DNA of 64,000 bases, from contig OZ361260.1 in the NCBI GenBank assembly GCA_977018835.1, forward strand, positions 2,480,001 to 2,544,000, given 5' to 3'. The stretch's first letter is position 1, and each line of letters begins with the position of its first letter. This document shows positions 1 through 64,000 of this stretch, piece by piece. This stretch comes from Minutocellus sp. GHC0000111. Its lineage: Eukaryota. The notes under the pieces were generated by a model. It did no database searches, had not been told where the DNA came from, and worked only from the letters and a program-made list of their open reading frames with translations. The translations under genes and the position numbers were made by a program.

Positions 1-675
1 GTTTGCGCACTGGGCCCCAGTTCCCAAACTAGGATCTCAGTTTGCGCACTGATACTACCAGAATGGAAACTGAGATAAACACGCCAATCCGAATTTGGGA
101 ACCAGACGAGTTCGCGAACTGGAACAAAAATGAATACCAGTTTGGAAACTGGCATTCTCGGCAAGTGTCAGAATGGTAACTGCCGGTGTTGGCTCATGCA
201 CAATGATTATGTACTGGTAGATCTATCTACAATACAAGTTGCACTGTGCATCATATCTTGAATTTGCAAGCTACATGTACTGGTACAGTAGCAACATGAT
301 GCCGGCATAGCACAGATGCATGTACAGTTCATGACTTATATTTGCCAGAAGCAGCTAGCTAGATATTATTATTTATTCACTATATGTATTTAGTATCAGC
401 TAATGCCAATTTATTGAGTATCAGCTCCGGCACTAATGTCGTCTGGACGTCTGGACCAGGTTTGGGCTGTGTTGCTTCACTATGAAAAAATGAAGCGAGG
501 AGAAGCAAAGGCGATATCATCCATGCTAAATATTCATTATTTCTCGATTGATCCCAGTTTGCAAACTGAGATTGTGCCTATGATCCCAGTTTCCAAACTG
601 GGATAAATAAATCCTAGTTCGCAAACTGGGATCCCAGTTCGCGAACTGGGACAGTGCGCATTTTGGGACTAACAT
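1..675. mobile_element. MITE-like non-autonomous element with arrays of palindromic subterminal repeats; left end just outside the window
   Basis: Hairpin units ATCCCAGTT(T/C)nnnAACTGGGAT at 551-572, 583-604, 611-632 and 632-651, with degenerate copies in 1-186. The right end ...TGCGCATTTTGGGACTAACAT (675) is roughly the reverse complement of the window start. AT-rich non-coding interior. Confidence 0.7.
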
Positions 676-1031
676 CCTGACGCAGAAAGACAGCTGTCAT
701 TCTGCAAGTGGCACAAGTTTTTTAGTCGAGTGAGTCTGGGGGAAAGAGCAGGTCATTGGTCTCACGTAAGCGGCGCTTTAGCAAAAACAAAACGCACAAA
801 AATGCATGCAAAAAGCCACACATGCGCCGCCCAGCGCAGCCAAGCGTTCTCTGCGGAGGAGGTAAGATTCGGCCGGTGAATAGTAACCGTGCCTCATGCT
901 CAAGAGCCACCACCGATCCTACAGCCGCCCCCAGTCGCTAAAATATTATCCTACACAGCGATTAATTAATGGAGGTTGCACTGGCCGTGGGCATTGCTGC
1001 ATATTCTGTGGATAAGAAATTAAAGGCCGAA

Positions 1032-3587
1032 ATGGGGGGAGCCGACGACGCTTCTGCCACCGCCGCTTCTGCTGCCGCCGCTAGCGCTACCGCCGACGTT
1101 ACCTGCCCTTCCAACTTGCGAATCCTCGTCTGCACGGGGAACCTGGGCAATGCAGCACCGACCAAGGAGTCCTTTGCAGCGTGGCTACCCAAACACGGGT
1201 CGGTCGACGAGGAACTCCAAAAGGCCAAGTACCCTCCGCCGGTCGGCCACGACCCTCCGACCGAGGCCGACATGGGCGGAAGGTTTGACATCATTGCCAT
1301 TGGTATGCAGGAGGCGGTATTTTCCATCAAGAAGGAGGACAGCACCAAGACTGCAGCTGCGTTGAATGCCATACCGGAAGTAACCCAGCGTGATGTCGAC
1401 GTCGAGACAAACAGCAGCAACCACAAGGTGTCTCTGTCCAATCTCAAACTCATGTCAATGCGGGGTTTGCTCCCACAGAGGGGCGACACTGGCGCCGGCG
1501 GTAGTGACCACTCGTTGTCCGACGACTCCATGATGTCCCTCATGGGGAAGGATAATGGCGACCAGGTGGACATTTATAGCGAAGGAAACGGAAGAGCAAA
1601 TGGCGAGGACGACGACAATAATGGGCCGCCAGACAATCGAATTCACATGCAATCCAGCCGGGACGGGCCGATGCCCGGTTCCGGTAAGAAAAATAAGAGT
1701 CCGACACCATCGCCCAAGGCTGCCGCTGGCGGTGTGACCAATGCAGCCAAAAAGGCCACGAATGCCGTTACAGGAACGGTTGACGGGGTCGTCAACGTCG
1801 CGAAGGAGAAGCTGGTCCAGCCTGTTGCCACAACCATCGTTTCCGTGGCAGGCAATGCCGACCACACGAGAGGACAGCCTCCGCCGGGCGCAGGAGGACA
1901 GAGCCACAGCACCGCCGCCAGTTTCTTTGGCCTGGACACAATTTTGGACGGGGCCAAACCCGCCGAGTGGATGGGAGGTACGAAGGAATTGTACGACATT
2001 GGCGACGAACAACTTGGAACTGACAATTACGATGCCCTGGTGCGATACCAACGCGGCGAGATGAGGCTGGTGGTTCTGGTAGGAAAGGAGCTCAGCCCTC
2101 TCATTACCAACATCGAAACCCTTGCCGAAAACACTGGTATTGCTGGTGTAGTCGCCAACAAAGGCGGCATCATATCGACTCTTACCATTGCAGGCAAAAC
2201 GCGCATTAGTTTCCTAACGGCACACCTGGAGGCGCACGAGGGCAAGGAGCATTACAACAACCGATGCTCCAATCTCGCTGAAATAGTGAGCGGCGCCAAG
2301 AAGGGCAGTTTGGATGCCAGTATTACCAGCCACCACATGTTCGCTATGGGAGATTTGAACTTTCGCGTAGCATTGCCTCCACCAGAAGGTAAGGAGAAAT
2401 GGGAGGGTGCTGTTCATCGTGCCAAGGTTCGTTCCATGGTCGATGATGAGAAATGGGAGGCACTCAATGATGCCGACGAACTTCACTCGGCGCTGAAGAA
2501 GGGTGATTGCCTTGCTGGTTTCCGGACACTTCAGTGCAACTTCCATCCGACCTTCAAAGTGCATCGTGAACTTGGTTTCAAATATCAGGAGAAGCGCACT
2601 CCGAGCTACACCGATAGGATATTATGGAAGTCAGCCCATGGATTGAATGACGATGTCCGACCATTGCTGTACGAGCCAGTGTCTGACTATGTCACAAGTG
2701 ATCACAAGCCAATGAGAGGAGCATACTCCGTTGTTATGAGAGGACACGACAAATTGGAGGGACCGGGCAACGAGAACGCTCATTTAGCAGCCGCCAAGAG
2801 CGCAGGCGGTCGTGATAGAGATTTGCATCTCTTCATCTCTGATATGGCGTGCAAGGACCTCTCCAGGGTTTGGGAAGCTCGGAAAAATGCTCCCTACATA
2901 ATGTTTACGTCCAATCCTAAGAATCTTATCCGCTTCAAACGCACCAAGAGACAAATTATCGCAGACAAGCTTGGGCTGGGTGGATATGCGGGATTGTTCT
3001 TCAAGAAGTCGACTGCTGTGACCCAAATGAGGGACGGATATCCCCGGACAAGCGTGAACAAGGAAAACGGCGACAATCCTGATTGGGGCGATGCCGAAGT
3101 GAAGTTATCAATTGAGGATCCAAACATCGAGTGCGCGGAAGATCTTGCTGGTGCTCTGCTTTATCTCAATGTTTATGACAAACAAGGCCTTACGCCAAAC
3201 GATGATGATTATCTAATTGGCACAGTAGCTTTGAATCTTGAAGTTTTAGCCAAGGAAGACGGCGGTGACGACGAAGAGGATGAGCATTCGCCCCGTGGTA
3301 ATAGCGGCGGTGGCGAACGACTCGCCTTTGCGAAGAGTATAATGGGATCAGGAAATAGCGCCCCGGTTTTTGATATGATAGAGATCGACGAACCTATCGT
3401 CAAGAATGGAAAGGAGAAAGGTAGATTGAGCTGCACCATAACGGCGTGGTGGCTTTCCAACTCAGTAGGAAGGGTCGACAATCTTAGTGCGCGAAGATCA
3501 ATGCGCAACATCCAAGGCAAGAAAAAGAAGAAGTTCAAGTGGCCGGTCGGAGCCAAAAAGAAGGAGAACAAACAGAAGAGGAGATGA
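1032..3587 (+). CDS. Inositol polyphosphate 5-phosphatase with C-terminal C2-like domain and polybasic tail
   Basis: Motifs TGNLGN, IGMQE, ANKGG, AHLEAH, MGDLNFR, PTFK, RTPSYTDRILW and SDHKP. C2-like NPDWG...VYDK...DYLIGTV. Start at ATG 1032, or 969. Confidence 0.9.
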   Translation: MGGADDASATAASAAAASATADVTCPSNLRILVCTGNLGNAAPTKESFAAWLPKHGSVDEELQKAKYPPPVGHDPPTEADMGGRFDIIAIGMQEAVFSIKKEDSTKTAAALNAIPEVTQRDVDVETNSSNHKVSLSNLKLMSMRGLLPQRGDTGAGGSDHSLSDDSMMSLMGKDNGDQVDIYSEGNGRANGEDDDNNGPPDNRIHMQSSRDGPMPGSGKKNKSPTPSPKAAAGGVTNAAKKATNAVTGTVDGVVNVAKEKLVQPVATTIVSVAGNADHTRGQPPPGAGGQSHSTAASFFGLDTILDGAKPAEWMGGTKELYDIGDEQLGTDNYDALVRYQRGEMRLVVLVGKELSPLITNIETLAENTGIAGVVANKGGIISTLTIAGKTRISFLTAHLEAHEGKEHYNNRCSNLAEIVSGAKKGSLDASITSHHMFAMGDLNFRVALPPPEGKEKWEGAVHRAKVRSMVDDEKWEALNDADELHSALKKGDCLAGFRTLQCNFHPTFKVHRELGFKYQEKRTPSYTDRILWKSAHGLNDDVRPLLYEPVSDYVTSDHKPMRGAYSVVMRGHDKLEGPGNENAHLAAAKSAGGRDRDLHLFISDMACKDLSRVWEARKNAPYIMFTSNPKNLIRFKRTKRQIIADKLGLGGYAGLFFKKSTAVTQMRDGYPRTSVNKENGDNPDWGDAEVKLSIEDPNIECAEDLAGALLYLNVYDKQGLTPNDDDYLIGTVALNLEVLAKEDGGDDEEDEHSPRGNSGGGERLAFAKSIMGSGNSAPVFDMIEIDEPIVKNGKEKGRLSCTITAWWLSNSVGRVDNLSARRSMRNIQGKKKKKFKWPVGAKKKENKQKRR

Positions 3588-3675
3588 TGACAATCATTGC
3601 ATGTTATTTGTTTTAGAATATGCGCTTTAATTAACGAAAGTAGCAGAGAAATCCAATTAGATACTACACGTGTTG

Positions 3676-5571
3676 TTATCGTCGGCCCATGCACTTCCCG
3701 CATACGATCGTAGCTTCCGTGTGGGACAATTCAGAGAGAAATATACTATCATGGCCCGACGAAAAACATCTCGGGCACTGACTAAGGCCCAGCCCAATCC
3801 GTTCGATTTCTTCATACCTGTTTGGGAGGGGTGGGTTGTACCTTCTCGCTGTTTCCATTGATTTCATTCTTCGACATTCTGAAACAATGGGTCCACGCTT
3901 CTCGTGCGACATGGTCGGATTGTAAAATCTCAGGAGTAGAACGGCCCTAACTTCATCTGTATCGTTTCGGACTTCATGTTCAAAGGAATCGTCAAAAACA
4001 ATCATTTTGCCCACCTTCCATCCATGCCACGCATTTGCTACGCGAATGCCGCATTTGGGAATTCCGTGGCCATCCAGTTGGTTCCCCTCTTCTGGCACTA
4101 CCAATCCTAAGTGTGCGGTGAGGCGAATGTTTGTCGAAGCGCAGTGAGTCGCAATTTTTGTACCTGGGGCTAGAACGCTGAAAATAATCTCCCCAGCTCC
4201 ACTCTCTGCCAGATCAACGGCATCTCTGGCATATTTTCGAATCAAATCTTTCGTTCTCGGAGCAATGGCATCATTATGGGACGCCCCAGAGCCAAAAAGG
4301 ACGTGCTCACGCCAATCGCCCCCTTCTCCGACTACTCTGTGGTCGCTGGCGCCTCCACCACCTCGATGATCGCCCGAGCCAACCATGGGCCAATGCTTGG
4401 GTTGCTGAATATTCGAGGAGCACGAGGATCGAGGCCCTCCAACGAGAGCAAGAAATTCCTCTTGGATTGTTTCTGATTCTTGTTCAAGTGTTCGACACCA
4501 AGATGGAAATTTTGGGTCGTCTGCAGAAACAAAAGGTTGTGTTGAATTGTCCTCTCCCATGTATAAATATCCGGGCCGTTGGTAGGCATCTATCCAATAT
4601 CCGATGCCGCTTTCAATGCTCCATTGTGCAACGTGACGTGCCATGTCGACCTCCCCAGCTTCCTCGTAACTCTGCGCCAATTCCATTACCGCCGCGTTTT
4701 GCGTTTGACAAAACACTCCATTCTCGCTACCATCACCTTCCGCCAGCATAAACGTATATTCCTCCCAAGTTGGTATTGTTCGAAGAGATCTCATCAGCCA
4801 CTTCCGTCCCTCCTTGATCCGATTAGCATCGAGAAGACATGCCCCGAAAAAGTATGCTCGGCGAGCTATCTGGAGTCTAGATTGGTTGTCGTTGGTGCGA
4901 AGTGGTGGCGGTCGAAGCATTTCTAGGTAAAATAAATCTTCTTCCCCTTCGCCACCGCCCTTATTCTCTGTCGAAGAATCACAACCTTTTGCCTCCCACA
5001 CTATTGCTTCGAGGCTATCTTCAAAGTGCACCATTGCCTGACGATAGTCCTGTTCGTTGTACCAGCACCGCACGCCCTGCATCCATTGGAATGTCGCCTC
5101 AGCTTGAACACTCTCAGATCTATTGGCTCGGTCCACCTCTTTTGGTGTTTGGGTCGCCAGAGCATCAATGTCACATAAAATGATTATATCTCGATTGTCG
5201 AGGTGCACCAAGAGACTGCCGCATGCGTCAATTTCAATGGGATATTGAACGATTCGCCCCGTCTCACCAGCTACGCACTCGACTTCGTCTCCACTGGGTT
5301 CGTACAGGCATGTGTCCGAAGACGATGAACACGGTTTGTACGCCGGAAATGATTCACCAGCACCAGCCACAAGCTGAGCTCCTGTCACGCACCGCCGCTG
5401 CAAGCCCAAGAATCGGCAGCGACGGTGAGTGTGCTGCCCACCACACGTTGCATCGAGGTCGTCATCTCGGCACTGCTCCGAGCAGTAGACTGCCGACCCC
5501 CGGCAATAGCCGCGGGTGCAGGAGAACGGCAGCGAGGGTGCGTCGCCAAAGCAACCGTGGCAGAGGGGCAT
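3676..5571 (-). CDS. Aspartyl/asparaginyl beta-hydroxylase-domain protein with N-terminal MYND-like finger and TPR-like helices
   Basis: FSVLAPGTKIATHCASTNIRLTAHLGLVVP...W..GKMIVFDDSFEHEV (ASPH catalytic domain). N-terminal CHGC...C...C...YCSEQC...H...C. C-terminal CPRC...CGKC. Confidence 0.85.
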   Translation of the reverse strand: MPLCHGCFGDAPSLPFSCTRGYCRGSAVYCSEQCRDDDLDATCGGQHTHRRCRFLGLQRRCVTGAQLVAGAGESFPAYKPCSSSSDTCLYEPSGDEVECVAGETGRIVQYPIEIDACGSLLVHLDNRDIIILCDIDALATQTPKEVDRANRSESVQAEATFQWMQGVRCWYNEQDYRQAMVHFEDSLEAIVWEAKGCDSSTENKGGGEGEEDLFYLEMLRPPPLRTNDNQSRLQIARRAYFFGACLLDANRIKEGRKWLMRSLRTIPTWEEYTFMLAEGDGSENGVFCQTQNAAVMELAQSYEEAGEVDMARHVAQWSIESGIGYWIDAYQRPGYLYMGEDNSTQPFVSADDPKFPSWCRTLEQESETIQEEFLALVGGPRSSCSSNIQQPKHWPMVGSGDHRGGGGASDHRVVGEGGDWREHVLFGSGASHNDAIAPRTKDLIRKYARDAVDLAESGAGEIIFSVLAPGTKIATHCASTNIRLTAHLGLVVPEEGNQLDGHGIPKCGIRVANAWHGWKVGKMIVFDDSFEHEVRNDTDEVRAVLLLRFYNPTMSHEKRGPIVSECRRMKSMETARRYNPPLPNRYEEIERIGLGLSQCPRCFSSGHDSIFLSELSHTEATIVCGKCMGRR

Positions 5572-5894
5572 GTCTTCACAATAGCTAGGCGATGACGGCT
5601 CATGGAACAGCCAGGCACGCGGCAAGAGGAAAGATACGAAGCAAATGAAACACATGACGTGCACCGCCCCAAATACAAACGGAGCTACCAATGCCCTATA
5701 CTACTATTTGACGTGGCAGGCATCTTCTTGTTGTCAGGGCTGTTGTGTTGTGACATGCATGCTCGCGACACACACACTGCTCATCAAAAACTTCGGCGTA
5801 TCTTTCGATCCATTGGTGCAGCTTCTCATCAGAAGCAACCTTCATTTCACCAGATGAGAGCAATATCCCTCCTCTCCACTGATATTGCCTAATC

Positions 5895-7887
5895 ATGGAC
5901 CCTGACGGCGAATACATTGGCCGGCATAGCACAGCAAGCGCCCTTGATCCGAGCGATCACTTGTCGTCGTTTGGCGGCAAGGATGACGACGTGCCTACTT
6001 TGGCGGAAGAAGACAACGGAAAAAGAAAGGGCGATGATGAGAACCTCTGTTCTGAGAGTGGTGTGGCCAAGGAAGATCCTTGCGAGATCAAAGGCAGCAA
6101 AGTAAAATGTGAGCTTAGAGAGACCTCGCCGCATGCAACGTCCCCACCGCTTGGCAGTAAGCAATGTAGCACTGAAGATTCCCAGTAGGTGAAGGTAGTT
6201 GCCGACGCGAACACCGGCGTCATCGGTGATGTCTCCGATATCAAGGAAGGGGTACAAGGAGAAGATGAAATGAACACCGTTCCTCCACAGAAGATTCATC
6301 ATGCCGGGTCCAGCGATACAGATGTCGCTCCAACTCCCGAAGTGACGCAAAAGAAGAATGTGACTGCTGCTTCCTCCAGCGAAGTAGCCACAGGCGACAC
6401 ATGCGAGGTCCCGATGCATATCTCCGCGCAAGATCCACCAGAAGAGATGCCCAGCGGAGACCCCCGACCCAGCAGTAGTAATGGCGGTAGGCTGCACGGA
6501 TCGGCAGAAGAGGAAGTATGTGAAGAACCCGACCCATCAGCACCACCCCTCCCAAACGCCGAAACGACCAGTGCAGTTGCTGTGCCCATCGGCCTTGATG
6601 CCAACGATGCCGCTTTACCGGTTGCGGACGTCGTCCCTATCATCGACAGCAGCACCGTCGTACCCGGTGCTGCCGGAAACGCCTCTTCATCTTCACCCCA
6701 TCCTGCCACAGAAGATATAGAATCAGGGTCAAGGCTTCCCCACTCCCACAATATGGTAGAGCCAAGAGCAGGGTCAAAGAGAATCAGGATCCCCACCAGC
6801 ACAAACCCCTTTATCATCGCAGACCGAGCACAAGTCCTTCGCCCCGACCAAGTTTATAGTGTGCGCTGCCATATTGCTCGTTGTAGTAGCGGTGGCAGTT
6901 GGCGTCGCCATTGCATTCAGACCTGAACCTGAAACCCAGCCTCATACTCTGGGCAAAACTATCACGCCAAGACCTACTCAACGGCCCACACAGCTGTTAG
7001 AAACATCCGAGCCAACTATATTCTGGACTTGGGAGCCAACACATGAGGCGAGTAAGACCACCCAAGAACCCACTGTGGACGGCTTCCGTCCAGTGCCGGC
7101 TCCCACCGAAGCGCCTGTCGTCGCCCCGACAGAGCCGGTAGATCCAGCGCCGACGGAGGCACCCATTGTTGCTCCTACAGAGCCCATTGCCACCGATAGG
7201 CCAACAAAACGTCCAACCCCCATACCAACGCGGCGTCCAACCCCGACGCCACCCGCTCCAACAAATCCTACCTATTACAGCCGAAATGGCCACACCTGTC
7301 GCAGCAACTCCGCAGTGAATATGGGATCCGGTCTCAGAAATACGGATTGGGATCTCTACAATGATAAGACATTCTCGTGGTGCAGGGATAAGTGCTCAAG
7401 GAATGCAAGTTATTGCAAAGGATTCGAATGGAGGAGCGGGGATGGTCGATGTGAAATATGGAGGACGACAATCGATTATACTTTAGAGGCCGGTAGTGCT
7501 AATGGGCGTATCGATTGCTACTCTCGGACGGCATTCGGTGTAACGCCAACTGAACCCACGCCGGAACCAACATGGGAACCAACATGGGAGCCCACGTGGG
7601 AGCCGACGGGTTTTCCTACAGCTGAACCTTGCGCCGCTTCTGGTGTGCGCTCTCAACAATGCGGTGCCACCCGAAGTGATTTGCCCGCTACATGCTGCGA
7701 AGAATTGGTCTGCGAGGGGAATGGCAGCGTCAAGTGTGTCATAGAAGCTTTGGAGACTTCAGAGCCTACTGAGGCTCCTGTTGTTGCTCCTACCGAGCCC
7801 ATTATTACCGAAGAGCCCACATGGTCGCCCACATGGGAGCCCACGGTAGGGACGCCGGAGCCAACATCTGAACTCACCTCGGTTTGA
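5895..7887 (+). pseudogene. Disrupted single-pass membrane protein with Pro/Thr-rich (EPTW) repeats and Cys-rich PAN/apple-like and CBM1-like modules
   Basis: Three consecutive ORFs, separated by an in-frame TAG at 6186-6188 and a frameshift near 6720-6760. TM segment FIVCAAILLVVVAVAVGVAIAF. Modules CRDKC..CKGFEW...RCEIW and QQCG..CCEELVC. Confidence 0.55.
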
Positions 7888-7940
7888 AGGCTATCAAATT
7901 TTGCTTATAGATTCGAAAGATGCGTTCAAGAAAAGATCAC

Positions 7941-7980
7941 ACACATCAATCTTCGTTAGAACACATCAATCTTCGTTAGA
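7941..7980. repeat. 20-bp perfect tandem duplication
   Basis: ACACATCAATCTTCGTTAGA twice. Confidence 0.9.
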
Positions 7981-8151
7981 AACCTAAAATCAAATGAATC
8001 GTATTACTGGACTAGCTAATAGTGACCTAGCTAAAGGAAGATATGCACCAGAGTGGCTGAAACTAGAGTAGTCACCAACAAGTTACCAACAATTCTTCGT
8101 ATGCGAAATTCTTTAGAGGCGGGTCGCCGGGCATCTAAAAGATCCGACTTA

Positions 8152-10292
8152 TTATGTACAGGTGTTTGTTCTAAGGTAAACAGCGCTGCTGCGAAGACCA
8201 TCGGGGTCCATGCTGACTCCTCTGCGATGCTGATCCCTCGCCATCTTCATTCTTTGGAAGCTACTTCTCAAACCGTCGGAATCTATATTAACGATCGGCT
8301 TTTCCTCATCGCTATTGCCTTCGGAACCTTCCCCGCCGATCTCTCTGGGATTTTCGACAACATGCTGCTTACTTGTCTGATCAGTAACGACCCGACCGGC
8401 ATTCAAATCCTCCAACAACTTCGATATATCGGTGTGGAAGTTGGCGTTTGCAATGTCGAGTGCCATAAGACCATCTTTACGATGATGTTGACATCAGCTT
8501 CTTGGTGAACCAACATCCTGGTCACAGCCACATTGCCAAGCAATGCGCACTTGTGCAGCGGTGTCTTATTATCCTTGTTGACTGCATCGACATTGGCTCC
8601 ACAACGAATCAAGAGACTAGCGAGACTACCGTTGCCTTCGAGATCAAAAACATCCAAGTGAAGGGGTGTGCATTCATCATCGTCAACCGCATTGACATCC
8701 GCATCGTGTTGGAGCAATACATTTGCAGCCTCCATCCGCCCATCATAAGCCGCTAGGTGGAGGGCTGTTCGGCCGTAAAAATTGATAGAATTCACATCAG
8801 ATCCGTTTTCAAGCAATAGCTCTACAATCTTTGCGTGACCATATCACGATGCCGAATGAAGCGGGGACCATCCGTTATGATCCACCTCTGATACTTCGGC
8901 ACCCTTATCAATCAACATTTCCACAATACGGCGGTGTCCATAAGTACTGCATGCGTGCAATGCGGTCCACCCCATGTCATTGGCACCGTTGATGTCGATG
9001 TTGGGATCCCGTAAAAATTGGCGAACAGCGACCTCATCACCGCGGGCCGCCGCATCAAAAAGAGCAGTAGCTGAGGGCGGTGTACAGGTTGTGTTGGTAG
9101 AGGGACAAACTGACTTGGCACGCTCATTAAGAAGTGCAACAAGGCCCGTGTCCTTGTTCTCTCTTGCGATATCGATTGGTGTGCAACCAGCGTTATTTGT
9201 GATCAGTTCCGCACCCCTCTCCACCAAAATCACTGCGGCAGTAGAGTGACCGTTGTATACGCATTGGTGCAAGGGCGAGTCGCCGTCGACATTGACGATA
9301 TTCAAGTTGGCACCATGATCAAGGAGTGATTGAATCACCGCTATATGCCCTTTGCGAGATGCGTCGTGCAAGGTTGAATCACCCTCATTATCGACCGCGT
9401 CTACGTTTGCTCCTCGAGTCAGCAACAATTGGACCACCTCGTCGTGACCACAATACGATGAAGCATGGAGAGATGTCCTCCCCGAAGCGGCAGCGACGTC
9501 AACATTTGCCCCTCCCTCTAGCAGTAGCTTTACAACTTCAAGATGGCCACCGTAAGCGGCCCAGTAGAGTGGTGCCTTGCCATTTCGATCGGCAGCATTT
9601 ATGTCGGCTCCAACATCAATAAGCAACCTGACCATTTCGATGTGACCGTTCTCAGCGGCCAGTGCCAAAGGAGTTGCCCCATGATTATCGGTACTCTCGA
9701 CTTTGGATCCTTTCAAAAACAATGTGCCAGCAATGATATCGCGACCCTTTGCACTGGCGATATGCAAGGCAGTCCGGCCAGAGGAATCGGTGGCATGCAC
9801 ATCGACCTTCATCTTCAAAAGTCTTTTGACTGCAGCATCATCACCCTCTGCGACAGCATCATGCAGAGCCGTGGGCGATAGAGACCCACCTGGCTTGATT
9901 CTACCGGCCTCGGCGTCTTCCAATATTTTCACCACTGCCTTCTTCTTGAATTTCCTTGCCGTACTGAGAGGCGTACGGCCATATCCATCTACAATGTCCG
10001 TCCTTGCCGCCCCAGACTCGATGAGGAGCCGGGCCGCTGAGGCATTTCCCCACGATGCCGCCCAATGCAGCGGCGTACATCCCTTGCTGTTCACGGCGTC
10101 TACATTGGCGCCACTTTCAAGCAGCAGTTTGATGACAAAATCTTGGCCCACATTGTGGCAACATCGATGGAGTGGAGTGCTCCCATCGCTATCCGTTACA
10201 TTGGGATTGATACCTGGCTTTCGGAGGATACGACGGATACTCTCCTCATCACTGCATCTGGAAATTGCATGGAGAAGAACTTCCGATGACAT
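8152..10292 (-). pseudogene. Ankyrin-repeat protein with in-frame stop and frameshift
   Basis: More than 15 TPLH/TALH ankyrin repeats. TGA at 8844-8846 falls inside a repeat (HSAS*YGHAKIVELLL) and the same frame continues. Frameshift near 8480 into KDGLMALDIA. Confidence 0.75.
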
Positions 10293-10683
10293 AATTATTT
10301 GCAATGATACGTTTCCTTTGTTGTTTGGTTTTTGATTTGAGATGTTTTGTGGCATTGCCGGCCCTTTGCATGAGGGCTTCGCATCGCAGCTGCTGACCAC
10401 AAGACCACGAGTCGTCGAGTCCCACTGCGGGCTCAATCGGGCACAAGATGTGTATCACTCTCGGCATGGGAACACATGCTGACTGTATGTCGAAGGGTTG
10501 CCTCGACACAATTCGTTCGTCTGCATGGAAAGGCATCGATGTAACTGCATCGATGGGACGACAAGATACGCCGACGCAGCAAATAAAAAAACAAACACAT
10601 GATGTGCTTTTCCCGCCTCCACCAAACGGAGTTACCAATAACCTGAGCATGTTCCGATTCCATTGCCTGCCTACGCCTACGCG

Positions 10684-13106
10684 CACAGCACCATCTGCCA
10701 GCCGGATGACTCGCATACTTTTGGTCGCACTTTCGGTGGCCGGCCGGCGCGCGAAGCAACCGACCGGCACGCCCAACGCGAGCCACCATGGCGGCAAAAA
10801 TTCAAATTGCCGCCGCTACGTGCAGAACGAAGGCGATATCTCGCGCTGGTGTGGGAGAATTACGGCACGAGACCAACCAGGTACTCCCGACATCCTGGTG
10901 ATATTCCCGTTGGTCTCGATCCATAATTCTCCATGAGCAAAAAAAATAACGGCCGCAATCCCGCGGTCAACACCGCAGAGACACAGAACATGATTGCGGT
11001 GCAGGACGCCCTGGCTGAACTACTCGTCCGTCTTCGCAGAAAGGAACTTCATTACTACAATTTCATCGGCAACAACAACGACTCCTTGATGAATGTGTTG
11101 GGATGCAGTCCCATCATGTACGGCGCCGTCATGCACACTGCGGGCATCTTGGGTTTGAAGAAGAAGAAACACGAAGACTGCGATGTGTTTTTTGTGAGAG
11201 AGGACAGACAACCAGAGTGGATGGGATGAAATGGTATCAAGACACTGCCTTGCCGACGACGTTCAGCGAACCCCATGCAAAAAGAGCATATTTGTTCGCC
11301 TCGGTTCTATCAATCCTCGTGCAGCCGACGCTCTCCATGATGATGGATGGATGGCTTTCGACATGGTCACGGTCGAGCAACAATTTCGCCTCGAAATGCC
11401 GCCGCCGCGGCTCAATTTGACGAAGGCATGTAATGCATTCCTCAAGTCGGTCGCACCACATGTGTCGGTGGGATATGCGGCGATGGACTACGAAATCAAC
11501 AGGCAGATGTTGCTCGAGGCCCAGAAGTTCCCTGGTGGGCATGATGGCCAGCAGGAGGACGATGGGTGGGACAATGACGACGATGTTGGGACGGTGGGCA
11601 CCCTGACCACGACGGAGGCCGGCGAGATCAGTGAGGACGATGACGACAAAGACGAGGACTATGTGCCCTGTTGTGAGGAGGACGAAGCTGATGTTGCAAG
11701 AGAGGACGCTACACATGAAAAGCACACATGTGCAGCAGTGCTTTGAGAAGAATCGTCAGAAAAGCACGGTGATGGCGAGCCAGAGATGGGAGCTGTCGAT
11801 GATGCCGAGGATGACGATGCCCCTCACTTCCATTTCCTGAAAAAGGCCGGCATTGAGGCGGCCGACTCAGGTAAAATAAGGGCAGTGCTGGCAGAATGCT
11901 GTTAATGTTTCTGATGGCAACAACAAGAAGAAACCAAGGACAACAGAGTTCATCCACCACAACACCTCCACCAAAGGAACTCTCCTAGAGCACAATCGCG
12001 AGGAAGATGGCATGACGGATGACGACATCAAAGAGCTCTGCAAAGCTTGCTCTAATTTGCTCCACACTCTTGACGCAACATGTTCCAGGTGTTTCTCAAA
12101 TGGTACATGAAATGGGATGATGAGGCAAAGAAGGCTGTGAGAGAGCTTGAAGCATTGATTGCAAGTGCCCTCAAGCAAGCACGGGCAATCGGTGTTAGCA
12201 CAACGCCCAAGTGGCACTTACTCGAAGATCACATCTTGGACCAACACATTTGGCTAGCAGTGAAGAATGGATGGGGCGGCATCTATTGTTGGCTCGACGA
12301 ATCGTTTGTAGAGCGAGCCCACCAAGAGGGCGTTAAGGAAGATCGTCGGACTCAGGGCGTCAAGGGACATGAGGCCCAACAGACGGCGCAGTTCAAGGCT
12401 GAGGAGAGGGCATCCAATCCAATCCAAAGGTCGAGGGGAGGCGGACAGCATCGCGATTGAGCAAAAAAGTAAACAGCACACCCAAACAAACACATCACGT
12501 CCTTCTTAACTCACCCATTTATCTCCCAGACCAAAAAGTCCCTTTGTCGGGTTGATTGTTGCATAAACTTATCCCAACACTATCTGTCTCTCCTCGGGCG
12601 CAAAATTATTGTCGGAATTCCGGGAGAGAGAGGTCGAGTGGGGATGCGATCGGTCGGGATCAGCGAGAGTCGGTCATACGGGGGGTGCGGCGCAATCCCG
12701 GCAGTTTATCATCAACAACAACGTGGGAAAGTACCAGAGGGTCTGGGGCATCACAACGGGAGCACGACGAGCACAAAGACGGAGCAATGGCACCACCCCA
12801 GAGAAACGAACGGCCGGCCGACAGATGGAGGAAAAGTGGGCCGATGGTTCGTGGCGTTGATACGCAGCGGAGGCCAATCTGAGGATACAGTAAGCTTCAA
12901 CTATATCCAAACATGATAATGAATGCGTATTTGGTACGAAAATATAGTTATACGCCGGCGCAACGCCGACGGACCACCATGGTGTTGGACGGTCAAAGAA
13001 TGGGTGACGAACGAGATTGGGTTTTGGTGGGTTTCTTCGTGACGTGTTCGTCTTCTGCCGAAAAACGCTTCATCCGACCGGCGAAACAAGACGAGATGGG
13101 GCTGTG
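10684..13106 (+). mobile_element. DNA transposon copy 1 (Chapaev/Transib-like, internally deleted, degenerate)
   Basis: TIRs CACAGCACCATCT / AGATGGGGCTGTG (12 of 13 match). Near-identical to 40271-42884 with the same boundaries. Broken transposase ORF 10933-12460 contains TPKWHLLEDH...DESFVERAHQ. Confidence 0.85.
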
Positions 13107-13154
13107 TACGCATAGCCTCTCACTCATTTTTCGTTTCATGAAGCCACCGATGCG

Positions 13155-14000
13155 ATGAGCGGCACTGGCACCGGCAAAGGCTCCCGCCAGCAGCCAAAGG
13201 GCGACATTCCACCTGCTCACTTTGTGGCAAGTGCCTTGCAGCTGGGTATCTTTCCAAAAAGCGTGCAGGTTCCGGAGGAAAAAGGCGCCAAAGTCCAACC
13301 CGAAGAGAGGGACGGTATCAACGGTGCTGCTGGCAAGTCGTCCTTTCCTGTAGCTGTGGGGTCCAATTCCAGCACATTTGATCCCATCAAATGTACCGAT
13401 GGCGCATTGGATGCACTCAAGCAGTGTCACGCGGAGTTCTTGGTCCTCCTGGCATCGGAACTGGCGGCGGTATCCGAAGGTGATGGGAATGATGACAGCA
13501 ATGGACATACTCGCAAGAAAAAGAAGGATGCGAGTGCCGATAATATCAGTGGTAATATTAGTGCAAGCACTGGTTCAAAAGATGGGAAAGGCGCGGCAAA
13601 ACGTGGCGCTACAAAGCGCCCACGAAATGATGCAGCGAAATCTTCCGCTTCAGCTGATGCAGAGATCACACTTGACGCAGATACCGACGCGCTGTCCAGA
13701 ATACTGACCGAAAAGGACGTCATGGCATGCATGGAGCGCTTGGGCATGAGCCGCATCGCTGCAATGGCAATGGAAAATATTGAGCAGTGGAATGGTCGTA
13801 AAAAGTCGGCAACTAGTAGTATTGGTGGTGGCAGCAGTGCATCCAAGTCCGTCGCCAAGAAAGCGAAGAAGCTCAAAATGGGCTTTCGGGACAAGGATGT
13901 AACAGCGGAAATGATTGCCGAACAGGAGAGATTGCTGGCCGAAAGTGCTCGTGCCATGAAAGAACGTGTGCAACAGCAGAGAGAGGGCCCATTTTCATAA
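13155..14000 (+). CDS. Histone-fold protein, NC2beta/Dr1-like
   Basis: KCTDGALDALKQCHAEFLVLLASE...ILTEKDVMACMERLG...EMIAEQERLLAESAR resembles the NC2beta helices, with a long low-complexity insert. Confidence 0.6.
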   Translation: MSGTGTGKGSRQQPKGDIPPAHFVASALQLGIFPKSVQVPEEKGAKVQPEERDGINGAAGKSSFPVAVGSNSSTFDPIKCTDGALDALKQCHAEFLVLLASELAAVSEGDGNDDSNGHTRKKKKDASADNISGNISASTGSKDGKGAAKRGATKRPRNDAAKSSASADAEITLDADTDALSRILTEKDVMACMERLGMSRIAAMAMENIEQWNGRKKSATSSIGGGSSASKSVAKKAKKLKMGFRDKDVTAEMIAEQERLLAESARAMKERVQQQREGPFS

Positions 14001-14208
14001 CAAAGAGGGAAGCACTCGAGCTCGAGGGAAACACACATCATGGTTTGTATTGTAAATGAATCTTTTTCATTTATTCTAACTTCTATCTAGCGACGGAGTT
14101 TAAGAGCACGTGGAGTGTTTCACCAATCGCATGCTAACGCATATACAAAGTCTGCAACTGTAAATGACGTATTCGCCTCACACCTGGCGGCACCATACCA
14201 CATATTGC

Positions 14209-16309
14209 TTAGTCAAGGGCCGGGTTTGCCTCAAAGTTCTTGACTGCAAAGCTCGATGCGCAACCGCATGCACTTTCGCTGATGGGGTTGTTCACGACGG
14301 CAAAGGACGATCGGATCATCTCCTGGACAAAGTCGATGGTAGAGCCTCGCAATAAATCCAGCGAGGTCTTATCGATGACAACTCGAGCTCCATCCTTGGT
14401 AAAAACGATATCATCCTCAGGATCAATCCCAGTCATCTCGTCTTCATCGTCATCATCGTGCGCCGAACTTCCCTCCTCTCCAGCATCGTCAGTCTCCAAC
14501 TCAAATCTGTGGTGTAGATATGATGATGATCAGAGGAAAATAGAAATATAGGATCAGTGGATAGTTTTTTTCGTGAGCGAGATTTGAAAAGCCGCTGTTT
14601 GTTTTTATTTTCAAAATAGGAGAAAGTTAAGTAGTACATGGTGAGTTTGAAACCGTTGCCATTTCTTCTTCTGTCTCGCCTCCCCCCGAACTATCATGGG
14701 AACCACCTGCGCTGTTGCCAGCTGCACCGTTGCACCCTTTGTCGCAGGCGCGACGACCAGTTGCTTCGACCTGCTCTGCAAGCACCACGTCTTGCAGCTG
14801 TGGAAGCGTTATATCGATGCTAAACGAGGCGGCGTCCCGAACCCCGTGTACGACGTCCAGAGCGAAGAGGACTTCAGGCGCCTGAAGATCCTGCCCCTCA
14901 ACTCCCAATCCCAGCGGCTCAGAAATTTGAGCCCTGTCCTCATGTTCCGTCCCGGGACGGAACTGGCCACGATCAAGCAGGCTGCTCCTATCATTACCGC
15001 TGCCGTTGAGGGGCGCAAGAAGAGGGTCAAGGCCAACAACGACGCCAAAGCCGCCGAGGTGGAAGAGACGATCGCCGCTGCTGGTGAAATGGTTGACCTC
15101 AGCAAAGACGAGATTCAGAATGGGTGCCGCGCTATTGCCACGATCAACAACAAGATCGTCGATCCCAACGAAGACCTTGTCAGCATTAGCAAGGTCAAGG
15201 TCATCCCTGTCCCGGAGGGTCGAAACAAGGTGCAGGCGAACGAAAGCACGCGCAAGTACCGCTATCCCGATGCAGCTCTCCTACTGGATGATGCTGGGGG
15301 TGTGCCTCATGTTGATCCCAACTCCAACGAGATTGCCACGGTCGAGGTCGATACGATCAAGGAATTCAGGCAGGAGGTAGCATCGTTCCGCAGAAACGGT
15401 GGTGCCGAGGTGCTGCTTGTCTCGATGCAGCTGTGCAAGGAGACGACAACCAACAGCGCTCGCAAGCTTGAGAAGATGGGGCAGAACTTGTTCACCAGCA
15501 ACAACATCCCCCCCTATCATACGGAGGATGACGTCTACCGTAAGGGCAATTCGGCAGATCCGGCGGCGGTGACCATTACTGTTGCTGTGGGAGCACTGGA
15601 GTCAGTTCGCACGGGGCCATTCTACTTCAGCTCCTCTGTCCCATCCTTTTTTGAGCGTCGGATGAAGAAGTACTACAGCTGGGCCCGTGATGATGACCTT
15701 TGGCGTGATGAGGCGACGAGCGCTAGGCAGAGGAAGTTGGAATATGCTCGTGCTAGAAACGCGGCGAGGGCTGCCAGGAAGAAGGCCAAGACCGCCGCAT
15801 AGATAAAGAACAAGGCGATAAATAATAGACACCAAATACAACAAAAGCAGCAGTACGTACTTATATTCGAACCCCGAGCAGCCCCCAGCATCAACGTATA
15901 GGCGAAGATACAAGCTATCGCCACCATCCGGTCGCTTGGCTGCCAATCGCTTGATTTGCTGGGCGCAGCTAGCTGTGATAATTATGTCCTCGTCGCCACT
16001 CGTGCTCGTATCATCAGAAGAAGATTGAGTGACAGTCACCTGGGGAGGTGGTACAGGTGCCGAGCCGGCCTCGGTCTTTGTAATGGTTACCATTGACCTG
16101 GCATTTGATCGGCGGTGATGCAATAAAGTCACGCTGGCTTTGGATGATGACTGAACATTGCGAACAATGGCATGCGTTCTTACTGCCGAATGACGAAGAG
16201 GAAGGGCATTGCATCTCTGGCGTGTTGCTGTCGACGCCGCTGTTCCAAGGAATGAAGATACCGCTCGAGAGACCGGAGAGCGGCAAACTGTCGAGGAAAT
16301 GGACGCCAT
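14209..16309 (-). CDS. ISCA2: Mitochondrial A-type Fe-S cluster assembly protein ISCA2 (exons 16309-15861 and 14506-14209)
   Basis: LRLYVDAGGCSGFEYK|FELET...VVIDKTSLDLLRGSTIDFVQEMIRSSFAVVNNPISESACGCASSF. GTACGT donor at 15860 and ACAG acceptor at 14507 join in frame. Ser/Arg-rich presequence. Confidence 0.92.
14696..15802 (+). CDS. 368-aa hypothetical protein nested antisense in the ISCA2 intron
   Basis: Long intronless ORF with GC3-rich codons, N-terminal C-x4-C-x12-C-x4-C-x-HH and a basic C-terminal tail. Confidence 0.75.
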   Translation: MGTTCAVASCTVAPFVAGATTSCFDLLCKHHVLQLWKRYIDAKRGGVPNPVYDVQSEEDFRRLKILPLNSQSQRLRNLSPVLMFRPGTELATIKQAAPIITAAVEGRKKRVKANNDAKAAEVEETIAAAGEMVDLSKDEIQNGCRAIATINNKIVDPNEDLVSISKVKVIPVPEGRNKVQANESTRKYRYPDAALLLDDAGGVPHVDPNSNEIATVEVDTIKEFRQEVASFRRNGGAEVLLVSMQLCKETTTNSARKLEKMGQNLFTSNNIPPYHTEDDVYRKGNSADPAAVTITVAVGALESVRTGPFYFSSSVPSFFERRMKKYYSWARDDDLWRDEATSARQRKLEYARARNAARAARKKAKTAA

Positions 16310-16783
16310 TTGTCTCTTAGTATTGGCAGGTGTGGTAGTGGAAGGCAGTATTGGTATGTTGCGTTGGTCAAATCCCAAGTTCCGGCGAAGAAGCACGAAG
16401 AAGGAGCGACGGGCGACGGACAGACACAACACAAATTCTTGGCTGACTTGGCTGGCTGGTTGCTGGCCGCCTCTCTGCCTCTCATTCATGCAACCTCGCC
16501 GACCAAGAAGAACGAAGTCGCCCAAATATACAATTGTAGGACAAAAAGGAATTCTATCTACTATAAAGTAGCTTCTGTAAGCTTCTAATAGTCTGCCATG
16601 AGCCGGTCAAGCAACCGTCTCCAGTCCACGACCTCTCAACCGACCGGGGGGCATCATATCTGCTCCCCTGCAGCAATCAAACAATCGTCCTTTCTTCTTT
16701 CTTTCTTTCTTTCTTTCCTTCCTTCTTCTTTCTTGCTCGCGCTGCTCTGCCTTTTCACGCGAATCTATATGACTACTCCTCAC

Positions 16784-17770
16784 TTATTTCCCATCTTTGG
16801 TCTGCTCGCAATCATCGTCGTCATCTTTCGGTACATCTCGTCCAAGCGCCCTGTGGATCCTGGGGACGATTGCAATCGAAAAACCAAGCCGGATAGGTTC
16901 CGTAAATTTGGTCGCAATCCAAGCAACGCCAAGATTTGCCGTGTGGGGATTTTCCGCCACAGCATCGGCATATGGCTTGGTAAATTCATACTTTTGCATG
17001 AGCTGCACAACAAGGTCCACGGTCGTTTTGGTACCCTCGCCGTCTTCTCCTCCTCCGCCAATATGTATGCCTGGAATCCAGGAAACCGAGTCCATCAAGG
17101 TGGCGGGATCCATAAGACCGGAATCGATCCCTGCAAAGAGGGCTCCGAGCGTACCAAAGTACACGCTGAAGTAGGTCCCCAGGAAGGTGTAGCCATACTT
17201 TTGGATCATGTCCCGAACGCCGATGGCTCCCTTCTTCGCGGCCGCCCGGCCCTTTTGACGGGCCGAGTTAAGCCTGCTTTTCTTGGCGTCTTCATCATCT
17301 TTGGCTTGGCCAGGAGGAGCGCTGGAGGAGGAAAAGCTGGGGTGGGCGGCCGATGTGCTGGATCGGCTGGGACCGCCTTGGCCAGACGTGCTGAGCTGGC
17401 GCACCTGCTGAATCTTCCCACTTGTTGACGGCAGAATCGAGGCCGACTCCGAAGAGCACACATCTTGTCGCGCAAACGCGAGCGTCCTATTGGCAGATAA
17501 TCGTCCATTTCTGCGTAGTAATGGCAGCGGCATATATTGAAGTGATCCAGGTCTGGGTGCAGAATCATCTTCCGAGATTCTCGAAGAAGAATAAGGCACG
17601 GAAGAAAAAGACACCGAAGAAGAAGACCGATGATGCTGAGGTGGCGAGAATAGGCGTTGCCTTGGCAACAGCGCAGTGCGCGCCTCGCTCGCTGATCGGG
17701 CCGACTCGGAGACTCCTCCCACCAGCCTGCGCCTGAGCGGTGGTATTATCTTGGACGTCGATTGGAGCAT
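16784..17770 (-). CDS. DUF1279/FAM210-family mitochondrial membrane protein
   Basis: KYGYTFLGTYFSVY...AGIDSG...NLGVAWIATKFTEPIRLGFSIAIVPRI. Confidence 0.85.
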   Translation of the reverse strand: MLQSTSKIIPPLRRRLVGGVSESARSASEARTALLPRQRLFSPPQHHRSSSSVSFSSVPYSSSRISEDDSAPRPGSLQYMPLPLLRRNGRLSANRTLAFARQDVCSSESASILPSTSGKIQQVRQLSTSGQGGPSRSSTSAAHPSFSSSSAPPGQAKDDEDAKKSRLNSARQKGRAAAKKGAIGVRDMIQKYGYTFLGTYFSVYFGTLGALFAGIDSGLMDPATLMDSVSWIPGIHIGGGGEDGEGTKTTVDLVVQLMQKYEFTKPYADAVAENPHTANLGVAWIATKFTEPIRLGFSIAIVPRIHRALGRDVPKDDDDDCEQTKDGK

Positions 17771-18074
17771 GTTGCTTGCTGTTTGTGGGTCAGTCAATGG
17801 GTTGGCGTTTCTTCACGTGCCACACGGTCGACCTTCGCGACCTGCCCTCACGCGTTGGCGGTTGAAGAGAGGATTTCCGATAGCTAACGAGCTAATTTTG
17901 GTCCCGAAACGTCTTAGAAACAAAAAGATCTCCGCGACGAATGCGAAATCAGGCGAAATTTTCAGGAAGAGAACCTTGAAACCTGAAGCGGAAGCGATGT
18001 TTTCCACCCCTTCGATAATAGAAATAGCCACCGATAAAAAGCAAACCATTGAGCATATTCAAAGTCAAAGCAAA

Positions 18075-19940
18075 ATGACGAGCCACACGTTGCCTGATCT
18101 CATCGCTCGTCTCCACGCCAAGATACCAGAGGTCATTTCGTCTTCTTCTCCGTCGTCTGCTACAAATTCATTCTTGGGTTCGGTTTCCCTGCTCGGTTCC
18201 ACGTCCACGACGATCCTCGTTGTCATCCTAACATCAGCTATCCTGGTCTATCGCAACTCTCTCAAGCACAAACTGCAAGATATTTCCGTCCACCTGTCGG
18301 ACGGGACTATCAAGAAACTCATACCTCATCGTGGGACCACCTACTGGTTCGAGCACGATCGACATGATGATTCAAAACCATCTCGCGGCAGCAAACCCGC
18401 CAAGTCCTCCTCGGATATCAGTTCCACGGCGGGATCCGAGACCAGCGAACAGCGTGCCCTGCGTCGACAAATGACGTCCATTGGTCGATTCGCACTCCGT
18501 TCTCAGACCAAACGAAATCCCTGCATCGTTACGTTCTTCGTCGCCAGCTCCAACCCAAAAGGTCAGAGGGGCATAGATCGAGAAGAACTGGAGGAATTGT
18601 GGAGCAACCGAGTCATGGAGAAACACGAACGATTCCACTCGCGAATCTCGTCGGATGACGATCGATACTTTGAGGTGATTGACAAGGATGAGGCTCAGCA
18701 GATCATCGAGGTTGCACATCCATCCGTATATCGCAAGGAACTGGAAGAGCGCATCGTGAAGTATCTTACTTCTGATCTGGAGGTTGACAAGATGCTTTGG
18801 GAAGGACAGGTTTCCACCGGTCCACTGGGATCATCTGGAGCCATCAGCAAGGAGCAAATTTCCGACAGAAATCTCATAAATACTTGCGATACTGAAACCA
18901 TAAAATTGTTCCGAATCCATCATGCTATCGCAGATGGAGTTTCGATGGGTGTCGTGCTGGCGGATGCCTCCGATGAGGCAGATAAATTGGACGGATTGAT
19001 GAAGGCAGAAGTTAAAAAGCGCAAACGTCGAAATGAGCAGCGAAGTGTACTTGAAAGGGCGGCCCGCTGGCTGCTAATGATGGTTATGTTTTACTTTGTC
19101 GGTGGGATAAAGGCTGTGGTATTGCAGGCCTGGCGCATGTTTCACTCTATCAACCCGTTTGATGTTATCATTGCTCAATCTAAAACCCCCGCTGGAAAAA
19201 GAACGGTAGCGTGGCGGCCGATTGGGCCAGTAGATGAAATGAAGAAGATCGCCAAGACAATATCGAAGAAAACAACCATCAATGATGTCTCGGTTTTTCT
19301 TGTTACTGCTGCCATTAAGAGGCAACTCGCTTGGCATTATGAGCAGATGAAAGACAGCAATCAGAAGCTTTCCATACCATCTCACATCAACATCTGTGTG
19401 CCTGTCCACTTGCTTGGAGGAGCGCTTGTTGACCCTGCCACAGGAAAACGAGTGCCGGTTGGCAACAAAATTGGGGCATTTGTGGCGGCTATACCCACCG
19501 CGGAAAAGGACACAAAGCGTCCAGCTGCCGGGAGAGTGAAAAAGTGCTCCGCGGCTCTGACGGAACAGAAGACGACGCCGGCCCCTCTCATCGCCTGGGC
19601 CGCGGCCAAATTCTTCAGTGACTACGCCCCCCTTAGCATCGCAAAGTATACAATGAGGCATACCAATGGCCAATCGGCAGCAGTTGTTAGCAACGTGAAA
19701 GGATTCCCCTTCAAGACACATTGGAATGGAAGGAGGAACGAGTTCCTGTGCGCCTTTCTGCCATTGCCACCTGGAATACCTATTGGTTGTGTTGTCCAAA
19801 GTTATGGGGGGGAAATGAGCTTTTCTATTGACGCTGATAAGAGAGCAGTGCCGGATGCCGGGCAGTTTGCTGATTGGATGCTAGAAGAGTACGAACGGCT
19901 GAAGGAAGAAGTGCTTGATGATGACTACATGTACCGGTAA
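18075..19940 (+). CDS. Wax ester synthase/diacylglycerol acyltransferase (WS/DGAT)
   Basis: RIHHAIADG catalytic motif, TTINDV, GNKIG, VVSNVKG and SYGGEMSF. N-terminal TM helix. Confidence 0.9.
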   Translation: MTSHTLPDLIARLHAKIPEVISSSSPSSATNSFLGSVSLLGSTSTTILVVILTSAILVYRNSLKHKLQDISVHLSDGTIKKLIPHRGTTYWFEHDRHDDSKPSRGSKPAKSSSDISSTAGSETSEQRALRRQMTSIGRFALRSQTKRNPCIVTFFVASSNPKGQRGIDREELEELWSNRVMEKHERFHSRISSDDDRYFEVIDKDEAQQIIEVAHPSVYRKELEERIVKYLTSDLEVDKMLWEGQVSTGPLGSSGAISKEQISDRNLINTCDTETIKLFRIHHAIADGVSMGVVLADASDEADKLDGLMKAEVKKRKRRNEQRSVLERAARWLLMMVMFYFVGGIKAVVLQAWRMFHSINPFDVIIAQSKTPAGKRTVAWRPIGPVDEMKKIAKTISKKTTINDVSVFLVTAAIKRQLAWHYEQMKDSNQKLSIPSHINICVPVHLLGGALVDPATGKRVPVGNKIGAFVAAIPTAEKDTKRPAAGRVKKCSAALTEQKTTPAPLIAWAAAKFFSDYAPLSIAKYTMRHTNGQSAAVVSNVKGFPFKTHWNGRRNEFLCAFLPLPPGIPIGCVVQSYGGEMSFSIDADKRAVPDAGQFADWMLEEYERLKEEVLDDDYMYR

Positions 19941-20174
19941 CTAACCGGCCAAGAATAGAAAAGGTTGACTGAGTTAGTTGTTGCTCGAGACAGCACAAAA
20001 CCGCCATATAGCAGATCGAAGTGAGTGCCCCGGTAGATTCCGGTAAAAATACATGTAGACTGAGACAGCATCTTGATTCATCTAGGAATCCTACCGATTC
20101 ATTCGATTCAAGTCCATACCGTAGACGGCCAGACTGTACATACCGCAAAACGCCTCATTTTTGCACCCTTCACC

Positions 20175-21497
20175 ATGATGACCAGCTCAGTCCAAGCCGC
20201 CTTACGGAGATACACTTGCGCAACTGCCCTGTTGGCGTGCTCGTCGCCCCTTCCTGTTGGCGGTTTCATTCTTTCTTCCCATCGTGGTATCCGCAACATC
20301 TCAAATGGCCCAACGAGAAATCACTGCGTCTCCTGCTCGAGCTCAGCGAGAAGCAGCATCAACCCTCTCTGCCCCGCTCCTTGGTCTACTACTAGAAATG
20401 TGGCGTTACAAGCAAGATTGCGTCGGCAGCACACATTTTATTCATCTACACTGCTGCGATCATTTGCATCTGAGGCCGAAGTAGAAGCTGAAACTTTCCT
20501 GGACAAGACTGTATCGTCCGCCCTTTCCCATTCCACACAGCTATTCCAAAATCATGACATTCCGGAACCAGAGCGGAGTGCGGTTCATTTGCTCTCGGTG
20601 GCACTTGATATGGATTGGTCTAGGGGGTATCGGCAGCTTCTTGCCGTGATGGACAACCCGGCGATAGAACCTGCCCTTTGCGAGAGAAAGCTGACATTGG
20701 AGGAGGCAACCACATATGCCTCCATGGTCGAGCGACGAATGAAACACGAACCATTGCAATATATAATAGGCAGGTGGGACTTCTGCGATTTCACACTCAA
20801 GGTACGCGCACCGTGCCTATGTCCCCGCCCAGAAACGGAAGAGCTGGTGGATCATACCGTGCTGGAAGTGGAACGGTTGCTGGCCTTACGCAAGGATAAG
20901 AGCAAGGCTGTGCGCATTCTGGATGTGGGAGCAGGCACTGGCGCTATTGGCATTGCCCTTGCCAAACGCTCTGGCAACAATGTGGATGTGACGGCCATCG
21001 ATATCGACGAAACTGCCGTAGCATTGTCAAATGAAAATGCGATGGATATTCTGAGTCCTATCGGTAATTCTGGTCAGTATCGAGCGATTTTGTCTGGAGC
21101 TTCAGACTTTACCAACAAGCAATTGGACAAAGGAAGCGACAAGCACGTTTTCAACTTTGATGTTGTGGTGTCCAACCCACCATATATTCCGCGTGCCGAT
21201 ATGTCAACTTTATCCGCTGATGTGATTGACTATGAGTCCGATCAGGCTCTTTGCGGTGGAGAAGACGGCCTCGATGTTGTCAGAGATATTGTTGATCGGC
21301 TCCCGGAATGGTGTTCCGAGGATGGATGCGTCTGTTGGATGGAAGTAGATACATCGCATCCAATTATGGTAGGGGAGTGGCTTGGTAACGAGGGCAGCGA
21401 TTCGGGTGTTGGAGCAAGAAAGGTTGAATTTGTCGAGGGGGGCAAGGATCTATGTGGCAGAGATCGGTTTGTAAAGCTTCGTATTTCCTCTTCGTAA
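20175..21497 (+). CDS. prmC: Release factor glutamine N5-methyltransferase (HemK/PrmC), probably organelle-targeted
   Basis: RRMKHEPLQYIIG, PRPETEELV, LDVGAGTGAI, VSNPPYI and ALCGGEDGL. Possible signal plus VGG-F presequence. Confidence 0.9.
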   Translation: MMTSSVQAALRRYTCATALLACSSPLPVGGFILSSHRGIRNISNGPTRNHCVSCSSSARSSINPLCPAPWSTTRNVALQARLRRQHTFYSSTLLRSFASEAEVEAETFLDKTVSSALSHSTQLFQNHDIPEPERSAVHLLSVALDMDWSRGYRQLLAVMDNPAIEPALCERKLTLEEATTYASMVERRMKHEPLQYIIGRWDFCDFTLKVRAPCLCPRPETEELVDHTVLEVERLLALRKDKSKAVRILDVGAGTGAIGIALAKRSGNNVDVTAIDIDETAVALSNENAMDILSPIGNSGQYRAILSGASDFTNKQLDKGSDKHVFNFDVVVSNPPYIPRADMSTLSADVIDYESDQALCGGEDGLDVVRDIVDRLPEWCSEDGCVCWMEVDTSHPIMVGEWLGNEGSDSGVGARKVEFVEGGKDLCGRDRFVKLRISSS

Positions 21498-21707
21498 TTT
21501 CCTCTTCGTAATTTCCTCTGGCTAGTAATAAAGACCCAGGTTCTACATATAATGAAACGGCGAATGGCTATCATGTGCATCTAGCTTAGTTGGTGCAATT
21601 ATGAAACGAAAAAAAATGACATCGAAACAGATACGGAAAAAGAGGAACGAAAATTGTGTGACAGTTACAGTCCAAATGATACCGTGTTCCTCCTGCATTT
21701 TGACTTG

Positions 21708-23012
21708 CTATTTGGAATTCTTCAATGCCTCCTCCGAAGTCTTGGCCCAGATGCGGCATGCCATTAAACAGCTAATCGTCTTGGCCGGTAGGTCCCGCTC
21801 CTTCCTCCAACGTTTCATCTGCTTGCACAGCTTCTGCCGCCTCTCGACATCCTTCTCGACATTCACCAACGCCTGCGCCGTGGTGATGCCCTCCGAAGCC
21901 AGAAATTCCACCTGCCACGGACGCAGTATCGTCTTGAGCGATGTGGGATCTGCGGCGGCTGCATCGTCATCACCACCGTCCGCTGCTGCCGCTGTCGCTG
22001 CCGCCAACTCGGCCCGGCACTTGGGACAGCTGCAGGCGGCGGGGAGGAAGAACTCCATCTGATCGCGCTGCTGGGCGAACACCGGGGAGGAGAAGAGGCA
22101 GGGCATGGCGGATCCGCCGGTCCCCGTGGTCTCCGTGGCGCGCATCATGGTCGCTGCAGTCGTTTTGATAGGAGGGTCCTGAGAGGACGGACGAGTTGGT
22201 TTCGGGGAAGCAATGGGGACTGCTGCAGGAACCTCGACGGCTTTCTCTTCGGCAATCGACGCTTCATTGTTATCACTTTCTTCTACCAATGGTGGTTCCG
22301 CCTCACTCTCCTCGGGCTTGTCATCTACATTCTTCGTCTCTTCTTTGTCGTTTTCTGTGTCTTCTTTGGTATTATTGTCTTTTTCCTCGGCTTCAGCTTC
22401 AACCTTGTCGTCGGCCTCTTCCTTGGCATCGCCCTCGGTATCGGCAGCCTCATTCGTCGCCTCTTCATCCTTTGTATCTAGCTCTACAACTTCTTCCACC
22501 ACGTCTTCATTCTCCGCTACTACATCACCATTGTTGGTGTCGTCCTCGGCAGTATTGTTCAGTTGGGTGGCACTACTACTCCGAGCAGCACTCCGAGGAC
22601 TCCCCTGCTTGTTGATCTGGTTCTTCTCGTTCTTCAATCGATTCCGCTCGGCCTGCTCGTTCAGCCACCGCTTGCGCTCGGCCACGACGCTGGCGTGGCT
22701 GGTACCCGCGGTGTCCATGCCCTTTTCTTCCAAATGCTTGCGGAAGGCCTCCTCCTCCATCCAGCGCTTCCGATCGGACACGCTGGTGGATGATTCCAGA
22801 CCAATGTCGCGCTTGGAGGGGGTGTTGGCGCTGTCCTTGTTGAAGGCATTTTGGAGCCATGCTACGCGGTCGGCTACGGAACCCTTCTTCTTGTTGGGAG
22901 TTGCGACGGGGTTGCTGCTAGAAGTAGTAGCATTATCAGCCGAGGTGTCGAGTGCGGCGGCGGAAGCGGCAGCACTCGGAGTTTGTTCCTCGGAGGTGCT
23001 TGTTTCTGCCAT
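21708..23012 (-). CDS. Hypothetical protein (acidic low-complexity region, SVxxRxxW repeats, C-terminal CxCxxC domain)
   Basis: Long ORF. Three copies of S/V-x-[DE]-R-x-x-W. C-terminal ILRPWQVEFL..GI domain. Confidence 0.7.
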   Translation of the reverse strand: MAETSTSEEQTPSAAASAAALDTSADNATTSSSNPVATPNKKKGSVADRVAWLQNAFNKDSANTPSKRDIGLESSTSVSDRKRWMEEEAFRKHLEEKGMDTAGTSHASVVAERKRWLNEQAERNRLKNEKNQINKQGSPRSAARSSSATQLNNTAEDDTNNGDVVAENEDVVEEVVELDTKDEEATNEAADTEGDAKEEADDKVEAEAEEKDNNTKEDTENDKEETKNVDDKPEESEAEPPLVEESDNNEASIAEEKAVEVPAAVPIASPKPTRPSSQDPPIKTTAATMMRATETTGTGGSAMPCLFSSPVFAQQRDQMEFFLPAACSCPKCRAELAAATAAAADGGDDDAAAADPTSLKTILRPWQVEFLASEGITTAQALVNVEKDVERRQKLCKQMKRWRKERDLPAKTISCLMACRIWAKTSEEALKNSK

Positions 23013-23343
23013 TGTATTATTTATTTGACCAAGCAAGAAGGAATACAAAAAGATATTGTACAGCCGGAATGCCGTCTAGGAAGCGTTTCGGCAAAAAGAT
23101 TGAGGTACTAGCTAGTTAGCACGCCTTTGCCGCCTCGGGTACTGCTTTTGGCTCGCAACGGAGCTACTCTTCGATACTTGCGAATGATGATGATGTGTTC
23201 CATCGCGAGAATTCCAAGCAAAACGGCCTGTCCGTCGCCCTCGGCCTCAATTTTCAGCCAATCATGCGCGAGGCCAAAGTAGGATAGTTGCATAGTTGGA
23301 GTGGACAGCAAAGAGTAAGAAGTAGTCCAATAGACCCAACGAA

Positions 23344-24180
23344 ATGGCCAAGTCCAAGAGAAAGAGAAGCCTCTCCAATGCCTCCGACGAGGAAGAGGAA
23401 CATGAGGACCAGAACGATGAAAGTGAAATGAAAAAGATGGACAATTCTGAAGATGAAGATCACGACGACGATGATGAGCTGAGCAACAATGAGGAGGAGG
23501 CAACAACTAAGAAGAAGAAGAAAGTTCGCAAGCTATCACTCAAAAAGACGGAGGATTTCAACGCCAAGCTGAGGAAGCGCGGGGTCTTATACATAGCCCG
23601 CATTCCACCTCGGATGGGACCCGCCAAAATCAAAACCCTGCTGTCCGAATTCGGCGTCGTCACGCGCGTCTACCTCGTCGAAGAAGATCGGGCGGCGCGC
23701 AAACGCCGTCGCAAGTTGGCCGGAGGAGGCGGCGCCGGTGGCAAGCGCTACACGGAGGGGTGTGTCGAGTTCGAGAACAAGAAGGACGATCGGCTCATCG
23801 GTGAGCGGCTCAACAACACCCCCATCACCAACCACAAGCGCAGCGTCCACTACGGCGATCTGTGGAACGTCAAGTATCTGCGCAAGTTCAAGTGGGAGCA
23901 CCTGACCGAGAAGGTGGCGTACGAGAGGCGCATCCGCGAGCAGAAGATGCGCATCGAGCTGATGCAGGCCCGGAGGGAGAATGCCGCGTACGCCGAGAAG
24001 GTCGAGCAGGGTATGGTGCTGGATCGGATCGAGGAGCGAAGGAAGAAGAGGGGCAAGAGCGATATGAACAGCACGAAGGACGGCAGCAAGAAGAAGGAAC
24101 GCAGATTCCGCCAGACCAGCACCATGGAGGAAAGTACGAGCGGTCCAGCGAAGAAGGCTGTTCTCGGTTCTTTGGTTTGA
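23344..24180 (+). CDS. ESF2: Pre-rRNA-processing protein ESF2/ABT1
   Basis: [12 protein letters not shown]...FG.V.RVYL..ED...YTEG(C)VEF...[18 protein letters not shown]. Confidence 0.92.
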
Positions 24181-24322
24181 GCGAGAGCACTACCAGTAAT
24201 ATTGACATATTGCTATGTGTAGAAGTATTTATGCATCATTTTTCCGGCAGACCTTGATTGTATTGTAACATGCACTTTGTTATCTCTACTATACTTTATA
24301 CGGTACATAACGCTCGATGGCA

Positions 24323-25123
24323 TCAACATATGATGCAGGCATTGTCGGCCTTCTCGTTGGCCTTTTGCACCTGGTTCAAACCCGCCTGCGCATTCTTGTT
24401 GGCATCCTCCATGTGATTTTCCACGGCGTCAATGTCATCCTGCTGATCTCCGACAATGTGGGCAAGGTCCTTGTAGATCTCGTTGACGGTGTGCATCCCC
24501 TTGTTGATGTTGCGGATCTCCTCCTCGCGTTCCCGGATAATTTCTTCCGCCAGCTTATCCTCCTGCATCTGGAGCTGCATCCTTCTGGCCTCCTCCTGGG
24601 CATCGCCGGCGTACTTCTTCCGTTCCTCCTCTTCGAGTGCTTCCTTCCTCCGGGCCTCGGCCAGTCCCTTCCGTCGCTTGATGTCCATTTGAATGTTTTT
24701 GAATATGGTTTCCACCCGCCGATAATCGCGGGTGAGCTTGGCATGCGTCGCCCGGGCCTGGGCCGCGGTGGGCCCGCCGCCGCCGCCGCCGTGAGAGGCC
24801 AGAGTCCGTTCCGACGCCAGCAGTTTGGTTTCGATCTTCTGTCCGAGTTCCGACATCACGTCGGTCTGCAACCGGAGTTGGGTCTGCGTGGCGGCCGTTT
24901 CCTGCGGCGTCCCGGCCATTGCCGCCAACTTCTGCAGCATGTCGACGTGCCGACGGTAGGCCAGTATGTCATCGGAGAGGGCCGAATAGCCCATCCCCGT
25001 GACGCTCTCCACCTGCTGTTCTTCCAATATCGTGCTGGGCGGACCCTGGTAGCTTTGAAGGAGACCGCGCTTCTCTCCCGGCTTGCGAGGCGCCGTGGAC
25101 GGCTTGACGTCCTGGAAGCTCAT
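24323..25123 (-). CDS. Syntaxin (Qa-SNARE, STX7/12/SYP2-like) lacking a TM anchor and ending in CIIC
   Basis: MSFQD N-peptide, AKLTRDY, and SNARE motif IIREREEEIRNINKGMHTVNEIYKDLAHIVGDQQDDIDAVE. Confidence 0.88.
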   Translation of the reverse strand: MSFQDVKPSTAPRKPGEKRGLLQSYQGPPSTILEEQQVESVTGMGYSALSDDILAYRRHVDMLQKLAAMAGTPQETAATQTQLRLQTDVMSELGQKIETKLLASERTLASHGGGGGGPTAAQARATHAKLTRDYRRVETIFKNIQMDIKRRKGLAEARRKEALEEEERKKYAGDAQEEARRMQLQMQEDKLAEEIIREREEEIRNINKGMHTVNEIYKDLAHIVGDQQDDIDAVENHMEDANKNAQAGLNQVQKANEKADNACIIC

Positions 25124-25275
25124 GATGTTTCGTGGTATGAGGTCGCCGTTATTTATGCATCAACGATCGCATCAGATCGCCATTGTTCTCAAATGGAGTG
25201 GATTACTTCCGTTCTGCAGTTCTGCGGACTTTCGATTTTACCCCCAGTTACGTCATAAAATATCGTAGTTTCTGA

Positions 25276-25283
25276 TGACGTGG
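25276..25283 (+). promoter_or_regulatory. TGACGTGG bZIP/UPRE-like site in the divergent syntaxin/PPR promoter
   Basis: Exact TGACGTGG with nearby TTACGTCA and CCACG. Function is inferred only. Confidence 0.3.
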
Positions 25284-25493
25284 CTATTCCACGCAATAAT
25301 TTTCTCCTCAAGAACCACTTTTGATCGCCTTTCTCTGCGTCAGTCGACCCGCCAACATCAGCACATCGCTCTGCCTCATCAGCTCATCAGCTGAGTCGAT
25401 CAACCATCTTGACGACGTCGTTATCGTGCCCCCGCATCAAAGCGCAAAATTCGTGCGTGTTCTTTTCACATCTTGCCTGAAATATACAATAGC

Positions 25494-28183
25494 ATGAAGC
25501 TCGGTAGCACGGCCGCGCTGTCGCTGGCCCTCGCCGCCGGCGTCAGTGGCTTCGTTCCCTCCCTGGACCGACATGCGGCCATCGGTGGCCACCGAGGAAC
25601 ACGGACCTCGAGGTCGGATGGAGGTCATCTGTCGGTGGCGGCCGCGCCCGTGGACGAGGCCGCGACGACGGCGTCCTCCTCCGATGACCAGCAGATCGAA
25701 ATTACCGACGTCAACTCGGTCAAGGCCCTCAGCTTCCGGCAGCTGCAAAAGGCGTGCGTGGCCCGGGGCCTGCCGGCGGTGGGCAACACCGCCGCGCTCC
25801 GATCGAGGCTGCTGGAGAGCGCCGGCCTGCCCGACGTTTCGGCGCCATCGGCACCGGCCTCGGCCGTGAATGGATCGGACGACGAGGTGAGTCTACGTGC
25901 AGCAACGAAGGCGAAGGAGCAGGTGGCTATGACCAACTGACGAGACGCATACAAGTCAGTGATGATGACCCGCATCTGGAGAACATTTTCATTGGAATGG
26001 ATGTGCCCATGAGAAATTCCAAAAAAACATGACGCTGCGGAGATTCCTGCAATCACACGCAAGCATATGCTGCTCGCATGCGTTTCAAGGGATTGGGGGG
26101 GCACATACACGTTAGAGTGGCAACACGTGATGTGCTACGTTTTGTGTATTCCAACCATATTGTTCTCTCATTTTTATTTTCTCATCACACCATTCCACCT
26201 TCACATCTTCTCTCTTCCTCGACAGTGCGTTCCGGATGATATCGAATTCTGCGACGAGGGAGATCCCGACTTTGAATACAAGTCCCTTGTCAAGGAGGCC
26301 AACGAGCTGGCGTCTCTTGGGAAGTGGAAGACGGCGACCCGTCGTCTCAAGAAGCTGAAGAAGCGATACGTCACCCCCGAGAAGCGCATCCCCCAGGAAA
26401 CATACATTGCCGTCCTCGAGGCGTGCGCCGCCAATCGTCTCCACGGAGCCCGTGCCTCCGAGCCCGCTCGTAAGATTTTGGAGGACATGTCCGAGGAGGG
26501 ATATTCCATTCCCTCCGGTCTGGGCAACGGCTGCATCGTCAGTGCTCTGGGAAATGGTCCCGGTGCCACCCACGATGGATTTGGTGGCGTCGACTGTGCC
26601 CTGGCCATGTTGGCTGCTCTTGAGAATTCTCCCGAGGGATCCTCTATGCTCACCGTCGACACCTATGGCAAGGTTGTAAGTGCCCTCAGCTCGGATGGAG
26701 CTGTCGATGAGGCCCTCCTTCTGCTCCGTGCCATGGTCGTGGAGCATTCCTTTACTCCCAATCTCGGTACCTTTGATGACGTTGCCAAGGCTGCCTCCAA
26801 GGATGGTAGCTTGGCTGAGAGCGTCTTGCAGGTCCTTACTCTCACCAAGGCGGCCGGATACGAATTGGACACTATCGCCAGTGCCGAGGCTGGCCAATCT
26901 CTTCTTGCCAGTGGACTTATTGCCGCCAACCAGATGGACAACGTAGCCCTTGGCCTCCGTTTGCTCACTGCCGCTGCCAAGGCGGAGGGTTGTGCTCCGG
27001 ACCGAGGTGATGATCTTGTCTGTTCGTCTTCGTCTGCCGCGCAAAGGGCCGCAACGCTCATTCACAAGGCTGCCATCAACAAGGCTGTCGAGGACGGTGG
27101 CTGGAAGCTTGCCGTGAAGATTCTGGAACTCATGTCGGAGCGATCACTGACCCCGGCGATGAGCGTGTGGCGAAAGGTCGTCACCTGCTGTGCCAAGGCC
27201 GAGAAGAGCCGAAAGGCCACCGCCCTGCTTTTGGATTGGGTAAGTTGATTATCGTGTCAATTATCGAAACATCGTTGGGGTTATAATATGCTTTGCTTTA
27301 TCTAACATCTCGCCTCCATTATTTTTTTGTCATTCACCTTGTAACAGGTCCAACTCTCCAAGGACGGCAAAGCTGAGAACCCTCCGCTATCTGTATTCAA
27401 TACTGTCGTGAATGCCTGTGAAATTTGTGGAGAGGAAGATCTCACCGTCAAGGTTCTTGATACCATGAAGGAGACTCACGACACTGAAGGAAATATCATC
27501 ACAACGAATATTGCTCTAAAGCGATTGGCCAAACTTGGGGCCGAAACGGGTTGCGAGGGTATTATCATTGGTATGCTTCAGTCCGGAATGGAGCCCAACG
27601 TTGTTTCTTACACCACCGCCATCCCGCCATCGGTGCCTGTGCAACAGAGCCGAAGAATCCTTCTCAAGCATACGAATGGCTCAAGAGAATGCGCTCACGA
27701 AATGTCAAGCCCAACTTCAAGACGTACAATACGGCACTCTCGGCCTGCTTAGATGGGAAACTGGAGAGCACTGTTATTGGATCCAAGATTGCTACAGAGA
27801 TGCTTACCGACATCGAAGAGGAGCTTCGAGAAGGCATCAAGGGACCGGCTGAAATGTACTCGGATCTTCCTGATTCCTACACCAAGGTCTTGGCTCGTGA
27901 CCTCATGAAGCAGCTGCGAGAAAACTGGCGAAGTGGAGACATCAATATGGCAGTGGCCAAGGCAACACTCCGAGTGCCACTTTTGAAGCTTGTTGACTTT
28001 GACAAGTCGGAGGCACTCGAGCAGATAAAGCAGGGACGAGAGGCCAAAAAGACCGCCGAGAAGGCTGCCAAGGCCTCTGACGAAGACGACGATGATGAAA
28101 AGACCGACCAAGATGAGATCGATCTTGAATACAGCTGTGTTGTCGACCTCCACAAGGATGGTCGCCGCTTTATTGAGGTATAG
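25494..28183 (+). CDS. Plastid-targeted SAP-domain plus pentatricopeptide-repeat protein (exons 25494-25886, 26226-27239, 27348-28183); frameshifted at about 27624
   Basis: Signal plus VSG-F presequence. SAP motif LSFRQLQKAC.ARGL...GN...LRSRL. PPR motifs PNVVSYTTAI and PNFKTYNTALSAC. GT-AG introns. The 8-bp duplication CCGCCATC breaks the frame. Confidence 0.85.
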
Positions 28184-28460
28184 TGAGGCACACTCTACCC
28201 TTCATCGGATAGCTTTTGAGTTACCATCCCACATTTTTCCTTTAAACGCTACGCACGCTAGTCCTTGCCGGGCTCGCCAATACATACATACTGTTTAATA
28301 TAAAGATGTTTCTTCTACTCTTGTAGTTCCTACTTACTTGGGCGATTTTAGTTTATTGTGAGTTGTAAGGCCGTTGCATTTTGTGCTAGAACGCGACACT
28401 TCATTTCTAATTTGGCTAACTTGCAAAACGGCTCTAGTAGCTACGTAGCTCTAGCTAGAT

Positions 28461-30044
28461 CTAGGGCGAAACAGCTACGTCGACATTCACCTCCTCAAGA
28501 ACTTCCTCGACAAGCTGCTTGGTCTTCTTCTTTCCCATCATATTTGTACTGTGGGGGTCGTCATCAACAACATCAACAGCTCCTACTTCTAACAAACATT
28601 CGGCAACAGGATTTGGTGGCGGGTAGCTTTCGACCATCTTGAGGAGGAGGTCGGGGCGGTTCACGCACATCGCCTGGACTCCTGTGTTCAAGATACAGTT
28701 ATACATACTCTCGTCCTCATTGAATACGTCCATATACTTGAGTGTTCCGTCCTTGCGCATGGCCTTAGGGCCGCCACACCATGCCAAAGATCGCATGCCG
28801 GCGTCGTGAATGGCTTGAACGCGGCTAGATGTGACAGCGTCGTACCGGATTTGGACTTCTTCAGCCTCGATACGTTGGGCTCGCTTGATAAAGTCTTCGG
28901 GAACGCGAAGAAACAGTAGGGCGACCTTATATTTGTAACGCCCGTCGTCGTTTCTTTCAGGACGGAGCTGGTGGATTTTCTCCAACCTTTCTTCTTCGAA
29001 GCTAACAAAGATCACCTGGTCGACCATATCGAGCTCGTCGACCAATTCCAAGGTCGGCTCTTCCGTTCCGGGGCCTTTCAACTCCATGTACACGGTAGTT
29101 CCGTGCTTCTTGAATAGTGCCAGCGCCTCCCTCATCTCGGGGATCTGAGCGTCCTCGGTCTTTTCCTTGGGGCACTGAAACAAGACATCGGCATCGGGAT
29201 TAAGTCCACGGTCGGCGACCTCATCGTAGGTATAGTCGTGGATGTTTTTGCCTTCCTCGCCACAATACTCATCAATGTTTCCAGCAGCGTCGTCTGCATG
29301 GAAGGCGATGACAGTACCACAGTCCACAACGAACGCGTCGGTTTCGATACCATCACAACCCAAATCTATGGCTCGCTGGAAGCTGGGTATAGTATTTTCG
29401 GCCTCTGAGTTTGGGGGGAAAGATGGAACGAACAGATAATCAAGAACCGCGAGAGAGAAATCGAGACCAAAATCAGGTTAGATTTTTGCCAGGTGAGGTT
29501 GGGAGCAAGACCAATCAAGTCAAGTGTAGACTTGTTGCGGAGTAAGAGACAAATGCAAATTCAATAATCTCTCAACGAGGGGTGACTTGATGATAACACA
29601 CGTATGTATGCACATGTCATCAAATCAAACCGCCCCATTATCTACTGCACGTAGACTGAGAGATTAGAGCATCAACATGCCTTCATAGATGGATCCACGG
29701 TGGCCGATGACGATGGGCCTCGTCCGCGGAAGCTTGTACGGAGGTGGCTCGACGTCCAGCTTGTGGGCGAGGGATTTGGCCGCCATGGCATCCTGAATTA
29801 GCTCGGCTTCGGGATGGACGTCGGAAATGCCGATGCCAATGTCTCCTGCCGTGGAAGAATTGACGGTGCATGTGGTCGACGTGGTGGTCGATGTGACGTC
29901 GCTGGTGGATACGGATACGGCGTCAGGTGCGATGTCTGCCTTCATCTTGGCGATCGAAGAGGTTGGATCAAAGGGAGAAATCTTGGTTGGATCGGGCCCG
30001 ACAACCCTTGAGGCACTCGTTGCAGACACATGCACTTTGACCAT
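28461..30044 (-). CDS. Glycerophosphodiester phosphodiesterase (GDPD); exons 30044-29681 and 29404-28461
   Basis: IGHRGSIYE|EAENTIPSF..A..LGCDGIETD...FH..D...YMELKG...VSF. The in-frame join requires a GC-AG intron. Confidence 0.85.
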
Positions 30045-30500
30045 GTTGATGAGTTCTATATTTCTTGGTAATGTCGTTCGCTACTTTGAAGAGAGCAGAG
30101 GAATATTTATGATACTTTTTTCGAGAGAGGAATGGGAATGAAAATGCGTCGAGGCGTCAATCCGAACGGTACGGTCCACTGCGGCCAGGCCATGACCAGC
30201 ATTAGCACAGACTGCTGCAGACCGCGGGCCACGTCGCTCTTTCTCGGCCGCAACATGCTGCTGCCCAAGACTTCGGATGCCATTGTTGCGGCCCACAGCT
30301 CGTCGGCGAGATCTTTGTCGGCGAGGTTTTGATCCCGGCGCGAGCCTGACCGCCAAATCTGCAGGCCGGCTGGCTCGCACCAAACTCATGCGGCCGGCAC
30401 TTGCTTCGTTTTCACATGCGGACCAGAATGAGGGAGATTCTTCTCGTGCTTCTTTGGAAGTACGCACTTTTCCAACATTGCTTACTGCTCTTTCGGCACC

Positions 30501-32321
30501 ATGGAATCCTCCTCCACGCCCTCCCCACCGTCGTCTCCGTCGTCGCCTACAATCAGCACGTCGCCGCCAGCTGGCCTAGACCCCATCCTCAGCCAGGCGG
30601 CCGTATCCATCCAGCAGGTCGAAGAGAACGATGCCCTCCTCCAAGTTACCGATCAGATTGCTCTGGAGACGGTCGCCGTCGCGGTTCCCACCGAGTTCGT
30701 CGAGCGGCTCAACGAGGAGCTGGCCAAGATCGGCGCCGAGGACGACGACAAAAGTAGCAGTGCTTCGCGTGCTGCCCATCGTCGCGGCTGGTCTCTTGCT
30801 TCGGAAGATTTGATTGTCGATGCAGTCGTGAAGGCCGATGACGATGCTGCACTTGTAGACGCCGATGCTACCGCAGGTGGTGTTCGATCTCGTGGATGTT
30901 CCATCGATTACGGCAGTATCCAGGGCGCGCTCCTTCCTACTTCTGCCGATACCGGCACAGCTGCTGCCGCAGATGCCGGCCATAACTCAGCCATCATAAT
31001 TGATCTGCAAGCGTCGACATTGGACTTTGTCAATGCCATCACAGAGCCCAGCGTCGATCCCAACACCATTCTGCCGCCTTCGACCGCCGAGGAGATCCTG
31101 CAGGAGTCCGACATCAACGTCAAGACCGATCTGGACGAGCCCGATGTGGCCACCGCGACGGCTGTCCTGGCGGCTCCGCTCGGCGGAACGGCCGTGGTGG
31201 CCGAGATTATCAGCGGGGAGGTGGCCGAGCAGGTGGACATTGTCGAAAATGCCGTCGTGTCCAAGGCTGGCGATGCCACGCTGATCCAGGCGGCCGCTGC
31301 TGCCATCCAAACGAGTGTCGCAGATGCTGTCCTGCCCAGTGTGGAGGAGGGACAGCTTGCAGTACCACCCGAATCCGAGGCTGTGGCCGTTCCACCGGGA
31401 CAGCAGCCAGTTTCGTTCATTCTGGCGCGCCATCCAGTATGGATTGCCAAGGGAGGATACCCGACAGCCGAAGAGATCGACGAGAGCATCCACCATCTCG
31501 ACAACTTGATCAAGGCCCTGAAGAACGTGCAGAAGGAGCTGTACGAAGAGGGCCTGAGTCCTGGCTTCGAGACCAAGGGCTCTACCAAGCCATGGCTGAG
31601 CAAGCAAACCTCCCGCGTTTACCAGACTTTGCCCAGCGTCAATGCCCATTCGGCCACCGGTCCGGCCATTCCCGTCCCCAGTCCAGCAGCCGCAGTGCGA
31701 TACTACCAGAGCATCCGCGAGACCTGTGTCGAAAGGAAGCGCTACGTCGAGGCCGTGACCCGCGCCAAGGAAGATGGCGATGCCTTTTGCTCCTGCATTC
31801 GAGATTGGCAGCATACTCAGGGAGACGTTCTCGCCAAATTGAGCAACCAAAGCCTGGAACAGGATATGATCCGCGAGGCCAGCGATGCGGTGACCGTCCG
31901 CATGTCCCAGCCCGGATGCATGCGAGGAGAGGCCTGGGATCGTCTGTACCAGCCGGAAAGCTGCCCCACACCGGAAAGTCAGGGTCATCTCTACACGCCC
32001 AAGACGGCCATTCGTGTCATCGGAGGCAGGGATGATTACATTGCCACGCTTACCTCCCTCGCTTTGAGTGCCGAGTCAACGGTAGAAATTGCCACCTGCT
32101 ATCTGTTTCCTCACGATCCCGCCCAGAGATACTTACTCCTCGATCTTCTCCCCTACGTCGCGCGAAAGGGTGTTACCGTCCGTCTTCTTTGTGACATGAT
32201 GCCCGTGGAGAGTTCCATCCTCAAGAGTGCCCTCAAGGCCCGCGAAAAGCTCGTCAAAGATGCCATTGGAGGAGCAGAGACGGAGAAGAAGTCCCGATCT
32301 GGCATATCCCCCACGTCGTAA
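30501..32321 (+). pseudogene. Apparently truncated phospholipase D/cardiolipin-synthase-superfamily protein
   Basis: IRVIGGRDDY...AESTVEIATCYLF..D....LL...ARKGVTVRLLCD is the start of a PLD domain. The ORF ends before any HxKxxxxD motif, about 200 bp from the convergent gene. Confidence 0.55.
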
Positions 32322-32525
32322 GGGGCAGCGGCCAGACGGCCGGTTGGCGATGAATGCTGATCGTGAGATCGTGAGTGTGATGTGAAACGACAAGAGATTT
32401 CTATGGCCAATAAATCAAGAGCAAGAGCAAAGGAGAGTACCGGTACACTAGATTCTAAATGTCTCAAAAGATTAAGATCGCCTTCGTGTACATATGTGTA
32501 CCGATATGTGTGTACATGTACAATC

Positions 32526-34235
32526 TTATCTATTCCTCCTCAGAAGAGCAACGAAGAATCCACCCGTGTCTTGAGCCTGGGGCAACAACCGAGAGCACAA
32601 TTCCAAACGCATGCCCTCGACATCATCTTTGTTTGCCCACATGCTCCTCTCGGCTTGCTCCATACCACCTTCCCTGGCATCCTGATAGGAAGAATAATAT
32701 TTTAGCTTGCCAAAGTCGTCTCCTGTATCATCTTCGCTATCGTCCCCGGCGTTATCATCAGTGCGGTCCTCCTCATAGGTGGCAATTTTCCAATCGCTGA
32801 CTCCTGCTTGTCTCTGGAACTTTGGAAGCAAAGAAGTCGGCCATTCCACCAACTCCACAGCGGGACTCTCTTCGTCATCATCTTCAGAAGTACCATCACC
32901 ATCTTTATTCCTGTTATTGAGCCTTCGAAGCGCTGCAGACACAACCGCCTCGTCTTCAACTGGGTTGAGGCTGCATGTACTGTAGCAGACAATACCACCC
33001 ACTTTGATCAGCTCCAATGCCCTGATCAATATCTTGAGCTGCAGTCCATGCAGTGCATTTCCAGTCGCTGGAGTCCACATGGGCAAAATAAACTTATCCT
33101 TTCTGATTGTTCCATCTCCAGAACACGGCACGTCACAAATAATTGCATCAAACAGCTTGCCCGATCTTGGCGAAGGGAATTGGCTGGCATCAAAATTGGT
33201 GTAGGTGATACGAGTGGTGAGGTCGGCGTCCAAACCAGATCGACCAACGGCATCACGGAGGGAATCCAACCGACCGGCGTGGACGTCGTTGGCGATGACC
33301 CGCCCTCGCTTCCCAGTTTTGGGGTTGGTGGCCGCGGCAATTTCCAACGCCTGCATCGTCTTACTACCTGGACTTGCGCAGAGATCCAGTACTTTGCACC
33401 CCGGAACGATGGCATTGAGAGCCGACAGTGCCAGCACCGGTAGCATCGATCCCAATTCCTGTCGAGCGAGTGTGCCATTGAGACTACCGTCGACCAGCAA
33501 TTGCTTGAGTTCTGGTGACGTTCGGGACAGATTCACCTTGGAAAGATTCGACTGTGCCGTCGCCTGGTAGATGCTGCAATCTGGATCATATGCAACTGGA
33601 GCTACCAGATCTGAATGTTTCTTGGCCAATTGCTTTGATATAGTGCCTTGATATGTCGACGAGGCATCGGGATTGCGAAGGCGGAATGTCAATGGCAGTG
33701 GTCGCGACAGGGCATGGATATATGGAGCCAGATGCGGATATTTCTTTGATTGAGACTTGTATGCCTGTACCAGCGGGTGAGATTCGTCCGCTTCAGGAAT
33801 GTCTGCGGAACTTTCACCTTCTTCTGGCGGCTGAGGCTCTGATTCTGATGTGCTCGTCTGATGGTGCTGACCCTTCTTTTTCTTGCGTCGCTTGGCAGCT
33901 CTCGACATGCCCTTGCCTCGTTGCTGCCCGCCGCTCTTGGTAGGCGATGCCGAGGTGTTTAAATTACCATCTGTGGCAGTCTTGTCTGCCACCACACCAA
34001 TCGGCTGGCTCCCATAGTACGATACAAAGAGAGAATATCCGGCGCCAGACTTGCGATGCCACAAAGCAAGAGCATTCTGATCTTGCTTGGTAATGTTCTT
34101 GCTCGCCGATGACTTGCGTGCATCCGAGAGGGGATTGTTGGTGCCACCACCACCGCTGCTCTTGGAGGTGGAAGACGCATTGGTAGTGGCATCGATGGCA
34201 CCGTCCCCGTTCCTCTTGCGCTTGCTTTTTCCCAT
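32526..34235 (-). CDS. RsmB/NOP2/NSUN-family RNA (cytosine-5) methyltransferase, NSUN2/Trm4-like
   Basis: RQELGSMLPV, VLDLCASPGSKT, DVPCSGDGT, YSTCSLNPVEDEAVV and DTGGFFVA. Confidence 0.92.
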   Translation of the reverse strand: MGKSKRKRNGDGAIDATTNASSTSKSSGGGGTNNPLSDARKSSASKNITKQDQNALALWHRKSGAGYSLFVSYYGSQPIGVVADKTATDGNLNTSASPTKSGGQQRGKGMSRAAKRRKKKKGQHHQTSTSESEPQPPEEGESSADIPEADESHPLVQAYKSQSKKYPHLAPYIHALSRPLPLTFRLRNPDASSTYQGTISKQLAKKHSDLVAPVAYDPDCSIYQATAQSNLSKVNLSRTSPELKQLLVDGSLNGTLARQELGSMLPVLALSALNAIVPGCKVLDLCASPGSKTMQALEIAAATNPKTGKRGRVIANDVHAGRLDSLRDAVGRSGLDADLTTRITYTNFDASQFPSPRSGKLFDAIICDVPCSGDGTIRKDKFILPMWTPATGNALHGLQLKILIRALELIKVGGIVCYSTCSLNPVEDEAVVSAALRRLNNRNKDGDGTSEDDDEESPAVELVEWPTSLLPKFQRQAGVSDWKIATYEEDRTDDNAGDDSEDDTGDDFGKLKYYSSYQDAREGGMEQAERSMWANKDDVEGMRLELCSRLLPQAQDTGGFFVALLRRNR

Positions 34236-34494
34236 GGTCCTTGCGCGTCGAGAGAGCAGAAAAATGGATGGCTCAAACGCTTCGCCGACTTCGTCGAGAC
34301 AAACATCGCCGAACTGTGAGGCGGCGCGCGGCAGTCACGCGGGACGGGAGCCGAGCTTCGAAGCCGACGTGACGCCTGCTTGTGAGGAAGTGAGGAAGGT
34401 GCACGGCCATACCATTGCCTCGACCGTGCCCATCTTTGTGTGCGTTTGCATTGTTCTGTGATCAAGGTTAAAGGTTGACAAAATCATTGTAAAG

Positions 34495-34824
34495 ATGCCG
34501 AAGCGTTCCGCTACCAAGCCATCAGACGGCGCTGGCGCAGAAGCAGCTGCAGCAGAAGCTGACGATTCGTCGACTGAGGACAACACCACGCCCGTACCAC
34601 CCTGCCCAACCGGCGGACCGGGCGGACCTCGGTGCTGTTCGCGATGTTCCACCTCCTACGCCCGGATTCTGGCCAACAATGGCAAGACATCGGAAACCGC
34701 CACCGTGGCAGCGGTCGGCCAGGAGGTGGCGCAGCTGCAGGAGATGCTACGTGATGCCCAAACCCGCCTGCGGTTGGCGGTCGATGTTTCCAAGGAGAAT
34801 GACGTCCGAAGGGGGACGGTGTAG
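34495..34824 (+). CDS. Small hypothetical protein (Cys cluster plus coiled coil)
   Basis: 109-aa ORF with GC-rich codons, CCSRC motif and an amphipathic helix. Divergent from the NSUN gene. Confidence 0.55.
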   Translation: MPKRSATKPSDGAGAEAAAAEADDSSTEDNTTPVPPCPTGGPGGPRCCSRCSTSYARILANNGKTSETATVAAVGQEVAQLQEMLRDAQTRLRLAVDVSKENDVRRGTV

Positions 34825-34827
34825 ACA

Positions 34828-36306
34828 ATGACTGATGTTTCTAGTTTGTTGGTAGAGGCAAGAGGTTGTGCTGGTTTTGGTTTCTCTGATTATTTCAAAT
34901 GCTTGCGCCAGGTCGGTTTCAAAAGCAATCGGCGATACCCTCCTTTTCCACTTTCGGCGGAGCCTTGGAGCTCAGTGAGGGGTACCGATACCATGACGGC
35001 CTACAAGCAGTCGCGATCAATCTGCAACAGACTGTTTGAAGCGGGAGAGGCGGGTTTGTCTGTCAAGGATCTCTTCGTCGCCGAGGCGGCATCGGTCATG
35101 CCGTTGGTCTCGCCTGCGTCTGATCAGGAAGGCATCTTTTCCTTGGACATTATCTTGACCGAATCCCTTGTGCTTGCCGTGTCCGATGGTCGGGTGGTCT
35201 TCGGCAAGGATGGAAGATACAGACTTGCCGATGATATCCGATCGGCCATCGAGGCCTCTCGCCGGCAGGGAGTGCTATGCACCAACGAGGATTCGACCAT
35301 CTGTGCCATCTGCAACGGCGGTATTCATACTCCTCAGCTGGGACTTCCCGATATCGCTGCGTGTTGTGGAAAGCGAACATGCGCATCCTGCATTCAAGCT
35401 GGCGCTTGCTTTTACAAAAGTGCCGAGAATGGAAAGACGTTTTGCACCACGTGTCGAGAAGATGCCTCGGATAAGGAACGTCTTCGCAAGCTCAAGAAGA
35501 ACTGCCGAAAGAAGTATCCCTGGGCCCTGTGTGTGTTTGGATCTGGTCGTTTCCAGGACGGGGAATTTGTAACGGGTTCTGCGTACGAGTCTGTCCGAGC
35601 TTTGCGAAAGGCCGCCGCATATCATCATCCGCGGGCGCTGATCGTTCTTGCCCAGCACTTGCTAGAAGGTATGGGATGTTCCGTCGATGTCGCCGAGGCG
35701 CTCTCCTGCTTCCGACGATGTGCAGTAGTCGACCCATCCTACGAAGCCACTGCGCAAGAACTCTTGTTCTCGTATGCGGGCGACTCGGTGCAGAACGGTG
35801 ACATCCGAATTGCGGTTGACATTTGCTCACAACTTGCAGCGGCTGGCAATGTCAAGGCCCAATACTTTGTCGCCGCCTACGGGATGTTGCTGGATCACGG
35901 TGGTGCTCGCGATTTCATGTATCGCTGGCTGGTCATGGCCAGCATAAACAACAGCGACTTGGCAAAGCTAGGCCCGGCCGAAGTAGCCTTGCGACTTGGC
36001 AAGGTGCCTCAAGCTCGTCTCTTCTTTCGCCGATATCGCCTGCTCGACGGATCGAATGTTATCGAGAGCACGATGGGTAACGTCGATGCGTCCACTTGCG
36101 TTGAACTCTTGCGACAGACATTTCGAGATGTTAGGCGGAACTGTGGATACTGTGGCATCTCCCTGGATCGAATGACTCGGAAGCTTTGCAAAGGGTGCGA
36201 AACGGTAGCATTTTGTTCTCGTGATTGTCAGAAGATGGATTGGAATGGAAAGGACGGACATAGAAATGACTGCAAGGATGCAATGGCCCTGAGGGCTGAG
36301 TGCTGA
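34828..36306 (+). CDS. RING-like plus Sel1-repeat plus MYND zinc-finger protein
   Basis: CAIC...CCGKRTCASC...CTTCR. Sel1-like GMGCSVDVAEALSCFRR and GNVKAQY. MYND CGYCG...CKGC...FCSRDCQKMDW...HRNDC. Confidence 0.85.
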   Translation: MTDVSSLLVEARGCAGFGFSDYFKCLRQVGFKSNRRYPPFPLSAEPWSSVRGTDTMTAYKQSRSICNRLFEAGEAGLSVKDLFVAEAASVMPLVSPASDQEGIFSLDIILTESLVLAVSDGRVVFGKDGRYRLADDIRSAIEASRRQGVLCTNEDSTICAICNGGIHTPQLGLPDIAACCGKRTCASCIQAGACFYKSAENGKTFCTTCREDASDKERLRKLKKNCRKKYPWALCVFGSGRFQDGEFVTGSAYESVRALRKAAAYHHPRALIVLAQHLLEGMGCSVDVAEALSCFRRCAVVDPSYEATAQELLFSYAGDSVQNGDIRIAVDICSQLAAAGNVKAQYFVAAYGMLLDHGGARDFMYRWLVMASINNSDLAKLGPAEVALRLGKVPQARLFFRRYRLLDGSNVIESTMGNVDASTCVELLRQTFRDVRRNCGYCGISLDRMTRKLCKGCETVAFCSRDCQKMDWNGKDGHRNDCKDAMALRAEC

Positions 36307-36390
36307 GTGCGTGGGGAGAGTGTGTCCATTTGTACTTCGAGATAATCTTATTGTTAATGTTTTAACTGAATCAAACTACGAGATTCTTAA

Positions 36391-37912
36391 TCAATTGCAG
36401 CCTTTTCGCGCCGCTGAGACATAGTCGTATTGGTGGATCCACGCGTTCGCAGCGAACTTGGTGCCCTTTTCGACGTCCAAGGCTTCGTGTCGGGTCCGTG
36501 GGTCCATCCTCATGGGCTCATCGTCTCTAACGCTCGGCCACAGCAAGGCACGACCTATTTTAGGCATGATCGTCAGTGGCCCAAGGTCAGGAAAATTTGT
36601 ACCTCCGCCAGCGTCGACATCGCTTAGGTACAAGAAGAAGGTCAAAATGCGCGGACCGCATTGACGGTCGACCTGGTGCGAAATATAGTCGTGGTGGGCT
36701 CGATAGTGCTGTCCATCTTCATACTTGAGAACCTGGAAGTCCTCGTAATGATATGAAGGGATGTTGGTTACATTGCCTATGCGATCCATGACGCGCTGGG
36801 CAATTTCGTCTTCTCTACAGCCATTCTTGCTGGTGCACCATGCGTTGTGGGAAGTGCGCCGTGTACTCTGAGTCGAATCGAACGATCCATCAAATTTTGC
36901 CCCCCCCACATCTTCACTGCGCTTGTACTCTGCCTTGTGCCCCAAGTTGATGAGATGTTGGCATTCCTCGTCAGTGAGGAACCCATCAAAAGTTACGACC
37001 CATGGAGGACCACCATATTGTTGGTCGCTCGTGTCTGTGGCCTTCTCCGCTTCCTCTGCCGTCCATGGTCTCGAATGCACTGTAACCGTGTAGGGAGGCA
37101 TGTCAGAATCAACGTCCCTTTCCTCCACAGAACGATTGCCTGGAGCCGATGCTACAATATTCTCAAACAATTTGTTTAGCCCACCCACCTCAAGTCCAGG
37201 CTTCGCATTTGGATCTCTCGGAGGGCATCGGGTCGCTGGTCGATATGTGTAGATAGGTAAAGAGATATGGTGAGTGAGTAAGCAAACATAATCAGCAATG
37301 TTACATTTACAGTTCTTCCTTTAGTCCGCCTTCACCTTCCTGAGACTCACCAAAATCAATCAGATGGCAACTTTGGCAACTGGGCGCGCAATTGCTGGCC
37401 ATCCAGGCTGCGTTGTTCTCACCCCCCCCAATGGCACTCCAAAAGGCACACTTATCGTGCCGATTGCGGCACTTTTGGATCGTATCCTCCGACATAGTGT
37501 GCGTCGGCTTGTCTCGCAGGACGAAATTGCGCATGTAACTGATGGTCTTTCGAATAACCAGCAACGTGGCCGATGCCTCCGCTCCCTCGGCTTCCTGCGG
37601 CTCTCCGTATTGCTTCACCAGTTCCAATATTTGCTCCCGATCGGCCGACGTTGGTTCCGGTGGTTGAAATGTCTGGCATGCCTTGGCGCAATTCTTTTGC
37701 ATCCAATTTGCATTCGCAGTACACTCGCCCTTCTCGGCCCAGAAATCACAGTTCTCGTGCTTGTTCTCCAATGCATTTGCTGCCTGGCAGATCTTTTCGC
37801 CGGTTTCAGATACCCGGCATTGCTGTTCTTCTGCCCCCACATGCGTTTGCTGCTGGGCAAAGATGGAAAGCAGGAGGACGAGAGTCGTCGAGGGGGGGAA
37901 CATTCTGCGCAT
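36391..37912 (-). CDS. Secreted ShK-domain prolyl 4-hydroxylase (exons 37912-37351 and 37235-36391)
   Basis: Signal peptide, two ShKT domains, FLTDEEC, RTS, QVLKY..GQHY..HHD, RILTFFLYLSDV..GGGT.F, HEAL and GTKFAANAWIH. Confidence 0.92.
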
Positions 37913-38089
37913 ATTGTTGATAAATAGTTGCGGTGGAAGAAGCTGCGGTACCGTGAGGTCAATCAACGATAACGATGCCCATCCGGCCGATACCCACAAA
38001 TAAGTGCAAGCCAACGCGAACAAACATGGCGATATGAGATGAAGGCCTGGTGACGGCCAGACCATTTCAAAAATTCATCAACTTCCAAG

Positions 38090-38106
38090 TGACGTGGCAA
38101 GCCAAT
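38090..38106 (+). promoter_or_regulatory. TGACGTGG plus CCAAT (UPRE/ERSE-like) upstream of the P4H gene
   Basis: TGACGTGGCAAGCCAAT lies in the divergent P4H/carrier promoter. Confidence 0.3.
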
Positions 38107-38318
38107 GACGTTGGCCATCGCCACAGCAATTCGATTTGCAAGAATTGATGTCATGTATTGGTGGTGCATTTGCCCGTAGCATTGCAAGCTAGCGAGAGCA
38201 TTATCTGTCATTACTATAGTAGAAGAGACCATCGATTGCGTGGCCCTTATTTGCCATTCGCGTCAGACTCAAAAATCCTTCTTCTCGCGTACACTGAGAA
38301 TTTTTTCCATCATCAACA

Positions 38319-39227
38319 ATGGGAGGAGGTTCCGCCGCCAAGGAGCATTCCTTTGAATACCTGGCCGCCAGCGCCATGGCGGCCTCCATCAATTATCCGC
38401 TGTGGCGCGTCAGCGTCATCGGCCAGGCGGGGTTTCGGGTGACGGCGTCGGCCGTGCCAGCCGCCATTGGAGGCATCGTTGCTACCGTCCCACCCTCAAT
38501 AGCACCGTTCTTCTACGCCTTTGCGCCACCCTACAAGGGCATGACGGCAGTCATTTCCGGCATGACCTGGGCCAGAGCGGCCATCTTTTGGGGCAGTGAT
38601 CGGGGGAAGGAGGTGCTCAAGGCTGCATTTCCAACTGCACCGTCAAGCTTCCATATGATACTCCCACCCTTGCTCGTTAGCACCGGCGTCCAATGCATCA
38701 ATCAGCCCATCGTGAGGGCCAGCGTTACGTTGCAAAATCCAGAGTCCAACTTGCCCAATACGAGGGAGGCAATAAAATTTATTTATCGGAACCACGGCCT
38801 GGGTGGGCTATGGCACGGAACTTCAGCAGGCATTTTAAAAACGGTGCCTAAATATTGCACAGCAATCATCATCAAGGATTACATGGAGTCGGTGCTGCCG
38901 GCGGTCGATCCGACAAGTCCAACCTACAACACTGACGTATTGATCCGATCGGCAGCGAAAAGTATAGCAGCTGGCGTCGCTGGCGCGGCATTGACCAATC
39001 CATTCGATGTCATCCGCAATGAAATGTTCAAGGAGAACAAGAGTTTGGTCGACACGGTGAAATCGCTGCAGAAGGAATTGGGGTGGAGATTCATGCTGCG
39101 TGGCATTGGCAAGAATATGGTTGCCGTCGCCATACCCATCGCATGTACCATCTTTTTCACGGATGCATTGATCCAATTGAAACTGAAGAAGAAGCGGTCA
39201 TCACTGGAAGGAGCGCAAAAGCAATGA
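38319..39227 (+). CDS. Mitochondrial carrier (SLC25) family protein
   Basis: Three signature-like motifs NYPLWR, NQPIVR and TNPFDVIR, plus GLGGLWHG. Confidence 0.85.
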   Translation: MGGGSAAKEHSFEYLAASAMAASINYPLWRVSVIGQAGFRVTASAVPAAIGGIVATVPPSIAPFFYAFAPPYKGMTAVISGMTWARAAIFWGSDRGKEVLKAAFPTAPSSFHMILPPLLVSTGVQCINQPIVRASVTLQNPESNLPNTREAIKFIYRNHGLGGLWHGTSAGILKTVPKYCTAIIIKDYMESVLPAVDPTSPTYNTDVLIRSAAKSIAAGVAGAALTNPFDVIRNEMFKENKSLVDTVKSLQKELGWRFMLRGIGKNMVAVAIPIACTIFFTDALIQLKLKKKRSSLEGAQKQ

Positions 39228-39276
39228 CGCTGAAGAAGAAGCGGTCATCACTGGAAGGAGCGCAAGAGCAATGACG
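39183..39276. repeat. 47-bp tandem duplication spanning the carrier stop codon
   Basis: CTGAAGAAGAAGCGGTCATCACTGGAAGGAGCGCAA(A/G)AGCAATGACG twice, one mismatch. Confidence 0.9.
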
Positions 39277-39467
39277 GCATTGTTTGTTTCTGCTCAATAC
39301 TTTTCATGTGATGTACTCTGTATGTCAGTTTTCTGTGTGATTCATAATACTACTAGCTAATAGAATGATATGAAAGTTTCCCCTGAGTTTTACTCTACAT
39401 GCATTTGTAGCTAGGCATGGGCTATGTGTAGAGCCCAGCTATATGTACGCTGACCTTTGCTTTGTGT

Positions 39468-39944
39468 TTATTTCCCCGCGTCATTGTCCGAGGAAGAGCC
39501 GGGCATGCTGAGGGCCTCTCTCTGTCTCGCTAGCTCCGCCAAATCTTCCGTCCAGAACTGACCACTCGCGGTCGGCATGCCTCCCCCGCTCTGCTCTCCG
39601 TCGACGCTGTCGTCGCCAATGTCACAACCGGTTCGGGCACTCAGCTCTTGGATGAGGCGGGCATTGCGAAGCAACGCATCGGAGGTCTCCCGGGCCAACA
39701 CTTGGCGCTTACCGCACACATCTTGGCAGTCGGCCTCGAGCTGATCCATGGAGGATTCCAACGCCGAGATGCGTTCGAGGAGGCGCACCGGATCGGGAAT
39801 CGGCTGGCGGTTACCGCCACCATCGGCATGCTGCTGTTCTGCTCCCAATGCCGATAAAATTTTGGTTAGCTTCCTTTTGATGGCTGAGAATTCGGCGCGA
39901 GTTCGGGACAGCTCGTCTGTCCATGACGCCGATGCCGTCTCCAT
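39468..39944 (-). CDS. Putative spindle/kinetochore protein Ska2-like
   Basis: Short coiled-coil protein. AEFSAIKRKL...PDPVRLLERISALE..L...C resembles the Ska2 NP.kL motif. Confidence 0.5.
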   Translation of the reverse strand: METASASWTDELSRTRAEFSAIKRKLTKILSALGAEQQHADGGGNRQPIPDPVRLLERISALESSMDQLEADCQDVCGKRQVLARETSDALLRNARLIQELSARTGCDIGDDSVDGEQSGGGMPTASGQFWTEDLAELARQREALSMPGSSSDNDAGK

Positions 39945-40270
39945 AGGTCCAATGTTGTTGAGTTGGGTCCGTTTGGGCGCTGTGGGTTCAAATAGCATCC
40001 GAAGTCAATGCAATGCAAGCTCTCCTATCCCGATACCTTAGGTACGAGTATCTGTCTCATTTTCACTTCGTTCTCGTGCTCATCGTGGTTCTTGAGGGGA
40101 AACTGAAATATCGTCATGGTGATGAAGCAGAAACGTGTCGCAATGGCCAAAAACAGGCAGAGTGTCCGTGAGAAACATGAAACGGCCGCCGGCCGGCCGG
40201 CCATGGTAACAAAACCCAACAAGGAGATCGATGACCACAGCGCCGACCAGGAGTTTACTTGGTCCATCCC

Positions 40271-42884
40271 CACAGCACCATCTGCCAGCCGGATGACTCG
40301 CATACTTTTGGTCGCACTTTCGGTGGCCGGCCGGCGCGCGAAGCAACCGACCGGCGCGCCCAACGCGAGCCAGCCACACCATGGCGGAAAAAAATTCAAA
40401 TTGCCGCCGCTACGTGCAGAACGAAGGCGATGTCTCGCGCTGGTGTGGGAGAATTACGGCACGAGACCAACCAGGCACTCCCGACATCCTGGTGATATTC
40501 CCGTTGGTCTCGATCCACAACTCTCCATGAGCAAAAATAATAACGGCCGCAATCCCGCGGTCAACACCGCAGACAGAGTTGCGGTGCAGGACGCCCTGGC
40601 TGAACTGCTCGTCCGTCTTCGCAGAAAGGAACTTCATTGCTACAATTTCATCGGCAACAACGACTCCTTGATGAATGTGTTGGGATGCAGTCCCATCATG
40701 TACGGCGCCGTCATGTGCACTGCGGGCATCTTGGGTTTGAAGAAGAAGAAACACGAAGACTGCGACGTGTTTTTTGTGAGGACAGACAACCAGAATGGAT
40801 GGGATGAAATGGCATCAAGACACTGCCTTGCCGACGACGTTCAGCGAACCCCATGCAAAAAGAGCATGTTTGTTCGCCTCGGTTCTATCAATCCTCGTGC
40901 AGCCGACGCTCTCCGTGATGATGATGGATGGATGGCTTTCGACATGGTCACGGTCGAGCAACAATTTCGCCTCGAAACACCGCTGCCGCGGCTCAATTTG
41001 ACGAAGGCATGCAATGCACTCCTCAAGTCGGTCGCACCACATGTGTCGGTGGGACATGCGGCGATGGACTACGAAATCAACAGGCAGATGTTGCTCGAGG
41101 CCCAGAAGTTCCTTGGTGGGTGCAATGGCCAGGACGATGGGTGGGACAATGACGACGATGTTGGGACGGTGGGCACCCTGACCACGACGGAGGCCGGCGA
41201 GATCAGTGAGGACGATGACGACGAAGACGAGGACTGTGTGCCCTGTCATGAGGACGAAGCTGACATTGCAAGAGAGGACGCTACACATGAAGCACACATG
41301 CAGCAGCACTTTGAGAGAAGAATCGTCAGAAGCACGGTGATGGCGAGCCAGAGATGGGAGCTGTCGATGATGCCGAGGATGACGATGCCCCTCACTTCCA
41401 TTTCCTGAAAAAGGCCGGCATTGAGGCGGCCGACTCAGGTAAAATAAGGGCAGTGCTGGCAGAATGCTGGAGAGCTTTTTATCTATTAACATTTCTGATG
41501 GCAACAACAAGAAGAAACCAAGGACAACAGAGTTCATCCACCATAACACCTCCACCAAAGGAACTCTCCTAGAGCACAATCGCGAGGAAGATGGCATGAC
41601 GGATGACGACATCAAAGAGCTCTGCAAAGCTTGCTCTAATTTGCTCCACACTCTTGACGCAACACATTCCAGGTTTCTGAAATGGTGCATGAAATGGGAT
41701 GATGAGGCAAAGAAGGCTGTGAGAGAGCTTGAAGCATTGATTGCAAGTGCCCTCAAGCAAGCACGGGCAATCGGCATTAGCATGACGCCCAAGTGGCACT
41801 TGCTCGAAGATCACATCTTGGACCAACACATTTGGCTAGTGAAGAATGGATGGGGCGGCACCTGTTGGCTCGACGAATCGTTTGTAGAGCGAGCCCACCA
41901 AGAGGGCGTTAAGGAAGATCGTCGGACTCAGGGCGTCAAGGGACATGAGGCCCAACAGACGGCGCAGTTCAAGGCTGAGGAGAGGGCATCCAATCCAAAG
42001 GTCGAGGAGAGGCGGGAGCGAAACTCTCGGGTGGCAAGAACAAGGAAAAGGACAAGGACCGAAGCTGTTAAAGCAGAGAAACTGATGACAAGCGCCAACA
42101 AATGATCATGATGGCCACCGATGGAGATGAGGATGTAGAGATGGGAGCAGGGCATGTGTAAAATTAGAAAATGAAATTACACTGCTGCCACACAATGACA
42201 AATGAATTGCACAATCCAACTTTTACAAACACAGCATCGCGATTGAGCAAAAAAGTAAATAGCACACCCAAACAAACACATCACGTCCTTCTTAACTCAC
42301 CCATTTATCTCCCAGACCAAAAAGTCCCTTTGTCGGGTTGATTGTTGCATAAACTTATCCCAATGCTATCTGTCTCCTCTCGGGCGCAAAATTATTGTCG
42401 GAATTCCGGGGGAGGTCGAGTGGGGATGCGATCGGTCGGGATCAGCGAGAGTCGGTCATGCGGGGGGTGCGGCGCAATCCCGGCAGTTTATCATCAACAA
42501 CAACGTGGGAAAGTACCAGAGGGTCTGGGGCATCACAACGGGAGCACGACGAGCACAAAGACGGAGCAATGGCACCACCCCAGAGAAACGAACGGCCGAC
42601 AGATGGAGGAAAAGTAGGCCGATGGTTCGTGGCGTTGATACGCAGCGGAGGCCAATCTGAGGATACAGTAAGCTTCAACTATATCCAAACATGATAATGA
42701 ATGCGTGTTTGGTACGAAAATATAGTTGTGCGCCGGCGCAACGCCGACGGACCACCATGGTGTTGGACGGTCAAAGAATGGGTGACGAACGAGATTGGGT
42801 TTTGGTGGGTTTCTTCGTGACGTGTTCGTCTTCTGCCGAAAAACGCTTCATCCGACCGGCGAAACAAGACGAGATGGGGCTGTG
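40271..42884 (+). mobile_element. DNA transposon copy 2 (Chapaev/Transib-like) with 4-bp TSD
   Basis: Same TIRs as copy 1. TCCC flanks both ends (40267-40270 and 42885-42888). Frameshifted transposase remnant 40527-42105. Confidence 0.88.
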
Positions 42885-43064
42885 TCCCCTCCAATGGATT
42901 GCTTACGTTGACGACAAACAACAGCGACGATAGCCTCCACTTCCTTCCTTGAATTCGTTGAGGGGCTGGTCAAGTGACTGTTGCCCTTTGTTCGAGTAGT
43001 AACCAAGCACATATTTTCTCGTCTTGATTTATTCCCACCGAGAGGCAATAGAGTAGAAAAAGAC

Positions 43065-45271
43065 ATGTCGGGAATCCCGCCTCCCCCTCCCCCACCGCCG
43101 CCTCCTCCGCCATACGAGAATAGCGGCCGTGACCGAAGCACAAATGCGGCCACGCACGGCGGCGCTCGGCCCATGCATGCGTCCGTTGACGTCGCCCAAA
43201 CCCCGCCGCAGCCACACAACAGCCTGGCCGGCGGCGCACCTGGCGGCAGTGCGCATGCGAACCACCAGCATGTCCCCTTGCATCCCACCTCGGCACCGAC
43301 GCCGTATTCCAGCAATGTGACGACGGTGCCACCGCCGCTACCGCCGGGAGCACGGACCAGTGCCAGTTCCAGCAGCACGGCCGGCCGGGCCCACGCCTAC
43401 GCGTCAAGTCGGATGGCCTCGTCGAGCTTTGGGGATTTTCACGTCGGTCATTTGAACGGCGGCGGGGGCTCTGCTTCGGCGGTGTATTATTCCGGCAATT
43501 CGTCGGCCACAACTGCCGACCACGTGTCGTCGGCTGCTCCAATGTCGAGCGTCGGAATACCGTCGCAGCAGCGATCGCTAAGCACGGACGATGCCGACAT
43601 TGCCGCTGGGCTCTACGTGGGCGGTGGCAGAGGACGGCACGTCGCTGCATCGACGTCGTCCTCGAAGCATCAGCAACACCGCAGCAGCACCGGCGCTCGT
43701 CGCCGGGCGCCGCGGCAGAATGCTCTGGGTGCCTTCCGGGATTCCGAGGCGGACTTTTTGAAGCTCAGCAGCGTCGGCAGCGTGGCGGGCAGTACTGGCA
43801 CGGCGGGATACATGAGCGGGGCCGAGAGCAGCATCGGGACCATACCGACCCCACCCACCAGTGGCAACATGGTCTTGAACTTGCCCACCTTGGACAGCAA
43901 GGGCGAGGGCGGTGGCAAGGGCGCAGATACCGACCACCGGGAGCAGATACTGGTCCTTGGCATTGATATTTCGCACCTGTCTCGGAAGAAGCAGTTCATC
44001 TATTGTGCCGGCGGAGTGTTTTTCTTTTCGTTGCTCTATGGGTTCCTCCAGGAACTCATTAGCGTGACATTGTGCTGTCGACAGCTGGGACTCTTCTTAG
44101 CAGTGGCGCAATTTTCGGGATATACCTTCTGGAGCTATCTATTGCGAGAGTATGTCAATGAAAAACTGGCCCGGCACCGAAGAAGAAGCATGAGGATGAA
44201 TGGCGATGGTGGTGGCAATCATGCATTGGAGTTGGATGGCGGTGCACATGGAGAATCGCCATCGGCTAAATGTTGGCGCAACGGGTCCAGTATAGTTCGA
44301 TCTATCTTCAGAAGAGGTGGCAAATCACCAAGTGCTGGGAAGAAGGGACCGCAGGGCAAGGGAACTATTCCCGTTCCTATCGCAACTTATCTCGGCCTTT
44401 CCATCTTACGTGCAATTGATCTCGGTGCTACCAATCTGGCAATGCAATATGCCAGGGTCGTCTTCACTATGCTCTTCGGCGTTATCGTAGCCAAGCGTCG
44501 ATATCAGCTCGGTGACTACGCCGTCGTAATGATCATGGTCGCTGGTCTTGCCCTCTTTATGCATGCCGATGCCAACTCGAGCGCCGTCTTTCAGCCCTTT
44601 GGCATCATGCTCCTCGTCCTTTCGCTCAGCTGCGATGGTGCTATATCCAACGTGTCCGAGAATTTAATGAACCAGTTTGGTGTCGGCCAAGACGAATTCA
44701 TCTTCCGATTGTACATTATCGCTACTCTTGCCATTTTAGCCGCGGCAACCTTCAAGGGTGTTTCATGACAGAGGGAGCTAGATTCCTTTTCCTTCCTGGA
44801 ACTTACGATGAGATCAACAATGGCGAAGAGCCGACGTGGTCAGTGGCTAGAAAAATATTTGTCGTGGTTCTTTTTTCTACCATGGGATTTTTCGGTTCTA
44901 GCTGTTCCGCTGCCATTACCAAGCACTTTGGCGCCCTTACCATGTCTATCACCTCTACCGCAAGAAAGGCAACAACACTTTTCCTTTCGTTTGCTTTCTT
45001 CAATAACGTCTGTACCCTCGAGCATATTGGCGGTATTGTTCTCTTCATCACAGCACTCATCATGAAGAGTCTCAGAGCGAGTCGAAAGGGACGTCATCGT
45101 AGTCATTCCAGGAAAAAGCGACTGCGAAGATCACCAGAAAGAACACCACTTGTGAACTCCACGAGTAGCATTGAAATTGGAAGTGGAGGTGCCGATGCTG
45201 CTGCACTTCATCAGCGAAGGACTGGCAACAGCCCTATGCGCCATCCCAATCGTAGCTCCAATGTTGTATAA
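43065..45271 (+). CDS. UAA-family nucleotide-sugar/PAPS transporter (SLC35B3-like) with lesions
   Basis: FFFSLLYGFLQE, CDGAISNVSE and FGALTMSITSTARKATTLFLSF. Frameshift at about 44760. The usual NYP...KS segment is missing after TNLAMQY. Confidence 0.8.
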
Positions 45272-45563
45272 TAATATAATGCTTATATAAAGTAAAAGGA
45301 TTTTGCGCACATGTAAAGTTGATATATTGGCCAATTACCGGTACCGGCGCTGGTACCGGTGGATAGCAGCCAGCCAGTCCTTGGCTTTTCAATTCTTGCT
45401 TTGCTATGCTCGCTCGGCCGGGGGCACAGAATGGGTCGTCTGACCGTCGATCGAGTCAAAGTACCAGGATAGGATCGCTACTCTAGCTAGCTAGAGCTAG
45501 TACAAGAGAAGCAAGCTTGGAGCCACGAGCTGCGCTGTCCGCCTGAGGAAGATACTGCGCCGC

Positions 45564-46643
45564 ATGATGATGCGCGGTTCTATGCGGCGCTGGGCGCCTT
45601 TCTCTACTTCTTCTTGTGGAATCGCTACATCAGGTGCTGTCGCCTTTGCTGCTAGTTTTGTGATGGCGGCAGATGCAGGCGACAGCATCGGTGACACCAG
45701 CACATCCTGCGATGCCGCCAGTGCCAGCGTGCCAAGTCATACGCATCGCCAAGCCACCCCTTCCTGGATCAGTACAAGTGATAAAACGAATGCAGAATGC
45801 AGAATGCACAGAGCAAATACTGCTCGTGACGCAGGCACTAGTGGCGCGTTCAATCCTGGCCAATCAGATTACTTCGAAGTGAAACTTATCGGGCGAGATG
45901 ATAAAGAGAAAACGCCAGTACATCCACCAGTGGCCAATCAACAATCATCGCAGATATTGCACAATAGAATCGTTGTTCTGCCCAATATCATTACAAAAGA
46001 GGAATGTGCAGGAATAGCAAAAGAGACCGAGCGAATTTTGGAGGAGAATAAGGCGCAAAACATCCAGGGCAGGAAAACAGAATCGTGGGCAACATATTCG
46101 CGATTTAATTCTCATAGTCAGCAAGTGATGGACAGGCTACTTGGGCAGCATGTCCTTGAATTCTTGGATAGACGCATGCCTGAGATTTCTAAAGAGATTT
46201 TGAAGGGTCATAGCACATGTAGTGACTTCAAGTCCTTCACTCGAAAGATTGGCAAGAAGAGTGGAAAAGATATTACGAGGTTTTGTTGGGATGATCCCGT
46301 CGTAATCAAGTATGATGCTGGGAATCGACTTGCGCCTCATGAAGATATGAGGGATTTGACAATTGTTGTACCATTGAATCCGCTGAAAGGCGAGTTTCCA
46401 TTGCCACTGACAGGAGGAGGCACCAGATTCTGGCTCGAGGGGACGACGCCCGAATGCGCCACTGCAAACGATGGTGTGTTGCTAAGACCTCCCGCGGGAT
46501 GGGGTATCATCTTTAATGGTGAGATTACACATTCCGGTGAGAGCGTAGAGGCCGGGACACGATTTGTCTTGATGACCAGCATTGTGCTTGACAATGAAAG
46601 TGAGAGTGAAGAGGAGGAGGAGGAGGAAGACGAAAAAGAGTGA
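45564..46643 (+). CDS. 2OG-Fe(II) oxygenase superfamily protein
   Basis: VIKY...LAPHED..LTIVVPLN...GGGTRF...IIFNG..THSG..V..GTRFVL. Confidence 0.85.
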   Translation: MMMRGSMRRWAPFSTSSCGIATSGAVAFAASFVMAADAGDSIGDTSTSCDAASASVPSHTHRQATPSWISTSDKTNAECRMHRANTARDAGTSGAFNPGQSDYFEVKLIGRDDKEKTPVHPPVANQQSSQILHNRIVVLPNIITKEECAGIAKETERILEENKAQNIQGRKTESWATYSRFNSHSQQVMDRLLGQHVLEFLDRRMPEISKEILKGHSTCSDFKSFTRKIGKKSGKDITRFCWDDPVVIKYDAGNRLAPHEDMRDLTIVVPLNPLKGEFPLPLTGGGTRFWLEGTTPECATANDGVLLRPPAGWGIIFNGEITHSGESVEAGTRFVLMTSIVLDNESESEEEEEEEDEKE

Positions 46644-47184
46644 GGTTCGTCCTCTTCAATATAGTAAAAAAAGATTGAAAAAGAGATTGCATGTTCAAAT
46701 TTCCTGCAATCAAATGTGGCAGTGCGGTACGGCGCTACGATCGTAGAAATTCAATTTTTACACTTGACTTGCTTCTGCCATGCGTACTGTAAGTCCGGTG
46801 AACCGTCTTTGTGGGGCTGTCCCGCATTGTCCGATAGTTGAAGTTCCTTCGTTTTTCGAAAGCCAAGGCAAGGTTTCTTTTATTTTCTCTGAGGAACATG
46901 GCTGCCTGGCGAAAGCGCCTTCGCGGCAATGGCGGCGCGGTAACAAAAGACAAACCCACCCGTCACAACCCCACCGCCGCGTCTTTGACTGACCACCATC
47001 ATATTGCCCTCTCACCGCTGATCTTTCTTCAGTGGTGACTGTTTTGTATAGTTGGAGTGGGGGGCTCTGCTCTACACGTAGTTGCAGGGGGGCCATTGTT
47101 GATACGTCTGAGAGATTTGAGCACATCTTTTGCCTTTCGGTATCTTGGTTTTGGCAGGGAACACGCAAAAACCCGCACCAAACA

Positions 47185-49308
47185 ATGGCAACGAGGATTC
47201 AATTCCCCGAGGAGCCCAACCCCGAGGAAGAGGCCGTCGCAGCCACCACCACCATCAAGGTATGGGGCTGCCGCGGTTCCATCCCTCGGTCGGAGCCCAA
47301 CATGGTGAAATACGGCGGGTCGACGTCGTGTGTGGAATTTGTGTCGTCGTCCGGAACGCGCGTCGTCCTCGACATGGGGTCGGGCTCCTACGCCCTCGGC
47401 CAGTACTTCGGAGGCGGGCCCGAAGGCAAGGCCCGCAACAGTGGTGGCAATATCCTCATCACCCACACGCATTGGGATCACATTCAGGGCTTCCCGTTCT
47501 TCGTCCCGCTGTTCATCCCCGGAATGACGTGGGATGTGTACGGTCCCCGCGGCAGTGCGGGGAGCATACGCGATTCGCTCTCGGGTCAGATGCTGTACGA
47601 TTATTTCCCCGTCAATCTCAACTATCTTGGGGCCGACATTCGGTATCATGACCTCACCGAGGGTGAATTCTACCTGGGAGGGGAGAGGCCTTCCCCTCCG
47701 CCGTCGACCGCCGCGAGCAGTGTCGACGGCGATGCCGAAGGGGATGCCGATGCCAAAGACAAGAAAGATGACGATGCCGCCGCTAGCGACAGCGACGCCG
47801 AGGCCGAGAATTTCTGCCAGGAGATCGGCGGCGATGTCCGGGTCACCACACACTACCTCCACCATCCCTGCCTCACCCTTGGCTACCGCCTGGAGGACAC
47901 CAAGTCCAAGGTGACATTGTGCTACATCACCGACCACGAGCCGTACGACATGCGGATGGGCACCGAGGGGTACACCCCCAGCGACGTCATGTCGGCCCGT
48001 ACGTCCGACGACAAGCACGTCGACTTCATCGCCGGCTGCGACCTCCTCCTGCACGACACCCAGTACACCGCGGCGCAGTACAAGGACAAGATCACCTGGG
48101 GACACTCGACCGTGGAGTACGTAGTCGATGTAGCCCTCGCGGCCGGTGTCCGACAGCTGGGGTTGTTCCATCACGACCCCATGCGGTTCGATGAGCAGGT
48201 GGAGGAACTGGTCCAGCTGGCCAAGGATCGGGTCGAGAAGCGCCGGGCCGACTTTGCCAACACGGCCTGTCCCGATCTGGAGGTGTTTGCCGCCTACGAC
48301 AAGCAAGAGCTGCTTCTTGAGAGGAGGGGTGGGAGTCTCCGCTCGTCGGTGCTGTCCAGTCGAAGGAGTAGTGGCGTGAGTGCCATATCCGACCCCGGCG
48401 GACCATCTTCAAAAGAAGAATTTTGTGGCAATGTCGCGATGATCTTCAAGGATGCGTCACAAGCCGAACCCATCGCCTCTCTGTTGCGATTGGGATGCGA
48501 TGTGCAAATTTACACTGACGCTGAGGAGGCTCTGTCCGTTGCGGAGAAGGATAAGCCCTCCTTGTATCTTGTTCAACAGGAGAATGGAGGCGAAATGACG
48601 GGCGTGGAATTCTGTCGCAAAATTAGGGAGCTGTCAGAGTGGGGAATGGAGGTACCAATCCTTGTGGAGACCAACGATCAGGAAACTTTAGAGACGATCC
48701 GATCAGATGCTGGCGATGCTGAGGTTACCGACTTTGTGTCAAAGCCCTACAGTCCGGAGTATGTTCGGACCAAGGCTCACATTGCCATGAGCCGTTCTCA
48801 ATGTCGATGGCGCAAGGCGGTGCTCCCATCCGACGAAAAGATTCGACTCGAAACCCTTCGAGATACAGGTCTTTTGGATTCCAAGTCCGAGGAACGCTTC
48901 GATCGGCTCACTCGCATCGCATCCCGCGCTATGGACGTGCCGGTTGCGGTGGTAAGTTTGGTCGATGAGTCAAGGCAGTGGTTCAAATCTTGTCATGGCT
49001 TGTGTGCCGTCGAAACTCCTCGTGACCAAGCCTTCTGCGCCCACGCCATCCTTCAAGACAATGTGTTTCTCATCCAAGATGCCACAAAGGACGATCGCTT
49101 TGCGGATAATCCATTGGTAACGGGCGGACTGGTGAGGTTTTATGCTGGCATCCCCCTCGCAATCACCGGCAGAGACCGGCAAAAGCACCGCATTGGGACA
49201 CTGTGCCTCATCGATACCAGGCCAAGGGACCTTGATGCTGAAGGTATGAGAATGCTGGAGGTTGAGGTCAGTTTGGCAGCAGAAAAGCAGAAGGCTGCTG
49301 CTGCCTAA
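47185..49308 (+). CDS. MBL-fold metallo-hydrolase fused to receiver-like and GAF domains
   Basis: WGCRGSIP, YGGSTSCV, LDMGSG, THTHWDHIQG, TDHE, HDTQY, WGHS and FHHDP. REC-like G.EFCRKIR...VPIL...DFVSKP. GAF EERFDRLTR...RQWFKS...AFCAHAI...DDRFADNPLV...RFYAG.PL...GTLCLID. Confidence 0.9.
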   Translation: MATRIQFPEEPNPEEEAVAATTTIKVWGCRGSIPRSEPNMVKYGGSTSCVEFVSSSGTRVVLDMGSGSYALGQYFGGGPEGKARNSGGNILITHTHWDHIQGFPFFVPLFIPGMTWDVYGPRGSAGSIRDSLSGQMLYDYFPVNLNYLGADIRYHDLTEGEFYLGGERPSPPPSTAASSVDGDAEGDADAKDKKDDDAAASDSDAEAENFCQEIGGDVRVTTHYLHHPCLTLGYRLEDTKSKVTLCYITDHEPYDMRMGTEGYTPSDVMSARTSDDKHVDFIAGCDLLLHDTQYTAAQYKDKITWGHSTVEYVVDVALAAGVRQLGLFHHDPMRFDEQVEELVQLAKDRVEKRRADFANTACPDLEVFAAYDKQELLLERRGGSLRSSVLSSRRSSGVSAISDPGGPSSKEEFCGNVAMIFKDASQAEPIASLLRLGCDVQIYTDAEEALSVAEKDKPSLYLVQQENGGEMTGVEFCRKIRELSEWGMEVPILVETNDQETLETIRSDAGDAEVTDFVSKPYSPEYVRTKAHIAMSRSQCRWRKAVLPSDEKIRLETLRDTGLLDSKSEERFDRLTRIASRAMDVPVAVVSLVDESRQWFKSCHGLCAVETPRDQAFCAHAILQDNVFLIQDATKDDRFADNPLVTGGLVRFYAGIPLAITGRDRQKHRIGTLCLIDTRPRDLDAEGMRMLEVEVSLAAEKQKAAAA

Positions 49309-49616
49309 GCGGGATGGTAAATTAAAGAAAAGTAGATGTGAACACACATGTACGGTCATGTATCTATTTGTGTGCTGAGACCGAGGTAGATCTAAAGGGT
49401 GCAGCCTTTGATCCAGAGAGGCCAGCTTGGTGGTCGGCGTGACTTTTGCATTTTCGGAGAAACCTCGTCGGGGAATTCGGGGTTTCAAGGCAATCCCCGC
49501 CCACACTGCGAAACCGAACCCTCGCCGGAACTGCACCCATCATGGAACAATGGCGAATGCTCGACGGCTCATAATTTCCAGAACAAAGCAATTGAAATTG
49601 CAAATAACAACAGTAA

Positions 49617-55530
<5,914 letters not shown>

Positions 55531-55782
55531 AGGCCAAGCCCTTTCCGCTTCGGTATTTTTCCCAATCAATCTTTCAACACTTCCCTCTGCATAATTATTT
55601 TGACTTACTCCCCAAACCCAGCACAAAGCTTAACTTGTTGGGTCATAACTGCGAACAATAAACGCTTTCGAGAACAAATTAATAAATTAAGGACACAATT
55701 TAGCTACAATCTGTGCATCAAATGCCCCAACTGTTTCAAGAAAGATTTCGCTCTATTAGCACTTATGATCTATGCACTTTGT

Positions 55783-56760
55783 TTACAGCTCGTCATCGCC
55801 GAAGTCGCCCATGTCGTCCTCGTCGCCACCGGCACCGCCTCCGCCGCCGGCGTAGAAATTCCTCATGATGGGGTTGGCCACTTGCTCAACCTCCTTCTGC
55901 TTCTCGTCGTAGTCCTCCTTGTCGGCCTCCGGATTCTCGTCCATCCAGTCCAATACCTCATCGACCATGTCCTGGAGCTCCTTCTTGTCCTCGGCGGAGA
56001 TGTTGTCGGCCATGCCCTTCTCGTCATCCTCGAGAGTGTTCTTCAAGTTGTAAAGGTAGGACTCGAGGCCGTTGCGAGCATCGATGCGCTCCTTGACCTT
56101 CTTGTCCTCCTCGGCGTACTGCTCGGCCTCCTGGACCATGCGCTCGATCTCCTCCTCAGAGAGACGTCCCTTCTCGGCGGTGATGGTGATCTTCTCGGCC
56201 TTGCCGGTGCCCTTGTCCTCGGCGCTGACCTGGAGGATGCCGTTGGCATCGACCTCGAAGGAGACCTCGATCTGGGGAACTCCGCGGGGAGCGGGGGGGA
56301 TGCCGGTGAGCTCGAACTTACCGAGAAGGTGGTTGTCCTTGGTCATGGAACGCTCACCCTCGTACACCTGGATGAGGACAGCGGGCTGGTTGTCCTGGTG
56401 GGTGGAGAAGGTCTCTGTGGGTTGATGATGATAAGGATAGCAGATTGTGATATGTGAGAATCATTGCATAAGAAATGGTAAAAATCGAGAGATGTTTTCG
56501 TATCCTTCACTCGGCACATCGCGACCCAGTGCCATATCATTGCATTCCACCCAACACACTCAATCCATACATCACACTCCACTCAAACCACACATCTACT
56601 GCTGTCTACTCACGGGACTTCTTGGTGGGGATGGTGGTACCACGGTTGATCAGCTTGGTCATGACACCGCCGACGGTCTCAATACCCTGCGACAGAGGAG
56701 TGACGTCCAAAAGCAGAATCTCGCTGGTGGCATCTCCGCCCTCTCCCGACAGAATACCAC

Positions 56761-56804
<44 letters not shown>

Positions 56805-58386
56805 CCCTTGGAGGCCTCCTTGCCGCCAAAGTACTCCGAAATGAGGGACTGGACCTTGGGAATGCGAGTCGATCCACCAACCAGCACAATCTCATCGACC
56901 TCCGACTTGGTAACGTCGGCATCCTCCAGGACACGTCCGACGGGGCCCAGGGTCTTCTTGAACAGGTCGTTGTTGAGCTCCTCGAAGCGGGCACGGGTCA
57001 GAGTCTCCGAAAAGTCAAAGCCCTCGGCCAGATCCTCAATCTCCAACCGAGCCTGCTGCTGGGACGAAAGGGCACGCTTGACACGCTCGACCTCCTTGCG
57101 GAGCTTCTGCAGGGCGCGCTTGTCGCCGGAGATGTCCTGGTTGTTCTTCTTCTTCATCATCTTGATGAAGTACTGCATGACGCGCTGGTCGAAGTCCTCT
57201 CCGCCCAAGTGGGTGTCGCCGTTGGTGGCCAACACCTCGAACACACCGTTGTCGATGGTAAGGAGGGTAACATCGAAGGTACCTCCACCCAAATCAAAAA
57301 CAAGAACATTGGACTCGCCTCCCGTCTTGTCCATGCCGTAGGCAATGGCGGCGGCGGTGGGCTCGTTGATGATGCGCTGCACCTTCATGCCCGAGATGGT
57401 ACCGGCATCCTTGGTGGCCTGACGCTGAGCATCGTTGAAGTAGGCGGGCACGGTAACGACGGCATCCTTAATGTCCTTGCCGAGGAAAGTCTCGGCGGTG
57501 GACTTCATCTTGGCCAGGATCATGGCGGAAACCTCCTCGGGGGCAAACTTGGACGTCTTGCCGGCCTGAGTCACCTCGACCATGGGCTTGTTCTTGTCAC
57601 TGACAATGTTGTACGGCACCAGCTTCTTGTCGGCCTGGACCGACTTGTCGGAGAAGTTGCGACCGATGAGACGCTTGACGTCGAAGACGGTGTTGGCGGG
57701 GTTGATGGTGGCCTGGTTCTTGGCGGCGTCACCGGCGATGCGGTCGCCGTTGTCCATGAAGGCGACGTAGGAGGGAGTGATACGGTTACCCTGGTCGTTG
57801 GCAATGATCTCGACGCGGCCATTCTTGAACACACCGACGCACGAGTAGGTGGTGCCCAAATCGATACCGATGACGGTTCCCATCTGCTCGGCGTCGTCGG
57901 CGAAGACGGCGGTGGGGGCGGCCAGTGCGGCCACTGTGTGAGTGGGAGTTAGTGAGTTAGAAAGAGAGATGTCAAGAGAGGATGAGGTAGATCTGTGAGT
58001 GATAAAGTCTCAATGGAAGAGTAAAATTGACCCGAATCAATTGCAAATTGCAATTGCCCAAAAGTTTTGGCGAGAGATGTTTGCATTCCCATTTCCATTG
58101 ATTTCTATTGATACCCAAAGGGCAAATCACGCCGGTCTTGCGATGAAAGCTTGTCGCTGTGTATTGGATTTCTTTTCCATCACGACCTCCACCTCAAGGC
58201 TGCTCGAACCAATCGTATCTTCCCCTCCTTTGTCCGAGATTTCGATTGAAATTGCGGACAGACATGCCAAATTGCTTCTATTGCATTCTCCTGGCTGCCT
58301 CTCGTTTCGTCGCTTCTCCCCGATCCAAATCACAGGCCGCCCACAAGGAACTCACGGGTGGCAACGGCCAGCTTCTTGAACATCAT
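55783..58386 (-). CDS. BiP: ER luminal Hsp70 BiP, copy A (exons 58386-58356, 57933-56614, 56414-55783)
   Basis: Signal peptide [40 protein letters not shown] and C-terminal DDEL. Confidence 0.96.
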
Positions 58387-58848
58387 CTTGGATATTGGTT
58401 CTTCTTCTTCCTTTGCAATTGAGTTCCGATTGATGGGTCGGGATATATTTGAAGATGGACCTTGCGGTTTGGTTTGGAAAATGACGGTCGAAAACTCGCA
58501 GACCGGCGGAAGAAAACACCCGGATTCTTGCCCCGGTGCCACGTGGCACACGCCCGACCCGATTCTCCAAGCAGGGAAAGCAAGAACACGACCGACGGAT
58601 TCGGACAGGTTCCGCGTGGTGTTTTGCGCCGGCGACCTGGAGTTTGCGCTTTTTGCGCTACCGGCTCCGCGTGGCACGTGCGTTTTTCGCTCCCACCGAC
58701 CGACGCACGAAGTAATGAAGCAAGGCGACACGTTGCTTGTTTGGAGGTCATTGTTTTGTTCAATCGAACCTTTTGATACGAGCAGCATCATCCTTCTCGT
58801 TGCATCAAATTCAGTTGGACCTATTCATTCATTGATATACAAATAAAT
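58387..58848. promoter_or_regulatory. Bidirectional BiP promoter with CCACG/G-box motifs
   Basis: Perfect 14-bp palindrome GTGCCACGTGGCAC at 58536-58549. Further CGTGG/CACGTG sites near 58612 and 58668-58681. Confidence 0.6.
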
Positions 58849-60394
58849 ATGCTCTTCCGAAAGCTTGCCGTTGCTACTTGTGAGTTCATTTCCTCTGTTG
58901 CGACGACCGACCGTCGCAATTGCAATCTCAATCGAAAGACCGGATTGATGGGCAGAGCAGACTGTTACGACCAAACCCGATTAGGAGACGATGCACGTAT
59001 ATGAATAGAAGATTTTGGCTTTGATACGAGCATACTCTGCGAGGACCATTCGGAAGAAGGCATGCGCCATTCGTGCTTGTTAAGTGCCGCTTCTCTCTCG
59101 ACATTGCACCGATGGATTGAAGCAGACATGTGAATATTGCAGTTTTCCATTCAATTGATGCAAACCAGGGTCATTTTCACATCCCGAGCATAAGCACGAA
59201 CAATTCACTCACCTCATCCTCTCCTACTATCTCTCTTTCTAACTCACTAACTCCCACTCACACAGTGGCCGCACTGGCCGCCCCCACCGCCGTCTTCGCC
59301 GACGACGCCGAGCAGATGGGAACCGTCATCGGTATCGATTTGGGCACCACCTACTCGTGCGTCGGTGTGTTCAAGAATGGCCGCGTCGAGATCATTGCCA
59401 ACGACCAGGGTAACCGTATCACTCCCTCCTACGTCGCCTTCATGGACAACGGCGACCGCATCGCCGGTGACGCCGCCAAGAACCAGGCCACCATCAACCC
59501 CGCCAACACCGTCTTCGACGTCAAGCGTCTCATCGGTCGCAACTTCTCCGACAAGTCGGTCCAGGCCGACAAGAAGCTGGTGCCGTACAACATTGTCAGT
59601 GACAAGAACAAGCCCATGGTCGAGGTGACTCAGGCCGGCAAGACGTCCAAGTTTGCCCCCGAGGAGGTTTCCGCCATGATCCTGGCCAAGATGAAGTCCA
59701 CCGCCGAGACTTTCCTCGGCAAGGACATTAAGGATGCCGTCGTTACCGTGCCCGCCTACTTCAACGATGCTCAGCGTCAGGCCACCAAGGATGCCGGTAC
59801 CATCTCGGGCATGAAGGTGCAGCGCATCATCAACGAGCCCACCGCCGCCGCCATTGCCTACGGCATGGACAAGACGGGAGGCGAGTCCAATGTTCTTGTT
59901 TTTGATTTGGGTGGAGGTACCTTCGATGTTACCCTCCTTACCATCGACAACGGTGTGTTCGAGGTGTTGGCCACCAACGGCGACACCCACTTGGGCGGAG
60001 AGGACTTCGACCAGCGCGTCATGCAGTACTTCATCAAGATGATGAAGAAGAAGAACAACCAGGACATCTCCGGCGACAAGCGCGCCCTGCAGAAGCTCCG
60101 CAAGGAGGTCGAGCGTGTCAAGCGTGCCCTTTCGTCCCAGCAGCAGGCTCGGTTGGAGATTGAGGATCTGGCCGAGGGCTTTGACTTTTCGGAGACTCTG
60201 ACCCGTGCCCGCTTCGAGGAGCTCAACAACGACCTGTTCAAGAAGACCCTGGGCCCCGTCGGACGTGTCCTGGAGGATGCCGACGTTACCAAGTCGGAGG
60301 TCGATGAGATTGTGCTGGTTGGTGGATCGACTCGCATTCCCAAGGTCCAGTCCCTCATTTCGGAGTACTTTGGCGGCAAGGAGGCCTCCAAGGG

Positions 60395-60438
<44 letters not shown>

Positions 60439-61398
60439 GTGGTATTCTGTCGGGAGAGGGCGGAGATGCCACCAGCGAGATTCTGCTTTTGGACGTCACT
60501 CCTCTGTCGCAGGGTATTGAGACCGTCGGCGGTGTCATGACCAAGCTGATCAACCGTGGTACCACCATCCCCACCAAGAAGTCCCGTGAGTAGACAGCAG
60601 TAGATGTGTGGTTTGAGTGGAGTGTGATGTATGGATTGAGTGTGTTGGGTGGAATGCAATGATATGGCACTGGGTCGCGATGTGCCGAGTGAAGGATACG
60701 AAAACATCTCTCGATTTTTACCATTTCTTATGCAATGATTCTCACATATCACAATCTGCTATCCTTATCATCATCAACCCACAGAGACCTTCTCCACCCA
60801 CCAGGACAACCAGCCCGCTGTCCTCATCCAGGTGTACGAGGGTGAGCGTTCCATGACCAAGGACAACCACCTTCTCGGTAAGTTCGAGCTTACCGGCATC
60901 CCCCCCGCTCCCCGCGGTGTTCCCCAGATCGAGGTCTCTTTCGAGGTCGATGCCAACGGCATCCTCCAGGTCAGCGCTGAGGACAAGGGCACCGGCAAGG
61001 CCGAGAAGATCACCATCACCGCCGAGAAGGGACGTCTCTCCGAGGAGGAGATCGAGCGCATGGTCCAGGAGGCCGAGCAGTACGCCGAGGAGGACAAGAA
61101 GGTCAAGGAGCGCATCGATGCTCGCAACGGCCTCGAGTCCTACCTTTACAACTTGAAGAACACTCTCGAGGATGACGAGAAGGGCATGGCCGACGACATC
61201 TCCGCCGAGGACAAGAAGGAGCTCCAGGACATGGTCGATGAGGTATTGGACTGGATGGACGAGAATCCGGAGGCCGACAAGGAGGACTACGACGAGAAGC
61301 AGAAGGAGGTTGAGCAAGTGGCCAACCCCATCATGCGGAATTTCTACGCCGGCGGCGGAGGCGGAGCCGGTGGCGACTTCGGCGATGACGAGCTGTAA
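58849..61398 (+). CDS. BiP: ER luminal Hsp70 BiP, copy B (exons 58849-58879, 59266-60585, 60785-61398)
   Basis: [17 protein letters not shown]. Exon 2 is identical to copy A. Ends in DDEL. Confidence 0.96.
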
Positions 61399-61788
61399 GC
61401 ACGCAGATGTACTCGATAAGAAAAAGAGAAATGTAGCAACCAACACTTGGTTTTGCAATTTTGTTTTGCCAGTGACTCTTTACGTGTAAATTTTTTTCTC
61501 CTCCTTGTTTGCTGGTCGATACAGCTTGATGCCGTACCAGCTTTGAGAGGTGTAATTCATTTACTAGGTACCTGGAATTGAATTGCAGTGGCTACAAGAG
61601 TACCGGGTACGATACGATGAGGGTTACCGTACCAAGGCCAAAGAGAGCATCCCCTCTCGAAAACTCGGAGGCCCTCTCTCGGAAAATAGAATGCTAAAGA
61701 GCGTTACGTCATCGCCGCGCCGCCGCCCAACCGTACCTAGGCCTAGGTAACCGTAACCGCCAAACGGGCCACAAAACGCAAATTCAAG

Positions 61789-62493
61789 ATGAAGGTATCC
61801 TCCGTCCTCTCAACGCTCCTTATCGCGGCACCCTGCGCATTGGGATTCTCTCCTATTCGGCCGCTGGTCAATTCTCAGCAATCTGCGTTAATTTTGAGAT
61901 CGACTCCTGACGAAAACAATGAACAGCAGCAGCAGATGATGCCTCCTCCGGAGATGAACATGGCCAATGCACCACCGCCGGTGCAACAGCCAAGGATGGA
62001 CCCCCTCATGGCAAGTCTGACCCGCATCGACCCCGAAACCGCTGGCTCGTCCGAGGCCTCGGAACGGGAGAAGAAATTGCTGTACCCTGCCCTGGGTTTT
62101 GCCGCCATTGGCTTCTTTGCCAGTCTGTTCATGACGGTAACGTCGATGGACACCATATCGGCCAAGCTGCAGCAATCGACGGAGGTCCTGTCCCAGCCCC
62201 CCGTCATGAACAAGCAGTATGATGATGCATGCCGTGGTCTATGCAGCTCTCAGGATCAGCAGCTGGAGGATATGCGGTCGTTCATGAACAAGTTTGCCAA
62301 AGATAAGGGAGCGGCGGCACCAGCGGCGGCAGTGAAAGTTGAGGCTCCTGCGCCGGTGCCAGCACCTGCTCCTGTTGTTGTTGAGACTCCAGCACCAGCT
62401 CCGGTTGTCGTTGAGGAAGCCGCACCGGCACCAGTGCCGGCTGTAGTTGAATCTGCCCCTGCTGTGTCTGAGGTTGCTGCCACAGCTGAGTAA
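61789..62493 (+). CDS. Predicted plastid-targeted membrane protein with CRGLC motif
   Basis: Signal plus ALG-F presequence, one TM helix, CRGLCSSQDQQLEDMRSFMNKFAKD and a Pro/Ala tail. Confidence 0.8.
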   Translation: MKVSSVLSTLLIAAPCALGFSPIRPLVNSQQSALILRSTPDENNEQQQQMMPPPEMNMANAPPPVQQPRMDPLMASLTRIDPETAGSSEASEREKKLLYPALGFAAIGFFASLFMTVTSMDTISAKLQQSTEVLSQPPVMNKQYDDACRGLCSSQDQQLEDMRSFMNKFAKDKGAAAPAAAVKVEAPAPVPAPAPVVVETPAPAPVVVEEAAPAPVPAVVESAPAVSEVAATAE

Positions 62494-62548
62494 TGCCTAC
62501 ATTTGTAATTACATAATATACGACAATGCATGCGGAATAAAACACCGT

Positions 62549-63241
62549 TTATATTTCCACGCTACTCTCGCTATTAGGGGTGGCCAATGCTGGCGCATCA
62601 CCGTCACGCTGAGCCTGATCTTTGGCAAACTTTCCCATAAAGTCTCGCATGCTGTCCAAGTCCGACTCTTGTGATCTGCCACAGCCCAATCCCCTACATT
62701 GATTCGATTGGTCCAAATCTTTGCTATTGCTGCTATCAATCAGCGATACCTCTGCACCTTGGGGTGCCAGTATTGGATCTCCAGAGCTAGCAAATATCAT
62801 CGCCGACGTGATGATGCCAAATATTGCGATTACAGCTGCTGGGAGCAAAACAACGAGCGATCCATCAATCGGCAACTCGATGGGAGTAAAGGAGGGCCTG
62901 CTGGATACGTCATTATTATTTGTAGTCGTCGGCTGTGGCGAATCTGATGCTTCTCCGGCCATGAAATTTTCGTCTGTATTGCCATATCCTTCACTCTCGT
63001 GCAAACTCGAATCTTCATCAGCTGATAGATCAAGTTGCCAAGTACCGTATTTTCGTTTGTTGTGGGATATCATATTGAAGTGACGGAATAATGGTGCTGC
63101 AGGACGATGTCTTCGTCGGCAGATGGGCCTGGCGCTGCTTCTTTGCATCGGCATGTCATGTGTCCCAAACCCCTCCACCACATTCACGGTGAGAAGAAAC
63201 ACAAATAATGCGGTCGCCATGCCGTGAGATCTATCGTGCAT
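62549..63241 (-). CDS. Paralog of the preceding protein
   Basis: Signal plus VEG-F presequence, one TM helix, CRGLGCGRSQESDLDSMRDFMGKFAKD. Confidence 0.75.
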   Translation of the reverse strand: MHDRSHGMATALFVFLLTVNVVEGFGTHDMPMQRSSARPICRRRHRPAAPLFRHFNMISHNKRKYGTWQLDLSADEDSSLHESEGYGNTDENFMAGEASDSPQPTTTNNNDVSSRPSFTPIELPIDGSLVVLLPAAVIAIFGIITSAMIFASSGDPILAPQGAEVSLIDSSNSKDLDQSNQCRGLGCGRSQESDLDSMRDFMGKFAKDQAQRDGDAPALATPNSESSVEI

Positions 63242-63509
63242 CAGCCGGTATCCTCACTTACTTGCTCCCACACAAGGCCAAGCTAAGATGTGCTGAAAAT
63301 GTGAAATCGAAATAGCCTTCTGGTTAAAAAGCACTAAATGTGTCGTCTTTAGTGGATTTTGTCGTTGTGACACGACTTTCGCCACGCGCTAACGCAATGA
63401 AAGATCGGCTCTGCACCCGCTACTCCATTTATTTGCTCAATCAAGAGGGTGCAAGGTCAAGAACCAATACAAGCCGACAATCAAAAGCAACAAATCCAAC
63501 CGCACTATC

Positions 63510-64000
63510 ATGCCCAACCCACTCTTCGACGCAACCTCGAGCGAAAAGCCCAAGCTCCTTACCATATCCTTTGCCAGCGATCCATCGGCGTCACTCGGCG
63601 CTCAGCTGACAAATCTCGACCATGACGATCCCTCAGAAATGTTCACCCCCTGCTATGCTGCCATCTCGCGTCTGCTCGATGGTGAGACCATTGCTCGCAA
63701 ATGTGGCGTCCAGGCGGGAGATTGCATCGTCGCCGTCAATGGCCAGGGATATCGGCGCTTCAAGCCGGATTATTCGGAAGATGATTTGGAGGACTTGACA
63801 GCTGCCATTGAGGGCATAAGCGTCAGTTCGAATGATAACGACGAAGCCAAGAAGAACAAGGCAGCGGTGCTGACTGGCAAGAAGGCCGGAGGACACTACG
63901 CTGCCGTTCTAGATAAAATCAAGGAGGTTAAGAAGGCCGCCGACGCGGCCAACCCATTGTGTCTGCATTTGGAGTTGTACGATTGGGATGCGCGGGTCAA
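63510..64000 (+). CDS. PDZ-domain protein, 3' truncated by the window end
   Basis: Frame open from ATG 63510: SLGAQL...IARKCGVQAGDCIVAVNG. Confidence 0.7.
   Translation, partial: MPNPLFDATSSEKPKLLTISFASDPSASLGAQLTNLDHDDPSEMFTPCYAAISRLLDGETIARKCGVQAGDCIVAVNGQGYRRFKPDYSEDDLEDLTAAIEGISVSSNDNDEAKKNKAAVLTGKKAGGHYAAVLDKIKEVKKAADAANPLCLHLELYDWDARV

Follow-up and report, generated by a model that had tools for sequence, protein, structure and literature searches.

Two copies of a transposon found in the window considered here (the whole 64,000-nucleotide stretch of DNA analyzed) differ largely at TpA dinucleotides, raising the question of whether TpA was lost from the element through a directed mutation process or whether these sites reflect more familiar forms of decay. 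In Neurospora and other ascomycetes, RIP introduces CpA to TpA transitions into repeats. The sequence-only reading of the window had proposed the opposite, namely, that TpA is converted to TpG or CpA on either strand in repeats.

The repeats and their transposase

Self-BLAST of the window returned the two copies at the coordinates given in Table 1, as two blocks sharing 93.2% and 97.1% identity. Both are copies with an internal deletion of a DNA transposon of predicted RAG1/Transib fold that is present at roughly 100 copies per genome. In P0027, the long protein, the deletion common to both takes out residues 329-900 and with them the GADHG, GAGDL, and CxxC motifs. No matching target duplication was found at copy 1, where the flanks are mismatched (CGCG on the left, TACG on the right). 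An element-free allele exists at the copy 2 site, as a contig from a public run (X17) joins position 40241 to 42887, while a loose end at 13114 in runs X15 and X17 suggested an element-free contig at the copy 1 site.

The transposase yielded no Pfam match and no sequence match to solved structures. By contrast, the predicted structure of P0002 (mean pLDDT 85.5) presents a RAG1/Transib-type transposase fold, with Foldseek searches using this model returning RAG1 (E 1.7e-12), BbRAGL (E 9.4e-9), and HzTransib (E 2.8e-5). P0027 contains the motifs GAGDL (612), CVCC (632), HLLEDH (978), and WLDES (1001), such that C(2)C as well as H(3-4)H follow the second D and precede the last E, the catalytic residues being assigned via motif order rather than structural overlay. 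The 13-bp inverted repeats and the TCCC duplication at copy 2 likewise conform to the CMCT clade, in which termini are 5'-CA..TG-3' and the target duplication is 2-5 bp. Indeed, as described in excerpts of PMC12730594 and PMC4411706, members of this clade (CACTA/EnSpm, Mirage, Chapaev, Transib, and RAG1) resemble the element in terms of the RAG1/Transib fold, C(2)C, H(4)H, CAC..GTG termini, and a short target duplication, although that of Transib is 5 bp, as opposed to 4 bp here. The element is, with the fold taken from the predicted structure, a CMCT-clade DNA transposon; the clade describes the substrate of the mutation process and not the process itself.

Table 1. Coordinates of features in the window.
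Feature	Position	Strand	Remarks
Copy 1, non-autonomous CMCT-clade DNA transposon (predicted RAG1/Transib fold)	10684..13106	+	2423 bp; less TpA-mutated, more small insertions
Copy 2, same non-autonomous element as copy 1	40271..42884	+	2614 bp; more TpA-mutated
Left terminal inverted repeat, copy 1 (CACAGCACCATCT)	10684..10696	+	12/13 letters match right end
Right terminal inverted repeat, copy 1	13094..13106	-	
Left terminal inverted repeat, copy 2	40271..40283	+	
Right terminal inverted repeat, copy 2	42872..42884	-	
TCCC target-site duplication, copy 2, left side	40267..40270		4-bp
TCCC target-site duplication, copy 2, right side	42885..42888		4-bp
Transposase remnant, frameshifted, copy 1	10933..12444	+	C-terminal end lost to 215-bp deletion at 12444/12445
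Transposase remnant, frameshifted, copy 2	40527..42161	+	About 540 codons in family short form
Junction of internal deletion common to both copies	41566..41574 (copy 2), 11982-11990 (copy 1)	+	
Example three-state site, protein column 158	41055..41056		TA in copy 1 (11474), CA in copy 2; His 18, Cys 10, Tyr 4 (family n=32)
Example saturated reciprocal site, column 242	41307..41308		TG in copy 1 (11739), CA in copy 2
Control, inverted BiP/HSP70 gene pair	55780..61401		98.6% identical, without TpA bias

Substitutions separating the two copies

Global alignment of the two copies revealed 56 substituted positions, 37 of which are of the TpA type. The sequence-only reading had claimed about 16 sites at which TA in copy 1 faces TG or CA in copy 2, about 3 in the reverse orientation, about 12 reciprocal CA/TG sites, and about 5 pairing CG with CA or TG. 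The counts obtained here were 16 (11 TG and 5 CA), 3, 9 clean sites together with 2 in the block 11540-11543 that appear as mismatches or gaps depending on the alignment, and 4, respectively. The remaining differences comprise 5 transversions and 10 other transitions. As such, 28 TpA-class sites differ and 36 TA are shared, as compared to 4 CpG-class sites that differ and 165 CG that are shared (Fisher p 1.6e-14). That TpA is scarce and CpG abundant in both copies was equally borne out, with TpA O/E values of 0.39 (bin 10001-12000) and 0.30 (bin 40001-42000) being the lowest two among 32 2-kb bins (0.42-0.74 in the others) and with CpG O/E values in the same two bins of 0.99 and 0.93. The RTAY O/E was 0.25 in copy 2 vs. 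0.79 across the remaining window.

Lack of read support had been named as a possible objection to these differences. Contigs from public runs present both letters at most variant sites, among the 40 of 87 listed. At position 40432, A accounts for 85% of the X15 depth, the rest being G, and TA is the majority state at several sites in the reads. The window letter at position 41861 was found in no contig of the public runs examined.

Direction of change

In 17 tyrosine columns aligned across 39 family proteins (which may not all stem from the window's own assembly and which include the near-duplicates P0001/P0019 and P0024/P0027), Tyr was found 160 times, Cys 151, His 138, Arg once, and other residues 4 times. 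Arg thus occupies 1 of 450 cells, as compared to at least 46 expected had T and A changed independently. Six ATA columns behave similarly (I 59, M 53, T 67), such that both the Tyr and Ile(ATA) codons of the transposase have been rewritten; as these multi-copy data are proteins, synonymous and non-coding changes go unseen. At the same 17 columns, the outgroup proteins P0005/P0006 contain Tyr 13 times, Phe 3 times, and Ile once, with Cys, His, and Arg being absent. Even at column 242, where the family presents His 18, Cys 17, Arg 1, and Tyr 0 (n=36), the outgroup residue is Tyr. Because the outgroups are dominated by Tyr and are devoid of Cys, His, and Arg, TA is taken as the ancestral state, and RIP and CpG decay are therefore excluded as the source of the pattern. 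In this manner, the polarity and the Tyr to Cys/His changes proposed from two copies are upheld by outgroup residues, by three-state columns nearly free of Arg, and by the read majorities, and the CA/TG or CG ancestor that had been held against that proposal is not what the outgroups reveal, these containing Tyr or Phe at 16 of the 17 columns.

Certain columns stand close to fixation for a single product, namely, 61 (C 20/21) and 235 (H 37/37), as well as 933 and 941, with 61 and 235 suggesting inheritance from a founder mutated beforehand. Distant homologues are not all Tyr, with His at column 20 in 7 of 10 and, of 81 at column 941, His in 22 and Tyr in 12.

Mutation spectrum and independence of sites

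When expressed per copy-site, A>G changes occurred at 548/1971 sites after T, 35/3022 after A, 7/3678 after C, and 4/5208 after G, GA thus being the coldest context. C>T changes were seen at 17/2654 CpG sites and at 15/9434 sites elsewhere, with 6/3365 before A. TpA is lost in the element and not gained. Transversions numbered 29/54136 overall and 4/3590 at TpA. Computed from these per-copy-site rates, A>G after T is about 225x as frequent as after C or G, 43x as frequent as C>T at CpG, and 250-fold more frequent than transversions at TpA. CpG decay 4-fold above background suggests that the element is methylated, with the 100 informative CpG sites being nearly all intact.

The flanks matter as well. 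TpA change reached 354/863 (41%) at RTAY, 112/401 (28%) at YTAY, 58/465 (12%) at RTAR, and 0/149 (0%) at YTAR, where the hot sites are partly deduced from the variation itself. The preferred target hence has a pyrimidine at +1, as does a weak AAY tier (35/1462 for AAT and AAC vs. 0/1560 for AAA and AAG), whose rate is 9x that of A preceded by C or G. Both strands are equally affected, with 204 TG and 205 CA products, in agreement with the strand symmetry earlier proposed. Products containing CG are nearly absent because the process needs an intact TpA, a mutated site then being immune.

Sites change independently. Five sites across 29 copies present 22 haplotypes, no linkage was detected between TpA sites (0/44 site pairs at p<0.05), and same-strand clustering was absent (concordance 0.492 vs. 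0.497 when permuted). Mutation load is uneven among copies, with a variance exceeding that of all 2000 permutations. Variants other than at TpA comprise 65 singletons, 9 doubletons, and 1 triple. No correlation was found between rate and predicted unpairing (69 strand-sites; residual p 0.45 and 0.59), nor did rate relate to CpG distance or density.

Confinement to the element

In three public runs, transitions and transversions numbered 60:6, 71:7, and 62:7 in the element, as compared to 261:150, 191:112, and 206:114 in the single-copy control (13110-33100). In this mostly coding region, 9 of 30 transitions followed T vs. 20% expected (p 0.17), among the 40 of 1756 variants listed, 30 of them from the divergent run X7. 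Of the 8 listed differences within the BiP pair, described earlier as unbiased, 1 is TG/TA. Thus, neither control shows the rate seen in the repeats, and, within the scope of one 20-kb single-copy region and the BiP pair, the excess of TpA change is confined to the element, as had been claimed. Taken jointly, the ancestral status of TA and this confinement are held to be nearly certain.

Some repeats are spared, as a second, low-copy family keeps its Tyr. In full-length copies, Tyr was mutated at 15/26 sites in segments shared with deleted copies vs. 6/36 in the rare internal segments (p 0.001), or 4/20 when only internal segments with outgroup cover were considered (p 0.016); both comparisons involve two independent copies and do not take the flanks of the internal Tyr sites into account.

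Alternative explanations

Ordinary polarity, namely, RIP-like change of CpA to TpA or CpG decay plus a second deamination, could not be dismissed from the two-copy comparison alone, and low-level CpG decay is real. Such a route, however, requires Arg, Cys, or His ancestors where the outgroups contain Tyr or Phe, and is at odds with the near absence of Arg, the intact CpG sites, and the TA read majorities, leaving it with next to no probability. Considered separately, CpG as an ancestral state depleted by 5-methylcytosine decay was rejected given Arg at 1/450, CpG O/E of 0.93-0.99, and decay at 17/2654, as was the fungal RIP direction (C:G to T:A at CpA), given that C>T before A is so rare and that TpA is lost. 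It is also very unlikely that a few mutations were spread by GC-biased gene conversion or by several master copies. While such spread would fit the four nearly fixed columns, and while conversion from short copies could explain the excess in the shared segments of full-length copies and would break linkage, conversion has no reason to choose TpA or its flanks, nor does it predict TG and CA each making up about half of the products at the same site with CG nearly absent. Moreover, because 65 of the 75 non-TpA variants are singletons, copies are not freely exchanging sequence.

A polymerase of the Y family (Pol eta type) that mismatch repair brings to methylated repeats, or that acts in gap repair after excision, would erroneously place G across from template T within WA motifs, and its slippage would generate small duplications. 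A WA motif with TA above AA is what is seen here, and small insertions are common, with 23 indels separating the two copies (terminal artefact excluded) and with 29 in-frame insertions vs. 6 deletions across 14145 aligned residues. Yet Pol eta tracts are rich in A>T and A>C changes and form clustered same-strand patches, features not found in the element, and rates ignore CpG distance and density. Insertions, moreover, are uncorrelated with TpA load (rho 0.02, n 38) and lie no closer to TpA codons (p 0.30). This source is considered unlikely. In excerpts of PMC6423074, the Pol eta phase of somatic hypermutation similarly targets A:T at WA, with TA above AA, but the element differs in its near-nil transversions and lack of patches. 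Damage to thymine is comparably improbable. Here, a TET/JBP-type oxidase would mark the T of TpA in transposons as 5-hydroxymethyl- or 5-formyluracil, which would mispair with G. A>G at TpA is indistinguishable by sequence from T>C at TpA, so that a T>C change ahead of A amounts to this very event viewed on the opposite strand, and transitions only would result. Dinoflagellate 5hmU produced by TET/JBP silences transposons and mainly replaces T in TA and TC, according to PMC11572971, a paper that nowhere mentions diatoms and whose excerpts show no mutagenesis; in the element, however, TC is spared, since A>G after G (i.e., T>C before C) is so rare. A methyltransferase that places a modified adenine, such as N6-methyladenine, at RTAY palindromes in repeats, where it is subsequently deaminated or miscopied, would explain why the hottest target is palindromic, like methyltransferase sites, and would parallel 5-methylcytosine decay at CpG. 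Still, the preference is graded and includes the non-palindromic YTAY and AAY, and eukaryotic 6mA is known from ApT rather than TpA and is not known to induce A>G strongly, making this route quite unlikely. As stated in part of PMC9998398, diatoms do retain DNMT4, a relative of RID, the enzyme behind RIP. DNMT4 is, however, a cytosine enzyme.

Relation to known systems and a possible mechanism

As far as our literature search reached, the pattern, opposite to RIP, is in print for a single unrelated alga. In Bigelowiella natans, integrated NCLDV and virophage DNA undergoes TpA-restricted hypermutation, as related in the available portion of Mettrop et al. (bioRxiv 10.64898/2026.01.13.699255). 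Accordingly, the earlier statement that no characterized mechanism exists holds for the mechanism but not for the signature, which had already been described. The same portion reports that the spectrum arises de novo in mutation-accumulation lines at about 1000-fold the usual rate per generation, with only some lines active, that ADAT2 is proposed to be responsible, and that DDE and reverse-transcriptase domains are overrepresented in coding sequences poor in TpA. As here, TpA becomes TpG or CpA on both strands, nearly all changes are A:T to G:C, and the process is limited to foreign DNA, there at two to three orders of magnitude over background. The systems differ in that a multi-copy cut-and-paste transposon is affected here and single-copy viral insertions there, and in that polarity rests on many copies rather than on mutation-accumulation lines. 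All 230 A:T to G:C changes in B. natans fall at TpA, with no flank analysis in the text seen, whereas a flank rule and an AAY tier (35 changes beside 548) were found here, such that TpA is not alone in being affected. The host of the element is probably a diatom (stramenopile), and neither "diatom" nor "stramenopile" appears in that preprint text. Our literature search turned up neither a report of a TpA-erasing signature in diatoms nor a naturally occurring deaminase of this type that targets DNA adenine in a genome.

RIP likewise involves dense, dinucleotide-specific transitions that erode transposase genes in repeats, and intensity here may similarly follow copy number; RIP, however, makes TpA from CpA, targets C:G, and is fungal, whereas here TpA is destroyed, A:T is the target, the host is non-fungal, and same-strand runs are absent. 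Retargeted ADAT/TadA enzymes, as presented in parts of PMC11156358 and PMC10354150, convert A to I, which is read as G, yielding transitions only, as in the element. In fungi, Tad2/Tad3 (Tad2-Tad3-Ame1) is retargeted to mRNA with a strong U at -1, as here, but acts on RNA, non-heritably, with A or G at +1 and in loops (PMC11156358, in part). Amphioxus ADAT2 deaminates adenine in DNA and favors GAA, TCG, and hairpin loops (PMC10354150, in part), whereas in the element GA is coldest, +1 is a pyrimidine, and no loop preference exists.

Targeted deamination of DNA adenine is the likeliest candidate chemistry and is compatible with the sequence data, even if the flank rule mismatches known ADAT preferences, and we would be as ready to see it overturned as upheld. 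A host process would target silent repeated DNA, and TpA to TpG/CpA changes would arise copy by copy after insertion, with a putative ADAT/TadA-type deaminase turning the adenine of TpA into inosine on either strand and replication then fixing G. Hits would accumulate singly across many cell divisions, since same-strand clustering is absent and load is uneven among copies. Targeting may track copy number or silencing, given that segments common to the approximately 100 deleted copies are more mutated and that CpG decay exceeds background 4-fold.

More tentatively, and with the balance tilted against it, diatoms may possess a heritable, copy-number-sensing defense mirroring RIP, in which a natural DNA adenine base editor, either common to chlorarachniophytes or convergent on theirs, would be steered to repeated foreign DNA, rewriting the A of RTAY until transposase tyrosines are lost. 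If so, a second eukaryotic lineage (diatoms, beside one rhizarian alga) would mutate invading DNA at adenine in a targeted fashion, a candidate widespread genome defense. The flank rule (RTAY > YTAY > RTAR > YTAR, with a weak AAY) offers a fingerprint for assaying candidate enzymes, and CRISPR editing is feasible in some diatoms (PMC9998398, in part). TpA erosion also biases divergence-based dating of diatom transposons and leaves predicted repeat proteins with inflated Cys, His, Met, and Thr, while RIP indices miss or misread it. Finally, the uneven load among copies and the element-free alleles are compatible with ongoing activity.

Divergence between the two transposon copies

Self-BLAST of the window revealed the two transposon copies to be its sole dispersed repeat pair, the other repeat being the inverted BiP pair (see the table below). 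In a global alignment, the copies differed at 56 substituted positions, comprising 16 sites at which TA of copy 1 corresponds to TG or CA in copy 2, three sites with the reverse, nine reciprocal sites with CA in one copy and TG in the other (18 positions), four sites with CG against CA or TG, five transversions and 10 other transitions. Two further reciprocal CA/TG sites, at 11540-11543, appeared only in a local alignment. The hand-alignment counts of the sequence-only reading were accurate within one or two, and the TpA loss that it described in the repeat copies is real, with 37 of the 56 substituted positions being of the TpA type. Indeed, TpA-class sites differed in 28 cases and were shared as TA in 36, as compared to four differing and 165 shared CG sites in the CpG class (p = 1.6e-14). 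Assembly error was ruled out as the cause, given that the alternative letters are present in read contigs of several public sequencing runs (runs X8-X14, with small shares, were left out of all counts); such error is also contradicted by the long open frames kept in neighbouring genes.

Polarity of the changes

Evidence from multiple copies comes from proteins and from the contigs of the public runs. The family set consisted of 39 transposase proteins, namely the 41 listed of 91 members (four clusters) minus P0021 and P0029, which are short and unrelated, while two relatives of 60-70% identity (P0005 and P0006) served as outgroup. At 17 columns of the protein alignment, the family presents Tyr 160 times, Cys 151 times, His 138 times, Arg once and other residues four times, bearing out the Tyr to Cys/His changes read earlier from two copies; six ATA columns present Ile 59, Met 53 and Thr 67 times. 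At the same 17 columns, the outgroup contains Tyr (13), Phe (3) and Ile (1); Cys, His and Arg are absent there. Distant relatives agree at columns 19 (Tyr 10/10), 158 (Tyr 7/8) and 132 (Ile 10/10), and disagree at columns 20 (His 7/10) and 941 (His 22 and Tyr 12 of 81). Were T and A to mutate independently, at least 46 Arg cells would be expected, as opposed to the one seen among 450; a CG ancestor would likewise lead one to expect Arg at the variable columns. In the read contigs, TA is in the majority at 40432 (85% of the depth in run X15), 42728 (87%), 42730 (84%), 41687 (67%) and 40639 (58%). Because of these outgroup residues, the scarcity of Arg and the read majorities, TA is the ancestral state, as had been proposed, and change requires an intact TpA. 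The loss of ancestral TA is real and correctly polarised, and RIP and CpG decay are ruled out as its cause.

Mutation spectrum and flanking bases

A polarised spectrum drawn from many copies had been suggested as a check. Compiled here on proteins, it is dominated by A>G after T, at 548 of 1971 copy-sites, versus 35/3022 after A, 7/3678 after C and 4/5208 after G. C>T was seen at 17/2654 CpG sites and 15/9434 sites elsewhere, and transversions at 29/54136 overall and 4/3590 at TpA. The TpA rate is, therefore, some 225-fold above that of A after C or G and 43-fold above that of CpG decay, uncorrected for saturation. These counts cover all protein-visible single changes from inferred ancestral codons outside frameshift and alignment-edge columns, with synonymous changes unseen, hot sites partly inferred from the variation itself and some rows being near-duplicates. 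The weaker tier after A is limited to AAT and AAC (35/1462, versus 0/1560).

When the bases flanking TpA were considered (column 154, with overlapping TpA, was left out), the mutated share was 354/863 for RTAY, 112/401 for YTAY, 58/465 for RTAR and 0/149 for YTAR (RTAY versus all other flanks, p = 1.3e-5). At the DNA level, the observed/expected ratio of RTAY was 0.54 and 0.25 in the copies versus 0.79 elsewhere in the window, and that of YTAR was 0.21 and 0.25 versus 0.27. Across 69 strand-sites, no coding-strand bias was found (plus 0.27, minus 0.26), and neither hairpin-loop preference nor CpG proximity bore any relation to rate.

Independence and timing of the hits

Five nearly saturated sites yielded 22 haplotypes in 29 copies, and none of the 44 testable site pairs was linked, with 35 showing all four combinations. 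Strand symmetry, as claimed earlier, holds across the family (204 TG and 205 CA products). Same-strand concordance inside one copy was 0.492, as compared to 0.497 upon permutation; in this analysis, no sign of processive single-strand bursts was seen. The unevenness of TpA load among copies exceeds that in all 2000 permutations, while non-TpA variants comprise 65 singletons, nine doubletons and one triple. This fits descent of the copies from a single master or a small number of them, after which each was struck singly, on either strand, over differing times. The nearly fixed columns 61 and 235 suggest that some mutations were already present in a founder. Linkage among copies might also have been broken by gene conversion, although private background variants speak against free exchange. 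The family has been captured midway through the process, in copies numerous enough to demonstrate that hits are independent, that a site once hit is immune and that flanking bases follow a quantitative rule.

Confinement to the repeat

In single-copy DNA (13110-33100; mostly coding, hence not a neutral baseline), transition:transversion counts in three runs were 261:150, 191:112 and 206:114, whereas those of the same runs in the element were 60:6, 71:7 and 62:7. Control transitions followed T in nine of 30 cases versus 20% expected (p = 0.17; 40 of 1756 rows, 30 of them seen solely in the divergent run X7), such that the TpA rate of the element was not seen in this mostly coding control. Nor do the BiP duplicates show the bias, as originally noted, with one TG/TA among eight internal differences.

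In full-length copies, Tyr was mutated in 15 of 26 cells in segments common to the deleted copies versus six of 36 internal cells (p = 0.001), a comparison of two independent full-length copies made irrespective of flanks. A second, related low-copy transposase family, whose contigs match in length those of some members of the first, presents one copy-specific Tyr to His change among 25 columns. The full-length-copy contrast and this Tyr-keeping family are leads towards possible targeting by copy number or silencing.

The internal segment is the less mutated one in the rare full-length proteins P0002, P0024 and P0027. The second family (P0203, P0057 and P0204) keeps nearly all tyrosines; P0057 is 37% identical to the long reference P0027. 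In the Thalassiosira oceanica transposase cluster, one of 1252 columns is variable, too few to show the signature. In the outgroup cluster of P0006, Tyr is retained in 14 of 15 columns, while its 15 variable columns include a small number of changes compatible with TpA mutation. Two isolated 500-bp bins elsewhere in the window were flagged for the signature, at 15001, which is of single-copy depth, and at 39501-40000, a GC-rich stretch just upstream of copy 2 (TAY observed/expected 0.25) that may reflect either spreading from the element or chance.

Candidate mechanisms and relation to known TpA hypermutation

Mettrop et al. reported that, of 302 de novo mutations in Bigelowiella natans, 231 lay in two viral insertions, 230 of the 231 being A:T to G:C and, by the paper's text, all on TpA, at a rate some 1000-fold over background; ADAT2 was proposed (10.64898/2026.01.13.699255). 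The text of that preprint makes no mention of diatoms, and a literature search, with most subscription journals outside its scope, found no other paper on such a pattern in this group. The spectrum, strand and confinement features observed here are shared with the Bigelowiella process as there described. Relative to the preprint's main text, the diatom lineage, the transposon substrate and the second target tier (AAY) differ. The process considered here works like the barely known Bigelowiella one and may be a variant of it. To the known TpA process, the present locus adds copy independence, one-hit immunity and a quantitative flank rule.

Deamination of the adenine of TpA to inosine in DNA would best fit the transitions-only spectrum, the strict 5' T, the involvement of both strands and the single hits, and is given about an even chance of being correct. 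Precedents are partial. Fungal Tad2/Tad3 shows a marked preference for U at -1 but also favours A/G at +1 and loops (PMC11156358), while amphioxus ADAT2 deaminates DNA adenine with a preference for GAA (PMC10354150). Unlike the substrates described for Tad2/Tad3, the element shows no loop preference. Error-prone synthesis by Pol eta has a matching WA ranking (PMC6423074). It also carries a share of transversions, whereas the element is nearly devoid of these and shows no patches; as such, this explanation is considered unlikely. Thymine oxidation would be the same event seen from the opposite strand. In a dinoflagellate, 5hmU prefers TA and TC (PMC11572971), yet TC is untouched in the element, rendering oxidation as improbable as polymerase error. 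A modified adenine at RTAY palindromes is marginally less likely still.

The transposon

The element ends in 13-bp terminal inverted repeats starting CACAG. Copy 2 is bounded by a 4-bp target duplication. The flanks of copy 1, CGCG (10680-10683) on the left and TACG (13107-13110) on the right, offer no clean duplication; a 2-bp duplication adjoining a TACG target would explain this mismatch. Reading-frame remnants match a protein family on megabase contigs, with near full-length forms of 920-1097 residues. The predicted structure of P0002 (mean pLDDT 85.5) matches RAG1 (E = 1.7e-12), BbRAGL and HzTransib, and the long protein carries two motifs characteristic of the CMCT clade, C(2)C and H(4)H (PMC12730594). 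Gag_p24, the only Pfam match (sub-threshold, E = 0.003-0.07), was dropped, the fold being RAG1-like. Residues 329-900 of P0027 are absent from both copies in the window, whose reading frames are also shifted, making them non-autonomous.

In run X17, conserved pieces of the element reach depths of 16,556-19,585 versus 150-181 for single-copy pieces, giving a rough figure of 90-130 copies. One X17 contig bypasses copy 2. Where copy 1 ends on the right, X15 and X17 contigs diverge from the window and continue in sequence resembling the left flank of that copy. These contigs suggest polymorphism of both insertions. An X15 contig (depth 196) links the right end of the element (42884) to its left end (40271) with CGCG between, as would be expected either of a head-to-tail pair or of an excised circle.

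The element probably resides in a diatom, given that all organism-named matches of a neighbouring carrier protein are from diatoms (Trieres, Odontella, Nitzschia, Seminavis and Thalassiosira) and that named transposase relatives are from Thalassiosira. A large RAG1-fold family without Pfam annotation (P0068-P0200; 24-32% identical) also has named members in Thalassiosira and spans 623 clusters at E up to 0.001. Searches of Rfam with the window and of solved structures with the P0027 sequence returned no matches, a profile search of solved structures returned just coiled-coil noise and RAG1L at E = 0.087, and two metagenome-contig scans for further copies or outgroups as DNA returned none (415 pattern hits, none confirmed, and no matches, respectively).

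Other features of the element and the window

In the element, small insertions occur roughly as often as non-TpA substitutions, and many consist of tandem duplications of 2-6 bp. The two copies differ by 23 indels, and the family proteins contain 29 in-frame insertions versus six deletions (p = 1e-4). Indel/substitution rows numbered 82/87 in the element versus 220/1756 in the mostly coding control, at differing thresholds. In the family proteins, small insertions showed no coupling to TpA mutation and no correlation with TpA load; they possibly represent a second repeat-linked mutational process.

Repeats and predicted genes of the window
Feature	Position	Remark
Transposon copy 1	10684-13106	
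Transposon copy 2	40271-42884	
Dispersed repeat, block 1	10684-12444 and 40271-42015	93.2% identity
Dispersed repeat, block 2	12445-13107 and 42231-42885	97.1% identity
Metallo-beta-lactamase-fold domain, response-regulator receiver and GAF domain, joined	46993-49308	
Pyruvate:ferredoxin oxidoreductase domains, then flavodoxin, FAD- and NAD-binding domains	50092-55530	
Inverted BiP/HSP70 pair	55780-61401	98.6% identical
NAD-GH matches, 503 aa	56441-57952 and 59247-60758	antisense strand of the BiP genes

Among the predicted genes, the oxidoreductase is presumably a pyruvate:NADP+ oxidoreductase fusion, which is an enzyme of anaerobic type, and the NAD-GH matches opposite the BiP genes are probably a known antisense artefact. 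The product containing the metallo-beta-lactamase-fold domain is a possible signalling phosphodiesterase.
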